A DNA stretch of 64,000 bases from contig RSEE01000036.1 in the NCBI GenBank assembly GCA_003971905.1, forward strand, positions 310,001 to 374,000, read 5' to 3'. Source of the stretch: Moniliella sp. 'wahieum'. Its lineage: Eukaryota. The notes beneath the pieces are model-generated. The model saw only the letters and a program-made list of their open reading frames with translations, was not told the DNA's origin and ran no database searches. The position numbers and the translations under genes are program-made. Positions 1 through 64,000 of the stretch are shown here, piece by piece. How positions within the stretch are numbered: the first letter of the stretch is position 1; every line of letters starts with the position of its first letter.

Positions 1-452
1 TTTCCTCTCCTCTTTTGATATCTGCCATAGCAGGAAGCCATACTAGTAGGAAGCCACAGCGAGCAAATGGTACATCGAGTCATTGCAGACAATATCATCT
101 CACAGTCGTATTCTTTTTGATCGGTTCCTGTCCGCTAGGGGTTCACAGGCGACACGCTGTGGCCTTGTTGCAGGGTGAGAACTACCGAAGGCTATGGACG
201 AGAAGGACAGACAGCGCATTGGTCAGGGCAGCAAACACAATTGTGTGATCCCATGTGATCTGTGATCCGGGGAGGACTTGCAGCACTTGAAGCATAACCG
301 GTAACCACTACTTACGCCACCTAGCCGTGGGTACTATTTCATAGTTACAAAAACTCTCAAAATAGCGCATGGTTCTGACGCAGACGCCTGCCGCCACCGC
401 CACACCGCCACCGCCTCCCCGATCACCCGCTCGCCCTCCCCGAGCCACAAGG

Positions 453-720
453 CTCCTCCCCACTCAACGGAAGATAGCATCGCGTAATGAAGTGGAGCCC
501 ATCGAGGGGATAGTCGAGCACGTTTTATATTACTGCACCGACTGTGCCAGGGGAGGAGCACCTGGAGCTACTTAGCAATAAATTCAACCGCTATGCTCGA
601 TTTCCCCAACGCTTTCAACACTGTGCGCCGTCGCACACTCGCAAACGCGCCCTACTGTTATGCCCCCCTCTCCTCTCTTCGAGCACCTCGTGACGGCGTA
701 CCTGGACGCAATTTACCATG
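453..720 (+). mobile_element. Degenerate non-LTR retrotransposon reverse transcriptase relic, CRE/Cnl1-like, internally deleted
   Basis: Colinear RT-like motifs across frames: LLPTQ (453-467), VEPI (492-503), LDFPNAFNTVRR (596-631) and LVTAYLDAIY (688-717, YLDD-like). The order matches CRE-clade RT (LLPxQ..GGVEPI..LDxxNAFN..AYLDD). The GVRQG region between NAFN and YLDD is missing. Confidence 0.65.
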
Positions 721-1985
721 TACTCGGTACAATCACTTTCAGTAGCTACAAAATGTTGCAGTGGTTTCTATTGTCATCAATGCTTCGTTGGGCCTGCGCT
801 TCTGTACGCAGCCGATGTGTCGCACATGTCAGTGGAACGTGGACGATCAAACATGATTAACATGATTTCCGCGCCTCTGCGTCGATGCGATGACGCTCGA
901 TGACGCTGGGAGGATCATTGATCGATATTCGCCGTCGGGCGCTCATGCATCATGCGCTATGACGCTCACCTGATGATCCGGATGGGCAATCTGATCAGGA
1001 GAACGGGTAAGGTCAGTGATCTAGGTGAGCGACTTTCCCCGCTTTCGTAGACCAGGATCCCAGCCAACCCATTGCGCCCGTCCACCCAACTCCGATGCCC
1101 ACGCGCCCATGCGCCCACGCGCCCAGCGCCCACCCCTCCGCCCAGCGGGGTTGGCTGTCCAGGAACAGAAACTTGCCTTGTGCCCAGGGGCAGCAGGGGG
1201 CAGCCGCCTTATTCGCCGTGTGCTTGGCGCGGGGCATTAGGTGGCAAACAGTGGCTAGTGGCAAGCGCCAGCCAGGGACCAGCACGCAAGGCGCTGCAAT
1301 GGACACAGGCCCGGAGCCAGTCCCAATCGATGATCCGTCAGCGCGTCAGCTTAGGTGACCGGTGACGGTGAGCGAGTGATCGTCGGCTGGGCACCTACTG
1401 AGTACCGAGTCTCAGTTTTGAGTTGGGTTCAGAGGGTGCTGCAGCACGGCTGCAGGCACCCGCGGCCCTCGAGGCGACCCACTCCCAGCGACTGCAGTGA
1501 CTAGTGACTAGTGCTAGTGACTGACTAGTGGAGTGGCGCATGCTGGGGACGAGGGATTAGGACGTTGCCCGGCATGCCCGGCAGCAAGCAGGCGTTGGCC
1601 CGCGTCGGCAGCGTTGGCGCTGCTGCAGTAGCCGTCTGATGCATGGATGCATCGCAGGCGGCTGAGAAGCTACTCAGTACTGCATGCTCAGCCGCTCAGA
1701 CTCAGTCCGCAGTCTCCCAGTCGCCCAGCCGCTCAGCGCAGACGCTGCTATAAGGCTCAAGCGCCCAACGCCGCGCGCCCCAGTGCCATGCGGCGCCCTG
1801 CCGCGCCCATGCGCGTCCTGCGGCATCTCGAGGCTCGAGGATCGGTGTGTGTTCGGTGTGATATACCCGGTACTGAGTACCTGAGACGAGAATCAGACTG
1901 GCCATACGCAGTACAGCACCACGCCGCTCCCATCATCCGCATCGGCTCTGCAGCAACCTACTACGCCACGCGGCCAGTACCTCTG

Positions 1986-1993
1986 TATAAATA
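1986..1993 (+). promoter_or_regulatory. TATA box upstream of the GH5 gene
   Basis: TATAAATA about 170 bp upstream of the ATG at 2155, followed by a CT-rich tract. Confidence 0.5.
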
Positions 1994-2154
1994 CCACTCT
2001 GCCTTGCTGCGTCGCGCACAGCGGCTACACCCAGGCATACGCGCGGGCTCCCCCTCTCGCTTCTCTGCCCGTCTCTGTCTCCCACTTCTTTGCCACCGCA
2101 GCCCTCAACCCCTCAAACCCCTAATCCATCCTATTCAGCCGCCCGACCGCCGTC

Positions 2155-4033
2155 ATGGCCTCGCCCTCACCCGATATGAAGCTCTCTGTCAACCCTCGTC
2201 GACAGCCGAGCCCATGATGCCCAGCAAGTCTTCTACCGCCATGCGCCCGTCCAAGCACAGCCGGCGGCGCCAGCACTGACTGGGGCCGCTCCGACTCCGT
2301 CTTGCTCGAACCCCCCCCAATCAACACACTCACGCCGGCTACCGCTCTGACAGCCCCGATTACCCACACAGCTCTTCTCGCCTAGGCGCCAGTGGCGCAG
2401 CTGCCGCAGGCGCGGCCTCGTCTCGTGGCCATCAGTTCCCACAGGACGACCCCTATGCTCTTCTACACCCGTCGGAGAGAAGCCAGTAGGTCAACGCTCT
2501 TGGCTCGCGTCTCACAAGAAAATGGCTGTCCTCTTGGCTGCACTCGGCTTGATTGTAGCCCTGGCTGTCGGACTTGGGGCCGGCTTGGGAATAGGACTGT
2601 CCAAGAAACACATCATCGACCGTGGGAATCGGCACCCCACCACCACTCTCGCAATCGCAATCATCGCAATCACCATCGCCGTCACAATCGCAAGCGCCGT
2701 CGCAACCCACCAGCACTCCTTCTGGTAACGGCCAACCCGCTGCGTCTCCCCTCGATAGCAGTGGCAACAATCCCAAAAACATTACCCCCCTCCCCTTCTG
2801 GGACTGGGCTAACAACAACCAGAAGGCGTTGGGCGTCTCGCTCAACAACTGGCTTATCCTCGAACGATGGTCGGATGAAGACTGGTTCACCCAATATGCT
2901 CCCAACGACTGGGACGAGTGGCACTTTTCCCAAACGGTAGGTGCCAACACGTCGCAGGTCCTCAATGACCATTTCGATCAATGGGTGACCGAGGACGAGA
3001 TTGAGACGTTGTACCAGCACGGTGTCAACCAAGTTCGCATCCCTATTGGCTTTTGGCCCTTCATCCCCCTGGTCGATGGCGAACCCTATGTCAACTCGAC
3101 CCAACTGTTCCACCTCACCCGTGCGCTTGGATGGCTGTGGAAGCGCAAGATGTACGCGGTGATTGACCTGCACGGTCTGCCGGGGTCTCAGGTACGTCTA
3201 CCCTCCTCCCACACACACCGACCCCCTCTACATATCCTGGGCGCTGGCTAACTCCTCCTTTTGAATCTTGTCTATCTATAGTCGGGTGATCAATCCAGTG
3301 GACTCAACACCACTTCTCCCGCCTGGTGGACTGACCAGAACCAGCAGCGTTCGGATGCGACGCTGGCGGCGTTGATTGACTGGTTGAGCTTCAACCCCTA
3401 CAAGTCGGTCGTCAGTGCCATCTCGCCGGTCAATGAGCCGAATGGAGTGTTTTATGCGACCGTCGGCACGCACCTCAACGTGACCGAGGCCTTTTACGAG
3501 CGGTCGTACACCACGCTGCAAAAGGCTGGGTACAGCATGTTTTTCCACCATGGATTTGCTCCTCACCCCGCCAAGTACTGGGCCCCCTTTGCGACCGGCA
3601 AGAACGCTTCGATGCTGGTGATCAACGACAACCCGTACCCCGGCTGGTTCCCGGCCGTGATGGATGAGAGCAAGATCACCAACCTGGTGTGCCAAATCAC
3701 TTCCACCTACGACGGTTTCCCCGTACCCATGGCCAAGACTGAGTTTAGCTTGGTGTCTGGCCCCACCGATGCCGGCTGGAATGCGCAGTATTACGCGACC
3801 CAAGTGGCGGCCTACGCCTCGGGTGCTGGCTCCTTCTTCTGGGGGTTCAAGATGATGAACTCCACCACGCCCGTAAAAGCCGAGCCGCCAGAACATCAGA
3901 TGCAGTATTCGTTCTTGCAGCAGATTGCCAATGGTGCTGTGCCCGCCATGGGCTCTCACACCTCCACCATGGACTACATCAATGCGCTTCCCAACCCGGC
4001 TTGTGGCAAGATGGCTCAGACCTACTCTCCTGA
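2155..4033 (+). CDS. Membrane-anchored glycoside hydrolase family 5 (exo-beta-1,3-glucanase-like); one intron; frameshift errors
   Basis: TM helix AVLLAALGLIVALAVGLGAGLGIGL (2525-2599) and a Ser/Pro/Gln linker. GH5 motifs: GVSLNNWLILERW, VRIPIGFW, IDLHGLPGSQ, VNEP (acid/base) and KTEFS (nucleophile). Intron 3192-3281 (GTACGT..GCTAAC..TAG). Start and end approximate. Confidence 0.9.
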
Positions 4034-5450
4034 CCGTTCTTTACTTTTTTTCTTGTGCTTTCTCACCAGCTTTCACTTTGATGTCCCTGCCTCTCATCTG
4101 TTTTTTGTGTTATTGCGGACGGGCTCCAAGCCTATCCGCTTTTCCCTTTTGCCTGCCAGTTACCCTAAATGCCTTGTAATGATTTTGTTAAAAAGTGTAG
4201 AGTAGCGGAGTCTATCAGGCAAACCAAAGGGAGTGGGTGTGGTAAATAATAGCATTGTATACCGCGAGGGGTCGTCCTACTTATACGCAAAGTAGGGAAA
4301 AGAAAGATAAAGATAACTCGAGCAAAGAACCTTGTAGCTCAGACCACCAAGTCGGTTAGCCCACAAAGCAGGACAAACCAAACCAGTGCCGAACCAAACT
4401 GTTGAGTCTCAAATCCAGATGATGTGGTCCGACACTCAACAAAAGTATGACCGGATCAATTCACGATGGAGTCAAACAAACCCATTTTGTCGTCGGAAGG
4501 TCTTATAGCCAATGCCGATAGTCGATAGAGTAGGGGAACCAATACAGTAGAGGGAGAATTGGAAGCGAGAGTGCATTAGTTGCAATTGCCTAGGAAAGCT
4601 CGCGCTTTTCTCGAGTGTCAAGTAAAACTCATCATTGCGCGAGCCCGGCGGTATGGTTCTAGCCGACGGCCCAATCGACAGGTTGAGTGACTAATATAAG
4701 TATGCAAGTGACTCTCGGCTGTTCCTCTCGTCCAACATGGACAATCGCCCGTTAATGAAGGCATGCCGCCTACGCCCGTTTTACCTGGTCTCATCATGAT
4801 GGGAACGCGCCTGTGCCACACTTCAATGTAGGGGAATTATTGCACCACTGTGAACTGTGAAGCTTGAAGCTTGAATCTCCAAGCCGTAACTAATTTGCTC
4901 CCCTTATTGTATCCCTACTGTATTACTGTACAGGCATCTGTATGGGCGAGCGCCATTCACTTGGACGTACAGTACTCCAGCTGGTATAGTACAGCAGAGG
5001 GAGGGTGGAGGGACGGGGGCCAAGTCGTGTGAAGTTCCAAGGGGGAAAGTAAGAGGGATGTCAGACGGAAACAGAGTTCAGAGGCAAAGCAAGCAGGACG
5101 AGGCAAATGCCGACCCCGCCACGAGGCCAGGCCCTGGTCTCGCTCTCAATCCAACGCAGCTCAGGGATATCTGCGCACGAGGGCGGAACAGGGAAACAGC
5201 GGCGCTGGCCAGCAGTGTTGAGGGGCAAAAAAACGACAAGAATGATATGAGATGAGGGAGAAGGCAGGTCAGGGGTACAGGGGTACAGGGGGTAGAGCAG
5301 TCAAGGTCGAAGGCGAGCATGCGATGTGGGAAGAGGACATCGGACGGACTGTCGAGCCAGGATAGCTGGACGATGGCGTGGCGCGGCCGAGATGAACAGA
5401 TGGAGCAATGCGGAGAACAAGGAGGCATGCACGGGATAAGAGGAGGGTAG

Positions 5451-8400
5451 TTAGAGAGCAAAGTTGGTGGGGAAGATGATTCCATCCCGACGGACGAGGA
5501 GAAGGCGGTGGGAACCGGGCCTGGGTTCCGAGCTTGGCAGAGGAAGGGAGAGACTGGCAGGCAATTTGCAGACCAGCTGGTGCGATGATGCGGCATAGAC
5601 CGTCGGTGCCGCGTGTAGACCCAAGAAGATGTGAAAATGGGCATCGAGGTTTTCGCCATGGAGGACAAGGTAGGTGGTACCTTGACCATCGCGGATGTCT
5701 TTCAATGCGTACACGCGCGGGAAATGGGAGATGGGAGCGACCAAAGAACTGTTGGCTGGCGCGAGCGGGACATCGTCTTTGGGGTTGGGGAGCGATCCAG
5801 TCGAGAGGGAGCGGGGCGGATGCGGGGTCGGAGGGGGCGCAATGAACGGCTCGCTGCGTCCTTTGGTTTCATGCGCTTCACCCGGCGCCACATCCCCCAC
5901 CAGTTCCGGAGGAATACTAAACTTGTACTCGGTCGTCTCGGCACCGACAATGCACCACACGTTGCTCTTCGCCACGTCCAGAACCCAGGAATGAATTTGC
6001 GCCGCTCTCGAATTCCCATCTTCGTCCGGACCATTGGTCGCAGCCAAACTGCTCCAGGACGCGGTGCGAGTCCGATTCCCCAAAGCGTCATTGCTCTCGC
6101 TATCCTCCCACCCCGACTGAACCCCCGACGCCCCACTCTCGGATTCGCAGTCGACGACTGCTCCTGCCTTCGTACTCGTGAGGCCCTACGGTCCTTTTGG
6201 TTTTGTGCCGACCAGGCTGAACTGGCGCGACGGGGGTGGCGGATGGGTCCGATGCCGTTCCCGGGGCCGCTCGGCATCCGAGCCTCCACAGATCACCACT
6301 GTGGCCCCGTGCCATCGACTCGGACCGGCGCCGTGGATCGCGTGCTGACAATGGGGACACCTGTTGGGGCCCGGTGGATCGGGGTCGCTGGTCGCACTGA
6401 CGCGCGGCGTGCAGGCACGGAAAGGGAAGGCGCGTGTGGGCGCATCGGGTATCGGTTCGACCCAGCCACTCCCAGCCAGTGGACAACGAAGCAGATCGCT
6501 TACTCCCCACAGCAGAGCAGACCGATCCCGATCCCGATCTCGACGCGACCGAGCTGGCGCGTGGTTTGTGCGGCTGGACCGGATGTAAGTCCCATCGCCG
6601 GTGGTCAGCCAGCTTGTGCATGCCAACCATGTCGTGAGACAGGCGAGGAAACTCCCGCTGGCGTTGGCCGGGCCAAGGGCGGAGAGGGCGGAAGGCGAAT
6701 CAGAACCAGAGGGGGGATTGTACAGCTCCAGGGCGAGTTTGTGCAATTGAAGTACAGGCGAGTCGGAAGGTTCGCGGCCCAAGCCGAGCCGAATCGATTG
6801 TACCTTCCGCCCCTTGCGCATCCGTTTGGATCGAGGCAAAGCCACCAAACACTGACGTTCCCTTTTCCACCCGCCGAAGCACCATCGTGGGCGTGACGAA
6901 TCCGGTCACCACGCACTGCAGTACCACTGGGCGATTGTAGAGCACTGCTTGTGGCAACTCGTGCGGCAGGAAAGGAAGTGCGTTAAGTGGAGGAGGAGGG
7001 AGAGGATCGTCGCCGGCCCGGAAGGGTGAACCGGTCCGGGGCGTGCGCACGGGGCGAGTGCCACCATGGGGGGTAAATTGGATGAATCGCTCCCAGTTGG
7101 CTTGGCCGGATCAACGAGGTAGATGACGAAAGGATCCAGTAATTATCGGCAGCAACAAACGAGTTGCCCGGCAACTTGCTCAACTCGTCCGGCGCGATCC
7201 CACCGTCCGTCTTGAAGCGGGCCTCGAGGTCGCTGCGGGCTACACAGAGGTGCTTGGTCGATGAGGCTTGGGCGCGCTGACGATGGAAAAGGGAGACGAT
7301 CGAACCATGGGTGATGAGCACTGTGAGAGGAAGAGAAAAAGAAAAAAAGACCCTTGTTAGTAGGTGTGCGCGCAGTTGCTCTGAATGGGGAGAGTACTCA
7401 CTTTCCGACCCCCGAATCGACTGCCGTTTCTTGGACGGCTTGGAGATGATCCGGACCGGACTCGAGGGAAAGGTACCGAGAAGCTTGTGCTGGCCTGGGT
7501 ACGCGCTGGAAGGGGCTGTGAGGACAAACTCGGCGTGAACGTCGCGCTGCAACGCGCGCGTCCTTCTCGCTGCTGGTCCCAGGCCGGGCGGCTGCAGCCA
7601 CTTGTGCTATCTCGGATACAGCCATCTGCTTAAACGTTGATTTGGCCAGGATCATTGTCTTCCATGCCTCTTCTGGTTGGCACACCGAGTTTGGAGGGTG
7701 GATGTCAACCACTTGGCCGCGGTGTTCCACCAGCGCAAGGGTATTCGGAATCCGCCGTCGACTCGTACGACATTTTGCACCCAACCATCAATTGGCCTGG
7801 CTGAACGGTTGGCGCCATCCTGGGCTCCCGCACGGCCTGCGTGGACCCATTCCGGTCGACAAGGATGAGCTCACCAGTCCGCCCGCCCACACCCATCTCC
7901 TTCGCCTGAGCGGGGCGGGAGAGGCGAGCGGGTGACCCAGTTGCTGCCCATCAAGAGCAGCATCGGAGGCGGACACATAAACCGTTTTCCACTGGTCCAT
8001 ATGACTTTTGAACCACTTTGGGTGTCAGGGAGCGAATCATGCGGTCGCCATTGCGCGAGCCGGCCGGCGGCAAGGTAGGCCTGGACTAGGCGAGTCAGAT
8101 GAGAGAGAGGGAGATGTGCGGCACATTCTCTCCGGAATCCGTGCATGAGGGGAAACAATCGACCCCGTTTTCGCACTTGAGGATCGGCGGCGAGAGCAGC
8201 ATCTGCAGAAGCAGAAACAACTGTCTCGGCTTCGCGGTGGGTTATGCCTACACGGCAGCAGCAAGGGAATGCGGCTGGGTAGTTGTCCAGGCTGGTTTGG
8301 AGGAGCCAAGGCAGATGAGGGGATGTTTTTGAGTTGAAGGGATTTGCCCCTCCCGACTGGGAAGGAAGCTTGCGGCGACGCCGGGGGGGCGGTGCTCAAG

Positions 8401-9684
8401 GGGTCGAGCGAGAGGGAGTCTCCGCCACTTTGGGATTGCGGGAGACTGCGGAGGGAGTTTCGGACGTAAGGAAGGGCGAAATATCAAATGGGTTCCCCAT
8501 TGCAGCAAAAAGGGAGGCGTTCGCGAGCATGGAGTCTAGCGGCCGCAGCACGGTGGGGACAACTCATCGGTCCCAGGTCCGACGGGAGCGGGACCGGGTG
8601 GGAAGGGTGCGATCCATCCCGATCCAGGGAACGGGCAAAATTCATGCCGAAGTAGGTGGGTTGTAGCCCAATGGATGATGCCTTCTTCTGGTCGGGACGG
8701 CGAGGCTGGGGCCGAAGTCTGGTCCAGAACAGTAGAGGAGAAGCGAAGTCCCGAAGGGCGGGGGGCGCACGCGTTTGGGGTGAATAGGGCGATGCGGCTG
8801 CGGGCGGAGGCGGAGTGACACCCACAGCTGACGGTGTGCTGACTGTGAGTCCAGTCGGCTTGGACCCGTGGCCGACCAAGTCGTGTTGCCCGCGAGGACG
8901 CCGACGACGTTGAATAACGAGTCAGATTCTGTCTCCCCATCAAATGCATGGGCGGGAGGGAGCGTATGTTGGCCATCAACGGCTCGAAGATCGAAAGAGT
9001 TGACGGTGGGGCGGGACGGAGGGAAGAAATGCGGACGGCAGCTCGGGTTGATTGGTTGTGCTGGAGGTGAGGTTGAACTGGAAGCGCTGCTTCCACGGAA
9101 GAGCCAGCGCTGTATATGGACGTTGTGTCGGCCAGGGGGGAGGGGAAAGATTCGGGGTGGGTGAGTGCACGTTGGGTGAGGCGAGGCCGGAGAAGAACTG
9201 GCGTCAGCCGAAGGGAGCAGGTCGAGGTGGGTGGGCGTAAAGAAGTTGGCTTGAGACGATGCAGGTAGGCAGGGGCAGATCAAAGAAAGAGACAGAGGGA
9301 CCCAGCGCAGGCGAGGGGGGAGCGAGTCGTGCTGAGCAGAGAACAGAGGCGACATGTCCATGTCAGAGTTCAACAGGTTTCGCTAGGGTGCACATCAGTG
9401 GTGGGCATGGCATCGTCGCCTGATTTCGCGGGAGAAGGCGAACGGAGGTGCGAGCCCCAGGCGTTTCCGGACAGGAAGAGCGGGTCAGGATCATGAGAGA
9501 ACACCAGGGCTTCGGCGCGGTGGATGGGGGGGGGTGAAGAGGTGGAAGAGACGCAGGGCGGCAAGGATGGTTGGGAGCTCTGGAGGCTAAAGCTGTGCCG
9601 AAAGGGCCCGGGCCGAGGGTAGCAGCGCACCTGTGGGGCCGAGGGGCTCATCGGGGGGGCGGAGCCCAGTGGTTGCGAGGCCAT
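5451..9684 (-). CDS. Fungal CSL (CBF1/Su(H)/LAG-1) family transcription factor
   Basis: LAG1 DNA-binding domain motifs QKSYG..KRFMCPPP (about 7960-8010) and TFPSSPVRIISKPSKKRQS. Beta-trefoil motifs HGSIVSLFHRQ, YNRPVVLQC, PVLQLHKLALE and WCIVG. C-terminal IPT-like LHGENL..LLLVRRDGIIFPT. Intron 7321-7401 (GTGAGT..CTAAC..CAG). Long Pro/Ser-rich N-terminus; start uncertain. Confidence 0.88.
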
Positions 9685-10549
9685 TGGGGGGGGGAGGTGG
9701 TGGAGGTGGTGGGGATGGAGAACGGAGGATGGTGCAGGGGGAAGGGATGAGTCGATGAGGCGTTTGTTGGCAGCCGAGAGGCCGAGGCGACACGCGAGCC
9801 GACGCTCCCAGTTCAGCCGGCGACGCCTTCCGGCAGACAGCGCAGGCCGCCCCCAGCCACACCCTGGCCAGACTCGGGGAGAGATTGGCTGTGTTGGGAC
9901 GAGACAGCCGGATGATATGATCTCGATGATCGAGATGATCGATGAAGACGAAGCTTGAAGCGGGCAGCCGCACTTCGGCTATACTTATTCATCTGCCTCA
10001 GGGGGAGGCATTGGCTGCGGGCACGGGCCAGTATATGGCGGCTCCGACAGAAGTGGCTGCGAGCGCTCAGCGCCCACTATCAATATATCAATGTCCGTAC
10101 TCAGTATCATCTCTCGGCGGGTTGCCGTCCGCCTCCAACCTCCACCTTCAAGCTCCCAGATTCATCGCACATTGCATCATCCATCCATCCGAACCCGCCG
10201 GCTAAACAGAACGCGGCGACGAGCGATCGCACGATTCCATAACCTTGGATTCCAGCAACCCACTGGCGGTACCCACCCTCTCATCCCTCTGGGCCCAAGC
10301 AGGCCTAGGCCGGTGGCGGTATGGGGGAAACGCATCAGCCGATGACACTGGGATGGAACTGTGGGGTTGGTGGCGCACAGGAACGGCCAGGCGGGGCACG
10401 GACGCAGCAGGACGCAGCCTGGAGGGGGACAGTCACGTGTTCGGTGCAACTGTCCGTTGCAATTTCACTTTGCTTGCGGCGTCCGCCGGGGCGCTTGTCC
10501 AGGCAGAAGCTCCCACGGCAGAAGCTTCTGCCTGGGCCAAGGCTGGAGG

Positions 10550-12719
10550 ATGAGACTGACCGTCGCCTCCCTTGGCTGCCTCTCCCCCATGCTGCCCCCA
10601 CCGCCGTCGTGGCCAGGGCGCCTGTTGCCCTCGGTGCGGGTGCCTGCTCTCGCACCGTACCGAAGGTATGCCACCGCCCCCACCAACCCCCCCTCCCCCG
10701 AAGCACACCGCCGCCTCGCCCCCCGCCGCCGGCCCAGCCAAGGTGCGCCGGGTCAAAGTGCGCAAGCCTCCTGCTGCTGCCACGCGGGAGATGCCGACCA
10801 GCGAAGCGATTCGGGTGATGAAGAAGGAGTTTGACCAAAAGCGTGCAGCGCGCGCCAAGGATGCGCCTGTGGCAGATGGGGAGGACATGGGCATCCGTTT
10901 GCTCTCCCATGTCCGCTCTTCGGGTCCTATGCCCTTTCCCGAGTTTATGGCCACCGTCAATGGCTCACGCCCAGAGGGCTTCCGTCGGCACTTGACCGAT
11001 GTGTCTAAGTACCGTAAGCGGGATTGGATGGAGCTTCCATTTTTGCGCAAGGCCTACGGTTTGGCTCTGGCTGGCTTTTTCCATCGCGCCTGGCTCGAGT
11101 TGGACCCTGTCTTTGCGCGACGCATGGCCGACGCCAACGTCGCCATGCCAGCAACGATGATCGAATGCTTGACTGGAGTCGAGGCCGAATGGGCCAAGAC
11201 CATGTTGGCGCACCAACCTACCTCGCGCTCAGCTCCAATGCAAACGCGTCTGGGTAGTGACCAACCCACAAGATGGTGCGTTGGTGGCTGAACTCATCTT
11301 GGCCATGGCGATGAGCCCTGCTTTTGGCAACACCCTGCACCAAATTGTTTTGGAGCGAAGAGGACTGCGACAACGCGACCAAGCGCGCGTGCTCAAGGTG
11401 GCAATTGAGCAAGCGCTCGGCAAAACTGTTGTCCCCATCCCCCCGCAAGCCTCTGTCCCACCGCTCAAGCCAAATGTAGTCCAGCTACGATGGGTCAAGT
11501 CGCTGCGCGAAGTGCCGCAGACGCCGGGACTGTGGACGATGCTATTGTCGCACGATTATCTGGGCTCGTTGCCGGCGCAAATGGTGGAGCGGTCGGCGGA
11601 AGGGTTCCGGGATGTGAAACTGACCCATGGCATTGGTCCCACCTTTCGCGACGCGGCGACCGAAGAGGCCAGTCGGGAACGGTTGATGCTCAAGCCGTTT
11701 GGCGCGCCTTTTCAGTGGCTTGGCCAACCGGCATGTTTGACCCCGTATTTATGGGTTGCCTCTCAACAAACCCGCGCTGCTCCAGACTGGCGTGTTTGAT
11801 GCAGGCCGCCGCATGGCCCACCTCATCTCGGGCCGTGCCAACGTTCTCCCAAGCCGATGCACCCGGTCGGCCATCGCATGCGGTGGGAGCCAACCCGTAT
11901 GGCCTGTTTGCTCATCGGCCGCGCCACTCGACCGTGCCGGAAGTAACACAAGGCTCGCAGATTGATCTGCGCGATGCCGCGCGCGACAGCTGGGGCGGGT
12001 GGGGATCGTGTTGGATCCGATGACGACCAACCTGCGCGCGGTTGCCAAGGGTCTGTGTGCGGTCAAGCCAGGCAAGGCTGGGCACGGTCCGGTGCTGCAG
12101 ACACCGGGCAATGCGGATCTGGTGGCCCCCGTGGACCTGGCGGCCTTTACAGCAGGCGTTAACGCGGTGGCGCGGACAGCATCGCACCCGCTGGTGCTCA
12201 AGTCCTTTGGACGTTCCAAGGCGTGCCAAAGTTGGTCCAGCACTGGCTCAGCACGCGCCGCGTGGGCGGGGTGGCGCTGAGCAAGCAGGAGGGGATCAGT
12301 TGGTGGTTACGTGGCATGTGCTGATCAACATGCGCTTCCGCAAGGTACCCTACCTAGCGGTTGGGATCGAAGCCCCGCCGTTCCGGGTGGACCAGTACCT
12401 GGCCGCGCTCAATGGCTACTCGCCTGTGCCGACAGAGGTGGAGCCACTGGACGGAGAAGGGACACGCGCGAGATTGCAGCGCGGGCGAATGAGTTCCCCA
12501 TCCACATTCCTCCTTTTGACCGCCGGACCCGCTGGCGGCCGATCGGCTGATCGATGGAAGCCAGTGCTGCTGGCGCTGGCGGTGGGTCTACGGGTGTCGG
12601 GGTATGCAGCCTTCTATTTTCTGCTGGGACCGTCCTCGCGGCCTCGGCCACGGCAGCCGGCCCAACCCACCGAGGCGGATGGAAGGGGGGGCGCAGCAGA
12701 AGCCAACAAGGAGGCCTGA
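10550..12719 (+). CDS. Divergent NDUFAF7/MidA-family SAM-methyltransferase-like protein, probably catalytically inactive
   Basis: Colinear MidA landmarks across frames: VRSSGPMPFPEFM, LRWVKSLREVP..WTMLLSHDYLGSLP, GFRDVKL, GSQIDL, GIVLDP and PGNADLVAPVDLAAF. Ends approximate. Confidence 0.7.
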
Positions 12720-13266
12720 ATCTGAACCTGAGCCTGAACCCGACCCTCTCGCCTTGCCCAACACTGAGAGCGAGGACAACGATGCCATGACACTGCAGCT
12801 CACCTGCTGCCGCGCAAGGATGGGGGAATGTAGGCCCGTCCCCACGGGAGGCCGGAGACCGCCAGCTCATAGTCCCGCACAGACAGGTGCGACGGCGACA
12901 GGCAGCGTCGTGTTCGCATAGGCAGATGCGTGCCTTAGGCTGGCGTCGTGCGCCCCTCGGCCGTCGCTTTCCGCGCCGGCGTCTGGCTGTTCCGGGCGGC
13001 ACCGCGCCAGTCTCCCAGCGCGGCTGCTCGGCCGCGCTGCACACTCGCCCCCTGCCCCCATCGCAGCAGCGCAGGCCGCATCCATCGCCAACCGTCACGC
13101 ATCAGCCATCACCCGCCACATCCGCACGCTGGCTGGCTGGCGGGCGTGCTGCTGAGAAGCAGCCGCGGCCGTGGCCCATCACTCGTCCCTCCATCCACCC
13201 CTGTCGCCGCCGTCGCCGCCAAGCCTGCCCCCCCACCCCCCTCTCGCCCGTGTCTGCACCACCGCC

Positions 13267-14227
13267 ATGGCCGACTTTGTCAAGCTCTCGCTCTTTGGCA
13301 CCGTTCGAGGTCACCAGCCGCTACCACCAGCTGGAGCCTGTCGGCATGGGCGCGTTTGGCCTCGTGTGCTCCGCCAAGGACCAACTCACCGATGCCAATG
13401 TCGCCATCAAGAAAATCATGAAGCCGTTCAGCACGCCTGTGCTGGCCAAGCGTACCTACCGTGAGCTCAAGCCTCAAGCACATCCGCCACGAGAACATCA
13501 TCTCCCTCTCCGACATCTTCATCTCGCCCCTCGAGGACCTGTACTTTGTCACCGAGCTTCTTGGCACCGACCTGCACCGCCTCCTCACCTCGCGCCCGCT
13601 CGAGACGCAGTTTATCCAGTACTTCCTCTACCAGATCCTGCGTGGCCTCAAGTACGTCCACTCGGCCGGCGTCGTGCACCGCGATCTCAAGCCGAGCAAC
13701 ATCCTGGTCAACGAGAACTGCGACCTGAAGATTTGCGACTTTGGCTTGGCGCGCATCCAGGACCCACAAATGACCGGCTACGTCTCGACGCGTTACATCG
13801 TGCGCCGGAGATTATGCTCACGTGGCAAAAGTACGATGTGGCAGTCGACATTTGGTCGGCCGGGTGCATCTTTGCGAGATGTTGGGGGGAAACCGCTGTT
13901 CCCGGGCAAGGACCATGTCAACCAGTTCTCCATCATCACTGAGCTGTTGGGTACACCTCCGGACGAGGTGATCCAAACGATCTGCTCGGAAAACACGTTG
14001 CGCTTCGTGCAGAGCTTGCCCAAGCGGGAGCGGGTGCCATTTAGCCAACGCTTCCCTACCGCCGACCCGCTCGCGTTGGACTTGTTGGAACGCATGTTGG
14101 TCTTTGACCCACGAACCCGCATCTCCGCCGCGAAGCTCTTGCCCACCCTTACCTTGCGCCCTACCACGATCCTACTGACGAGCCCGAGGCCGACGAGCCG
14201 TTTGATTGGTCGTTTAATGATGCCGAC

Positions 14228-14259
<32 letters not shown>

Positions 14260-14356
14260 CTCGGAGATCCTCGACTTTCACAACATTGACAATGTTGGCC
14301 AAGACGAGGGGCCAGTGCCGCCAATGCAGTCGGAGGTGGAAGAAACGACGGCCTAA
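13267..14356 (+). CDS. HOG1: Hog1/Sty1 stress-activated MAP kinase (intronless; several indel errors)
   Basis: [71 protein letters not shown] (TGY motif), C-terminal [29 protein letters not shown] at 14354-14356. Confidence 0.98.
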
Positions 14357-15443
14357 TGCGGCTTGTGGCACCTGGTATGGAACGGAGCCTGGATCCAGGG
14401 GTGTTCCGATGACGTTAGTCCATTCTTCCTATTCCTATGGGTTGGCCTGCCTTTTCCCCTCGGCTTCTGCGTCTGTATATGCGAACGCCTCCTCGGCCCG
14501 TTCCCTTTCTTCTTCGCCGCCCTCTTCCACGCATCCGTTCTCCTCTTTGATGTCAACTCAATAGGGCAGCCAACTTACTTGGGTGGATGCGGTGACGAAC
14601 GGGCTGGATGTCTATCGAACTATGTGCATTGATTGAAGCTGCAGCTAGTCTTAAGTTGACATGGAAGAATGGCCAGGGAAGGAAGCTACCGCTGCTGGCT
14701 GACGTGGAATGTGACCCCAGCCCAACCTTTCTTCCAACAGCGTTTAATGTTTAACGTTCAGTTCACCGTTCATATGCAGGCACTATGGGCTGGGTCTCGC
14801 GATCAGCGCGGTGCTAGAGTACTAGCTACTAGTTATCCCAGACATTGGGAAATGGAAAGACGGAACGAACAAGACTATGCCAGGCTGTCCGCAAGTGGGA
14901 ACAGGTGGCGTAGGGGGGAAGGCGGCTAGCCAACCCGAACTGACGGAAACTTAAAGAGGGACAGAGCTTTCTGTGAGAGGGCCAGAAAGGTAGGGAGGAT
15001 GCAGGCCCGAGTCAGACGCAGGACAATGAGAGCGGGGCAAAACCGATCAATAAGGAGAGATGTGCAGGGTTATGGTGCAAGGACATTCAACAACCCAGGG
15101 CGAGGGAGCACATAGCGGGCCCAGGGTTGGGGTTACAGTGAATGTTAGGGCCCAATAAGAAAGGCCGCACAAAGCGAGTTGGCCGAAGCAAGACCAAGTA
15201 CGGGACGAGCAGATGGAATAATTGAGGAGAGATGTGCCCCGACAAAATGGTTGATAGGTAGAACCAGTTGGAAAGAAAAGGGTAGAGTCATGCCAACAGT
15301 CGAGTTGAAGGATCAGCGATTCGAGGGTGGTGTACCTGGAGCTGGAAGGGTCGTGAGGAGAGAGGATATCGTTGAAGAGGTGAAAGAAGACAACAAAAAA
15401 GGAGTGAAGAAAAGAGTTCGGGGTAGAAAGCGCACGGCTCATC

Positions 15444-18400
15444 TTAAGCCATGATTCCCACCACCTCAGACGGACTGCAACGCTCAAGCAAAGTGGTGTA
15501 GCAAAACTTGTAAGCCCATACGTTGCCTCGCATCCGACGAATGTCGATCGAATACAGCCCGGCAAGTTCTTGAGCCGGGTAATCTCGACGCTAAACCGAA
15601 CTTCTTGGCCATTATCCACTGCGTTCGCCATACAAGGTTGCCACCCCTCCTGCTCCGGCCCCTTCGGCGGGAGTGGACACCCCCGGTGAACTGGCAGGGT
15701 TGGAGGAGGTTGAAGACACCGCCGAAGCGAGGCTCGTTCCCCCCTCGCCCACAGGGTGCTGGGAAGGTAACGGCAGCAACGATCCACGCAGACGGAAGCC
15801 ACGGAAGCCTGACGAATGACCAGGGGCGAAGTGGAGCCAGGCACGCGATCCGAGGTTAAGTGTGGCGATGGGTTGCGCGAGGTACGGTCCAAGGCAGCCT
15901 GGGTGGAAGGAAAGACCGAAGCACGCAAGCTGGCTCCCAACGATCCAAGACCCGCACGACCCCCGCGCTTGGGACGCACACACTCCAACTTGAATGCTTC
16001 CTGGCTGGCCAAGCCAAATTCGATTCCCAAGCCAGCCAGCGCTTGCCGCACGCGGTCCAACATCTCGGGAGGATTGACAGACGTCAAAGCACGCTGGTCC
16101 ACTGCCCCTTGGTGGTAGCGCAAAACAGTATCAGAGAAAGATTTCTGCGTCGCTTCAGCAACTGCGACAACCGCCCCGGAAGGATGTCCCTGGGTCGCAG
16201 CGCCATTCGGTGACGCCTCACTCGGTACCGTCGAGCCCATATCACGGCTAGCATTGTCAACCCCACTCCCACACCGACCGATGGACCCTGTGGCGTGTCA
16301 GAGGCTTGTTTTGTAGGCGCATGCGTAGGCGCAGCGACAGAGGCTCTCCCCCCGTAACCGTCTTAGCACCATTGACAGCTTGTTGGCGGGCATGTTGGGG
16401 GAGTGGAGCAGCGAATGAGTCGGTAGACTGGATCAAGTCAGACTGTTGGCGGCTGCGTCCACGGAACCAGTCCATGACGCGCTTAGCCGCTCGAGTCGAA
16501 CCTTTGACGCTAGGCTCATATGCGGTGGTGGGCGGGGTACTCACCGTACCGGACAACAGGGGGCTAGTACAGACGCACTGGGAGGAGCAAGAGTGGAGGC
16601 AACAGGATCTTGATCCGATGCAGGAGGGTTGGTCGGGTGGAGAATGTTTCGAAGGCTGCCGACTTTGTTCACCCTGATCGGTTGCTTAACTTCCTCGGGT
16701 TTAGCCACCGAGACTGGGGGTACGGGGACCCCAACCTGGGGCGTCGTAAGTTGGGATGCTGATTTGCGGTCTTTTTCGGACCGAAGGGAAGGGATCAAGG
16801 AGATCGTCTTTCGCGTGTCCCCGATGGTTCTTATTCTCCATCCAGCAGACGGGCGGTATAACCGCGCCGCCGAGTACGCATGGGGGTGGATGGGTCGAAG
16901 ACTGGGTGCCCGCCGATTCTCCACCACAGGTTGAGGCGATGCAGAGCGATAGGGCATGAGCCGGGATAGGAACGTATCTCTCCGGGCTGAACGGAAGCAG
17001 AGATGGTCGGCTGCGGTCATGGGTTGGATCTCTCTCCAGGGACGCAGTGAGCGAAGCCGATCTTGCTCGGGTATCCAGACTAGCCGGGATAGAAAACGTT
17101 TTCTTGTTGGGAATTGCTAACGTGGAGTTAGGTGCAGAGACCACCACGGGAGCCCCGCCAGTTCGGCTCAAGTCAGGAGAGGAAGAGGCCGGGACGGAAA
17201 CAGATGTCGCCGATATATCCGAAGGGTGTGTCTGTTGGGGTAACGCTTCCTGCGGAAGGTCTGGCCTCTCTGATGTGGAGGACGTGTTGACCGCAGGAAT
17301 ATCATGGACGTCGGTGACTGGGTCCTTGGAGGTAAAGCTGGGTGTTCCCGAGCTTCCATCTGTGCCTTTGGCTCGGTTGATTCGCTCTCAGAGACAATAG
17401 CTGGCTTGGGTGTCGAATCAGTATTGTCACCCAATTCCTCCATTTTGACATCCTCTTGAGTGGATGCGGGCACATCATTCGTCGCAGGATTCGGTTGCGT
17501 TGAGGGGGCCTCCTCCGTACCCTTTATATCGTGGAATCAGCAGGATTGCTCACGCTCGCACGCCACTCCAGTTGCGTCCATTGTGTGCAAGGGAGGAGTG
17601 GCATCCACTTCCATACGCTCCGACTTGGTAGAAGATCCTGTTGAATTGCTTCAGGAGCCAACGGGACGGAGGAAGGCTTGTGGGCATCCTAGGGGCGCAC
17701 TATACTCCACCTGAGGGTGTGCCGGTTGATCTGGGCTGAAGAGCGTGCTTCAGAGTCCTCGGTGTTCTCGAATCGCTCCTGCAACAAGGTAGGAGCGGTA
17801 GGCATGGCAGTTTTACGGTATGTAGGCTGGGTGGCAGATCCGGATGTTTGAGGAATTTCGGCAATCGTCTCGCTGCGCACGGGTACACCGTGGCCGTTTG
17901 GGACAAGCAAGGACGCTGGTGTAGGTTGCTCCTGGAGTTGTTGTTGTAGCTCCATCTGTTTGCGGTACATTTGACGCTTTCTTGCCTGTTGCTCGACAGC
18001 GGCATGCTCCAAATCCTCTAGGCTAAACGAAAACAGCGGGCGGTAATCGATCAGCCAAGGATGTGGCCATCACTTCCTTCATGGATGCGCGATGGACAGG
18101 ATCTGGCACAAGCATCCTTTTCAAGAGTTCCCGTGGTAGCTGGGTAATGTAATCCGGAAACGTGAGAGGCGTGGCAAGGATGTAGTGATAGAGCTGGTTG
18201 ATATTGTCCGAGTCTGGGTTGTCTGGGTCGTCATCAAAGGGAAGATAGCCAGCCAGCATGGCGTACAAGATCACTCCGCAAGACCAGATGTCGACCGCGG
18301 AGCCGTTGTAGAGTCCATCTTGGACGACCAGTTCCGGCGCGGCATAGCACGGAGATCCACATGAAGTAGCCATAAATCATCGGAGCGGTCACTAAAATTG

Positions 18401-19448
18401 TTGGCAAACCCAAAGTCGGTGATAATCACGTTGCGGTTTCGGTCCAACAACAGGTTCTCCAGCTTAAGATCGCGATGGACGATATGCTTTTGATGCATGT
18501 AATTGACACCACTGATAAGTTGAGCAAAAAGTCGGGCTGCATCCTTCTCGCGGAGGTATTTGTGTGCAAGGATGTGATCGAACAGCTCGCCACCTGAGAA
18601 GATGCAAAGAAGATGTATTAGTCACAGGGCATATGCGCAGGCACTCCAAGAAGAAAAACAACGACCTACCCGACGCATACTCTAGCACAATACCAATGTA
18701 TCGATCCGATTTGACCACCTCGTATAAGCGCACAATGTTGGGGTGGCGCACCGAGCGAAGCACCTGAATCTCCCGGTCAATCTTGGACATGCGCTGCGAC
18801 TCACGTTCCTCGGAGGAGCGTGGGCAGCCGACGTGTGAGGTACACGGTCGCGCCGGATGAGCTTTACGGCCACCTCCTCACCATATACCTGATGGACACC
18901 GAGCTTGACCTTACCAAACTCGCCCTCGCCCAGGGTCTGAAGGAGGAGGTAGTCGCCAAAGTGGACCTGGGGGCGGTGGGGCGCAGCAGCAAAATACCGC
19001 ATGGCAGCCGGGCTGGTGATGGGGATGCCAAGGCGGATGAGTTCGGACGCAGTGTTGAAGTCGATGCCTTCAGCAGACAGGGCAGCGAGAGCATGGCTGG
19101 TAGCAGCGGTGGTGGAGCCGGGGGAGGGGCAGGGGCATGGGCGGAGGAGCACTTGGGGGAGCCGAGGGTGGCGCGCTCGCCCCAGCGTCGAATGTGTCCA
19201 CGGCAGCGGCAGCCATGGCGGGTGGGCGGAGGGGCGGCAAGGCAGTGGTGGGGGGGGGAGACGGCAGCAGCGGCGGTCACGGGGGGATGCGGGGCCAGGA
19301 GCAGAGCAGGAGCAGAGCAGCAGGACCGGCGGGCGTAGCAGAGGAGGCGCTGAAGCGGAAGATTCCCTGTGGTGTCTGCAGCGGCCAAAGTGGGAGCAAG
19401 CGGCCACACTGGCCCCGTGCTTGGTAGCAGCGGCTGCGCCCCGCGCAT
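15444..19448 (-). CDS. Kin4/Frk1-like CAMKL Ser/Thr kinase with C-terminal KA1-like domain
   Basis: [72 protein letters not shown]-terminal [29 protein letters not shown]. Intron 18594-18669. Start uncertain. Confidence 0.9.
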
Positions 19449-19872
19449 ACGTAAATGATTAATGATTAATGACGTTAATGACGGCAGGTGGGGCTACGGG
19501 CCAGGGCGCACAGGGGCAGTGTGCCATGCGCCCCCTGCGTGATTGCGATTCCGCCACAAGGACAGCCCACTCTGCTTTTCGCAGCTCCACGCCCCAGACG
19601 ACCGCAGCGCCAGCTCCCAGTGCCCAGCCCCCAGCCTCTGGGGTCTCCCAACTCTCACATCTCAGAGACGGCAGCCGCCAACCCGCCCCTTTCCAGGCGG
19701 TATCCATTCCCTTTTTTACTGCCCCACAATCAAACCACCTCATACAGCAGCAGCCAATGGGGTCTGGCGTTACGCGTTGCGCGTTATTATTACCGCGTTT
19801 TAATAGCGTAAACGTTGAACGTTGAACGTATCCTCACCGATGGAGGTACACTCAAGGGATTGTCGAATAAGT

Positions 19873-20152
19873 TGTTGAGAGGTATCGTGAGTGACGCCGG
19901 TGATGGCTCGTGTGTTTTAATAGCCAAGGTCCCTTCAGTCCTTCCTCAGGCCTAGCAATCCTGTTGTTTTCTCTCGCTTTTGTTTTTTTGTTCCCCCCCT
20001 ATAGCCCCCAGCGGCGACTGGCTGCTTGATATTCCTCTGTGATCTGTAGGCGTTTCTGGGTGGCTTAGACCACCACCACTATATAGTGCGATTGCATCAC
20101 CGTCTCAAAGGGCCATCATGCATCACGACTCCAGATCTCATCTCGATCATCA
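19873..20152 (+). mobile_element. Solo LTR copy A (old, diverged)
   Basis: TGTTGAG..ATCATCA ends; flanks TAAGT/GAAGT (4/5 TSD match); aligns to copies B and C along its length. Strand is relative only. Confidence 0.7.
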
Positions 20153-20612
20153 GAAGTGTCTTCCTTCGTGCCGTAGTGTGCCCCGGCGCGCCATAGCATA
20201 CGCCTGTCCAGACGCTGTTAATTGAGTTACAGGTGGATGATGCGATCGGCCTAAGATGATGCGTTTAGCAGCTCAGCCTGGCTCAGCTCAGCCTCAGTCT
20301 TGAGAGCCCCTGAGGGGCCTGAGGCCTGAGCGCGCGCACATCAAAGTGACGACGTAGTCATTAATCATTGTGGGATTCATGCACACACGTGTCATGATCT
20401 GGATCGATCCCCTGTGTTTTTAATTTCATCAACAAAACATCATGTGTTCATCTTCTTTCTTCTTCTCGACCATCGCCAGCAGGACCCCTATATACCGAAG
20501 ACTCCGTGGCCAGACGATGCCTCTCCCGACCGCTCATAGCCCTCATATTTCAGGATTTCCGCTCTGGCATCCTCTTTCTAGGCCCATTGTGGCACCAATA
20601 TGTATATTTCTT

Positions 20613-20846
20613 TGTTGAGCCATCGGGTGGATCGTGCTTTGGCCAATGCCCCTTCAGTTCCTCCTCATGCCTGGGAGTTCTGTTTTCTCTCTGTTTTTCC
20701 TTGTTCAGCAGCTTATAGCCCCTGGTGGCGACTCGCTGCTTGATGCATGATGTTCCTCTGTAGGCGTTGCTGGTTGGCTTAGACCACCACCACCACCAGT
20801 GCAATCGCATCACCCTCGAGGACCATCTGGACTCCAGGTCTCATCA
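20613..20846 (+). mobile_element. Solo LTR copy B (234 bp)
   Basis: TG..CA ends (TGTTGAG..CTCATCA, imperfect terminal inverted repeat); perfect 5-bp TSD TTCTT at 20608-20612 and 20847-20851. Confidence 0.85.
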
Positions 20847-21607
20847 TTCTTTGCTGTCCCTCTTCACGTTTCATGCATGTCCATCAGCTCCCGCGTCCAA
20901 AGACGTCAAAGTTGGACGTGTTCATCGTTCAACACGTTCAACCAACATTCAGCGCCAGCGCGTTTCGAGTTCAGTACTCGGTGCATGTTTTGACGTTAAT
21001 TGGCGAGCCGTCGGCGCCTGAACGTTGAACGTCCTGAGAGCGTCTGTCTGTACCTGAGGCAGGCTCAGAAGGACTCAGATCGTTCGGAGAGATCCGAGAT
21101 CTAACCGGTGACCACGATGGTCTTTGATTAAGTTCTTTGATTAAGTTGATCGGTGACCGGTGACCACACAAGTCACCCGATCCCGTATGTAAGCCGAAAC
21201 ACGTGCCGGCACAGACATGGCTTTTCGGTCACCGGTCCCAGTCACGCGTCACATGTCACATGTCATGCATGTCACATGTCAAGTGGCGAGCTTCAAGCTG
21301 CCAAACAGTTGTAGTAGTAAAGCTACTCAGTACTCACACGTCAAGCTCAAGCGTCAAGCTGCATGCTTCTAGAGCTTTTAAAGCATTACAAAGGCCCATT
21401 CGGTCTCGTGTGTTCATCGACATCGTCCATCTCAGATCTCATCCATCCCATCGATATCAATCTCAGATCTCACTCGCATCACGCATCATGCGTCATGCGC
21501 GTCATACATCAAACGTTATGCAATGTGTGTTGGGCCATCGATTCGATCAGAAGAGAATCCCTCTTCCCCTCCACCATGGCGTAATAGCCTTGCACATTCT
21601 CGATTCT

Positions 21608-21626
21608 TGACATGTGACATGTGACA
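21608..21626. repeat. 5+2 heptamer array TGACA-TG-TGACA-TG-TGACA
   Basis: Read directly from sequence. Confidence 0.95.
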
Positions 21627-21652
21627 GCAGATTCAGGTCTCAGATGCCGATG

Positions 21653-21884
21653 TGATGAGACCTGGAGTCCAGATGGTCTCGAGGGTGATGCAATCGCACC
21701 AGTGGTGGTGGTGGTGGTCTAAACCAACCAGCAACGCCTACTGAGGAACATCAAGCAGCGAGTCGCCACCAGGGGCTAAGCTGCGGAACAAGGAAAAACA
21801 GGAGAGAGAAAAAACAACGGAACTCCTAGGCCTGAGGAGGAACTGAAGGGACATTGGCCAAAGCACGAGCCACCTGGCTCAACA
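21653..21884 (-). mobile_element. Solo LTR copy C (232 bp), inverted relative to A and B
   Basis: Plus strand reads TGATGAG..CTCAACA; perfect 5-bp TSD CGATG at 21648-21652 and 21885-21889; its reverse complement aligns closely with copy B. Confidence 0.85.
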
Positions 21885-22024
21885 CGATGCACATGAGGCC
21901 GGCGTTAAGGGCCTGAAGCCCATGGCTAAGGTCAAAAACTGAGCACTGTTGAAACCGTCGAAGACGCATCACCCGATGCTCTGTGGCTGTTCACAAAGAT
22001 GAATATATCCGAGAAAAAGAGAAA

Positions 22025-22043
22025 TGACGCGTGACGCGTGACG
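22025..22043. repeat. 5+2 heptamer array TGACG-CG-TGACG-CG-TGACG
   Basis: Read directly from sequence. Confidence 0.95.
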
Positions 22044-23057
22044 CAAGACAATGATCGAATGATCCGAGATGACCACAGAGAAGGGTCAAAAAGCCATCGT
22101 GAGCTCTGTTCATGACCTAAGCAAAAATATTGATTTTTTATACCCGCCCGTGTTGCCTTCGACGAGAAACATTTTGTTTTGCTCTCCTATACGGGTACCC
22201 AATACCCTTTGTCTATTATATGGGTAAATGTAGGTCTGGCGAGAGATAGGATGTGTGTGTTTCTCGTCAAACTCTTTCAAAGGGAGCGAAGCTGCCCTCC
22301 GAAAGGCATCTCAGCGTGATCGTCATCTTGAAAATTAGATCCATTTTGTGACAGTTGAGGCTCAGAAAGTGGAGAGAAAACGAGTCGAGTCAAGGACGGG
22401 AAGCGGTACAACCGCTCCTCTATATATGGTGAGGAGTCGGGCGGAAGCAGAGAGGACATGGAGCCAAGCAGAGTATGTCAAGAAAATTGCGAGGTGGGGG
22501 CGAGGCAGAGAATCGAAATGGAAGTGGGATCAGTGCCGCTCAGCCACGCGCATCTCTCCTATCTCCTATGATGGTCGAGGACCGGTAACCGTCCCCAGGC
22601 AAGCTTTCAACACAAAATGCGGGAGAGGAAAGTATACTGTAGTACTAGACGCGGGGTTGTAAATGATTCCGTAGAAAAGGATAGCTCTTTTCCTTGAGAG
22701 AGGACGAGAAACACGATCGCTAACGCTTATAAGGGATGCATCAACGACGGACACAGAACAGAATAGGCGATGAAAGAGAACAGGGGCGGGGTGGGCAGTA
22801 TAGGAAAAGATACAGCGTGATGGTGGAATAGACAAAGATACAAATCTGGGGGAAGGAGCCATCACGTCTGGAACCTCGCCGATGACCGTCAGTTATACTA
22901 TGGCGGAGGGACAAGAGACTCGAGGACAAAGTATGTAGAAATAATGTGCAACGCGGGCAGTCATGTATGGCCACTGATAAAAGGGCCAGGGATCATGGGG
23001 GAGGGCGACTGAGACCTGAGGGCCAGTGAGAATAGTGGAGACGATTGCCCGCAACCG

Positions 23058-24485
23058 TCAGGAGCAAAAAGGGAGGGCCTCCTCAGAGTCAAAGGGCTGC
23101 GTCCGGTCCCCTCCTTCGTAATCAATATCCGACCAATACACTGGCTCGCCCGCTAAGATGATGCGTGCGCCATGATGGAATTGCTTGAGTAGCCAGATGT
23201 AGTGGTGGCGCAGAACTCGGTTGACCATCCAGAGTCGTTGCTGCAGAGAGTCTGAAGTGATTTCCGGCTGAATCTGCCAGCATGGTGCTGGAAGGGAAAT
23301 GAATCCGTCCTCAGACGGTTCCACGCTGGCTCCTTCGGAGCACAACGATGAAGCAGGTAAGGATTGGAGCTTCGAAGTCAGGTCCGCTTGTTCTTGCAGT
23401 AACATTTTGAGGCGGACTGGCACTTCCATCGCATTTACACCTCGGTCGCCGGGCACATAGCGTCTTGGGTGGATGCGAATTTCCGAGGAATGGAAAACGA
23501 TTCGGTGTCTGTAATGATGCGCAAGATGAGTGTGAGAAGACGGGGGAGAGGGAGGAAGAAGAAGTCGCGTACCCATTCGTACCCTGAGTGTGCTTGGCAA
23601 TGTTGTTATTGCATTTGGGACAAGGCAAGATGACGTTGTACCCTACCACCATTCCCGCAGCCATTGCATCCGAGCGTTTGGGTGAGGCAACGACACGACC
23701 GCTCCTGAGGCACTCCGCAATGCAACGTGGATTGACCTAGTGGGTTCGGGGGCATAAACCGCACTGCAATTGTTGGGTATTGCGTCCGTACTGTAAAGTG
23801 TAACATGGGGTTTGAGCAACAGCACTGCCTTCATTCCTCGGTCAGTGAAAAAACTGTCACACTGGATGCAGCGAACAATGTAGACGTTTTGACGCTGATT
23901 GGCCTTGTCCTGTCGACTCAGCAGGCGTCGGTGTGGGTAGGGTGGGAAAGGAAAGGAGTCAGCAAGTTGAAACATGGAGGATTCAGGGTGCATCGAGGCG
24001 GGAGCATGGTCGGAGGCCGATAATGTGGACAGACTTGATGGGGTAGGCGAGTAGACGGGTGCGGACAGGGGAGGCAAAGACTGAGTGTGGTCGAAGTTGC
24101 CAGGGTGGAGCCGAGTGGAGACGGCGTGAGCCGAGGGGGTCCATGGGGGCTGCTCTGAGGCGGAAGCATCAGATACGTTTGACCTTGTTAGGAGTGCGGG
24201 CGGGTGGATGAGGGGAACCTCGACATGGGTGGGCGCCTCCTCGCACCCAGGGCCAAGGGGCGTAGGGGGCACAGCGGATGAGAAAGGCATGGGTGCTTGT
24301 GGGTGCTGGGAGGAGGTGGGGGTGGTGGAGAAGGATGAGAGCACTCGGTTTTGTGGTGGGCAGGTGCAGGGTAAGGAATCAGAGAATGGTCGTCTTTTAA
24401 AGCAAAGCCGAGAGTTTGCTGCTTTCACCTCGATCGCAGTGGCCTTATCAATCTCAGATCTCACCTCGCGCGGCATGGCAGCCAT
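23058..24485 (-). CDS. FAM72-family protein
   Basis: VYIVRCIQCDSFFTDRGMKAVLLLKPHVTLYSTDAIP (FAM72 hallmark RGMKAVLL..STD), CRCLTQTLGCNGCGN..VGYNVILPCPKC and NGHRIVFHSSEI after removing intron 23509-23572. Start and stop approximate. Confidence 0.85.
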
Positions 24486-24817
24486 GGGTATTCTGCATCG
24501 ACGATGATCGATCGGGGGTCAAGCTGTCAAGCTCAAGCTTCAAGCTCCAATAGGACATCAGCGCGTTAAGCCTCAGTACTCAGTAGCGTTCACAGCCCAA
24601 GCATCCCGCCCGCGCCTCGGCCAAGACGACGGGCTTGTTCAGCGCTCAGCCTACGAACAACATCAACAGTATCCGCCGCATCTCCACCTCGCCCCTGAAC
24701 AAATCGAGCAGCAGTACCCACATGCCCAACGGCTGCGTCATGCCGTGACGCGTGACGTTGGGGGGTGCAGGCAGGTGCAGGCTGGGGCAGGGCCTGTCGC
24801 AGACGCACATGGCCGTG

Positions 24818-24843
24818 TCACATGTCACATGTCACATGTCATA
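24818..24843. repeat. 5+2 heptamer array (TCACA-TG)x3-TCATA
   Basis: Read directly from sequence. Confidence 0.95.
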
Positions 24844-26963
24844 GCGATGCGTGATGACTGATCGATGATCGATGATCGGCATGATATCATGCATCGATTG
24901 CCGGATCCAATGGGGTGGTACCCACCGAATCGGCAACGGCGCGCTGCCCTCGATCCAATTCACCCACCGTGTTCGCCACGCAGGGTGTCATGCCTCCCAC
25001 AAGTTCGGACTCCGACATGCTCCCGTCAGAGGCAGGCACCAGCACAAAACCTGGCATCCGAGTGTGAGATCTCAGAATCTGGGGATCTGGGATCTGGGAT
25101 CTGAGAACCTAGAGGCTCGGCTCAGCACTCAGTGTATGCCCACACCTCCTCTACTCTGTGGTGCCAGGACTACCGATGGCCGGTTACCTGTTACCGATTA
25201 CCGGTTACCTACCTTTTGCCTCTTCCGTACAACGTTGGCCGGTGTCATCATGAGACGCGTCTTCACCGAGACGCGAACGTGATAACATAATGGAACTCTT
25301 CATAAGATGAAGCATCGCAACTACAAGCAGACACACAATATAGTTCGGCTGCAACGGAAGTGAGGATTTTGAGGCCTTGATGCATACAGGGATTTGTGTG
25401 GGTATTATGTATTGCAATATGTGGCTCCCAGCTTTTTTGTGATATATCTCAACGAGGGCTTCTTTGGGAGGTCTTTGGGGGGGGGGGTATAATCGTTCTT
25501 TTGGCAAACCAAACAAATGTGTTTAGTTTTCCTTTATTGGCGCGTTATTGGACTGCCCTCCGCCAATCCAGCTTATTGCCACCTTTTCGGCCGTTGCCAT
25601 GCCAATCATAAATGTTCCTAAGCACACATATATATTGTAAGCGCGCCGACTGTATATAAAAAAGTACCGCCCGGCTCACGCGCTCATCGCAGTTATCCTT
25701 CGCACTCTCGCAGCGTCACGCCCGCGTCGCTCCTCCTCTCACGGAGAGCGATGTCACCGGTCACCCTTCGGCCTCTCCTGAGGCCCCAGCCTGAGGCCTA
25801 AGGCGCATGCCTGACAGACGCACGTGTCCGCACCACACACGCCAGATCGTCATAGCATCACAACACCACACCTTTCACACTTCCAAAAAGAGCTGCTATC
25901 TTATACTAAGATGAGAGGAAGTGCTATCGGATGATATTCTTAGTGCCTTCGCAGCCTTCGCTTGCTTCTGTTGGAGGGAGTGATGGGGTTCCCCTACACG
26001 GCCCTCAGTAGATCGGTAGTGACGCTCGTATATACTAAGATGCATCACGCACTCTGGTTGCCTATATATACCACAGAACACAAAAGTGTCTCCGACGCAC
26101 AGAAAACTGTGTGTGGTACCTTATTTATTCACTACGGGCGAAAGGTAAGACGGTGCGCACCGTACTCCTACATCGGACCAGATGACATCCACTGAGATCG
26201 ATCTCTGAATCTCCACCAAATCCATCAAACTTTTGATCCCTGTACGGTGGTCTAATAGTATCACAGAATCGATAATCATAAGCATAATGAAGATTCATAT
26301 GCATAATGAAGATGAGGTTCATTGACAGAAAAAAAGTCCTCTCTTCTCCTGTCACCGAATGACCACCTCTAACAGGACCTTGGTCTCCCTCGTTTAGCCC
26401 CGACTGTTAATCCATCCACTGTGTCGTGGATATTCTTTTCCCTTTGCTTTCTATTCTCTTCTTCGCAATCATCAGTTTTCGCCGCGTGGTATCCACTATT
26501 TTGATTTTTTAACTCATTTTCATCACGCATCCACCACACACACTACAGTTTCTGTCTCGGCCCCTAGGGTACTTTTTTGAGAGTGGGCATAAACTGTGTC
26601 TCCTCTGTGTACAATGAGTGCCAGCAAGTATCTCTCGGTCTTCAGCTTACTATTTGGTTAAATGCACCACATTCTTAGGGCTACAGGTTCTAGGGGCGTG
26701 AAAGAAAAAAAAGAGAATGAGTGCGAGTGGCTTTTTGGTGGGTAACTGTATAGTTGACGTTTTGTCTCGTATATGTACTAGAAATGTGAAAACAATATAT
26801 ATCCACCTCCCCATACGAAAACTATACAAGAAGTTTGTATATTTCCACCGCTCTATAACCCACCACAGCTAGATGCGTCTCCACCATCCAAAGCGCAGTC
26901 CTAGCCCCTCCTGACCGGCCCCACTGGCCCCTGGGTGTTGCTGTAACCAAATAAAAGGCTTTT

Positions 26964-26981
26964 TCAGATCTCAGATCTCAG
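26964..26981. repeat. 5+2 heptamer array TCAGA-TC-TCAGA-TC-TCAG
   Basis: Read directly from sequence. Confidence 0.95.
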
Positions 26982-28168
26982 CGCCAACCTTCTGGCCCAG
27001 GCACTGTGTATATACCCCTCTCAGATCTCATCCACAGCTTATCGATCACCCACCTTGTTTTAATAACACTTGCTTCTCGAACAAGGGACGAGAGTTGGAT
27101 ACGCGAACTGGTGGACACCAGTACTGTAGTTATAATCCCCTCCTTAAAGGTCTTAGGTTGTAGGCATTCTGTGCCTCCAGCGAAAACATGTTGGCTAGCT
27201 ATATCGGAACTACCGGCTACCGGCAATCATTAATCATTCATTAGTCATGCATCTTGCAACTTTGAGATAATCACGCACGTGGCCAAGACAGGGTTAAAAG
27301 TAGCACGTGACACTTGACAAACTTCCGACTAAGCCGTCATATGCGGCAAATCTCAGACGCTTTTCCGTGTTCGTGCGAGGCAGGCCTTAGGGAGGGGTGG
27401 AGTCCAGAAGATCCTAACAATATGTTCCGCATTCGCGTAAGTGTTTTACGAGGAAGGGGACTATTGGACGATTTTCTTACGCCGGGGGGCGCTGCTTTTT
27501 TGCCGTCTCTCAACATCACAATCAAGTGTAGGAAATGGATTTAACCTGTCTAAGGAAATTTTGTTGGACGAAGGAGCCAGAGTATAATAGCCGGAGCATA
27601 TATCCTGGGAGTATAGTATAGCGAACGGTGGATTATATCGATATACCCGATGAACGGTGGAGACGATGGCGGAAAGATGGACGTGGACAGTCGCCATCCT
27701 CACGGGACAGGCTGGGCGAAGCCCCATACATACAAGGCCGACGGACGGTAATCCAGAATCGCTTACCACGGTACACAAACCTGCTGAGAGCCAGTAGATC
27801 AGGGGTCCTGCCAAGCTCTTGTCACTAATATACACTAATCCAGGAAGGCTCTCGTGAAAGTGCTGTGCAGCAATCACCTATATTATCATATACATGAAAG
27901 TAGACTCAGGTCTCTACGTAAATGTGGCACGTGTGTGCACGGGAGAGAGAATGGTCGACACAGTAGACATTTGACGGCACAATCAACAATCAACATCATC
28001 GAGGATAACAGGCGAGAAGGGTCGACAATTGGGTGAAAATGACACAAAAAAGTATAATATAAGAACAAGAAGCTGCTCTACTCGGAGGAGAGAAATCGAA
28101 CAATCCACCGACCCCTGGTAGTAATAAGAAGGGGGAGCCCTGTCGGCGTCCGTCCTCACAGTACAGGC

Positions 28169-31100
28169 CTAGGCATACGCCACCAACGTCTGTGTTGAGG
28201 TCTGGGACGGTTGAGTCGCACCTTCGGATGCCAGCTCATAGCGAGGCACCTGGAAAGCGAGCCTTTTATGGGCAGAATAAGTGCCCTCTTGGCAGCCGCA
28301 ATAGAGGGACAAGGCAGGGGCCTACAGTCCCCGCCGCCTTGTTGCTGGGTGTGAGGCTTTGAGTTGACGAATCAACTCATCCGCTTCAGCGTCCGAGTCA
28401 TGGTCTTCTTCTATCCGGCGCGCTGAGCGAACCACCAGACCGTTTCGACAGGGAGCCTGTTGGCGCTTAGAAGGCAGCGCTGGGTTTTGACCGGGAGAAG
28501 GCTGTGGCGTAGAGGGGGTTGAAGAGCCAGAGGCACTTGGGCTATCGCAGCTGCAACTTCGTCGCTGACCACCCGTTGCCTCTGAGTACTTTGATCCTCC
28601 TTGGTTGGACTCGAGCTCTCCTGGAGGAAGAACAGCGCTTGGGCAACAGGTGCAGCTTTCGTCGGGATAGCCGTAGGTGCTCGCACATCGCCGCGGTTCG
28701 TTGCGCAGCGCTGAGGAAGTCGAGCCTCAATACGACGGGGAGCAGGCTGGGGAGGTGCCACGTCTGACTTGGGGGATTCAGCCTCCGCAGCTTCAGTCGC
28801 CACAGCTTCAGTCGCCACAGCTCCAGCATCAACATGTTCAGCAGCCACCGCAGGTTCTGCCTCCGCAGGTTCTGCCAGAGGAGGCTTATCCGAATTGCGG
28901 CTCGGTTCGGGTTTCGGCAGGACAGAAGACTGGGGGACCGAGGAAGGTTGTTCCATAACAGTCTGAGGAAGCTGAGTCGCCTTGGGGACCGGAGGGGGCG
29001 GCAGAGGGTCATCCTTTGCTTCATTCGCTCCGCGACACCCGCCATCAAGCCCGTCAGGGGGACTTGTAGATCCTCGTGTCCGACGTGGTGACCCTCACCA
29101 GATGGCGAAGAGGGTGGCACGTGGGCCACCGTGGCTGCCCTCACTGGCTCAGATTCTTCCACGGATTGATAAGGCAGAGCCGTTGTTGAGGCTCTGGTGA
29201 AGCTGCGGAGGAACTGAAGCTTGAGTGAAGGAAGAGGGCCCGGTCGGACCGGTTCCAGGGGCAACGGAAGTGGTGTGGTCACGTTGCTCGTCCACATCAA
29301 AAGCTGGGCCACGATCGCTTCCAATTGGACCTGGCTCTGTTCAGCGGATGGGCCAGAGAATGTGAACGGAACGTGACTGGCACAAGCAGCAACTATCTGG
29401 TCATCTTGAGACGGACCAGTAATTAGCCCTGAGGTTTCTGGCTCCGCTGAAAGTGATAAGCAACCCTTTGAATCATCGCTGTCCTCGATGGCACTGGAGA
29501 AAAGTCTGTTAGTACTCGTGTTACACATCTTTTTGAGGGGAATGGGCACGTACCTTGCAATAGGAAGGAAAGAGGCAGAAGAGGGAAATGGGCTCAGTGG
29601 GAATGTGGGCAACTTGGTTGTTGGCGAGCTCGGAAGCAGCGGTGTAGCCGAATTGAATGCCGTCAATGACACCGGCGTTATTGGCGCCCTGATGGCTGTG
29701 ACGCCCACCTCGACACCTTCTTGGGTGCCAATGGTGATGGCTTTTTGCAGTATGGCTTCGAGATTGACCGGACGGAGAAGGCATCGAAGGCGGGGGGCTC
29801 TGGAACGCTACCAGATCTGAGGACAAACTGGCTCCGGAACAAAAGCGTTCTCTCCGGCCACAGTGTGCTCCGGCTCCGATGAACCGACATCTGGAGCCGG
29901 AACGATGCAAGTGTTCTCGACGGTCACATCATTGTGTTCCGGGGCTGCATCAAGCTCTGATGAGACAACTGGTTCCGGAACGAAAGTGTTCTCTGCGGCC
30001 ACACTGTGCTCCGGGGCGGTATCAAGCTCCGATGAAAGAACAACTGACTCCGGAACGACTGTGGCCGTTGGGCTACCAGCAGCACGGTCCGGGGCCATAC
30101 TTGACTCCAGGGGGAAGACGGGGTCGCGTAGGATTAAAGCCACCTTGGCAAGAACTTCCTCGCATCCGCCTGGTAATCATATGAAGAGAGTTCGGCCTTC
30201 GCCTGGGCACCCGCAGCCACATGATGGCGGCCTGGCTCCGCGTTGGAACGTGTGGACCCCGTTCCGACGGTGGGGACCCCCACATCACATCCACTGGTGT
30301 CCATCCGCGCGACCCGCCGGTTGCGAGTACCAGAATGGTGGGACTGATGGGGGCGGCGGTCCGGGAATAGATGTCGTACGTTGGAGCCGGAAGGGTCGTT
30401 GTTCCGTCGAACAATGAGCTCATCTAGCTGAGGCAAATCGTAAAGCCGAGGCTTCAACCGTGGCCCTGGGGTCAGGGGCAGGGGGGCAGGCGCCACACTC
30501 TGGTCAGAGGAGGGGGTAAAGGAGAATCACTCGAGCTCGCCGGACGTGGATTCGGAGCAACAATCCGATCGCTGGGACGAGGTGAAACACACTCGAATCC
30601 AAGGAACGAGGAGAGGGAGTCATCACCCGACCATGCAGACGAGGAAAGTAAGGGTCAGCCGGCCTCGTTGGACGGGGGACAGCGCGGCACTCCAACCGTT
30701 TGAACGAGGTGAAAACACACTCGAATCCAAGGGACGAGGGGAGTGGTCCATGCACCAGCCACACGGACGAGGTGAGGGAGACCTGTTGATCGAACTCGCG
30801 GGGCAAGGGAACGGGGCTGCACTCTTGTCGCTGGGACGAGGAGTGGCTGGCACACTCGAATGCTCCCAATAAGGTGAACGACCAGACTCTTGCCAGGTAG
30901 GAGAGGGCATGACGTTACGCTCGCACCCAACGGACGAGCAGAAAGGGACACACTTGGGTCATTTGAACCAAGAGAAACACTTGCATCCTCCCGGAGAGGG
31001 GAAAGTGTCGCACTTGTACGACCTGACTAAGTGCAGGATCCATCCGCTCCGTCGGACGGGCTGCCTTGTCGAAGCCCTGGTGGATTCGGATATGCGAAGG

Positions 31101-32221
31101 AGGCATTACTGACCTCGTCCATTGAGAAAGAGGAAGTACAGTCGAGCCGCTTGGACTACGCAAGCGGTCAAAAAGTTTAGAACTCGGCCCCCACTTCTTC
31201 CAAAAACGAATCTGAGATGAAGACGACGGACTCCATATCGGCGTACGGTACCCGTCAACAGGTGCATGCATCCAGTCACTTCGGGGGAAAGGTGGTAGCC
31301 TCGCATCCGCCCCCACCGCAGCGGGGCGCACACCCAACCAGTTGCGTGGACTAGACGAAGAGGGCTCACAGGACGGAATGGTAGCAGCAGCCGAACCATG
31401 CTGCATTCCCATCACCGGAGGTGCTGGTGGCACGGTCCAGTCCTGAGCCGGACGGAGGGAAGAAGCGCTTGCATCCCTGGATGGAGGCATGGCCCGCACA
31501 TCCGTAGGGGTCCAACCAAACACAGGGCTAAACAGCCTAGAGTAGTACCGTCGTTGTCTGAAAGATGCAAGACGAGGTCAGAGACAAGAGATGGTGGGGA
31601 GGGGTATAAGCTGGACATACCGGGAAAGAAAGAGAACCTTGATCAATAGGGATAGCGCCCAGGGGTGCCTGGGCGCGTGTATCTGGCTGTGAGAGGTCTT
31701 ATCCGGCGTCTTCTTGGCTGGTGTTCGTGATCAGCCACAGCAGCACCGAACAGGCTAAAATAGTAAAGGTGCTCTAGGACCTCCAGCAGGTGTTCCCTTC
31801 GTTACACGCCTGTTTGCGGAGAACAACGAGAATGTGGAGTAGGAAGGCGAGGGGGGTCCAGAACAGGAGCGAGAGGAGGCTGTCCAGCCAGCCGACAGGG
31901 AACCAGAGGTGGTAGAGGATGAAGCGCAGCACAAAGCACCCTAAGGTGCATGCGATTCCGAGGAAAACAGGCGGGAGCACGCGAGAGAGGGTGTCGGCAG
32001 TGCGTGAGCGGCGATGAGGGGCCCACGCTGTACCGGATGGGGGCGCAAGCATCAAGGAAAGCGACGGCGGATACGAAGAGGATGAGGTGACGGAGGCGAA
32101 TAGAAGAGGAGGAGGTGGCAGAGGCGAAGAGGAGGGGGCGGTGGCGGATGCTAAGAGGAGGAGGTGGCGGTGATGAAGAGGGAGGTGGTGGTGGGGAGGA
32201 GGGCGGGATGAGGGCGAGCAC
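28169..32221 (-). CDS. Large hypothetical protein: hydrophobic N-terminal segments followed by a Pro/Ser/Glu-rich repetitive region
   Basis: Chain of overlapping minus-strand ORFs. Canonical intron 31558-31620 (GTATGT..CTGAC..CAG). In-frame peptide repeats (PEHxVxxENxFVPEPV; PRxLDSSVF; AVATE). No recognised domain; could be two genes. Confidence 0.45.
29810..30060 (-). repeat. Coding tandem repeat, about 65-80 bp units, 3-4 copies
   Basis: Recurrent CCGGAAC..GTTCTC..GGCCACA..TGTGCTCCGG..CTCCGATGA on the plus strand, encoding PEHxVxxENxFVPEP. Confidence 0.75.
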
Positions 32222-34007
32222 CTCGACTAGCTCTGTGGCAATTTGGGCAGCCAGGCTGCGCTTTTGCTTATGGACTAAACGAAGTTGCGCGCATTATATG
32301 CTGGGACGCCAAATAAGCTTATACCGTTTGGTGCCTCTTACTAGCGCAGACGGGAGAGAAGAGGCCTATACTGCCTAGGCCACATCCATCCATCCGCTTC
32401 TGCACAGCCAGTGAGAGGGACAACACAGGCGCCGTGTGGCCGCCGAGGCAGAGAGGATGTGTTTGAGGGTTTGGATATGTTTCAGAGAGAGAGCAGCTCT
32501 GTGGCGGGGGGCACATCAAACCCGCGAGGCCAGTACTCTGCTTGGCGCACGGCCAATATCATATAGACAGGCGCTCTCTGCAATACTGTTCGCGCTGCGC
32601 TCTAGTGCACATCGACGGCGTCCTCTTCGCCACCGCTCGTCTCTCTCTCGGCATCGCGTATTTTTGCCATCACAGTGTCGCCGTAGTGGCCTGTGCAGCC
32701 ATACTTTTCTTGCAGCAAGAGTGCTCTGGTGTTGTCACATATGTCACTGCTGCACAGTGCTGATTGCGGCGGGGCGTGTGTAGTTCGGTTTGTGTGCACC
32801 GAAGGGCACATTCGCACTCGCGCCCAGCCGTCCTCACCACCGAGACAGGTGCGCCAGGGAAGAGATGTCTCGCCCCGCACTCCCTTTTACACATGCACCA
32901 TCGCACGGGGCGAGTGTGGTGCGTGTGTTGAAGCTTGAGATCGTTCGGGTGGCGAGAACAGCGGGCAATGGTGGTCGCAACAAAAGGCAGGCGGAGTAAC
33001 TAGTGACTACAGTGGCTATTCCTGACTATAGTCAGCGGCTATATACGGACTAGGACTATAGTTCCTAGCTAGGAAAGCCGGATGCCCAGGCGCTGCCCCA
33101 GTGCGTGGTGGCGTACTGTGTCAGCCTCACAAGTTGTCGGAACGTCGCAACCCCGCGACAGGCACAGAACTACAACTTTCAAAGCGCGGTATATGTCTTG
33201 CTTGAGGAAGAGTGGGGGTTGTATTTCTGTCCACAGCGCTGGCTGCTGTTCTCTTCGACATGTGCTCTGGGTGTCCCGCTTTGACTGCTCCCAAGACGAA
33301 CCCGCTTATTAGCGACAAGTGATCTCTGCGTCAGCACCAAAATGATGGCAATCGCGGCGAGCAACACGCTGCTCACGCCGGGTGAGCGAGCTGTTGGTAA
33401 GGCGCAGCATTTCCCTCGCTCTCCGAGCAAGTGTGATGTTGATGTGAAGGTACTCCATTGGTAGTGGGAGGCGTGCAGCCCAGAGGGTGGGTGGGCCTCG
33501 CCGCAGCACACTGGGCCGCACGCCCCTAGCATCCAAGCTATGCTGCCCCAATACAGCTAAACCTCCTCCCTGCATGTTGCCGAGCGGGGTGGCCGGGGGG
33601 GCGGTGAGCAGTGACCGGTGACATCTGACATCTGAGACCTGGCATGTCTGACAAGAGTGGCCACTTATCGATTATCATCCATGCATCATGCATCATATAT
33701 CGGTAATCAGCGCCACACTGCCCCTTGCCTGCATCCTGCTGCCCAGGTGCCCCCACGGCGTGACTGTGTGCCATAAAGGCGCGTCTGGGGAGGCCCAGAT
33801 CGGTTGCGGGTATGCCTCGCATACCAGGCACTGGTGCTGTGCCGCGGTGGGCGCCAGGCGGGCCCAGCAGTGCCCCGAGGGAAAGCGAGCCTCTTCGACC
33901 ACGGCTGCTCCCTGACCGCATAAAACGCCTGCACGCCGCCGTCTGGTCTTCTTCTTTCTCCCACCACCGCCTATCTGCATCTCTGCAAACGACACACAGC
34001 ATCAGCA

Positions 34008-35753
34008 ATGGCCCCGCTCAAGTCGTCTGCCTTCTCCCGCCGCCCGCGCATCGGCCAGCTTGGCCCGCCCTCAGACACGCCCTCCCGCACAAGGGGCACA
34101 AAGCGTGCACTCTCCTCCGTCCTCGCCTTATCCCTCTCAGCCCCTGACCGGGCCCGCGGCGTTGCTCCCCACTCCTCTTCCTGCGCCGGCTCCGCTTCCG
34201 ATGCCCCGGCCTATTTGCAATCTGCCACGCCGGCGCCGTGCCATCGGCGCTGTTCCTCGGACCCCTGGTGGAGCAGCAGGCCACCTGCCGCCATCGCCAC
34301 CGCTGCCAGGGTTGTACCTGCCACTATACCCCCTCCCGTGCTGCGCAAGCGCGCGAATGAAAACGTCTTTACCGCTTTTGGTGCACCAGCACCCAAAAAA
34401 CACCAAGTGAACCATGCTCGCATCGCTGAAAACCTTAATACCACCCATTATTTCTCACCCTATCCCAATGAAAATGCAAGCGTACGTCTCCCCTCTCCAT
34501 CCATGCGCCCCAAATGGGAAGCTAACCCTGATCTTCACGTGCAGCCTTCTGTTGCCGACGAGGTGCAAGCCGACCCAGTGGAACTGGACCATCTCGCCGG
34601 CATTGGTGGTACCCAAGTCATTGGCCCCGTCCTGCGTTTTTCCCGGAGCGACAGCAGCGCCTATCTTCTGGCGCAGCGATACATCATTACCGGGGACCGT
34701 GGCAAAACCCCCTATGGACACGCAATGCTGGCCCATGACATGGTTACCAACCAAGAGGTGGTGATCAATGTCAGCCATACCGCCACGGACATGCGTGCCG
34801 AGAGCATGCGCCAGGCCCGGATCCTGCATGCAGTGGGAGCCATGAAGCCGGACGTCATTGGCTGGGTGCACATGCGCGAGGTGTTTCTCTACAACCACGA
34901 CCGCCTTTGCATCGTGTTTGACAGCAAGGCCGACACGCTGGCCCACTTTGTCAAGCATGACCTCCACGACCGTGGGCTCCCGCTGGAGCACATCCAGGCC
35001 ATCATGAAGCAGCTTCTTCTCTTTCTCGCCTCCCTTCATGACCAGGGCTTCGTCCATGGAAATCTCACTGGAGAGCACATCCGGTTGGACAGCACCGCCT
35101 CCGCTCTCATCCCAAATCCTTCCAAGAACGGCGAGCCGATCCGTTCCTTTACTCGCCAATGGTCCATGTGACGGGTGCGAGTCAGGTCCGCATCCGTCCC
35201 AGCACCAAGCCGAGTGCGCTTCCCAAGGCCAACCGTCCACCCGAGGCTCTGCTTGGCACCCACGCCTGGTCAGCTCCCCTCGACATGTGGGCAGCTGGGT
35301 GTGTGATGCTGCAGCTGATGAGGGCGAGCTGCCATTTGGCCCCATGAGCGTGATGATTGGCCAACGCAGGAGGCGTACAACCGGTACAAGGCAGAGAAGC
35401 AGGCCTTTGAGGCTAGCGACACGCCCCTCTTGGCGCAGCTGCAGAGCGCGCTGGGTGTGATGCCCAACAGCCTACTGGCCCACCTTCCTGTCGACAAGCG
35501 CCAGCAACTCTTCTTCCCCGATGGCACGGTGCGGACCACCAAGCCGATCCCCTCCACCCCACTTTCTCGGTACCAGTGCCACCAGAACGAAGAAAAGTAC
35601 ATGACCTACGACGTTTGCTTCGGCGACCTTGTCGATCAACTTCTCGAGCCCGACCCCAGCCTGCGCATCTCGGCCGAGAAGGGCTTGCATCACCGCTTCT
35701 TTGACCTCCAACGCGGCAAAGACTACCCACGCAACATTCACCTTCCGCAGTAA
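34008..35753 (+). CDS. CMGC (CLK/LAMMER-like) pseudokinase
   Basis: Kinase subdomain order is preserved: RYIITGDRGKTPYG, EVVINV, RLCIVFD, LHDQGFVHGNLTGEHI, NRPPEALLG..WSAPLDMWAAGC, LAQLQSALG, DLVDQLLEPDPSLRISAEKGLHHRFF. Two or three frameshifts. Confidence 0.8.
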
Positions 35754-37351
35754 CTGCCGTCCGGATTACTTCTACTTGAACTTTTGTTTTGGATCAGCGC
35801 CCAGCCCTTGATCCTTCGGCCCTGGACCCCCTTCTTGACGAGAAGGACAGATTTAACGTGGTCGAGCATATCGCTCCCTCGGTCCTGACTCGGGGTTTAT
35901 CGACCAACTCGTCTCCGCCATTGTTGGAGCATTCAACGACCAAATCATTTGGTCCCTTGGCCAACCGTGCCGGGGACGCATCCGACCCGTCGGATGCTAT
36001 GTTTCTCGAACCGGTTCCATTTACTCTGGTCTTCTTTCCCCCCTTCCCGTCATCGTTGGTATCGTTTTCGATGTCTACTAACCGAATCATCTTTTATCAA
36101 TGGATGGATGAAGCAAACCCTTTGGTATATCATACAGTGGGAAACCACTTCCAGCAGCCTCCATAGTGGAATAGTAGCTTACCAGGAAGCTCTTGTACTA
36201 CCTACTTTTACTAGGTATATGCGACAGAGCTCACAAGTGCGCATCCAGACGGTCTATATATAGGCGTGCCAGCAGAAAGTTGATAAATGATGAGTGGCAT
36301 GAAGAATCAAATGGTATTTTTTGTCCACAAAGGGGCAACCAGATGACAATTGTAAAGGCACATAGATCTTCCTGAAGAAGAATCCTTCGTCTGTCAACTA
36401 TCGGCACAGAGAGCAGACGAGCATCTGCCCCATCAGTAGGGAACTTTACATCAACGGATGGGCGACTATAACAGCGGCGTGTCTTGTATCTGTTCGACTG
36501 ACAGATCATTCTCCGTCAACAACTTGTATGTTAGTAACATACACAACACCTTTAGTGACAACAGCCTTCGAGGTAGGCTCGACGACAGGGTATAGGGTGG
36601 TAGGCTCCGTGACGGGCGTCGGCCCAGATGTGTCCGGAAAAGAAGACGAAGATGGGGACTCCGGGACAGCGTCCGTGTAGCGGTCGGCGTCGGCTGAAGC
36701 TGTTGGCTGTGGCCTCTTCGTGTTCACACAGGCACGTCAGAAACATTAGTGCCACATAGCCATGAGTTCATCATGGCGGGTGGTGATCACGAACGGATGC
36801 TCGCCTGAAGTACTGTCGGAGGTCTGACTAAATGGTCGTTTGCAAGACAACATCTACTTATGGGGAGTCAGATCCAAAAACGCTCCATCTGAAGAATTCT
36901 TCGTCACATTTCTCCCCCTCTTCGTCCTCCCTCGCTGGCACCAAAAGAGACGTGATGATAGCGACGATAACAGCTCCTGCATCCCTGTTGTGGACATCAT
37001 ACTTCACATACTATATCCCCACCACAATCGGACTGGTATATGTTTGGCAAAGCCCCGAAGAAATGCTTTGCAGGGTGCGACATGCTAATGATACCTCTCG
37101 CGATGAGAGGCGAGAGGGGACATCTGCCCGTCGCGTCCCAAGCGTGTCAAAGACCAGTTTTGGTTGTTGAGATACTAGTAGCATGATACAGGAAGAACCT
37201 GTCAAGCTCCTCTTAACTACTCAGGTAAATCTTCTCACTGCTCTTCGCCGATCCTTTTCTCCTTCTTTCCCCTACCAGTGAATCATTTGCTTCCCTTGGT
37301 CCTTGGTCTCATTCTCGTCACTCGAGCCTTACTAGAACCTGGATTAAAAAA

Positions 37352-37447
37352 TGACTTCGCCCGGGCTCGAACCGGGGACCTTATCCGCTATCAAACGCGT
37401 AGCGCACTTGTTAAGGATACGTGATAAACCAACTACACCACGATGCC
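37352..37447 (-). tRNA. tRNA-Val(AAC) with 21-nt intron (37388-37408)
   Basis: GGCATCG/CGAAGTC acceptor stem (one A-A mismatch), A box TGGTGTAGTTGG, anticodon arm TATCC-TTAACA^C-GGATA, T arm CCCGG-TTCGAGC-CCGGG, followed by a T6 Pol III terminator. Confidence 0.95.
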
Positions 37448-39483
37448 ATACGTTAGCTGTTTGGCTACTTTTCTGACGGCATATACCGTCACCATGAACG
37501 TCTTCCTATGACGGAGCTTTTCTGTTTCGGGGATTGCTACCAATGACGGAAGAGACATTCCTGCTCGAATTGAGGCAGCAGTGGCTACTGCGGAGGGGGT
37601 AGGAGAAGGACTCTTCCTTGCTGTTGGGGTCGCACGGAGTACGGGTGGGGAAGGGGCTCCACGCAACTCCCATCGAGGAACGTGGACAAGCGAGGAAGAC
37701 TGCACCGCTTCCTTTCGGTTCGTCTGCTGAGGGGAAAGTCCGGTGGTGCCCTTCAGGGAGAGTGTCGTTGCTCGCTGGCAGCGAATGAGATGCGTATCGG
37801 ATGGGGCGAATCGGCAGGGAAAGTTGGGTCGTCTCAGTCATCTGCATATCGGAATATCATGGGTCCGTCAACAGTCTGCTTACTCAGTCAGGGGAGGATA
37901 TATGCTTTTGATGCAAGGCATCTGCTTTTGTCTTGGCCGCCTTGGTGCAGGCGGGGTCGCCCTGTGATTGCCCAGGGAGATGAAGTGGCGCCCCATTCGG
38001 ACACAGACTTGCGGTGGCGTTGTGCGTGTCTTCCCCTGGAGGGTACTCGATGGGAGCCTGGGAAGTGGGCGGGTCGTTTGGGTAGGGGTAGCAGCCCAAT
38101 GGGTGATGGAGGAGTGTAGAGGGAAACTCAGTCCGCAATAAGGCGCATTCTCGTCTTCGTCCGTCAGAGGAGGGCGGCGTAGGCGGGTCAAATTCGACTT
38201 GGCGTTCAGGGGCATGCATTAGCGCTGAATAAGCTTAAGGAACAGCCGTGAGCTTCCAGCAGTGTGTTGGGAACCGGAGGGGGAAGGTTATATAGGGGAA
38301 GGGCCTCATGCTGTCCCCTTTGCCTATAAGGGGGGAGTGGGAAGTTTATAGTCCACTACGCTCCGTGCACCAGCCCAAGTGTGAAAACCTAGTACGGGAG
38401 AAGAGTCGATGTTTGACCTCTTAAGGGATTTTTGACAAGTGGTGTGCTATGGTCGTGGAAAGGGAGTGTTTGGAGTGCTTAATAGTGCAGCAGTCTCACC
38501 CTCTTCGCTGGGAGAACGACGGAGGGGGGTATAGGGAATTGGGAGGGCACCCCTGTGGACACACGCACATAGTGTGCAGAACAACACTCCGGTCAGTGCA
38601 TCGCTCAGCGGTGAGGCTCACCCCCAGGAACACATGAAAGTCAAAAGATGCAAGTTAAATGAGTTGGGCTGTTGCAGGGCTACCGGGTACCGGGCTTCCT
38701 CGTTCCGGCCAGTTTTCCAATTTGCCTATCCCCGGTACCAGCGGCGAGGAAGACACCTTTTTTTCGATGGCAACACCATATGCCAGACCAACACCATCCC
38801 GTTTCATGCATGTGCGGCCTCTTTTCAGAAGGAACCTGCTCGCCTTTGCACCGACTGGAGCTAGGGCCTTGCTCTGAGTGGGCGCGAGCTCGCTGTCCGT
38901 GTCACACATCCGTAACGCGTAATGATTCGATGCATCATCCCATCCGAGTCTGAGGGGCTGAGGCGTGAGGCGCTGACTGAACTCAGCGCCCTCCGGCCTC
39001 TCGGGGGGCTGAGGTTAAGAGGTGATGTCGATGACCGGTGACCGGCCTGACCACACGTGGGCTGTGTGGCCTGGGGGCGGGGTGGCTGGTGCTGCAGCGG
39101 CAACTGGGTGTGCGGACTCAGTACAAACATATAACAGGGAGTGACTATAGTGACTAGCTTGAGTGACGGGGTTGTGTGGGCTGGGGTGGGCGGTGTTGGC
39201 GATGCGCCAGGGCGTCATCCCCGTCATTCCAGCAGCGTGAACTTTATAACGGCTGAACTTTCAACGTTTCAACGCTCCTTTGCAATGTTCATCGATCATC
39301 GTTCCTCCTTCCCCTCCCCCCGGTTCGGGGGTGATCGAATCCGGATCACATGTCACATGTCACACCGGCGCCATGTGGGTGCAGTGTATGACGCCCAATC
39401 GGGGGGGTGGTATAGGAGGCGCACAGCCTCTTTTCTTCGCTTCTCGCCACCACTGTCCTGCTCACCGCCATCGGCTCCGCACC

Positions 39484-41738
39484 ATGCCCGCTGGCGAAGA
39501 TCCCTCTACCCATCGGCGCCGTCGAGTGCCGCGAAGACGCTCACCCACTCCGCCCACCCTCGACGAAATCCGCCAGCAGTACGAGGAGGTGGGCCAAGCT
39601 CCCCCCCTGCCCAACATCCCCCTCCCTGATGATTTCGAGGACGGCCACTCCACCCCGAGGTGGGGAGTGTTCCCTCCCAGTCCTACCTCCACCGCCATTC
39701 CACTGCCCAGTCGATGCGTCCTTCCTTCTCACATGGTGCCGATGATGAGCTGGATGTCAGCAACTTGCCACATCACCGATGCACAGCGCGCCCGCATTGT
39801 ATCACGCCAGTACGTTCTGCCCCGTACCCTTCTTGTCCCATGGGTCACTGACCCAGCTTCTCTTACAGTGCTCTGGCCGATTCCGAGTCCAACCGCGCAT
39901 CAGTAGCAAACGACTCGGCCTTTTCGAACGTGAACGAGGCTGGATTCTCATCGTCGGCCGTGTCCGGCGCCGCTGGAGACGAAGAGGGCGAAGAGCACAA
40001 CGCCGACGAGGATACCAAGTCCCTTACCATCGTCCGGTGGCGCTGTTGTCGACGATATTTATAAGTGGCCACCAAAAACCGCGCGGGCAAAGGAACGTGC
40101 GCAGCGAGTCTCTTCACGTTCTCGTACCACCACCATCGATTCGTCTTCGACACTTCCTCTATCAAAGAGCGGGTGGATTCCGTCGCCATTTTGTTCAGCA
40201 GCAAGCAGCGGAGCAGGGCCGTCCAAGCCCAGGGCATTGCGCTCTTTATTGACTTTTTGTCCCTCTATGGCCACTTTGCCGGTGAAGACTTGGATGATCT
40301 CGATGCGGTCACGGAAGAGGACGAGGAAGAGGAGGCCGAACCGAGGGTGAGAAGGAGACCTTGAGCGGGCAGGCGCTCGTTCCGGTGCGATTCCTTCTCC
40401 TCCCGCCGTGCGGGTGAAGGATCGAGCGAGCGTGATGCGCTCCTGGCTGCACCTGCGGTCGTGCCGTGGAGCACGTCCGGGTCTTAACGGCCGCATGACG
40501 ACCCAGCAACGCATTCGCAGTGTCAGCCAGCAAAAGAAACCGGGTGAGGCAACCGTGACAGAGGCTGTCATGATGCTGCTCAAGTCGTTTGTGGGGACAG
40601 CATTTTTTCCTTGGCAAGGCCTTTTCAATGGCGGTTTGGGCTTTTCCATCGTTGTCCTGACATCGGTCGCCATGATCTCACTCGTTTCGTTCTTGCTACT
40701 TGTTAAGGCCAACCTCAAGTGCCTGCTTCGTTTGGTGACATGGGTGGCGTGCTGTATGGTCCTCGCATGCGCCTTGCCATCTTGGCTTCGATTGTCTTTT
40801 CCCAATTGGGCTTTGTCGCTTTCTACCGTCTTGTCGCCCAGAGTCTGCAGGCTTTCCTTGCCGTCTCGCACTGCGAGCGGCTCGTGCCAATCGGCTATCT
40901 CATTCTTGTCCAGCTGATTGCCTTTGTCCCGCTTCCTTGGTGCGCCGTATTGCCAAACTCTCCGGCACGGCATTGGTGGCGGATGCTTTCATTCTCTTTG
41001 GCATTGTGTACCTTTTCCAGTTTGAGATTCGCAAGATTGCGCATGAAGGGTTGGCTGATGTGGTGCAATTCAACCGTCACGACTTCCCGCTGTTGATTGG
41101 TACCGCTGTGTTTACATTTGGGGCATTGGCCTCGTCATTCCCATCACCGAGTCCATGAAGGAGCCACAAAAGTTCCCCAAGGTGCTCAGCTACGTGATGG
41201 TTTTCATTACCATTCTATTTGCATCGGCGGGCGCTTTGGGTTATGGCGCGTTTGGCTCAGAGATCCAGACAGTGGTCATCACCAACTTGCCACAAAACAG
41301 CCCTTTCGTGCAAGCCTTGCAGGCGTTCTACAGTCTGGCGATCCTGCTCTCGACTCCTCTTCAGCTGTCCCCGCTCTTTCGATCCTTGAGAGGGGCATCT
41401 TTGGCTCGCGGCGGAGCGGTAAGTTTGACTGGCGCATCAGGTGCAGAAGAACGGTTCCAGCATTCTTGTTGTAGGCGTTTGTGCCCTGGCCGCCTGGGGG
41501 TGCGAGCGATTTGGACAAGTTTGTGTCGTTGATTGGCAGCGTGGCGTGTGTGCGTTTGTTATCTACCCGCCGCTCTTGCATCAAGGCATGCGGACGCGAT
41601 GGCGTACGCGCATATCGACGATCTTCTCTTGGCATTCGGCATTGTCTGTGTCCTCTTTGCCGGCTCTCAGACCATTGTGGCGCTGGCGGAGCCGCGGGGA
41701 CCAGCAAGCCGCCCCAGTGTTCGGCTCCGCACCCTTAG
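39484..41738 (+). CDS. Avt3/Avt4-like vacuolar amino acid transporter (Aa_trans)
   Basis: GGFRRHFV, FIDFLSLYGHFAGEDL, ATVTEAVMMLLKSFVGT, SFGDMGGVLYG, LIGTAVFTF, MKEPQKFPKVL, YSLAILLSTPLQL, DLDKFVSLIGS. Intron 39810-39868. End approximate. Confidence 0.92.
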
Positions 41739-42497
41739 ATGCCAAATTCAGCTTCAAGCATCAAGCAGCAAGCTCCGCCTTGCCCCCATTTGTGCTGTTA
41801 GCCAACCCTGTCAGCTCGGCTGATTCTATTTTCCTACCATCGCCATCCACACCTTGGTCTCTCGTCTACTTCTCTCTGGGCCGTATTCCGAATACTCTTC
41901 ACTGGGCCGTGCTTCCCTTTCATGTCATGTCTTAAGCCGTATGTTATCTGGCTACTCATCCAGCGGGTGGGAGTTCCTCCTGTGCTCCACAATCAATATA
42001 TGATGGATGGCGCTGGGTGCCTGCCCGCCCCTGGTTTGGGCTTCTTATTTCTCTGGAAGGAACACAACGGATAGACTCAGCTCGTATCTTCGCCTGGGAC
42101 GCCTTGGAAGTTGGCCAGCTTGACTGGACGCTTCATTCACGTTGTGCACTAACAGAGGACAGACAGAAACAGAGGCGCTCCTGAGAGATGATATCAACGC
42201 AAGATGAGGAGTCCCCTTCCGGTGGCACTAAAAATACCGCACTTGCGCCCAACCTCCAGTGGTCTTGAAACGTTAAATCGGGGGCGCCATGCTGTGCAAC
42301 GTGGAAGCCCCTCGCCTCGCGCAAGAGTAGCCCTGTGCGCGCATTGGGCGGCTGCCAGCACACGGCCAGTGGTAGCCTTCCCGCCCCGCTTACGTGATTC
42401 CTGATTGGCCAAGCATCCAGCTGCCTCGGCCACTTTCACTCGGCTCCACCGCTCCACTTGGGCTTGCGCTGTTCCACCACCTCTGGCTCTATCCTCC

Positions 42498-43198
42498 ATG
42501 TTCATCCTCAACTGGTTTTGGGTGCGTTTCTCCACGCTGCCACTTCTCTTCTGCCTGCCCAGCTGACCCCCTGCCCATCCAGGACGTGCTGGCCCAGCTC
42601 GGCCTGGCCCACAAGAACGCCAAGATTCTTTTCCTCGGCCTGGACAATGCTGGCAAGACGACGTTGCTCCATATGCTCAAGAACGACAAGCTTGCCACGC
42701 TCCAGCCTACGCTTCACCCCACTAGCGAAGAGCTCTCCATTGGTCAGGTTCGCTTCACCACCTACGACTTGGGCGGTCACTTGCAGCGCGTCGCCTGTGG
42801 AAGACTACTTCCCTGAGGTCGACGGCATTGTCTTCATGGTTGACGACACGGATGTTCCCCGCTTTGTCGAGTCGCGTGCCGAGCTGGACTCGCTGCTCTC
42901 CATTGAGGAACTGTCCAAGGTCCCCTTCTTGATCTTGGCAACAAGATTGACTCTCCGGCAGCTGTGTCGGAGGAGGAGCTGCGTGCTGCCCTCGGTCTGT
43001 ACCAGACGACAGGCAAGGGCAAGGTGCCCCTCAAGGACATTCGCCCTGTCGAGCTGTTCATGTGCTCTGTCGTGGAACGGCAGGGCTATGGCGAGGGTTT
43101 CCGCTGGATCTCCCAATACGTGGGTCCCTTCCCTTTCCTCCTGATCTCTTTGACGCTGTTCACTAACCTTGACTCTCTGCGTCGCTCGCCAGATTTAA
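42498..43198 (+). CDS. SAR1: Sar1 small GTPase (COPII)
   Basis: MFILNWFW^[68 protein letters not shown]^I*. Introns 42522-42582 and 43120-43192. Confidence 0.98.
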
Positions 43199-43675
43199 TG
43201 GTCCCGTGCCAGGTCTCCGTTGTACCTTGCTATCAAGGCATTCTCGAAGGATACTCTAAAGTGGGCTCAATTGTCTTGACCCGTCATGCCTCTCTGCGTC
43301 TGACCCAAAGTGCGGACGGGAGGAGCGTGTCAGAACCGGTGCATTTTTCTGCAAACGTTCCATGTCAAATCTCAGATCTCACTTCTTCCATTGGACTGCT
43401 AGCCACCGGTTACTTATGATGCTCGTTGCCCTTTCCCCTCCCCTTCCTCGCCTCCAGTCCTTAGTATATGACTGTGGCGGAAGCCTACTCAGCCCGTTTG
43501 ATGAATCTACTTGCTCTAGTCTGGGTTCTCCACTGTGCATCATAGCCTCTGCCATGCCCCACCCCTTTCGTCAGGAGACGCTAAACTCATCCGCCGAATT
43601 GCATCTGACAGAAACTATAGCCATACCAACAATGGCGATTCATTTGCTTGAGCGGTCGGGGTTCAACTTCAACGT

Positions 43676-44362
43676 TCAGTGTTCATATGTCTTGGCCTCC
43701 ATCCCTGAAGGCGGCTTGGTTGGAACGGTGCCTTTGGACACCTCATCCCAGTTGGTCGACAATGCAGTGCCGTTGGACTCGATGTAAGACTTGGCCATCG
43801 CCCTGCGAGTTTCATCGCTAGCACCCGAGTAGAGCTGCTTGAAGAAGGCGTCAATGTCGTTTCCTGCCTTGCCCTCCTCGTCTGAATCCAGCTCGTCAAC
43901 CACCTTCCACTTGTCAGCGTTGCGACGCTGCGTCGATGCCGTTTCCGAGGGAGCCTGGGCACTTGGTGCTGGATGAGGCACCAGAGGTAGTTACAGGGAC
44001 AGCAGCAGGCTCAGTCGGGTCCCTAGCCAGTTTAGGCCAGTGAGCACCCACGGCCGCCTTGGTCAGGGTGATGTCCAGCTTCATGCTGAGAACTTTGAAG
44101 GTGCTTTTGGGATTGGGGTGAATGGGAGCAAGAGGTCGATGTCCAAAATAGCATCCTCAGAACCATCGCCAAGGTCAACGTGCAGGTGCTGGGGTCCAAA
44201 GTCGACAATGACCTTGCTGGGGTCGAGCTTCTTCTTAAAGATGGACACAACCACCTCCGCGTCGGTCTGGTAAAAGTCAATCCTATATGCAAAAAGAGAA
44301 CCAGTTAGCCTAACCGCTGCGAGGTTTCGACAACAACGGGGAGAGACTTGCCTGGGCGTCAT
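43676..44362 (-). CDS. SGT1: Sgt1 co-chaperone (CS and SGS domains, no TPR)
   Basis: MTPR^IDFYQT CS-domain start; SGS motif FFKQLYSGASDETRRAMAKSYIESNGTALSTNWDEV..PPSGMEAKTY. GC-AG intron 44283-44351. Confidence 0.93.
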
Positions 44363-44521
44363 GGCGTGGCGCAATACGAATTGCAAAGAAGCAACAGATG
44401 GTGGCGGGTGACGTGGGCCAGCCGGTGTAGAATTGCAGCTGGTAAAGTACGCGAGCTTACCTAATTGCTATGCGAAACATGCTTCAGCCTTCAGAGAGCT
44501 TAAAACTTGGGGCTTCAAGCT

Positions 44522-45480
44522 TCAGTCAATACCATTTAACCCATCCAGTCTCCTTCCTTTCACCTGTTTTTGGCAATGGGCCGCCACATCGTCCCATCCC
44601 TTTCCGTTCCGTAGCTCCTCAATTTGCGCACGGGAGAGACCATTCAACCTTTGTTCCAAGTAGTCGACCTCGACCACCTTGGTCAAGGGAATGACGTACT
44701 CCCTGTAAATATCCACCACTTCTTTGACCTCGATTTTGCGGGGCCCTTCCCCTCCAGTCTTCTCATCCGTACGATCCGTGCCCGGAATTTGGCGCGCGAG
44801 GAACGCCGTATCATAGTCCCGCCCATACATGTCAGCCTTCTCTGCTAAACGACGGAGCAACGCGGCCTCCACATCGGGCTTGGTGATGAGCGGTCTAATG
44901 CAGCCCGGGTTGGTTTCGATAGGCTGGATGAATACCGCGGGTTCTGGCGGAACTTGGATTCGGACACGAACATGCCAAAGTGAATGCGCCGGCTGAGTGC
45001 ATTCAGCAGTCCACATCCCGCACGGCCGCTGAGCCATACTGACCATCGTCGGATCCCAGCGCACAGATGCGAGGGATGACTTGGTTGACGTAAAATTCGT
45101 AAATCTTGGGGTTTACATTGATCTGGTGACCTTTGTTGCTGGATAGAGCAGATCTGGGTAGCTCACCGCGGGCAAAATGGTTCTGGAAGAAGCCTGAAGG
45201 TCGGAGAAGGGATATTCGTCCGGGGCTTCCCACCGGCGTACCTTGGCGTGGGCCTTTTCGGACTCGAACAAGAACCATTCTGTCCAGGACTTGTGCCACC
45301 CCTCACGCTCGGCAAGCTGGGGGAACGCGTTGGGTTGGTACATGGGTGCATTGGCGCCAAACTGGGCTCGTTCAATCATCTGGAATACATGGTGTCTTCC
45401 AGTCGCTGCAGAGTGGAACGAATGTGAACGGGGAGAAGCTCATCAGCCGATGCCCCACTGAGATTGCTGGTGTGGGGCAT
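44522..45480 (-). CDS. Hypothetical protein, about 320 aa (frameshift errors)
   Basis: Four overlapping minus-strand ORFs join into one globular-looking protein (MPHTSNL..HQINVNPKIYEFY..YVIPLTKVVEVDYLEQRLNG). Family not recognised. Confidence 0.7.
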
Positions 45481-45977
45481 TCCAGTATGCGAAGGAAAGT
45501 GAAGCGGTGGAGTGGGCATCGCGCGACGGAGATGGTGGTGGCGATCTCCGTCTGGAAGAGGCCGCAATAATGTTCGAGGTGGAGCTAGCGCGTGAGCACG
45601 TGAGCGTGAGTCCGTCTGCGATTTGAAAATTGATTTGGCTGCGGATCTCCGGTAGCCGAGCTTTGCCGCGGGCAACGTAATTAATCATCGATCCTCGCAC
45701 TGGTTGATGATCGATGACGTTGGAAGCTACCACGCTCGACGTTGTCTGGGATCATCTTATTTCCGTTTTGCGCCTTATAGTAGCTTCCCCCTGAAGTGGC
45801 TGTCGACTTGTACCTGACTTGCCCTATTTCTGATCCCAGCGGCTGACACAGCCCCCAGCCCTCAGGAGCTAGCCTGCTGTCCCTCGCGCCTTCCTATCCC
45901 ACCACCACTTCCCCCTCTATATATCTGCCTACTTTGGGCCGCTTCCGCACGCGTTTCGGCGTCCCCTCTCCAACACC

Positions 45978-47613
45978 ATGGCCGAACAGCGCTGTCTACG
46001 CACGTGCCTGCCAGCCTGCCCGGCTCGGACGACAAGTCCGCCCTCAGCTCGCCAGACGAGCTGCCCTGCCCATCCAGGCTGGCTCGAAGGACCAAGCATT
46101 TCACCACCGCTTCCAGCACCTCACCACCCCCTCGCCGCGCCCAGATCGAGAGCCAGGGCATTGTGCCTCTTCCCGCGAAGCCCAAACAGGAACCGCATGG
46201 TGGAGCGTTGGCTTCCTCTGGTTTTCGGGTAACTTCAACATTCTTTCTTTCAGTACCGGTACCCTTGCTGCCTCTTTTGGCCTCAGCTTCTATGGCGCCT
46301 ATGGTACCATCCTTGGGTTTGGTCTTCTTTGTGCTCTACCACCCGCCTACCTTTCCACATTCGGCCCCGCTTGGCATGCGCCAGCTGGTCCAGTCGCGAT
46401 ACAGTTGGGGCTTCTGGCCCACCTGCCTCATTGCACTCCTCAGTGCCGCTACTATGGTAGGGTTTGTATTCTTAACGCCATTCTCGGTGGACAGGCCCTG
46501 GCGGCGGAAGTTCGCGTACCGAAGGGTGGACAACTGCCGCCAGTGGTACTGGTGCTGGCCAGCTTATCCCTCTCCAGCAAGAGACCATGTCGACGGTGGG
46601 GGGATTGTGATTGTGTGCGTGTGCGCACTGGTCATCTCCTTTTTTGGTATTCGCATCCTGCATGTCTTTGAACGCCGCCATTTGGGTGCTCACCATTATT
46701 CCTTTTATCTCGATCATTGCTGTGGCAGGACAGGGCCCCGGGGCCTGCATATCCCGGAAGGCCAAGTCACAATCGACCGAGGAGTACCCTGCCGGCAGTG
46801 CAGCCCCAGTATTGGCCATGGCAGGTGTCGTGGCTGTTTCTTTATTCCTTATGCACCCCTCGCGAGGTGACATGTCACTTTACTTGCGGTCCGACACGAG
46901 TTCGTGAAATTGTTTTGGGGCACGTACGCGGCTTTTTTTATCAAGTATCCCAGCTCAGTTGGGCGCTGCCTTTGCCTATTCGCCATGGACATCCCCGCAT
47001 GGCAAGACGCGCTGGACAAGTCGGTTGGTGCCTGTTCAATACGATTCTGGCTGGCCCTCAGACTCGCGGGACGTCCGCGCTTCGTGGCTTTGGCAAATTG
47101 CAACTGTTCTTCTCGCCCTCTCCACGGAGGAGAGCAATTTGGCCCTGACGTTCTACTCGTTGACGCTCGCCATTCAAACAATGGTACCTTTCAAGTTTGT
47201 TTACCGCACACCTCGTTTCTTTTCAGTATCTGGTCACGGCCATTGTGCTGCCCACAGCCATTGCGGGGGCAACTCACTTTACAGTACCCTGTCGACATTT
47301 ACCACCATTCTCTCCTATTGGTCGGCGCTTTACATTGCCATTGTCATGACGGAGCACATTGTTTCCGTAAGTCCAACTTTGCCAACTACGACAGGTCCGT
47401 GTGGGACAAGCCTTCCAGCTTCCCTGGGGATTGGGGCCATGTCAGCAGCGTTGATGTCACTTGCGCCCTTGATCCCATCAGCCTCGAAAACGTGGTACAC
47501 GGGACCCATCGCCAAGCATTCGGGGACCTTGGGTTTGAGGTTGGTTGGGTTGCGGCGGCAGTTGTGCTGTACATTCCCATGCGCTACTTGAACTGCGCAT
47601 GTTCAAGAGGTAG
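45978..47613 (+). CDS. NCS1 purine-cytosine/vitamin B6 permease (Fcy2/Tpn1-like)
   Basis: IESQGIVP, GFLWFSGNFNILSFSTGTL, YLSTFGP..GMRQLVQSRYSWG, LNAILGGQAL, ILSYWSALYIAIVMTEH, WYTGPIA, GDLGFE. Confidence 0.9.
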
Positions 47614-47862
47614 ACCTGGCTTTCTCTTGCCGGGAACGTGGGAATGACATTATGCCCTACTTCCCTTCACCCCCTGATGGTGTGCTGGCAGTATTGCAAC
47701 GCCCAAAGTAGAACGAATGCGGATTATCAGCAGGTATCTCCACTATACTCGGGCGCGGCGGAGCCATGTCTAGACCCATGGATAGGAAGGGTACGGGGAC
47801 GAAGAGGAAAGATGAGAAAGGAGTGAGAAATGGCAACGGCAATATGTCCAACCGTTAACTAA

Positions 47863-47956
47863 TCTCCGATAGTTTAGGGCTATGACACGTCCCTGTCATC
47901 GATTGATTCTTCCGACAGGCGTGCGGACGAGACCCGGGTCGATTCCCGGTAGAGAG
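47863..47956 (+). tRNA. tRNA-Asp(GTC) with 25-nt intron (47899-47923); apparent base errors or pseudogene
   Basis: TCTCCGA-TA-GTTTAG start; anticodon arm CGTCC-CTGTCA^C-GGACG; the intron contains GACAGG, complementary to the anticodon loop. T arm CCGGG-TCGATT-CCCGG is one T short and the 3' acceptor strand is imperfect. T-run downstream. Confidence 0.85.
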
Positions 47957-49017
47957 TGTTATTTTTGCTAATTGCGTGTTACGTACCGCGTGAGTTTTGA
48001 CATGTGTGTCTGCGGCTACGTACGCTCTCTTTGGAGGCCCCGCTCCTCACTCGCACCCTAAGGCCTAACCCCCGACGCTGGCATCTGACCTCTGACCTTG
48101 ACGCCTCCACCACTTGTACCACATTGCCATCGCCCACGCACCCGCGCCCGAGCCCTCTCTTCGGGTACCCTCTTCCCCGCACCCGCCGCATCTGGCTTCT
48201 TCGCCCGCCTACCGCTGTTTTTTTGCATGAGGAAAACCCGAAACGGCGCTGTACCTCCTCTGCTATGACCCACGCCGTTACATCGAAACGAGGGGGGACA
48301 TGAAGAGTGGAACCTTTTTTGGGGGGGGGCACCCAGGATGTGGCATGCCTCCTGCAGCACCGACTAACCTCTCCTTCTCCGACCCGTACCTCGGACGATA
48401 GAGCGTTTGGAATTGATCTTTCCCGTGGCTTCACGCCAGAAAAGAGGTCTCATGTGAACTGCACAGAAAATGTCGCTGACAGGTGCGTGTGCATCCCCAC
48501 GCCGCCGTTGCCTTCCTGATTGACTTGGATCATGTAACCGACTGCCGGCCAGCTTGACTTATTCTTGGTTGGCTAGACCGAAAGCGCAGTATGGGGCTAC
48601 GCCCGGGCCACGTGCAGTGTTGAACTCCACGTTTCGTTGTCTCTGGCTGAGCATCTTCTCTTGGCGTAGATGGAGACGATGTCGGATCGAGAGGAAGATG
48701 CGTGGTGGGCAAATGCCGAAGGATGAAGAGTTTATGGCAGCTCCAGTGGGATGTCGAGGCACGTGACAATGTGACGCCACGAGCGCATTGCTGCGGGGTA
48801 AATGGGACAGACGTCGCAGGCAACCGCTGGGCCCGCTGGAGCGGAATTGGGAGGGGCGGAAGGGCGGGAGTATTCGGTGATGCGGCGCAGAAGTCGAATG
48901 CGTTCCGAACGCGACCGAAAATACGCGCGAGGCGAGTGGCGCTGCCGAGGCGAATTGGACGAGACCACCACCACCTTCTCCTCCTCCTTCTCCTCCACCC
49001 CATCCCCTCCCATCACA

Positions 49018-50700
49018 ATGGCCGGCCGCTTGGGAATGATGCAACCGCCCGTGATTGTGCTGCGCGAAGGCACCGACTCGTCCCAGGGCACAGGGCAACT
49101 GCTGAGCAACATTGGCGCCTGCCAGACGGTCGTTGGCTGTGTCGCCTCCACCCTCGGCCCGCGCGGAATGGACAAGCTCATCATCGATGGCCGCGGAAAG
49201 AGCACAATTTCCAATGATGGCGCGACTATTCTCAAGCTCCTAGAGATTGTGCACCCGGCTGCTCGCACCTTGGTCGACATTGCCCGTGCCCAGGACGCCG
49301 AGGTGGGCGACGGCACGACCTCAGTCGTGCTCCTGGCAGGTGAGATGCTCAAGGAGGCCCGCCCCTTTATTGAAGACGGTGTTTCGCCTCACATTATCAT
49401 CCGCGCCTTCCGCAAAGCTGCTCAATTGGCTGTCGAACGCGTCAAGCAGATGGCCGTTGCCATTGACCGCAACGATCCGGACGGCTTCCGTGACCTGCTG
49501 ATGAAGTGCGCGGGCACTGCTATGAGCTCCAAGCTAATCGTCTCGCAGCGCAGCTTCTTCAGCAACATGGTCGTTGATGCTGTCCAAACACTTGACCAGG
49601 ATGACCTGGACGAGAATTTGATCGGAATCAAGAAGGTGCCTGGCGGCGGCATGCAGGATTCGCTCTTGGTCAAGGGCGTGGCTTTCAAAAAGACGTTTGC
49701 CTATGCTGGCTTTGAGCAACAGCCCAAACGGTTCACCAACCCAAAAATTCTTAACCTGAACGTTGAGCTTGAACTCAAGGCCGAGAAGGACAATGCTGAG
49801 GTTCGAATCAACGAGGTCAGCGAGTACCAAGCCATTGTCGATGCCGAGTGGAACATTATCTATGCTAAGCTCGAGGCCATCGTCAAGTCGGGGGCCCAAG
49901 TGGTCCTATCTAAGCTGCCAATCGGGACCTGGCCACCCAATTTTTCGCCGACCGCAACATTTTCTGCGCTGGGCGTGTGGCAGCGGACGATATGCAGCGT
50001 GTGATCCAGGCCGTCGGAGGTTCGGTGCAGTCGACCGTATCGGATCTGCGCCCTGAGCACCTTGGCACATGCCAGCTGTTTGAAGAGCGTCAGATCGGGT
50101 CGGAGCGATTCAACCTCTTTGAGGGTTGTCACGCGGCCAAGACGTGCACCCTTATTCTTCGGGGCGGAGCGGAACAGTTCATCGCCGAAGTGGAGCGCTC
50201 GCTGCACGATGCTATCATGATTGTCAAGCGGGCGATCAAGAACGGTTCGATCGTTGCCCGGTGGAGCAGTGGAGATGGAGTTGTCCAAATACCTGCGCGA
50301 GTATGCCCGGACGATTGAGGGGAAGCAGCAATTGATCATCGGTGCATTCGCTAAGGCGCTCGAAGTGATCCCGCGGCAGATTGCGGACAATGCCGGTCTG
50401 GACGCTACGGATCTGCTCAATCAGTTGCGGATGCGACATGCCCAAGGCCACTCTTGGGACGGGATCGACATGGACACGGACGGTGTCGCTAACAACTTGG
50501 AAAAGTTCGTATGGGAGCCGTCCTTGGTCAAGATTAACGCCATCTCCTCGGCTGCCGAGGCTGCCACTCTCATCCTTTCGGTGGATGAGACGATCAAAAA
50601 CCAGCAGTCGGAACGGCCGAACCCAGGCCCGCCCGCCCCGCCTGGTACGGCGCAGCGGGCTTTGCGCGGTGCTGGGCGCCGGACGGGGGGGCGTCGGTGA
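49018..50700 (+). CDS. CCT7: T-complex protein 1 subunit eta
   Basis: [93 protein letters not shown]. Confidence 0.97.
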
Positions 50701-51128
50701 AGATCGTACCGCTCTTTTCCTTCTGGTCTTCACCTATGGTATATTGTGGCTCTGCATGCTGGCCTCAGATCCCCATGCATCAAATAGCGAGGAACGGTGT
50801 ATTTCGTGGTAGGCAACGTGATAAAAAAAGGCATCATCCGGGGGGGGTCCATCGAGAGGCATCAGCAAGTGTGTCGTTAAGGGGTGGGGTGGTGAGGGAA
50901 TATATACACGGCGTGAGTAGTAACCATCACTCAGATCGCGGTCGGGAGTGATGAGGGGGAGGCAGAGAGGAAGACCATCAGGCAATGTTCAACGTTCAAC
51001 GGGTGAGCTGGGGTCGAGTAAGGAGCAACCGGAAAGCGAAAGATTTTTTGGGTATTCGAGATGTGAGAAGTGAGAGAGGAGGGTTGGTGGGCCAACACCG
51101 GTGAGTGTGTTGGCGCAGGGTATCTTTC

Positions 51129-54100
51129 CTACTCTTCAGAAAGGCGGGGGGTGCTGAGCCAAATGGGAGAGACCCATGCGTCAGGCATCTGCGGAGAACA
51201 GTCAATCACGCTTACCCTGCGAAAAGCATGCAAGGAGGAGAGTGCGCACCAGCAAAATATGTTCAGCAAAACGTAAGAAGCGTTTGGCGTATTCGGACGG
51301 GGTGATCTGGCCAAAAATCAGTCGGCATCAGCACCAACGTTATGAAGTTGGAGAGAAAGCGACGCACCACTGTTGGTTCACCAGGTGGTCCAATGAGACC
51401 ATTCCCTTTCATGAAGGTCTCAACTCGTTCCTTCCACTCGTACGGACGGAAGAAGTCTGTCCACCACCCCGAGTCACAGCGTCAGCAATATGTCTGCACA
51501 TGAAGAGTTCACCCTCAATAAGTTACTGGGAGAGCAGGGGAGAGAGAAAGGGACGTACCAACAATCCCAACAACCAACTCTCGGGAAGTGGGAACCACGC
51601 CAACTACAAGTGAATAGTCCATCATCCCTTGTTCAGAAAGGAAGCGTGTGTCGTTAGAGAGGGCGGTAAGAAGGCGGCGTTTGCTGGACTCGGTGATAAA
51701 CAGCGGGCGTTTTTCCGGTGCAGCCAACGCGGTAAAGTTGGCATCGAGCAGCACCGTCCCTTGACTGGCCGGCTCGGGGGGCACAAAGCGGTTGCGCAGC
51801 GATCCTTTGAGGTCAAACAGTCTCCACCTCACCTAGGAATGGATTGGAGAGTAGGGGGTGTCTGACCTGGCCCTCCGACCATAGAACAAATCCTCCATCA
51901 CGATGCAGTCGATTTTCTCGGGTTTGTGCAGTGGTCCATCAAACACCTCCAGGCGGAAGAGTCCCAAAACACGAGCCAAGGCCGAGGGGTGGGAGGGGCC
52001 ATCAATCCCCAGGCAAGTAGCCAGATGAGAAAAGTAGGCAGGGACAAATGTGGTCAAGGTATTGAGTTCAGTGCGGGTAAGGGTCTTGATGATAAACCGT
52101 CGGTCCAACGAACGATGGAACGAGGCATTGGATTTGCCACCTTTTGCTCTCCACGGCTGGCAACGGGCAAGCGAGGCAACAAAAGCGGCACGATCGACTC
52201 CCACGGCTTGACGCAGGGCGGCAAACTGCTGTGCATAAAACACACGAACAATCAGGAGTGGGGCGCCAGGCGCATGAAACTGGAACCGCATATGTGTCCC
52301 AGTTGGAGTACGCAGCGTTGGGCCCAATTCTGCTGTGCTGCCACCGCACACGGAAGGATGGAGGCGCTCCATCTGTGCCATGTACTCGTCGCTGTCAAGT
52401 GTGAGGGCGATGGCAGAGATGGGCTCCTTGCTCCACAGCGGGACAGACGAATTGGGAAACAAATGAACACCGCGTAGTGGTCGCTCCAGAGGAGAGAGAC
52501 GGTCTGAGGCGGATCCCCACAGGTCCACAAAACTGCGGAAGAGGGAAGGTTCTCTCTCCTTGTCCTCATCTATCGAGATCCATGATTGCGCGGGGATTCA
52601 GCATCTTCCTTCCCGGTTGCGCCGGTGAAGGGGACAGGCAATGAGCGAACGCGTGTATCGTCCAACTGCGAAGGAAGCGGCGCCGCACCAATCTCCGAGT
52701 CGAACACCGACTCAGAATCGGACTCGGCTCCAGTCTCGTCCCACGTCGAATCGGACAATGCCTCTTCAACATCGCAAAAGACGACCACTTGTTGATCGCG
52801 ACGACGACGGGCGAGGGTACGAAGGTAGGGGTGTAGGAGAATGGAAGGATGTGAGTGAGATGCAGGAGGTCGACGAGGACGCACTGGCGCCGTACGCAGA
52901 CCAGAGCGGCGGCGCCGTGAAGAAATGATGGTTGTTGAAGAGCGACGGGGGTCTAGCGAAGGACGCTTGCGATGGGGCCGCGGGGTAGATGGTTGGATCG
53001 CGGTGGAAGAAGCTAAGGAATGACGCACTTTGGGAATGGGGGACGCAAAGTTCTCAGTGGCCCTGACCAGGAAAGACTAGAGGGTGCGGGGGCACTCCGC
53101 TGGGTAGGGTCAGTCACGATGATCGGGGGAGGTGCCGGACGTCCTTTCTCCTCGGTCGACCCGCTCGAACTGGGTGTACGGGGAGGGATTGGAAGATCGT
53201 TCGGTCCTGGAGGGCTGTCCGGCGAAACAGACCGAGCACTTGAAGGCAAACTCCACTTCCCCAAGCCGCTGGCAAAAGACAGCCGATGACGCCATTCGTT
53301 GCGAGGGAAAACTTCTGCCTCGTATTCGGCCAGACGTCCCTCCCACGCGTCCGCCTCGATCCCAAGTTCACGCCAAAAGAAAATTAAGGCGCTCATCTCG
53401 CAAGACAGAAACCGGGTGCGCATCTCAATCAAAAGGGATTCCCTCGCCTTGACAAGTTCCGTGAAAAGTTCGCCACCATGCACGATGGCCCGGGACCGTA
53501 TGTCTGGATCCGAACCCTTTTCAGCTTCGGTCATCAAGCTTCAAGTCGAGCCCGCGCACTGTCCCACCATGCGGTTGTGCGAGACGTAAGCTGTGCCAGC
53601 TCGTCGACCCTCCTGGCATATTGTAGGTCAGCTCTTGCCACCAGCGTAGTCGCGGGAAGTACTACGTCAAACGTATCGACAAGCGATACAAAGTTGGACC
53701 TCATAACCGCAATAGACGAAAATGTGCACGCCGAAATGGGTGCAAGTGAGCGGGGGACCATACAACGCAAGCAACACGAGTTGGGTAAACGAGAGAGATC
53801 GCTCGTCACCTACATGTTCAAGATTGGTACGAAGGTGGCAAGTAGGGCAGGCATGGCACCGGTAAAGTGAAGCATCGAGGCGCTCCTCACGAATGATGCG
53901 CGACCCGTAGATCGACTCTCCTGCCAGCATGGAAAAAGGTAGTTGTGTGTTCCCCCTCGCATGGCACGGCAAACGGGCAAGGGGCCGTGACCAGGTCAGG
54001 AATGGCCCGACCCACAGACTTGTCCCCCTCGCCGTACAAGGTCGTTTCAACCAAGTGGGGCCTGAACTGACTCTCTTCTCTTCCCCCACGGTGCAAGTGA

Positions 54101-56129
54101 CAAGTTGCATCCAAATCACCTTCTCACAAGGGAGTTCAGGCGGAGCACCCCCCCTTTGGAGTGGAATATGGTCCATGCGTTCACCTGTTGGTCGACACAA
54201 GTCTTCAATGTTTGCAACTCCACCTCGGCCGCGCGCTCATCTGCTTGAGCTCCAAGGTGGGAGGGCTTATTATCCGAAGGATCAAGTCGTTTTCAGATCC
54301 TGTCATTTTCCCTTGCTGTTCTCTTTGAGACAAAGGGCGAAGAGCGAGCAGACGTTTGCGGACATCCGCCACTTGGTGGGCCAACTCGACCAGCCGTTGG
54401 ATAGGTTGGGGTGGGGGAATGCGTATAACACAGGAAAGGGATGTGGCACCATCCACATACTGAGACAAATAGTCTGGGCGGAGGGATGAAGGGAGCGAGA
54501 CAAGGTCCTGAAGACGGAATAGCGAGAATGTTACAAGAGTGGGGCACCGAGGAGGAAGGCAGAAGGGGGGTTCTCCAAATCCGTTCAAGGCGGAGGTTGT
54601 ACGCGACATGGGCGACCAAAAGGGCAGTATTTCCGACCCAATCCAATTGTTTGAGGGGTGCTGGAGTCGAAATGAGGAAAGAGCCAATTGATCTCTGGTT
54701 AGGCTTGCCCTGTAGCTTCATCAACGCGAGCGCCCGACCTCTCCACCAGAAGGGTGCAGGGTGAAGTCTTGAACATCAAAGAAGGTCGCCTCTCCTACCG
54801 CCGAGGGGTCCAAGTCAGAGGGAGATGAGGTGATCTGTGCGCCGTGCATTGACTGACCGCATCTAGTTCAGAAGCGGTGCACCCAGGCAAGAGAACAACG
54901 CCCGCTCTCTCCAGTTGGTCCACGACCCATCGCGAAATGATGCCCAGGCGCTGATGACCAGTTGGGGTTTTAAAGCGAGGAGGGATTGCACAAGGTAAAC
55001 AAGATAAGCCTGTTCTTCTCTTTGCACCGTAGTCAGGTCCGTCACCTCTCCCATCTCTCCTACATAGACCAGGGAAAGGAAACGAGCACCACTCGAGCCG
55101 AAGAAAAGGCAGGAGCCGGCGCATGGCCTTCGATGCAACGTCCTTGAGCGATACCACTCCCTTGACATAGCGTATTCCACCTCGTCCTGGCAAGGGGAGC
55201 ACGCGAAGGTGCTCGCGCAGGCCCATGTCCCTGTTCTCCGGCTCAATCTGAAGGCGGGCAATCGCTTTGAGTGCAAGCTGTAGCACTGTGTCTCGCCAGA
55301 TTGGATGCTCTTCCAGTAGGTGGGCGGCATAGGACGAGAGATAAGCCATCTCGTCACCCCAAGCGAAGGATGAAGAGGACTGAGACGGCTGAAGAGGCGT
55401 GCGCGAATAGGCGCTGGCGGGTCTCTCTTGATTTCAGCAGACGAGATGGAGCACAGATACGCAGGGGCGGTCTGGCTGCGCGGCTCGGCCGCTGCGGCTA
55501 GCGTAAGATCATATCCTTGGACACAGGCTTCGCATGCGCGGACCCAGGCAGGCCCCTGTGAGTGAGGATGCGGCGTTCTCCGCTAGCACACGACGCACAG
55601 AAAATGAGTCCACATAGACGGCAGTCTGCACCACCCAATAGTCAGCATGTGAGAGGGAACGGGAACGGGAGCGAGAGCGAGAGGGTGGAAAACGATACGA
55701 TGGCGCCGGCGCAACGCATAAAATGGACGTTCGCAGCGTGTGCAGACTGATGCTGCTTCGTCGGGCATCCAGGTGGGTTGTGGGCTGGAGGGTATTGACT
55801 CGGCACCATCTGGGTCGGGGTCATGGAGGAAAGCCTGCCAGGCAGGTACAGAGTCGGTGGTGATCGCGGTTGCTGCTGCGGTTGAATTAGATGGTTAGGT
55901 GGAGATGGGGGTCGGGGTTGAGGAGGAGGAGACGACTGAAGTTGAAGTTGGAGTTGCAGGGGCGGTGGCCGTGGCGACGGCTCTGGCTGGGGTTGGCGAG
56001 GCGGCAGAGTGGGGGGGCTGGGGGCGGCGGGAGGAACGAGAGCAGAGAGGACGCAGAGAGCAAACTGCGGCTACGCGCTGGCGCCGCATTGTACTCGGGG
56101 TCGAGGCCAAAGCTCACCAGGGATGCCAT
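51129..56129 (-). CDS. FAB1: Fab1/PIKfyve phosphatidylinositol-3-phosphate 5-kinase (compact, divergent)
   Basis: FYVE domain WMPDE..CTRC..RRRH^HCRLCGLIFCASC (intron 55626-55698) and a TCP1-like region. PIPK motifs GGKSNASF, FIIKTL, MEDLF, FDLKGSLRNR, MDYSL, GIV^DFFRPY, PTV^ITPSEYAKRF. Introns 51457-51558, 51307-51367 and 51189-51249. Confidence 0.92.
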
Positions 56130-56778
56130 GCGCGTGTATGCGAGGAGGAGGAGGAGAGGAGGAGGAGGCGGAAGAGGCAAAGAAGAGAGGAGGGGCGGTG
56201 ATTAGTACGTGACGTTGGGGCTTGGTTTGCCCAATCGCTTTCAAACGCCGAGGTTTGGGGCGAAGCTGGTGGCTGCGCCGAGTGGGTGTGGCAGCGTAGG
56301 AGAGTCTGCGCCCGCACTCGACTAGGAAGAGGGTGGCTGAGGCAGTGAGGGCGCCCAAACGCGCTGTCCTCGGCGTGTACAAAGCCAGCGCGATGCTGTT
56401 TGTGCCTGGCGGCTGGCACCAGACAGAGCACTGGAGGCTATCATATATCAGCTCCCCTCGGCACCCGCCATGGCCATGCAGTTGATATGCTTTGACACCT
56501 GAGATCGGAGGCGACGGATGAGATCGATGAGTGGAGGAGTCCAGTAATAGAGTAGTGCGTACGACCCCTGAGCGCTGAGCTGACCACCCTGAGACCCTGG
56601 CTGGACCCTGGTAATCTCTTCGGCTTGAGTCAAGGCTCTGCTCGTTTACTGCTGGTACGCATGGGACGAACGCCACGCTCACTAGCTTCTACCCACCCTC
56701 TCACTCGAACCCATACGAAATACTTTTCACAGGCAGATAGATACTGGCCCTTGTTCGCGCCCTCCACTAATCTTATCC

Positions 56779-57878
56779 TCAGGAAAAGTACTCGGGCAGC
56801 AGGAAACTCAGGTTCGCCTTGGCCTGTGCTGGGATGGCATGCGGCTTGGTGACAATCGCAAACTTCATACTGCCACGAAGTGCCTTGTTGGACGCCGACT
56901 CGGCATTGGCCGCCTCGGCATGCACCGTGTCCAGCACCCCCAGCACCACTTCTTGCGACGCAACCACATTGTGCTGCAGCACCGCCATCACCTGCTCCAC
57001 CGTCACAGCCCCCTCATGCGCCCGCCACGCATCGTAGTCCGTTGCCGTTGCCACCAGCACATATCCTAACTCGGCCTCGCGTGCCAGCTTGGCCTCGGCA
57101 AGACAGACATGTTGATAATGTCGCCGCCCAGTTGGCGGTAGACGTTGCTCTCGGCCCGTGTCGAAAACGCCGGACCCTCCATGCAGACCACACACTTGTC
57201 CCCATGCACATGCACCTCGGGCGCTGCCGTCTTGAGCACGTCACGCACCTTGTTCTCAACCAGCGACCGTAGGTGCTCATCGAACGGGTCGCCAAACATG
57301 GCGTGGGCCACAACCGACGACTCCTCCCCGTCGCCAAAGAACGAGGCACGGCGGACCCCCTTGGTGCGATCAAGGATTTGGGAAGGAACAATGAAATCCT
57401 TTGGACGCACTTCTTCCCGCAGACTGCCAACGCAGAGAAGGCAACGATGGTGCGGACACCAAGGTGCTTGAGGGCGGCAATGTTGGCCAACGCAGGCACC
57501 TTGCTCGGCGGCACTTCGTGGGCAACGCCATGGCGGGCAAGGAAAGCAATATGCACACCACTTGGAAGTTTGGCGACAGTGATGGGCGAGCTGGGCTTGC
57601 CCCAGGGCTAGACACGGGGTAATGGGAGTTGTTAGTCCACGCATGTACCCCGTGGGAACCCGTGATAGGATCCGGAGCCAAGCAGTACGCACCGTGTCAG
57701 GATGGACCTGGGTGACCACCTCGACGCCGCGCAGGTGGTAGAGGCCGGAGCCGCCAATGACGCCAACGCGAACGCCAAGCTGCTGCACCTGAGTGACGGA
57801 GAGGTCATGGTGATGGTGGGCAAAGGGGGCCAGCAGCGAAGGGAAAAGACCGCAACGACGGATTGTGAGCTGCGCCAT
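56779..57878 (-). CDS. MEU1: S-methyl-5'-thioadenosine phosphorylase
   Basis: [11 protein letters not shown]^PWG (intron 57608-57692), [46 protein letters not shown]. Confidence 0.95.
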
Positions 57879-57985
57879 GGGCAATGGCCTGGATGTGGAC
57901 TGGACAGCAAGATACTGATTGAGCCGAGGGGGCGTGAGCGGATGTTGCAATTGTGTTGGGCACGTGACGGCAGCGACGGGCGAGG

Positions 57986-58011
57986 TGACCGGTGACCGGT
58001 GACCGGTGACC
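57986..58011. repeat. 5+2 heptamer array (TGACC-GG)x3-TGACC
   Basis: Read directly from sequence; lies about 110 bp upstream of the MEU1 ATG. Confidence 0.95.
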
Positions 58012-58621
58012 AGTGAAGCTAGTGAGTTGTCTCCCATGGCTCATCTCTTTCCTTCGATCTCTATGCCCTTCGCACGCTCAGGCGGCGCACCGCACCCGTA
58101 TGGGAGGGGCCCCTGTCAGCGTAATGGGGAACCCATTCGTTAGGAGTGGGGGACGAGCACATCCATTGTGGCGGAGGCCTGGCATGCGAGGACATGCGCC
58201 AGATGGTATCACCCAGGGTGGGGCTAGGGCCGAGGCGGCTGGCAGGCAATGGCCAGCCTACTTTCCGCCCATCGGCGGAAATGGCCTGGGACGAAGGTGA
58301 CGAACATGTGATGTGCTCCAACGTCGTTTGTTTGGATTGGGGTGCGCTGGGATGCCTGAGCCTCAGGCCCTCAGCCTCAGCGGGCCTCGGTAGGCCTCGG
58401 CGCCCCTCGGGCCCGACCTAGGTGACACCAGCCCAGCGCGAGGGCAGTGTGCCAGGCGTGCCCGGTTTGGCAAGGCCCCTCTCCCCCAACCGACACCTGG
58501 CTGTGCCGCGCGTCCACGTATTCCGCGCGAAGGGCTCAGGCTCAGGCTCAGCGCTAACCTTGGCCTGGCCAACCGCACCCTCCGCTTCACCCACCACCAG
58601 CATCTTCTTTTCTAGCCCCCC

Positions 58622-59730
58622 ATGGAAGCTCGCCAGAACGCGTGGGTCGTGCCGCTCAGCTTCAACACTGGTATGTTGCCGCCCCAGGCCTCATGCGTTT
58701 GTGGCCATGGCGCTGGAGCGAGAGCTGACTGGTGTGCTCAGTCGACGAACGGGTGATGCCTGTACTCGTTGCGGGCGGTCTTCTGGCGTTGGTGGGGGCA
58801 TTTGTCCTCAAGCAAGCGTTGGACCTGGCCCGTGTTGTGGCCGGCGCCTATGTCCTCAAGGGCACTTCGCTCAATAAGTACAAGAACAAGAACAACGCCC
58901 CCACCTGGGCCCTCGTTACGGGCGCCACCGATGGGATTGGCAAGGAGTTTGCCTTGCAACTCGCTGCCAAAGGGTTCCATTTGGTCATTGCGTCACGCAC
59001 TCCCTCCAAGTTGGCAGCGACGCAGGCTGAGATTGTGGCCCAGACGCCTTCGGCCCAGGTCGAGACGGTGGTCATCGACTTTGCCCAAGCTGGTGCAGCA
59101 GAATACGCCAGGCTCAAGGCTGCGTTGGGCACAAAGGATGTGGGTGTGCTGGTGAACAATGTGGGCGTATCGCACTCTGGTCCTGTGCTCTTTGCCCAGA
59201 CCCCTGAGGCTGAGCTGGCGCAGATTGTACAGATCAACATTTCGGCCACCCTGGCAGTGACGCAAGTGGTGCTGCCCGGCATGATGGAACGGCGACGTGG
59301 TCTGGTACTCAATCTGGGTAGCTTTGCTGGCGCCTTCCCCACCCCGCTACTGGCTACCTACTCCGGTTCGAAGGCCTTCTTGGCGGCCTGGTCCCAGAGC
59401 GTGGCAAGCGAGATGGCACCGCTGGGAGTGGATGTGGAACTGGTCAACACATACTTTGTCGTGTCTAACATGAGCAAAATTCGCCGCTCCTCTCGCATGA
59501 TTCCTCTGCCGCGGGACTATGTTCGGCAAGTGCTGACCACCATCGGTCGCCCGGTCGGCGCTGTGGGGCGTGCCTTCACCTCTACCCCGTGGCCTGGCCA
59601 TGCACTGATGGACTGGGCGTTGAGCCGGTTCGTGCCCGAGTCCATCCTCTTCTCTCAGTCGCGGGCGATGCAGGTCTCAATCCAGAAGCGAGCCGAGCGC
59701 AAGAAGCTGCGAGAAGCGAAGGCGCAGTAA
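58622..59730 (+). CDS. IFA38: Very-long-chain 3-oxoacyl-CoA reductase (Ifa38/KAR-like SDR)
   Basis: WALVTGATDGIGKEFALQLA, VLVNNVG, catalytic YSGSK, FVVSNMSKIRR, C-terminal basic tail. Intron 58671-58741. Confidence 0.9.
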
Positions 59731-60167
59731 AGGGGCAGCTGCAGCAACATCGAAATGGGTGTGCCATGCGCTCTGCTCAGCTGGGCGTTGAGCTGGGACT
59801 ATGCGGTCCGCCGAATACGCCCGGACGTCGGTGTACGGTGCCGTGAAGTCTAAACACTCGTTCGGAACTGTTTGCCGTCGATAATTGATGTGACGTGTGA
59901 CGCTTGCTTGCAGCTCGGATGATGGCATGCCCCTGAGCCTGATCAGGAGTGGGAACGCAACGGAAAGTATCGGAATAAGGAGGCTAGCTACATGGATGGA
60001 CCTCGTGTATATCATGCACCGCATGCATCCCATACCTCAAATGAAATACATCATCGACATCATCCATTGTGCATCAGTGTAACAGTGTGGTCTGCGTCTG
60101 TGGTCTGCGTCAACTCCAAGAGTTGTGACAGTAGTCTGAGCCATCAAAACATACAACAGACCATTGT

Positions 60168-60364
60168 TGTTTTTGAGCCACAGAAGGGTGACTAGGGTGT
60201 TTGGTTAAGTCCCTCAGTCTCTCTCCAGGCTTAAGACGGTACAGCCTAGCTCCTGGTGTAACCCGTCTGTAGGTGTTGCTGCTTGGCTTAGATCCCCACC
60301 ACTGCTAGGGCGATTGCATCACCCTGGATGGCCATCAGATCTCAGAGGACTCCAGGTCGCATCA
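60168..60364 (+). mobile_element. Solo LTR copy D (old, internally deleted)
   Basis: TGTTTTTGAGCCA..GGACTCCAGGTCGCATCA aligns with copy B (CTGTAGG-GTTGCTG-TTGGCTTAGA..GCGATTGCATCACCCT); flanks ATTGT/ATTGC (4/5 TSD match). Confidence 0.7.
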
Positions 60365-62033
60365 ATTGCAGAGCAGTAGTAGACTCGTTTGCCCCCGTTG
60401 GTGTGGCTTGAAGTTTGAAGTATGGCTATTGAATGCTTGCCAAGTCAGGTCCTGATCCTGCCACAGGCCCCAGGATGGGATGCAAAAGCACACAGCGATT
60501 GATTCGCGGGGGGCGGAAGAGACAATAATGCGTGGTGGAAAGGAAGGAGGGAGTGGGATGATTGATGGTCGTCGACGATCCAGCCCCCCCACTTATACTT
60601 GTGCGAGGCGGCCCCGTTCCGCCTCTGTTCCGCCCCTGCTCCGCCCCTGCTCCGCCCGTCCCGTTGCCCCTCTGGCTGCCTTCCCCACCGTTGTATCTCC
60701 CTTGCTGGCCCCCCAACAGTACTATCCCGCACGCTGTGATGCATGATGTTGGCCTGCAGGAGGGTCGATATAGATCACAGATAACTTCGATAACTATTAG
60801 ATAATCGATAGCTAGTAGCTGCCACTCCTGGACACAGCAGACACGCCGTGTAGTGCTTGAAGCTTGAGTGGACTCGAGGCTGTCCCCTCCTGTGCACTTA
60901 TTCATGCCATGCATCATAACCATACCCCACAGGACCTCCCCCGGGACCGACATGCCAGTGAACGTCAGCGTTTAAGCCCCCCCGAGGCAGTACCCGTTTG
61001 CCATTAACAACGTTCAACGTTGAACGATACGTTGAACGTTCAACTGTAGTCAACTAGCCGACCAGACGCAAGAAACCGATTTTTCTCACGCTCCTTAGTT
61101 GCTCCGGCACGCGTCACTAATAGCTCCGCCTCGATAGCCGACGGGTAACGCGTTCGCATAACGGGTAAATCCAGTGAACGTATGGCAGGTATAGTGAGTA
61201 ATGCTGCTTACTGACATGATAGTACGGAGGGACTGAGTACTGCAGGGTCTCAGGTGTGGGGAATGTCGTCGAACGTCGAACATGAGTCGACGCCGAAAAT
61301 GCTCCCCCCATTGTCTTTCCGGGCGTTCGGCTAATCAGCGCCAGCATCCAGAGCAGCGCTCATCACAGGCGCTCTGCTGCACTGATACTTAAGGCCTTTG
61401 GGAGCCAACGTTACGCGCCATAGCTCATCGCGCCATCGTCAACGCGACGCTCAACGCGCGCTCCAACGTTCGACATGATCAACGTTCAATAGAAGGCACT
61501 GTGCCCCCCGCCGCGAGCCAATGAGAGTTGCTCGTGCGAGCGTCCACAGCGGGTGCGGTCTACATTCCCGCGGCTTGGCCATCCTACTTCAAACGTCTTC
61601 AACTGCTTCAAGCTTCCGCATTGCAGTACTAATCGGTGGGCTGTGCAACGTCACGTAGCTTTGGTTCTGATGCGGCGATGCGATACTATAGTGATGGCTT
61701 ATCAGCCTAGAGGACTGCATCGTTTTGCTCACTAGCACGGGAATAGGTTCAACCTTCGGATGCTGCCGTCTGTTTCAGCTGCTCAACTCGCCCTCCTTTC
61801 CTCTCGGGCTGATACTGTCCAATGATCACAGAATGAGCAGGTCATGTTGACAAAATCTTTTGAAGGATTCTGGACTGCTGCCGGCGGCTTGCGCAGTCGG
61901 AATGTATGGCTTTGCGGCGACTGCTCCCCATTCCAAATCCGAGCATTCCCTACCTCAACGACGATCCCCTATACATTGCCATATCCTCCCTGCCCTGCTT
62001 GCTCCTTACCACCAACATCTTAGAGGGGCAGTC

Positions 62034-63054
62034 ATGCGTCCTTTCCGCCTCTCGTCCTCATTTTACTCGTTGTGGCCGCAACCGCTCTGGCCAAGAGCCA
62101 ACAGGTTACTTCAATCCAGCACTAGAGAGGCAATAACATGGCTCACTGTGCGTTTTTTTCCCCTTGCTTTCGTCTGGCTTGTATGCGGACGCCATTTTAT
62201 TATGAACAGCGTGTCCGAAGCATACGGACCGCGAGAATGACTTTTACTAACCTTGTTCTCTCTCTTCAGTTCCTTGGAGCCTCGTTCTCCTCGGCGAGCC
62301 TCTCAACGTCATCATTTTCCGGCGATTCCAGCCCCGCTCCTGAATGTGACGGGGCTAATGCGATGGGCTGAGGACATGGGCTATGGACGTGAAGTACGTT
62401 GACTCTCCCCCTCTTACCATGCATACCTGCATGAGCCGTATATTGATGCGCTCTTCCTCTCTTCTAGTGCTTTGGGTTACATGAGGGTATCAAGCAGCAA
62501 GCCAACTGGGTGACGGGCGTGGATGGCAAGCTCAGGAGCTCGAACTTCGATGGTTGTATGGCAACTCCCGTATTGGGCGCTTGCGACGAAACGTTCCGGG
62601 GCGGAAGCCACTTTCGTGCCTTTCAACAAGCAGGGACCAACGCCTGGTTCCTGTCTGTCTCCAATGAGATGAACATCTTTGCTCACCATCGTATCACGGT
62701 ACGTTATCCTCTTTGAAAGAGAGTGTGGAGTTGCAGACACTGATTCTATGTCTGCTTTCGCGATTGTGTGTGATGTTTTACTTGTTAACACAGGCGGACG
62801 GGTATATGCGTAAGTCGTCTCCTCGCATCTCCATTTGGCCTTCAAAGAACCCTTCATAATGCTGACCCATTTTTCGCCCAGTGGCCGCGACAAACTTGTG
62901 GGCGAAGCCCAGCGACACCGGAAGTATAATGGGGGGAATACAACACGACCGTTCAGTACATCTCGGGCTGGCTCCCAACCGGTTCCGATAACATCCACCA
63001 TGATGTGTCAATTGTGGACGAACTGCGGTCTTGACCATCAAGGAACTCGTATAG
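62034..63054 (+). CDS. Small secreted fungal protein of unknown function; four introns and a micro-exon
   Basis: Signal peptide LVLILLVVAATALAK, then GEPLNVII, CFGLHEG..QQAN, GACDETFRGGSHFRAFQQ, AWFLSVSNE, GRDKLVG. Introns 62148-62269, 62394-62467, 62699-62793 and 62810-62881. I recall these motifs from a conserved basidiomycete hypothetical family. Confidence 0.75.
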
Positions 63055-63592
63055 CACCTCTTCAAGACATACCCCTCGTCCAGCCGTGCCTCGTCTGTTG
63101 GGGCGATGCCCCAATCACGCCATCCTGCGTGATAGTCATCACCCCTCTTATCCGCCGATATCCCGGGAAGCTTCCTCAGCTCCGCGGTACCCTCGTCTAT
63201 ATAAGGCCCTACCCTTCTCATAGCCTCCTGTACCTCTCCTCAGAACCACATCCTCCATTCCACTCCTCCTTCAGCATCGTCGACTCAATTTCACCGCCGT
63301 CCACTGACTGCCACCGGCGGACTTTCATTGGCAGAACCACGGCCTGCTAATACTGTTTTTCGTCTCTGCTCATCATCTTTTGCTGCCTACCGTTTTCCTC
63401 TCCCGGGATGTGGACTATGCTACAACCACCACCAAGCACCCTGTTAATACTCAACTGTCACACCTTCATTCATCGTTTCACCCCTATCCGTCCCTCAATA
63501 ACATGTAACACCCTCACATCTGCTCAGCCGATCTTGTTTCTTATTGCCCCACCGTTACATCTGGCGTAGCACTCGGTGGCTATAGGTGAGGG

Positions 63593-63611
63593 TGAGGCCT
63601 GAGGCCTGAGG
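63593..63611. repeat. 5+2 heptamer array TGAGG-CC-TGAGG-CC-TGAGG
   Basis: Read directly from sequence. Confidence 0.95.
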
Positions 63612-64000
63612 ACGATCAGTGTCTGCTTGTCAAATGCGGCAAGGAAAAGGTCGACAAGTGGCATGTGATGCATGTGTGACATGTGATAAAGGACAGTATG
63701 TGACATTTGGGATACCAGGGTGAAAGGGTTCCAGCGTGGAACGGTGACTACGGTGGCGAAGGGGAACGGTGGCTAATAACGTGGGGACGCAGCTGCGTAC
63801 CGAGCCGGGGCGAAGCGCCAGCAGACCGGGCCGTAGACCCGGCGGTCTTCCTCGTCTGGGATATGGAACAACTAAAAGTTAAAAATGAGAAGATCAACTT
63901 CAGCGGGACAAACGGTGAAAATGGGGGACGGTAAGCTTTTGTCACATGTCATTGGAACCGGCGGGACGATAGAGTTTCATAACTATGACGTTGCTACACC

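Follow-up and report, generated by a model that had tools for sequence, protein, structure and literature searches.

A stretch of DNA from Moniliella sp. 'wahieum' (64,000 nucleotides, contig RSEE01000036.1, positions 310,001 to 374,000, GenBank assembly GCA_003971905.1; hereafter the window) carries many short arrays that share a period of 7 bp and differ in sequence, which raises the question of the process that writes them. In the original prediction, which was made from the letters alone, they were assigned to a single rule: a 5-mer TSAxy (S = C or G) is followed by the reverse complement of its last two bases and then by the same 5-mer, TSAxy-y'x'-TSAxy, referred to here as the 5+2 rule.

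The 5+2 rule and its geometry

Direct repeats of the form N5-dd-N5 were counted on the + strand of the window and compared with 100 dinucleotide-preserving shuffles of 1-kb blocks. Such repeats were found 410 times (79.9 expected), and those in which dd is the reverse complement of xy, the last two bases of N5, 56 times (4.7 expected). With the 5-mer restricted to TSAxy, the full pattern was present in 39 cases vs 0.13 expected, and the maximum in any shuffle was 2. The comparison with shuffled DNA had been put forward in the original prediction, and in the window it gave the excess. Among the 53 TSAxy-dd-TSAxy cases on this strand, dd was the reverse complement of xy in 39, where 1 in 16 is expected. 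After merging of both strands 49 distinct, independent arrays were obtained in the 64 kb, and the same flanks were never common to two arrays of one class. When periods 2-15 were scanned for exact runs in which 10 or more positions match, period 7 gave 17 and each other period 0-4. The unit had the form ANNNNT plus C or G in 25 of the 49 exact period-7 runs of at least 14 bp (a random 7-mer has it in about 1.4%). The 5+2 arrays are a real feature of this DNA. All 19 of the coordinate examples first reported read as given, apart from the end of the run placed at 24818-24843, which lies at 24841. Of the 16 possible hexamer palindromes 14 occur and not 13, ATATAT being present at 56439-56450; the reported absence of AAATTT and AATATT stands and is within sampling error. 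The usage of xy, with 14 of the 16 classes present, is roughly proportional to the frequency of TSAxy sites.

The geometry of the repeats is strict. Direct TSAxy repeats were found at gap 2 in 106 cases, 79 of them palindromic, and at gaps 0, 1 and 3-7 in 5-28 cases; only gap 2 is enriched, gaps 1 and 3-7 being without enrichment. Where two or three palindromic nucleotides had been proposed, the number is therefore exactly two. Spacings between TSA of the same S followed this pattern, with 119 cases at d=7 (37 expected) and 61 at d=14, and without enrichment at d=3 and d=11 in the window. An excess of these spacings was also seen at d=9. Of the 69 TSA-pal4-TSA 10-mers with the same S, which compare with 4 perfect palindromes, 62 were extended by xy or y'x' to the 12-mer. 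Run lengths peaked at 12-13 and 18-20; none fell in the range 21-25, and one run each measured 26 and 28. In a register-free 4+3 count an A followed the centre in 95 of 100 hits, a T preceded it in 85 of those 95, and the centre base among the 95 was G in 45, C in 41, T in 5 and A in 4. The core is T-[G/C]-A, and the class of S is preserved between repeats. The palindromic bases were always derived from the TSA-distal end of the 5-mer, the TS end being used in 0/14 non-canonical cases. Of the 69 TGA-oriented runs, 23 have the T as their first base and 16, in the mirror form, begin two bases before it; the statement that arrays begin and end on the 5-mer does not hold in every case.

As a control on natural sequence, 121 metagenome loci from many unrelated organisms, retrieved with one 19-base array as query, were searched. 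They contained 5 arrays in 524,427 bases, vs 49 in 64 kb, and no relative with a dense 5+2 grammar was found among these 121 loci (524 kb). By this comparison the 5+2 signature is specific to this lineage. Some of the metagenome matches differ in kind, among them a TGACA-based satellite and inverted array pairs. No description of the rule was found in the searched literature, where most subscription journals fall outside the coverage.

Seven-base-pair insertions in solo-LTR copies

The LTR copies of the window allow sites with and without an event to be compared (Table 1). Copy alignments gave four copy-specific insertions across the four copies, each of exactly 7 bp. An exact tandem copy accounted for 0/4 of these events, and 5-mer + two palindromic bases + 5-mer for 4/4. 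E2 is a 5+2 event at a non-TSA core. E3 and E4 sit on opposite sides of one homologous TCA, so that the forward and the mirror form occur at the same site; in c2 and c3 the E3 site reads CCATCTGGAC, with TCT instead of TCA, and no event is present there. Arrays originate as precise +7 insertions: their nature as insertions and their length, the core of the target and the rule for the palindromic bases are directly observed. The LTR events and the broad use of xy bear out the view that a mutational process is responsible rather than a single binding site or microsatellite. In their behaviour the two added bases resemble P nucleotides, in line with the hairpin origin that had been suggested for them. 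A link with the LTR integrase (5-bp target duplication, 2-nt processing) was rejected, since dd is target-dependent, with 14 xy classes, and the target duplications of the solo LTRs (TTCTT, CATCG) are not TSA sites.

Table 1. Arrays, LTR copies and copy-specific insertions in the window.
Feature	Position	Strand	Remarks
Array (GGTGACC)x4, 28 bp, the longest	57984..58011		in spacer of the divergent gene pair PNP-like/SDR
Array of 26 bp, TGACA-TG x3 + TGACA	24816..24841		unit as read on - strand; in dense cluster 24451-24878
Array (TGATCGA)x2.9	24859..24878		
Array TGACA-TG-TGACA-TG-TGACA, 19 bp	21608..21626		
Compound array	21248..21281		two TCACATG arrays joined by 9-bp step
Array (TGACGCG)x2.9	22025..22044		
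Array (AATGATT)x2.7	19454..19472		then exact 9-bp duplication 19466-19483
Array (AACGTTG)x2.7	19811..19829		
Array (TCAGATC)x2.6	26964..26981		
Array (TCACATG)x2.7	39346..39364		upstream of amino-acid transporter gene
Array (TGAGGCC)x2.7	63593..63611		
Array (TGAAGCT)x2.6	4858..4875		spacer between two convergent genes
Array (AGTGACT)x2.6	1496..1513		imperfect continuation to 1522
Solo-LTR copy c1	19923..20142	+	more diverged; carries E2 and E3
Solo-LTR copy c2	20613..20846	+	TG...CA ends; 5-bp target duplication TTCTT; before/after reference
Solo-LTR copy c3	21653..21884	-	TG...CA ends; 5-bp target duplication CATCG
Partial LTR copy c4	60266..60364	+	carries E4
E1, 7-bp insertion in c2, TGATG-CA-TGATG	20741..20752		alignment; single 5-mer in c1 and c3
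E2, 7-bp insertion in c1, TCTGT-GA-TCTGT	20036..20047		two copy alignments; - strand ACAGA-TC-ACAGA
E3, 7-bp insertion in c1, CATCA-TG-CATCA	20114..20125		mirror form, left side of a TCA
E4, insertion in c4, TCAGA-TC-TCAGA	60335..60346		forward form, right side of homologous TCA

Genomic setting of the arrays

The window is eukaryotic, with CSL, TCP-1 and Arf genes that are apparently intron-split (Pfam on ORFs), and the best named relatives of its SDR belong to the Ustilaginomycotina; the DNA is that of a smut-like fungus of Ustilaginomycotina type. Rfam and tRNA scans of the window returned nothing. A gene map based on codon bias assigns confident coding status to only about 20% of the window, and placements relative to promoters, 3' ends and introns are approximate. 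Its high-confidence coding segments, 19.9% of the window, contain 370 of the 1985 TSA sites. None of the 49 arrays lies within them, though about 6-9 would be expected, which agrees with the earlier claim that coding exons are free of arrays. In part this absence follows by definition from the TGA stops that the arrays have on one strand, and it is expected of an insertion that shifts the frame. The density amounts to about 1 intact event per 20 non-coding TSA sites, and a rough estimate would put the rate at about one event at each TSA site for every substitution per base. With orientations that are approximate, the arrays cluster in spacers beside gene 5' ends (24451-24878, 19454-19829, 38681-39364 and 57984-58011), the first of these being the dense cluster upstream of the gene at 23058-24518 (-); in three tandem-oriented spacers no array was found in the 1 kb adjoining the 3' end. 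Further arrays (4858, 50987, 53534) occupy spacers of convergent genes and, probably, an intron.

Candidate mechanisms

The explanation that we favour, with slightly less than even confidence, is that the arrays are excision footprints of a cut-and-paste transposon with a 7-bp target centred on TSA; the element, the hairpins and the end-joining steps are what we infer from the insertions described above. A cut-and-paste DNA transposon would insert by a 7-bp staggered cut centred on TSA (nnTSAnn). Its excision would leave both flanks as covalently closed hairpins, with the nick exactly at the junction of element and flank, as for Transib and RAG and unlike the 1-nt offset of hAT. Each hairpin would be opened two bases off the tip, one 4-nt palindromic overhang would be kept and the other removed, and the ends would be joined with a net gain of 7 bp. 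One target copy would remain intact and the first two bases of the other would be replaced by two P nucleotides, converting TSAxy to TSAxy-y'x'-TSAxy, or to the mirror image on the other side of the core. An already-hit site would be a perfect odd palindrome with two cohesive overhangs, so that repeated hits would add clean 7-bp units; ordinary slippage would add further units, and the two together would build the runs of 19, 26 and 28 bp.

A target duplication is left behind in 4/4 events with a known ancestor (5-mer doubled, net +7), and P bases complementary to the adjacent flank end are present at the junctions (39/53, + strand). Hairpin models were enumerated symbolically for target duplications of 2-9 bp, nick offsets of 0-2 and hairpin openings of 0-5. 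Only nick offset 0 reproduced the product, and the forward as well as the mirror form resulted only from a 7-bp duplication that has S at its centre and hairpins opened equally at the two flanks. The opening is taken to be +2 because the 4+3 or +3-opening variant fails at E2. An insertion process with palindromic bases, as originally envisaged, is retained in this model, whereas the accompanying 5-nt stagger is replaced by a symmetric 7-bp cut centred on TSA, which fits better. Other schemes were discarded: a hAT hairpin with 1-nt offset (l1 = x and r1 = y in 1/85, and no offset-1 model yields the product), a 3-bp duplication of the PIF/Harbinger or CACTA type (no solution in the enumeration) and a Tc1/mariner-type footprint made from transposon end bases (dd varies with the target, 14 xy classes being represented). 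Hairpins on the flanks are known for hAT, Transib, MULE and RAG (PMC5499845). DNA transposons with 7-bp duplications exist in Basidiomycota, namely hAT7 of rust fungi (Pucciniales) and Kyakuja of the Agaricomycotina, and agree with the model in duplication length and phylum; the passages compared give neither target consensus nor excision chemistry nor footprints for them, and contain no report from Ustilaginomycotina (PMC12730594).

On the other side, a search of the 64-kb window for elements that combine terminal inverted repeats with a 7-bp nnTNAnn, 5-bp TNAnn/nnTNA or 3-bp TNA duplication gave 0 hits, and Pfam detected no transposase or reverse transcriptase domain in its 141 ORFs of at least 130 aa and 89 intergenic ORFs. 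The expected minor products, with both overhangs kept (+11) or both removed (+3), are not enriched. Hairpin-type elements are usually reported with mixed footprints, and the footprint here is far more uniform; we know of no superfamily with the target consensus nnTSAnn. Exact duplications of 7 bp whose unit has TSA at its edge (21486-21499, 38959-38972, 33619-33635) count against the model because it cannot produce them, as does the very high event density, and the excess at d=9 is left unexplained by a transposon.

It is possible, rather than probable, that these observations reflect an undescribed lineage-specific insertion machine at T-[G/C]-A, either a TSA-centred RAG/Transib-like transposon family or a domesticated nuclease derived from one, which leaves a single, exact, palindromic 7-bp scar at a rate near that of substitution per base. 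In promoters of the lineage, small insertions and new tandem sequence would then arise predominantly through this machine. If the excision model is true, one enzyme activity would lie behind a large share of the small non-coding insertions in this fungus, short tandem near-palindromic sequence would continually be made beside genes, and a testable source of new promoter sequence would be at hand. The arrays would then be a genome-readable record of break and repair, from target choice through the position of hairpin opening to the end-joining outcome, by which the activity of a transposon perhaps rare or already lost could be detected and dated. So strict a rule lends itself to automatic counting in any genome, and a survey of its taxonomic spread could be rapid.

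The same +7 event could be made by a host enzyme that cuts TSA with a stagger, with no resident transposon, although we regard this as unlikely. Candidates would be a domesticated transposase or another site-specific nuclease, and the palindromic bases would come from hairpin formation and opening or from snap-back of a repair polymerase during fill-in. The failure to find a transposon or transposase in the window, the great uniformity of the product and the very high rate per TSA site speak for such an enzyme, as does the tendency of arrays towards the promoter side of spacers on the rough gene map, which would suit action on open chromatin. A target duplication combined with P nucleotides is, however, the classic signature of insertion followed by excision. 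To our knowledge no host nuclease has TSA specificity, and polymerase theta, the usual snap-back enzyme, is as far as we know missing from most fungi; both count against this alternative.

Ordinary heptanucleotide microsatellites, whose near-palindromic units would slip more through small hairpins and so be over-represented, and whose young or decayed two-copy arrays would be the 12-mers, are improbable as the origin. In their favour, arrays grow in 7-bp steps, non-palindromic exact period-7 duplications are about 2-3 times commoner than those of other periods, and at 33619-33635 a mutated unit is exactly propagated (TGACATC x2.4), for which the neighbouring unit must have been copied. This suggests that slippage copying may contribute to the later growth of arrays. 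Yet none of the four events with a known ancestor is an exact duplication of adjoining sequence, run lengths peak at 12 and 19 instead of 14 and 21, and slippage leaves both the T-S-A core and the retention of S (69 vs 4) unexplained. The predicted hairpins are weak (z-scores of -2.4 to 0 for single-strand folds of 5 arrays), and a structural role as the main reading was set aside on the same folds.

Slightly more doubtful still is that the arrays are selected regulatory elements, TGA/TCA half-sites at 7-bp spacing for an abundant DNA-binding protein or for promoter chromatin. The clustering beside gene 5' ends and the array-free 1 kb next to 3' ends in the three tandem-oriented spacers, both of approximate orientation, would fit this; a promoter preference is also typical of many cut-and-paste elements. 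Solo LTRs, for which a regulatory role is unlikely, nevertheless accumulate events; arrays are found too in spacers of convergent genes and, probably, an intron, and the usage of xy, with 14 of its 16 classes present, roughly follows site abundance. Selection also leaves the exact 5+2 origin unexplained. An array of binding sites for one factor was rejected, as only T-S-A is constant. An artefact of assembly, polishing or basecalling is scarcely credible, for it would neither avoid coding sequence, respect a T-S-A core with P-nucleotide logic, nor differ among paralogous copies at homologous sites.

The proposed excision footprint resembles those of Ac/Ds, other hAT elements, Transib and MULE in the retained target duplication, the short palindromic junction bases, the net gain of about the length of the duplication and the accumulation in non-coding DNA. 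It differs from them in having one dominant product, where theirs are usually heterogeneous, and in its 7-bp duplication, the canonical lengths being 8 bp for hAT (nTnnnnAn), 5 bp for Transib and 8-10 bp for MULE. The nick of hAT one base into the flank gives odd-centred complemented bases, which the arrays do not fit. Coding joints of V(D)J recombination by RAG share with the arrays an even-centred addition of about 2 palindromic bases and, as modelled here, a hairpin whose nick falls exactly at the junction and whose opening lies off the tip. Cleavage by RAG, an animal system related to Transib, leaves in itself no target duplication, unlike the events here; transposition by RAG and Transib gives 5-bp, GC-rich duplications. 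Short period-7 intergenic arrays are also known from bacteria, as the cyanobacterial STRR and the Xanthomonas GGGAATC repeats (PMC4692102). These are prokaryotic, with one or a few G-rich units per genome and often in inverted pairs, and unlike the arrays here are without a TSA core and the 5+2 rule. A repeat of this type was rejected, as the window is eukaryotic and holds many different units rather than one G-rich heptamer.

Period-7 arrays and their grammar

The original prediction described many arrays of the form TSAxy-y'x'-TSAxy (S is C or G; y'x' is the reverse complement of xy), in which a 5-mer alternates with two palindromic bases. This "5+2" pattern was examined in the 64-kb window, with 524 kb of unrelated metagenome DNA as a control and published papers as a third source. 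All 19 cited arrays are present in the sequence as given, except that the run said to end at 24843 stops at 24841. Among periods 2-15, period 7 is an outlier, with 17 exact runs of at least 10 matched positions versus 0-4 elsewhere. At 14 bp or longer there are 49 exact period-7 runs, and in 25 of them the unit joins a palindromic hexamer, ANNNNT, to one C or G, a form taken by 1.4% of random 7-mers. The proposed shuffle test was run on the forward strand. N5-dd-N5 repeats, where dd denotes the two gap bases, occurred 410 times versus 79.9 in shuffled sequence, and those with N5 = TSAxy and dd the reverse complement of xy 39 times versus 0.13 (maximum 2 in 100 shuffles); the palindromic rule is obeyed by 39 of the 53 TSAxy-dd-TSAxy repeats on this strand. 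Both strands together hold 49 distinct arrays. No flanking sequence was common to two arrays of one class, which indicates that the arrays are separate loci and do not belong to a dispersed repeat. The control (121 metagenome loci, 524,427 bases) contained five such 12-mers, the array used for fetching left out, a density about 80 times lower than in the window. The observation is confirmed and made more precise, with two corrections: 14 of the 16 possible junction palindromes occur instead of 13, ATATAT being present, and array ends do not always fall on the 5-mer.

When TSAxy direct repeats were summed over both strands, a gap of 2 alone was enriched (106 cases, 79 of them palindromic), versus 5-28 cases at gaps 0, 1 and 3-7. 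TSA triplets with the same S were found 7 bp apart in 119 cases (37 expected) and 14 bp apart in 61, without enrichment at 3 or 11. The basic unit is a 12-mer: 62 of 69 TSA-pal4-TSA 10-mers extend by xy on the right or by y'x' on the left. Its fully palindromic version, with a complementary centre base, occurs only four times. The length distribution of the runs has peaks at 12-13 and 18-20, plus one run each of 26 and 28 and none of 21-25; it follows 5+7k and not 7k. A count independent of register, which took any 4-mer followed by the reverse complement of its final three bases and then by the 4-mer once more, gave 100 matches. A followed the centre in 95 of them and T preceded it in 85 of those 95, the centre in the 95 being G in 45, C in 41, T in 5 and A in 4. 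This defines the core as T-[G/C]-A; T-[A/T]-A is rare, and a small number of other cores occur. It is always the core-distal end of the 5-mer that is mirrored in the two extra bases; the core-side end was used in none of 14 non-canonical TSA cases. Usage of xy is broad and roughly proportional to the abundance of each TSAxy site, and the array flanks carry no further consensus. The 5+2 rule was also seen at non-TSA cores, T-[A/T]-A included (Table), somewhat above the chance number.

Table. Positions in the window of the features discussed
Feature	Position	Strand	Remark
Solo-LTR copy c1	19923-20142	+	
Solo-LTR copy c2	20613-20846	+	
Solo-LTR copy c3	21653-21884	-	
Solo-LTR copy c4	60266-60364	+	partial
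Array with ATATAT	56439-56450		
Non-TSA core	25082-25103		TGGGA-TC x3
Non-TSA core	27210-27224		CTACC-GG
Non-TSA core	25198-25209		TTACC-GG
Non-TSA core	295-306		TAACC-GG
Non-TSA core	63499-63510		TAACA-TG
Exact 7-bp duplication	21475-21499		
Exact 7-bp duplication	33619-33635		mutated unit
Exact 7-bp duplication	38959-38972		
Exact 7-bp duplication	41754-41767		
Exact 7-bp duplication	4847-4861		
Exact 7-bp duplication	27979-27995		
9-bp spacing	21259-21274		
9-bp spacing	21490-21505		
9-bp spacing	19466-19483		
9-bp spacing	9925-9942		
Array cluster	19454-19829		near gene 5' end
Array cluster	24451-24878		near gene 5' end
Array cluster	38681-39364		near gene 5' end
Array cluster	57984-58011		near gene 5' end
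Array	4858		between convergent genes
Array	50987		between convergent genes
Array	53534		probably in PIP5K intron
AT-richer stretch	25300-26950		GC about 46%
Tandem repeat	29909-30058		75 bp, two copies, 80% matches
GAG/GGA-rich repeats	32063-32216		21-28 bp
Long ORF region	28411-32293	-	

Insertion events in solo-LTR copies and the surroundings of the arrays

A repeat of about 234 bp is present in four copies (c1-c4). It starts with TG, ends with CA and is flanked at two copies by 5-bp target duplications (TTCTT and CATCG), which identifies it as a solo LTR and shows that LTR retrotransposons have been active in this genome. Three of the copies lie within 2 kb of each other. Their alignment revealed four copy-specific insertions, each of exactly 7 bp. 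Copy c2 has TGATG-CA-TGATG where c1 and c3 have the single 5-mer, and c1 has TCTGT-GA-TCTGT. One homologous site was hit twice, giving CATCA-TG-CATCA in c1 and TCAGA-TC-TCAGA in c4, whereas c2 and c3, which have TCT in place of TCA, show no event there. At this TCA, c1 carries a mirror form (duplication left of the core) and c4 a forward form (duplication right of it). In no case does the insertion exactly repeat the adjoining sequence: all four consist of a duplicated 5-mer and two palindromic bases. The arrays are insertion scars. With the four events falling in some 800 aligned bases at 14-27% divergence, our own rough estimate of the rate is about one event for every TSA site per substitution per base, which is very high for one specific insertion.

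In line with the original prediction, none of the 49 arrays lies in the high-confidence coding segments, which account for 19.9% of the window length and contain 18.6% of the TSA sites. A TGA on one array strand excludes some frames by definition, yet about six arrays would still be expected there. Because a 7-bp insertion shifts the frame, this absence is expected and tells nothing of function. On a rough gene map (Pfam matches, long ORFs and a weak codon model) clusters occur near gene 5' ends, and no array was found in the kilobase adjoining 3' ends in three tandem-oriented spacers. Spacers between convergent genes contain arrays too, and one array probably lies in an intron of the PIP5K gene.

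The window is eukaryotic and fungal, as judged from its Pfam domains and the relatives of its short-chain dehydrogenase. CSL/LAG1 transcription factor, protein kinase, Arf GTPase and TCP-1 chaperonin matches each appear to be split by introns; PIP5K, nucleoside phosphorylase and the dehydrogenase were matched as well. The latter has relatives with 86% and 73% identity, and its best named relatives are from Ustilaginomycotina (Tilletiaria, Pseudozyma, Tilletia and Ceraceosorus; 50-56%). GC content ranges from 46 to 64% across 2-kb windows. The AT-richer stretch, inside a 3.9-kb spacer, has several TATA-like runs and neither arrays nor Pfam matches. Both repeat regions within the long ORF region are probably low-complexity coding sequence.

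Hairpin excision and a host enzyme as possible explanations

Where a duplicated target is joined through bases that are the reverse complement of the adjacent end, the pattern is characteristic of a staggered insertion and its later excision with hairpin-capped flanks. This process was enumerated symbolically for target duplications of 2-9 bp at any position, nick offsets of 0-2, hairpin openings of 0-5 per side and overhangs kept or trimmed. In the enumeration the nick would have to fall precisely at the boundary between element and flank; the 1-nt offset of hAT type fails, the required flank relation being present in 1 of 85 cases. One-sided solutions were obtained for 4- to 9-bp duplications, but only one solution yields forward and mirror forms from a single target when the chemistry is identical on its two sides. 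It would require a 7-bp duplication with S at its centre, hairpins opened to an equal extent, and one overhang kept while the other is removed. The opening would have to be +2 and not +3, since in the TCTGT-GA-TCTGT event of c1 (E2, core ACA) the second copy retains A and not the complement that +3 predicts. Such a process would account for the constant gain of 7 bp, the symmetry of the T-S-A core, the identical centre base across units, the palindromic bases from core-distal ends only, and the balance between forward and mirror forms (39 and 40). Clean array growth would also follow, because a hit site would be a perfect odd palindrome with two cohesive 4-nt overhangs. Slippage contributes to growth as well, as some mutated units were copied exactly (e.g. 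33619-33635). The enzymatic, hairpin-type process of the original prediction is in this way supported in part, its stagger of about 5 nt giving way to a 7-bp event that is symmetric about TSA. Filing the arrays as transposon-type excision scars is tentative, the probability falling slightly short of even, and as such scars they are unusual in their strict single product, target and density.

A serious rival is a host nuclease or polymerase that acts without a resident element. Neither a transposon with a matching duplication nor a transposase was found in the window, hairpin footprints are typically less uniform than this product, and there is no enrichment of the +3 and +11 by-products that would be expected. 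Besides, hairpin excision does not account for the exact 7-bp tandem duplications with TSA at the unit edge. Their units are non-palindromic, with TGA or TCA as the first or last three bases in 7 of about 12 runs; several still obey the palindromic rule at the first of their two spacer bases. A 9-bp spacing of same-S TGA/TCA is modestly enriched (58 versus 37 expected), and most of this excess is likewise left unexplained. Two such cases consist of the 5-mer, two palindromic bases of the left copy, two of the right copy and the 5-mer; others are exact 9-bp duplications. The lack of an element in the window, the uniform product and these duplications keep the host-enzyme explanation serious. 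A purely structural role is unlikely, because the arrays are predicted to fold only weakly as single strands.

Known systems and metagenome sequences

According to the available text of PMC5499845, flanking DNA is formed into hairpins by hAT, Transib, MULE and RAG, and footprints are a frequent result of end joining. The available text of PMC12730594 describes 7-bp duplications for hAT families of rust fungi (hAT7) and for Kyakuja elements of Agaricomycotina, which suggests that a 7-bp stagger is not foreign to Basidiomycota; that text gives no target consensus or footprints for either. The bacterial heptamer repeats, as far as PMC4692102 presents them in the text available, are different from the arrays of the window. 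In the full-text literature searched, a set with few of the subscription journals, no account of a 5+2 rule centred on TSA was found.

Among the metagenome loci fetched with one 19-base array, L003 contains a satellite of about 880 bp (920-1803) with constant TGACA and a variable dinucleotide (TG, GT or CA). In three others the TGACATG array forms an inverted pair (L009:8215-8370, L055:2530-2703 and L061:1131-1278), its members about 100-130 bp apart with AT-rich DNA between them and each ending in TTAAG. These pairs resemble the termini of a small inverted-repeat element of an unrelated organism.

Follow-up and report, generated by a model that had tools for sequence, protein, structure and literature searches.

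Several mobile elements and endogenous enzymes leave short, stereotyped marks in DNA. Transib transposons make 5-bp duplications, hAT transposons make 8-bp duplications, and Mu and retroviral integrases use symmetric 5-bp targets. The footprint of a Tc1/mariner element is composed of TA, a few terminal bases of each transposon end, and TA, and its palindrome is built from the fixed termini. Topoisomerase II gives rise to 2-4 bp duplications, and TOP1, which has upstream base preferences, gives rise to deletions at TNT. Microhomology-mediated tandem duplications occur in fission yeast, and templated inverted insertions are known from synthesis-dependent end joining. PMC5499845 describes hAT, Transib, and RAG as forming hairpins on the flanking DNA, which are opened by host nucleases and rejoined with footprints. 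The small, scattered "10-bp repeats" of Ustilago maydis, suggested to be footprints of transposable elements, are briefly described in PMC4081816, which cites Schirawski et al. 2010 and Laurie et al. 2012.

Here, we present a recurrent short insertion from a 64 kb stretch of one fungal genome (the window), from which all counts originate unless a metagenome is named. Judged by its CCT7 sequence, the host is an Ustilaginomycotina fungus (identity of 80% to Sporisorium and 82% to Tilletiaria, Violaceomyces, and Tilletia), and not an Ustilago. The insertion targets the trinucleotide 5'-T(G/C)A-3' (TSA) and follows the rule TSApq -> TSApq·q'p'·TSApq. The TSA and 2 nt on one side of it are duplicated as a 5-nt tandem direct repeat, and the repeats are separated by a filler of exactly 2 nt, which is the reverse complement of the two flanking bases. 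Either flank of one TSA can be used. The product contains a new hexamer palindrome ANNNNT, bracketed by the same G or C. A sequence-only reading of the window had drawn attention to 5+2 motifs of this length; the mechanistic information lies in two features absent from that reading, the TSA target and the inverted-complement filler.

The observation is real, and chance comes nowhere near the pattern. The canonical form TSApq-q'p'-TSApq occurs at 79 sites in 49 loci, whereas 0.2-0.6 sites are expected from first-order Markov simulations or dinucleotide shuffles; the excess is about 340-fold. Broader descriptions of the motif are enriched as well: period-7 runs of at least five matches (173 versus 55 by first-order Markov simulation), positions of the 5+2+5 form whose filler is palindromic (106 versus about 9 expected), and TSANNNNTSA (143 versus 68.7 +/- 7.3, a count reached by none of 100 dinucleotide shuffles). 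When the number of inverted bases was varied in the TSA design, one base gave 6 sites versus 4.5 expected, two gave 79 versus 0.23, three gave 1 versus 0, and four and five gave 0 and 0. Cores other than TSA yielded at most 3 sites each, and TWA yielded 6 versus 0 expected. The TSA core and the 2-nt spacing are without a close competitor among the cores and spacings tested. The core also emerges from more general patterns. Five bases followed by the reverse complement of the last two and by the same five bases again are present at 114 sites on both strands, 79 of which begin with TGA (42) or TCA (37). Hexamer palindromes of the S-ANNNNT-S class number 110 versus 34 expected, and none of the three remaining classes of hexamer palindrome exceeds expectation; 69 of the 110 have a T before and an A after, and the same number, 69, extend to the full 12-mer.

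We refer to the inverted bases as palindromic (P) nucleotides. They are on the side away from the TSA at a ratio of 79:1, as P nucleotides on the TSA side only were found once (0.37 expected). Duplications with the TSA in the center number 4 versus 0.13 expected, three of which are other phases of canonical loci. This absence of a centered class rules out a symmetric 5-bp target with a central TSA in the style of Mu or retroviral integrases. Minor classes retain the 2-nt inverted part with a direct part of 4 nt (9 versus 1.3 expected), 6 nt (8 versus 0.03), or 7 nt (6 versus 0). Junctions with no filler are at background (5 versus 4.15 expected). Quasi-palindromes q'p'TSApq outside the canonical loci are only mildly enriched (158 versus 139), so that a second, hidden product class is not seen. 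Two clear forms and one ambiguous form carry P nucleotides from both sides, which would be expected if both ends of a break can become hairpins. The variable positions pq use 14 of the 16 dinucleotides, and the occurrence of 14 of the 16 possible palindromes argues against a single binding site. The 12-mer TCTCAGATCTCA is found six times, at unrelated loci. Sites with zero, one, and two violations of the rule number 79, 92, and 222, versus 0.6, 9.3, and 120 expected. This decay series suggests a steady input of events, and we infer a rate of approximately one event per TSA site per per-base substitution.

The events are recorded in four copies of a long terminal repeat (LTR), which are the only members of the family recovered in the window by an nhmmer profile (Table 1). 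Copies B and C are 92.5% identical, and copy A is 75-79% identical to either of them. All four begin with TGTTG (copy D with TGTTG or TGTTT) and end with CATCA. The copies are 460-800 nt apart or in inverted orientation, no internal gag/pol region is enclosed by paired LTRs, and none of the 106 open reading frames of at least 150 codons in the window matched reverse transcriptase or integrase families in a Pfam scan at E <= 1e-5. With TG...CA ends, target duplications within the 4-6 bp range, and no internal region, copies A-D are solo LTRs. They share their ends, the 5-bp target duplications, and the presence of several diverged copies with other solo LTRs of LTR retrotransposons; here, however, they serve as a neutral substrate that records events of another kind, and their own target duplications lack a TSA.

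Table 1 Positions of repeat arrays, motif clusters, and solo LTRs in the 64 kb window.
Feature	Position	Strand	Remarks
Solo LTR copy A, most diverged	19873-20152	+	TGTTG...CATCA ends; flanks TAAGT/GAAGT (4/5 match)
Solo LTR copy B	20613-20846	+	exact 5-bp target duplication TTCTT, 20608-20612 and 20847-20851
Type example of the rule	20741-20752	+	TGA+TG duplicated; filler CA is the reverse complement of TG
Dense cluster, 9 canonical loci	21019-21626		between LTR B and LTR C
Solo LTR copy C	21653-21884	-	exact 5-bp target duplication CATCG (+ strand CGATG, 21648-21652 and 21885-21889)
Second cluster, seven canonical loci	24452-24877		units TCA+GATC, AGCT, GTAC, GCGC, CATG; TGA+CGCG, TCGA
Array TGTCACA (TCA + CATG), ~3.7 units	24816-24841	+	fits repeated hits or slippage after a first event
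Array GGTGACC x4 (TGA + CCGG)	57984-58011	+	just inside the 5' end of the stop-free frame of the minus-strand PNP_UDP_1 gene
Solo LTR copy D, outgroup-like	~60165-60364	+	flanks ATTGT/ATTGC (4/5) if start = 60168

All five motifs quoted in the sequence-only reading exist, at the positions given there or immediately beside them, and alignment of the copies bears out the earlier claim of exact 7-nt gains at two sites. Copy B contains TGATG-CA-TGATG (20741-20752), where copies C and A have a single TGATG and TGATA, respectively, and copy A contains TCTGT-GA-TCTGT (20036-20047), where B and D have a single TCTGT and C has TCAGT. The core of the latter event is TGT/ACA and not TSA. At a third site, copy A is indeed 7 nt longer than B and C, but the motif read previously as TCATG-CA-TCACG (20116-20127) is better described as a perfect CATCA-TG-CATCA at 20114-20125. 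Two other proposed motifs exist, but with different lengths: TCATC-TCGA-TCATC in copy A (20138-20151) is a 9-nt gain with a 4-nt spacer and no 5+2 motif, and TCAGA-TC-TCAGA in copy D (60335-60346) is at the homologous site, but D is longer than B and C by 9 nt there, and not by 7 nt. The motif of copy D and the 20114-20125 motif of copy A are located on the same homologous TCA; that of A is built from the upstream flank (CA) and that of D from the downstream flank (GA). They are two independent events in which opposite flanks were used. The copies differ in their motifs at homologous positions, and the most diverged copy A, which also has a private 14-nt insertion near its 5' end, carries the most motifs (n = 4 copies), as the sequence-only reading had stated. 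Copy C retains the short, pre-insertion state at all three sites. Since each 7-nt addition is private to one copy, and the short form is found in both remaining close copies and, wherever its sequence aligns, in D, parsimony with outgroup logic identifies the long forms as gains. A filler that is a remnant of the LTR termini (TG/CA) is ruled out, as the fillers GA and TC do not fit. A 3-bp duplication of TSA combined with a foreign 4-nt footprint is likewise ruled out, as half of the palindrome pre-exists in the flank in every LTR case.

Outside the LTRs, the motifs form clusters and arrays (Table 1). A form with P nucleotides from both sides, TGACA-TG-CA-TGACA, is located at ~21261 on the minus strand, within the cluster between LTRs B and C. 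Single 12-mers make up 31 of the 49 canonical loci, and thus a de novo event is needed. Exact period-7 tandem duplications number 49 versus 4.5 expected, and seven is the only enriched period; 76% of their units (37/49) hold a TSA, versus 9-33% for periods 4-8. Twelve of the 49 lack a TSA, and a further twelve hold one within an imperfect palindrome. Eight of the latter depart from a palindrome by one base in both units, and therefore direct copying of 7 nt is needed. Because these 24 of 49 duplications do not follow the rule, slippage or a second process contributes.

The motifs are unevenly distributed with respect to coding sequence. Stop-free open reading frames of at least 150 codons make up 61% of the window and contain 13 of the 49 canonical loci (binomial P = 9e-7). 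The 4,392 nt with a Pfam domain alignment contain none of the 49 (P = 0.03). The depletion in coding DNA is supported only roughly, as these 106 reading frames and the Pfam-aligned nucleotides are proxies and not gene models; the earlier statement that the motifs are absent from exons stands in this weaker form.

We consider it probable, with some reservation, that the 5+2 motifs were left behind as scars by templated insertions that recur at specific sites, each of which starts with a staggered break anchored on TSA and involves a hairpin-type end. The first cut would be made exactly 5' of the T and the second on the opposite strand, 2 nt past the A, producing a break with two ends that overlap by 5 nt. 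The end ...TSApq would be closed covalently into a hairpin, or undergo an equivalent turn-around copying, gain two palindromic P nucleotides, and then be rejoined. Further hits on the duplicated target, together with slippage, could build the arrays of 2-4 units. In neutral DNA, each TSA site would gain events roughly as fast as a base is substituted, and events in exons would be purged, since an addition of 7 nt shifts the reading frame. Of the two boundaries, the one at TSA+2 is sharp and the second slightly fuzzy, and different outcomes are nearly absent, which points to a nuclease with sequence specificity, such as a transposase, recombinase, or topoisomerase, and not to random breakage. 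We know of no nuclease that recognizes TSA and cuts asymmetrically at positions 0 and +2. Double TOP1 cleavage 3' of T on both strands is a low-weight candidate, as the upstream base preferences of the enzyme are not visible in the composition of the flanks. The chemistry is deduced from the products alone, and as our searches detect only products that form repeats, other outcomes could be invisible. Points against the proposed break are that end-joining repair would normally give more varied products than those found, and that the verified event in copy A at 20036-20047 has a TGT/ACA core in place of TSA.

The main rival to a TSA-anchored break is that the motifs are excision footprints of a cut-and-paste transposon, which makes a 5-bp duplication and flank hairpins in the manner of Transib or RAG, with two P nucleotides left between the retained target copies. 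Such an excision would leave a 5-nt direct repeat and palindromic nucleotides, and both are present at the 79 sites. A repeat of this length agrees with the duplications of Transib and not with those of hAT. Direct target duplications on both sides, short palindromic additions templated by the flank, and occasional additions from both sides (two clear forms and one ambiguous) are shared with hAT, Transib, and RAG footprints, for which the flank-hairpin pathway is described in PMC5499845, and PMC4081816 in its short mention suggests that the scattered repeats of U. maydis are footprints of transposable elements. However, the TSA anchor of the present scar lies at an edge of the duplication, unlike the symmetric target preferences of dimeric transposases, and in nearly every case exactly 2 nt are added, on a single side, whereas footprints would have variable junctions from either flank. 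Footprints without filler are at background. A search of the window for terminal inverted repeats with 5-bp duplications gave 11 matches, of which the only strong one is the inverted LTR pair B/C, and the other ten are chance-level matches of 10-12 nt; no such element was found in the window. None of its 106 reading frames matched transposase, integrase, or reverse transcriptase families at E <= 1e-5, and the target duplications of the resident LTR family (TTCTT and CATCG) lack a TSA. We do not favor a resident mobile element at the site, and regard excision footprints as unlikely, though to be taken seriously. A Tc1/mariner footprint has the same architecture of duplication, 4-nt palindrome, and duplication, and a highly stereotyped outcome, but is rejected because the core here is TSA and not TA, and because the bases of the palindrome derive from the flank of each site and differ between sites.

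An alternative origin that needs no dedicated nuclease is template switching by a polymerase, or fold-back copying, in the course of replication or the filling of gaps. The product can be described as three nucleotides (q'p'T) copied off the complementary strand, after which SApq is copied a second time. Both switches would lack base pairing at the primer end, because pre-insertion sites such as GCTTGATGTTCC in copy C hold no inverted repeat, and neither the strict TSA requirement nor the fixed 2-nt length is expected of template switching from thermodynamics alone, which makes this origin improbable. The signatures of TOP2, TOP1, and fission yeast duplications are also small context-dependent indels that arise from repeat geometry or from the action of an endogenous enzyme, but none of them is known to join a direct copy of 5 nt to an inverted copy of 2 nt or to depend on TSA. 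Ordinary heptanucleotide microsatellites could grow by slippage, which agrees with the arrays of up to four units and with the 24 period-7 duplications that are not perfect units of TSA and palindrome; alternatively, the long forms could be ancestral, as a 5-nt direct repeat invites the precise loss of one unit by microhomology-mediated deletion. Slippage cannot make the first 5+2 copy with its inverted filler from a site such as TGATG, and it explains neither why period 7 alone is enriched nor why its units hold a TSA so much more often than those of other periods. The predominance of TSA-holding units and of single 12-mers differs from microsatellites shaped by slippage alone. Ancestral long forms would require at least two independent precise deletions at each of the three LTR sites, and we consider both variants of this explanation very improbable. 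Finally, the motifs could be selected cis-regulatory sites, in which direct or palindromic repeats serve a transcription factor as binding sites. The motifs are clustered between genes, the 12-mer TCTCAGATCTCA recurs at six unrelated loci, and the products are 6-bp palindromes of the type bound by dimeric factors. However, with 14 of 16 palindromes in use, only the TSA is constant and the variable bases copy the local flank, the motifs arise as private insertions inside decaying solo LTRs, and the smooth decay series fits neutral erosion. Of all the explanations considered, this one has the least to commend it, and the proposal of the sequence-only reading that the motifs are recurrent insertions and not selected binding sites is upheld by the range of dinucleotides used and by fillers that are set by the local flank.

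The full-text literature searched contained no description of a TSA-anchored 5+2 insertion, and mentioned the 10-bp repeats of U. maydis only in PMC4081816. Like the motifs of the window, the latter are numerous, very short intergenic repeats of an Ustilaginomycotina genome, and the invariant core TSANNNNTSA is also 10 bp long. They may be the same thing, which is a guess from the brief description in that paper; the term "10-bp repeat" is absent from its text supplements, as covered by 11 of the 15 files. With a 17-nt heptamer array of the window as the query, a metagenome search identified at least 121 loci (493 kb). The matches listed contain 31 canonical loci away from the seed, or 0.063 per kb versus 0.77 per kb in the window. 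In the six metagenome loci that were inspected, including the four with at least two extra loci, almost every canonical motif is a further copy of the CATG-type seed unit. One of the metagenome loci (L032) also contains an ATTCAAT array. A relative with the general process was not found among the matches listed.

The scar is stereotyped, with an excess of about 340-fold, one target trinucleotide, and a fixed 5+2 structure, and is close to a readout of the cutting geometry of one enzyme. It turns a vague account of odd short intergenic repeats into a testable biochemical prediction, hairpin-capped breaks at TSA+2. We speculate that an element-free endogenous nuclease specific for TSA, which would cut on the 5' side of the T and 2 nt past the A, closing one end as a hairpin, acts as a standing mutator in this Ustilaginomycotina lineage. 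It would leave a 7-nt scar per TSA about as often as a base substitution, dominate the evolution of non-coding indels, seed 6-bp palindromes, and be the true origin of the 10-bp repeats of smuts; in this full form the proposal is possible but rather doubtful. If the rate estimate is true, a single process supplies a large share of the small insertions in the neutral DNA of the lineage, poses a frameshift hazard on every coding TSA, and continually creates new palindromic hexamers that are able to become regulatory sites. The decay series provides a built-in clock for neutral DNA, and the process may account for the short intergenic repeats long noted in smut genomes.

A repeat of ~235–280 nt has three copies in 19873–21884 (A, B and C) and a fourth (D) near 60165–60364, which a nhmmer profile identified as the sole copies in the window. 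The copies start with TGTTG and end with CATCA, and are flanked by 5-bp target duplications, which are exact in B (TTCTT) and C (CATCG) and match at four of five positions in A and D. None of the 106 ORFs of at least 150 codons in the window matches a reverse transcriptase or integrase family. The copies are solo long terminal repeats (LTRs). The identity between B and C is 92.5%, whereas A shares 75–79% with either. Within 2 kb lie three members of one LTR family, A and B in direct orientation and C in inverted orientation. Since each carries its own target duplication, A, B and C inserted independently of one another at a single small spot that is poor in genes.

The alignment of A, B and C contains about ten indel events in all. 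Three of them are exact 7-nt differences in which two bases separate 5-nt direct repeats (5+2+5), which bears out the copy-specific insertions described in the sequence-only reading. Copy B reads TGATG-CA-TGATG at 20741–20752, where A and C have a single copy, and copy A reads TCTGT-GA-TCTGT at 20036–20047, where B, C and D have a single copy. The third difference, also in A, was correctly given as 7 nt, but its motif is better read as a perfect CATCA-TG-CATCA at 20114–20125, compared with CCATCTGG in B and C. Copy D carries TCAGA-TC-TCAGA at 60335–60346, as reported, on the same TCA as this event. Every long form is found in a single copy only and is therefore more economically explained by gain, which takes one step, than by loss, which takes two or more. 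The remaining quoted motif, TCATC-TCGA-TCATC at 20138–20151 in A, is a 9-nt gain and leaves the class. It shares a spacer composed of two bases and their reverse complement with the period-9 form TGATC-TCGA-TGATC (9918–9945); such forms may constitute a less common class of product, or may reflect a canonical event to which a duplication of 2 nt was later added. Copy A also has a private 14-nt (2 × 7) insertion, TGAGTGACGCCGGT, at 19889–19902 near its 5′ end. It contains two TGA, and no derivation from two canonical events was found for it.

A scan of all periods gave 173 runs of at least five matches at period 7, compared with 55 in Markov simulations. Period 7 was the highest; the coding-related periods 3, 6 and 9 gave 116, 142 and 136 runs, and the remaining periods 66–106. 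The listed period-7 units consist of a 4-nt palindrome preceded by TGA or TCA. A 6-nt palindrome lies inside 69 of the 173 runs (40%, compared with 10% in simulations), and the trinucleotide left over is TCA or TGA in 50 of the 91 runs with a 4-nt palindrome. S-ANNNNT-S, in which an identical G or C brackets the hexamer, occurs 110 times (34 expected), and none of the C..G, G..C and T..A palindrome classes exceeds expectation. T precedes and A follows 69 of these 110 sites, and 69 contain the complete 12-mer.

The product has the form TSApq·q′p′·TSApq, where TSA is T(G/C)A and pq the two adjoining nucleotides: a 5-nt direct copy and two bases that are the reverse complement of its final two. 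The phenomenon is thus sharper than the sequence-only reading had it, being a TSA-targeted insertion of five direct and two inverted bases. The canonical form occupies 79 sites (42 TGA, 37 TCA), or 49 merged loci, compared with 0.2–0.6 expected. Forms with one, three, four or five inverted bases number 6 (4.5 expected), 1 (0 expected), 0 and 0. Other core trinucleotides give at most three sites, and TWA gives six (0 expected). TSANNNNTSA occurs 143 times, compared with 68.7 ± 7.3 in shuffles, none of which (0/100) reaches 143. Of the 16 possible pq dinucleotides 14 occur, and in the LTR cases pq was already in the flank before the event. At their shared TCA, copy A took the upstream CA, which yielded TGCA, and copy D took the downstream GA, which yielded GATC. 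The anchor is thus TSA, and the bases on either side of it can be duplicated along with it.

Six places whose flanks are unrelated (21430, 21461, 24452, 26969, 27019 and 43370) share one identical 12-mer, TCTCAGATCTCA, and TGTCACATGTCA and its complement recur as well. Either TCAGA and TCTCA sites are preferred as targets, or those products are retained. The densest scar cluster in the window is in the 806 nt between LTRs B and C.

The inverted part points away from TSA 79 times and lies on the TSA side alone once (0.37 expected). Duplications with a centred TSA are absent as a class (4; 0.13 expected), and three of the four found are other phases of canonical loci. The first boundary is sharp, with the turn exactly 2 nt past the A of TSA. 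The second boundary is mostly exactly 5′ of T and at times shifted, giving direct copies of 4 nt (9; 1.3 expected), 6 nt (8; 0.03 expected) and 7 nt (6; 0 expected), always with the same two inverted bases. Two loci clearly carry inverted dinucleotides from both sides (double-P forms), e.g. TGACA-TG-CA-TGACA, and a third case is ambiguous. Zero-filler junctions in the window are at background level (5; 4.15 expected).

Stop-free ORFs of at least 150 codons and Pfam-aligned segments were used as coding proxies, in place of gene models. The ORFs cover 61% of the window and hold 13 of the 49 canonical loci (P = 9e-7); none of the 49 falls in the segments with a Pfam alignment, which total 4,392 nt (P = 0.03). 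Three loci are within Pfam-supported frames, none overlapping the aligned segment: 24452 and 57984 are 5′ of the domain-matching part, and 43370 is 3′ of it. Four GGTGACC units at 57984–58011 lie right where the stop-free frame of a minus-strand PNP_UDP_1 (phosphorylase superfamily) gene begins, probably within its 5′ leader. Diverged direct repeats of 52–60 nt at 30531–30841 (spacing 128 and 259 nt, 71–77% identity) have no relation to the TSA scars and may represent coding sequence that is repetitive. The CCT7 exon is 82% identical to proteins of Tilletiaria, Violaceomyces and Tilletia and 80% to that of Sporisorium, and has a 94% match in a sequencing-run assembly. The protein identities place the host within Ustilaginomycotina, other than Ustilago itself.

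Protein-coding features of the window with Pfam support
Feature	Position (nt)	Strand	Basis	Remark
CSL/LAG1-type DNA-binding protein	~5454–7606	minus	Pfam	
Protein kinase	12791–14249		Pfam	
Yippee-like	23646–24518	minus	Pfam	
Amino-acid transporter	41059–41529		Pfam	
Arf-like GTPase	42398–43416		Pfam	
Purine/cytosine permease-like	45847–46668		Pfam	
CCT7 (TCP-1 eta)	48802–50697		Pfam	exon at 48802–50004
PIP5K	51836–52597	minus	Pfam	
PNP_UDP_1	57069–58040	minus	Pfam	
Short-chain dehydrogenase	58729–59727		Pfam	

The events are gains that are anchored on TSA, templated by the flank and fixed in geometry. We hypothesize that they start from a break with ends overlapping by 5 nt, like a staggered cut, and that the two inverted bases, which require no prior homology, would be P nucleotides left by a hairpin with a covalently closed end or by a comparable turn-around. 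Flank-DNA hairpins that host enzymes open, with rejoining that leaves footprints, are documented for hAT, Transib and RAG (PMC5499845). Polymerase-only template switching would need two unprimed switches. The palindromes are too varied for selected binding sites, in agreement with the sequence-only view of recurrent insertions; this variety and the de novo origin defeat both binding-site selection and pure slippage.

Excision footprints of a transposon would account for the duplicated 5 nt as well as for the P nucleotides and the double-P forms. However, end joining after excision of a symmetric element does not fit the 79:1 asymmetry, the position of TSA at the edge of the duplication or the lack of variety among junctions, and neither element nor transposase was found in the 64-kb window. 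Footprints carry about a quarter of the weight. On account of the asymmetry, the edge position and the uniform junctions, we favour a putative TSA-specific enzyme that would work without a resident element.

Eighteen of the 49 canonical loci are multi-unit. Exact period-7 tandem duplications number 49 (4.5 expected), 37 of them with TSA. Among 12 imperfect TSA-holding duplications, eight are one base off the palindrome in both units, so plain 7-nt copying (slippage) is needed atop the primary event. The 12-mer rule is obeyed without violation at 79 sites, with one violation at 92 and with two at 222 (0.6, 9.3 and 120 expected), an excess of ~80–100 per class, as steady input with neutral decay would predict. 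Outside long ORFs there are 900 TSA sites, and ~4% of site-orientations bear a perfect scar, which implies that each TSA has roughly one event for every per-base substitution. Copies B and C differ by 16 substitutions and one event over 213 aligned columns, a similar rate, both estimates being rough. Exact 13-nt tandem duplications (TCTTTGATTAAGT ×2 and GTGGTCTGCGTCT ×2, at 21121–21147 and 60087–60111) and ~2.6 copies of the 11-nt unit TCCGCCCCTGC (60629–60657) fall outside the TSA rule; another short-duplication process therefore also acts in the window.

Full-text literature searches found no description of a TSA-anchored 5+2 rule, and among the matches listed by a metagenome scan that used a single heptamer array as query, none was a relative with the general process. 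Many small 10-bp repeats dispersed across the genome of U. maydis were proposed as transposable-element footprints, according to PMC4081816 (citing Laurie 2012 and Schirawski 2010); 11 of its 15 supplementary files contain nothing on them. The invariant core of the TSA scars is likewise a 10-mer, and at a guess the two may be the same objects. The TSA scars are a new form among footprint-like or templated-insertion scars, and there is a real chance that they are the work of a new endogenous mutator.
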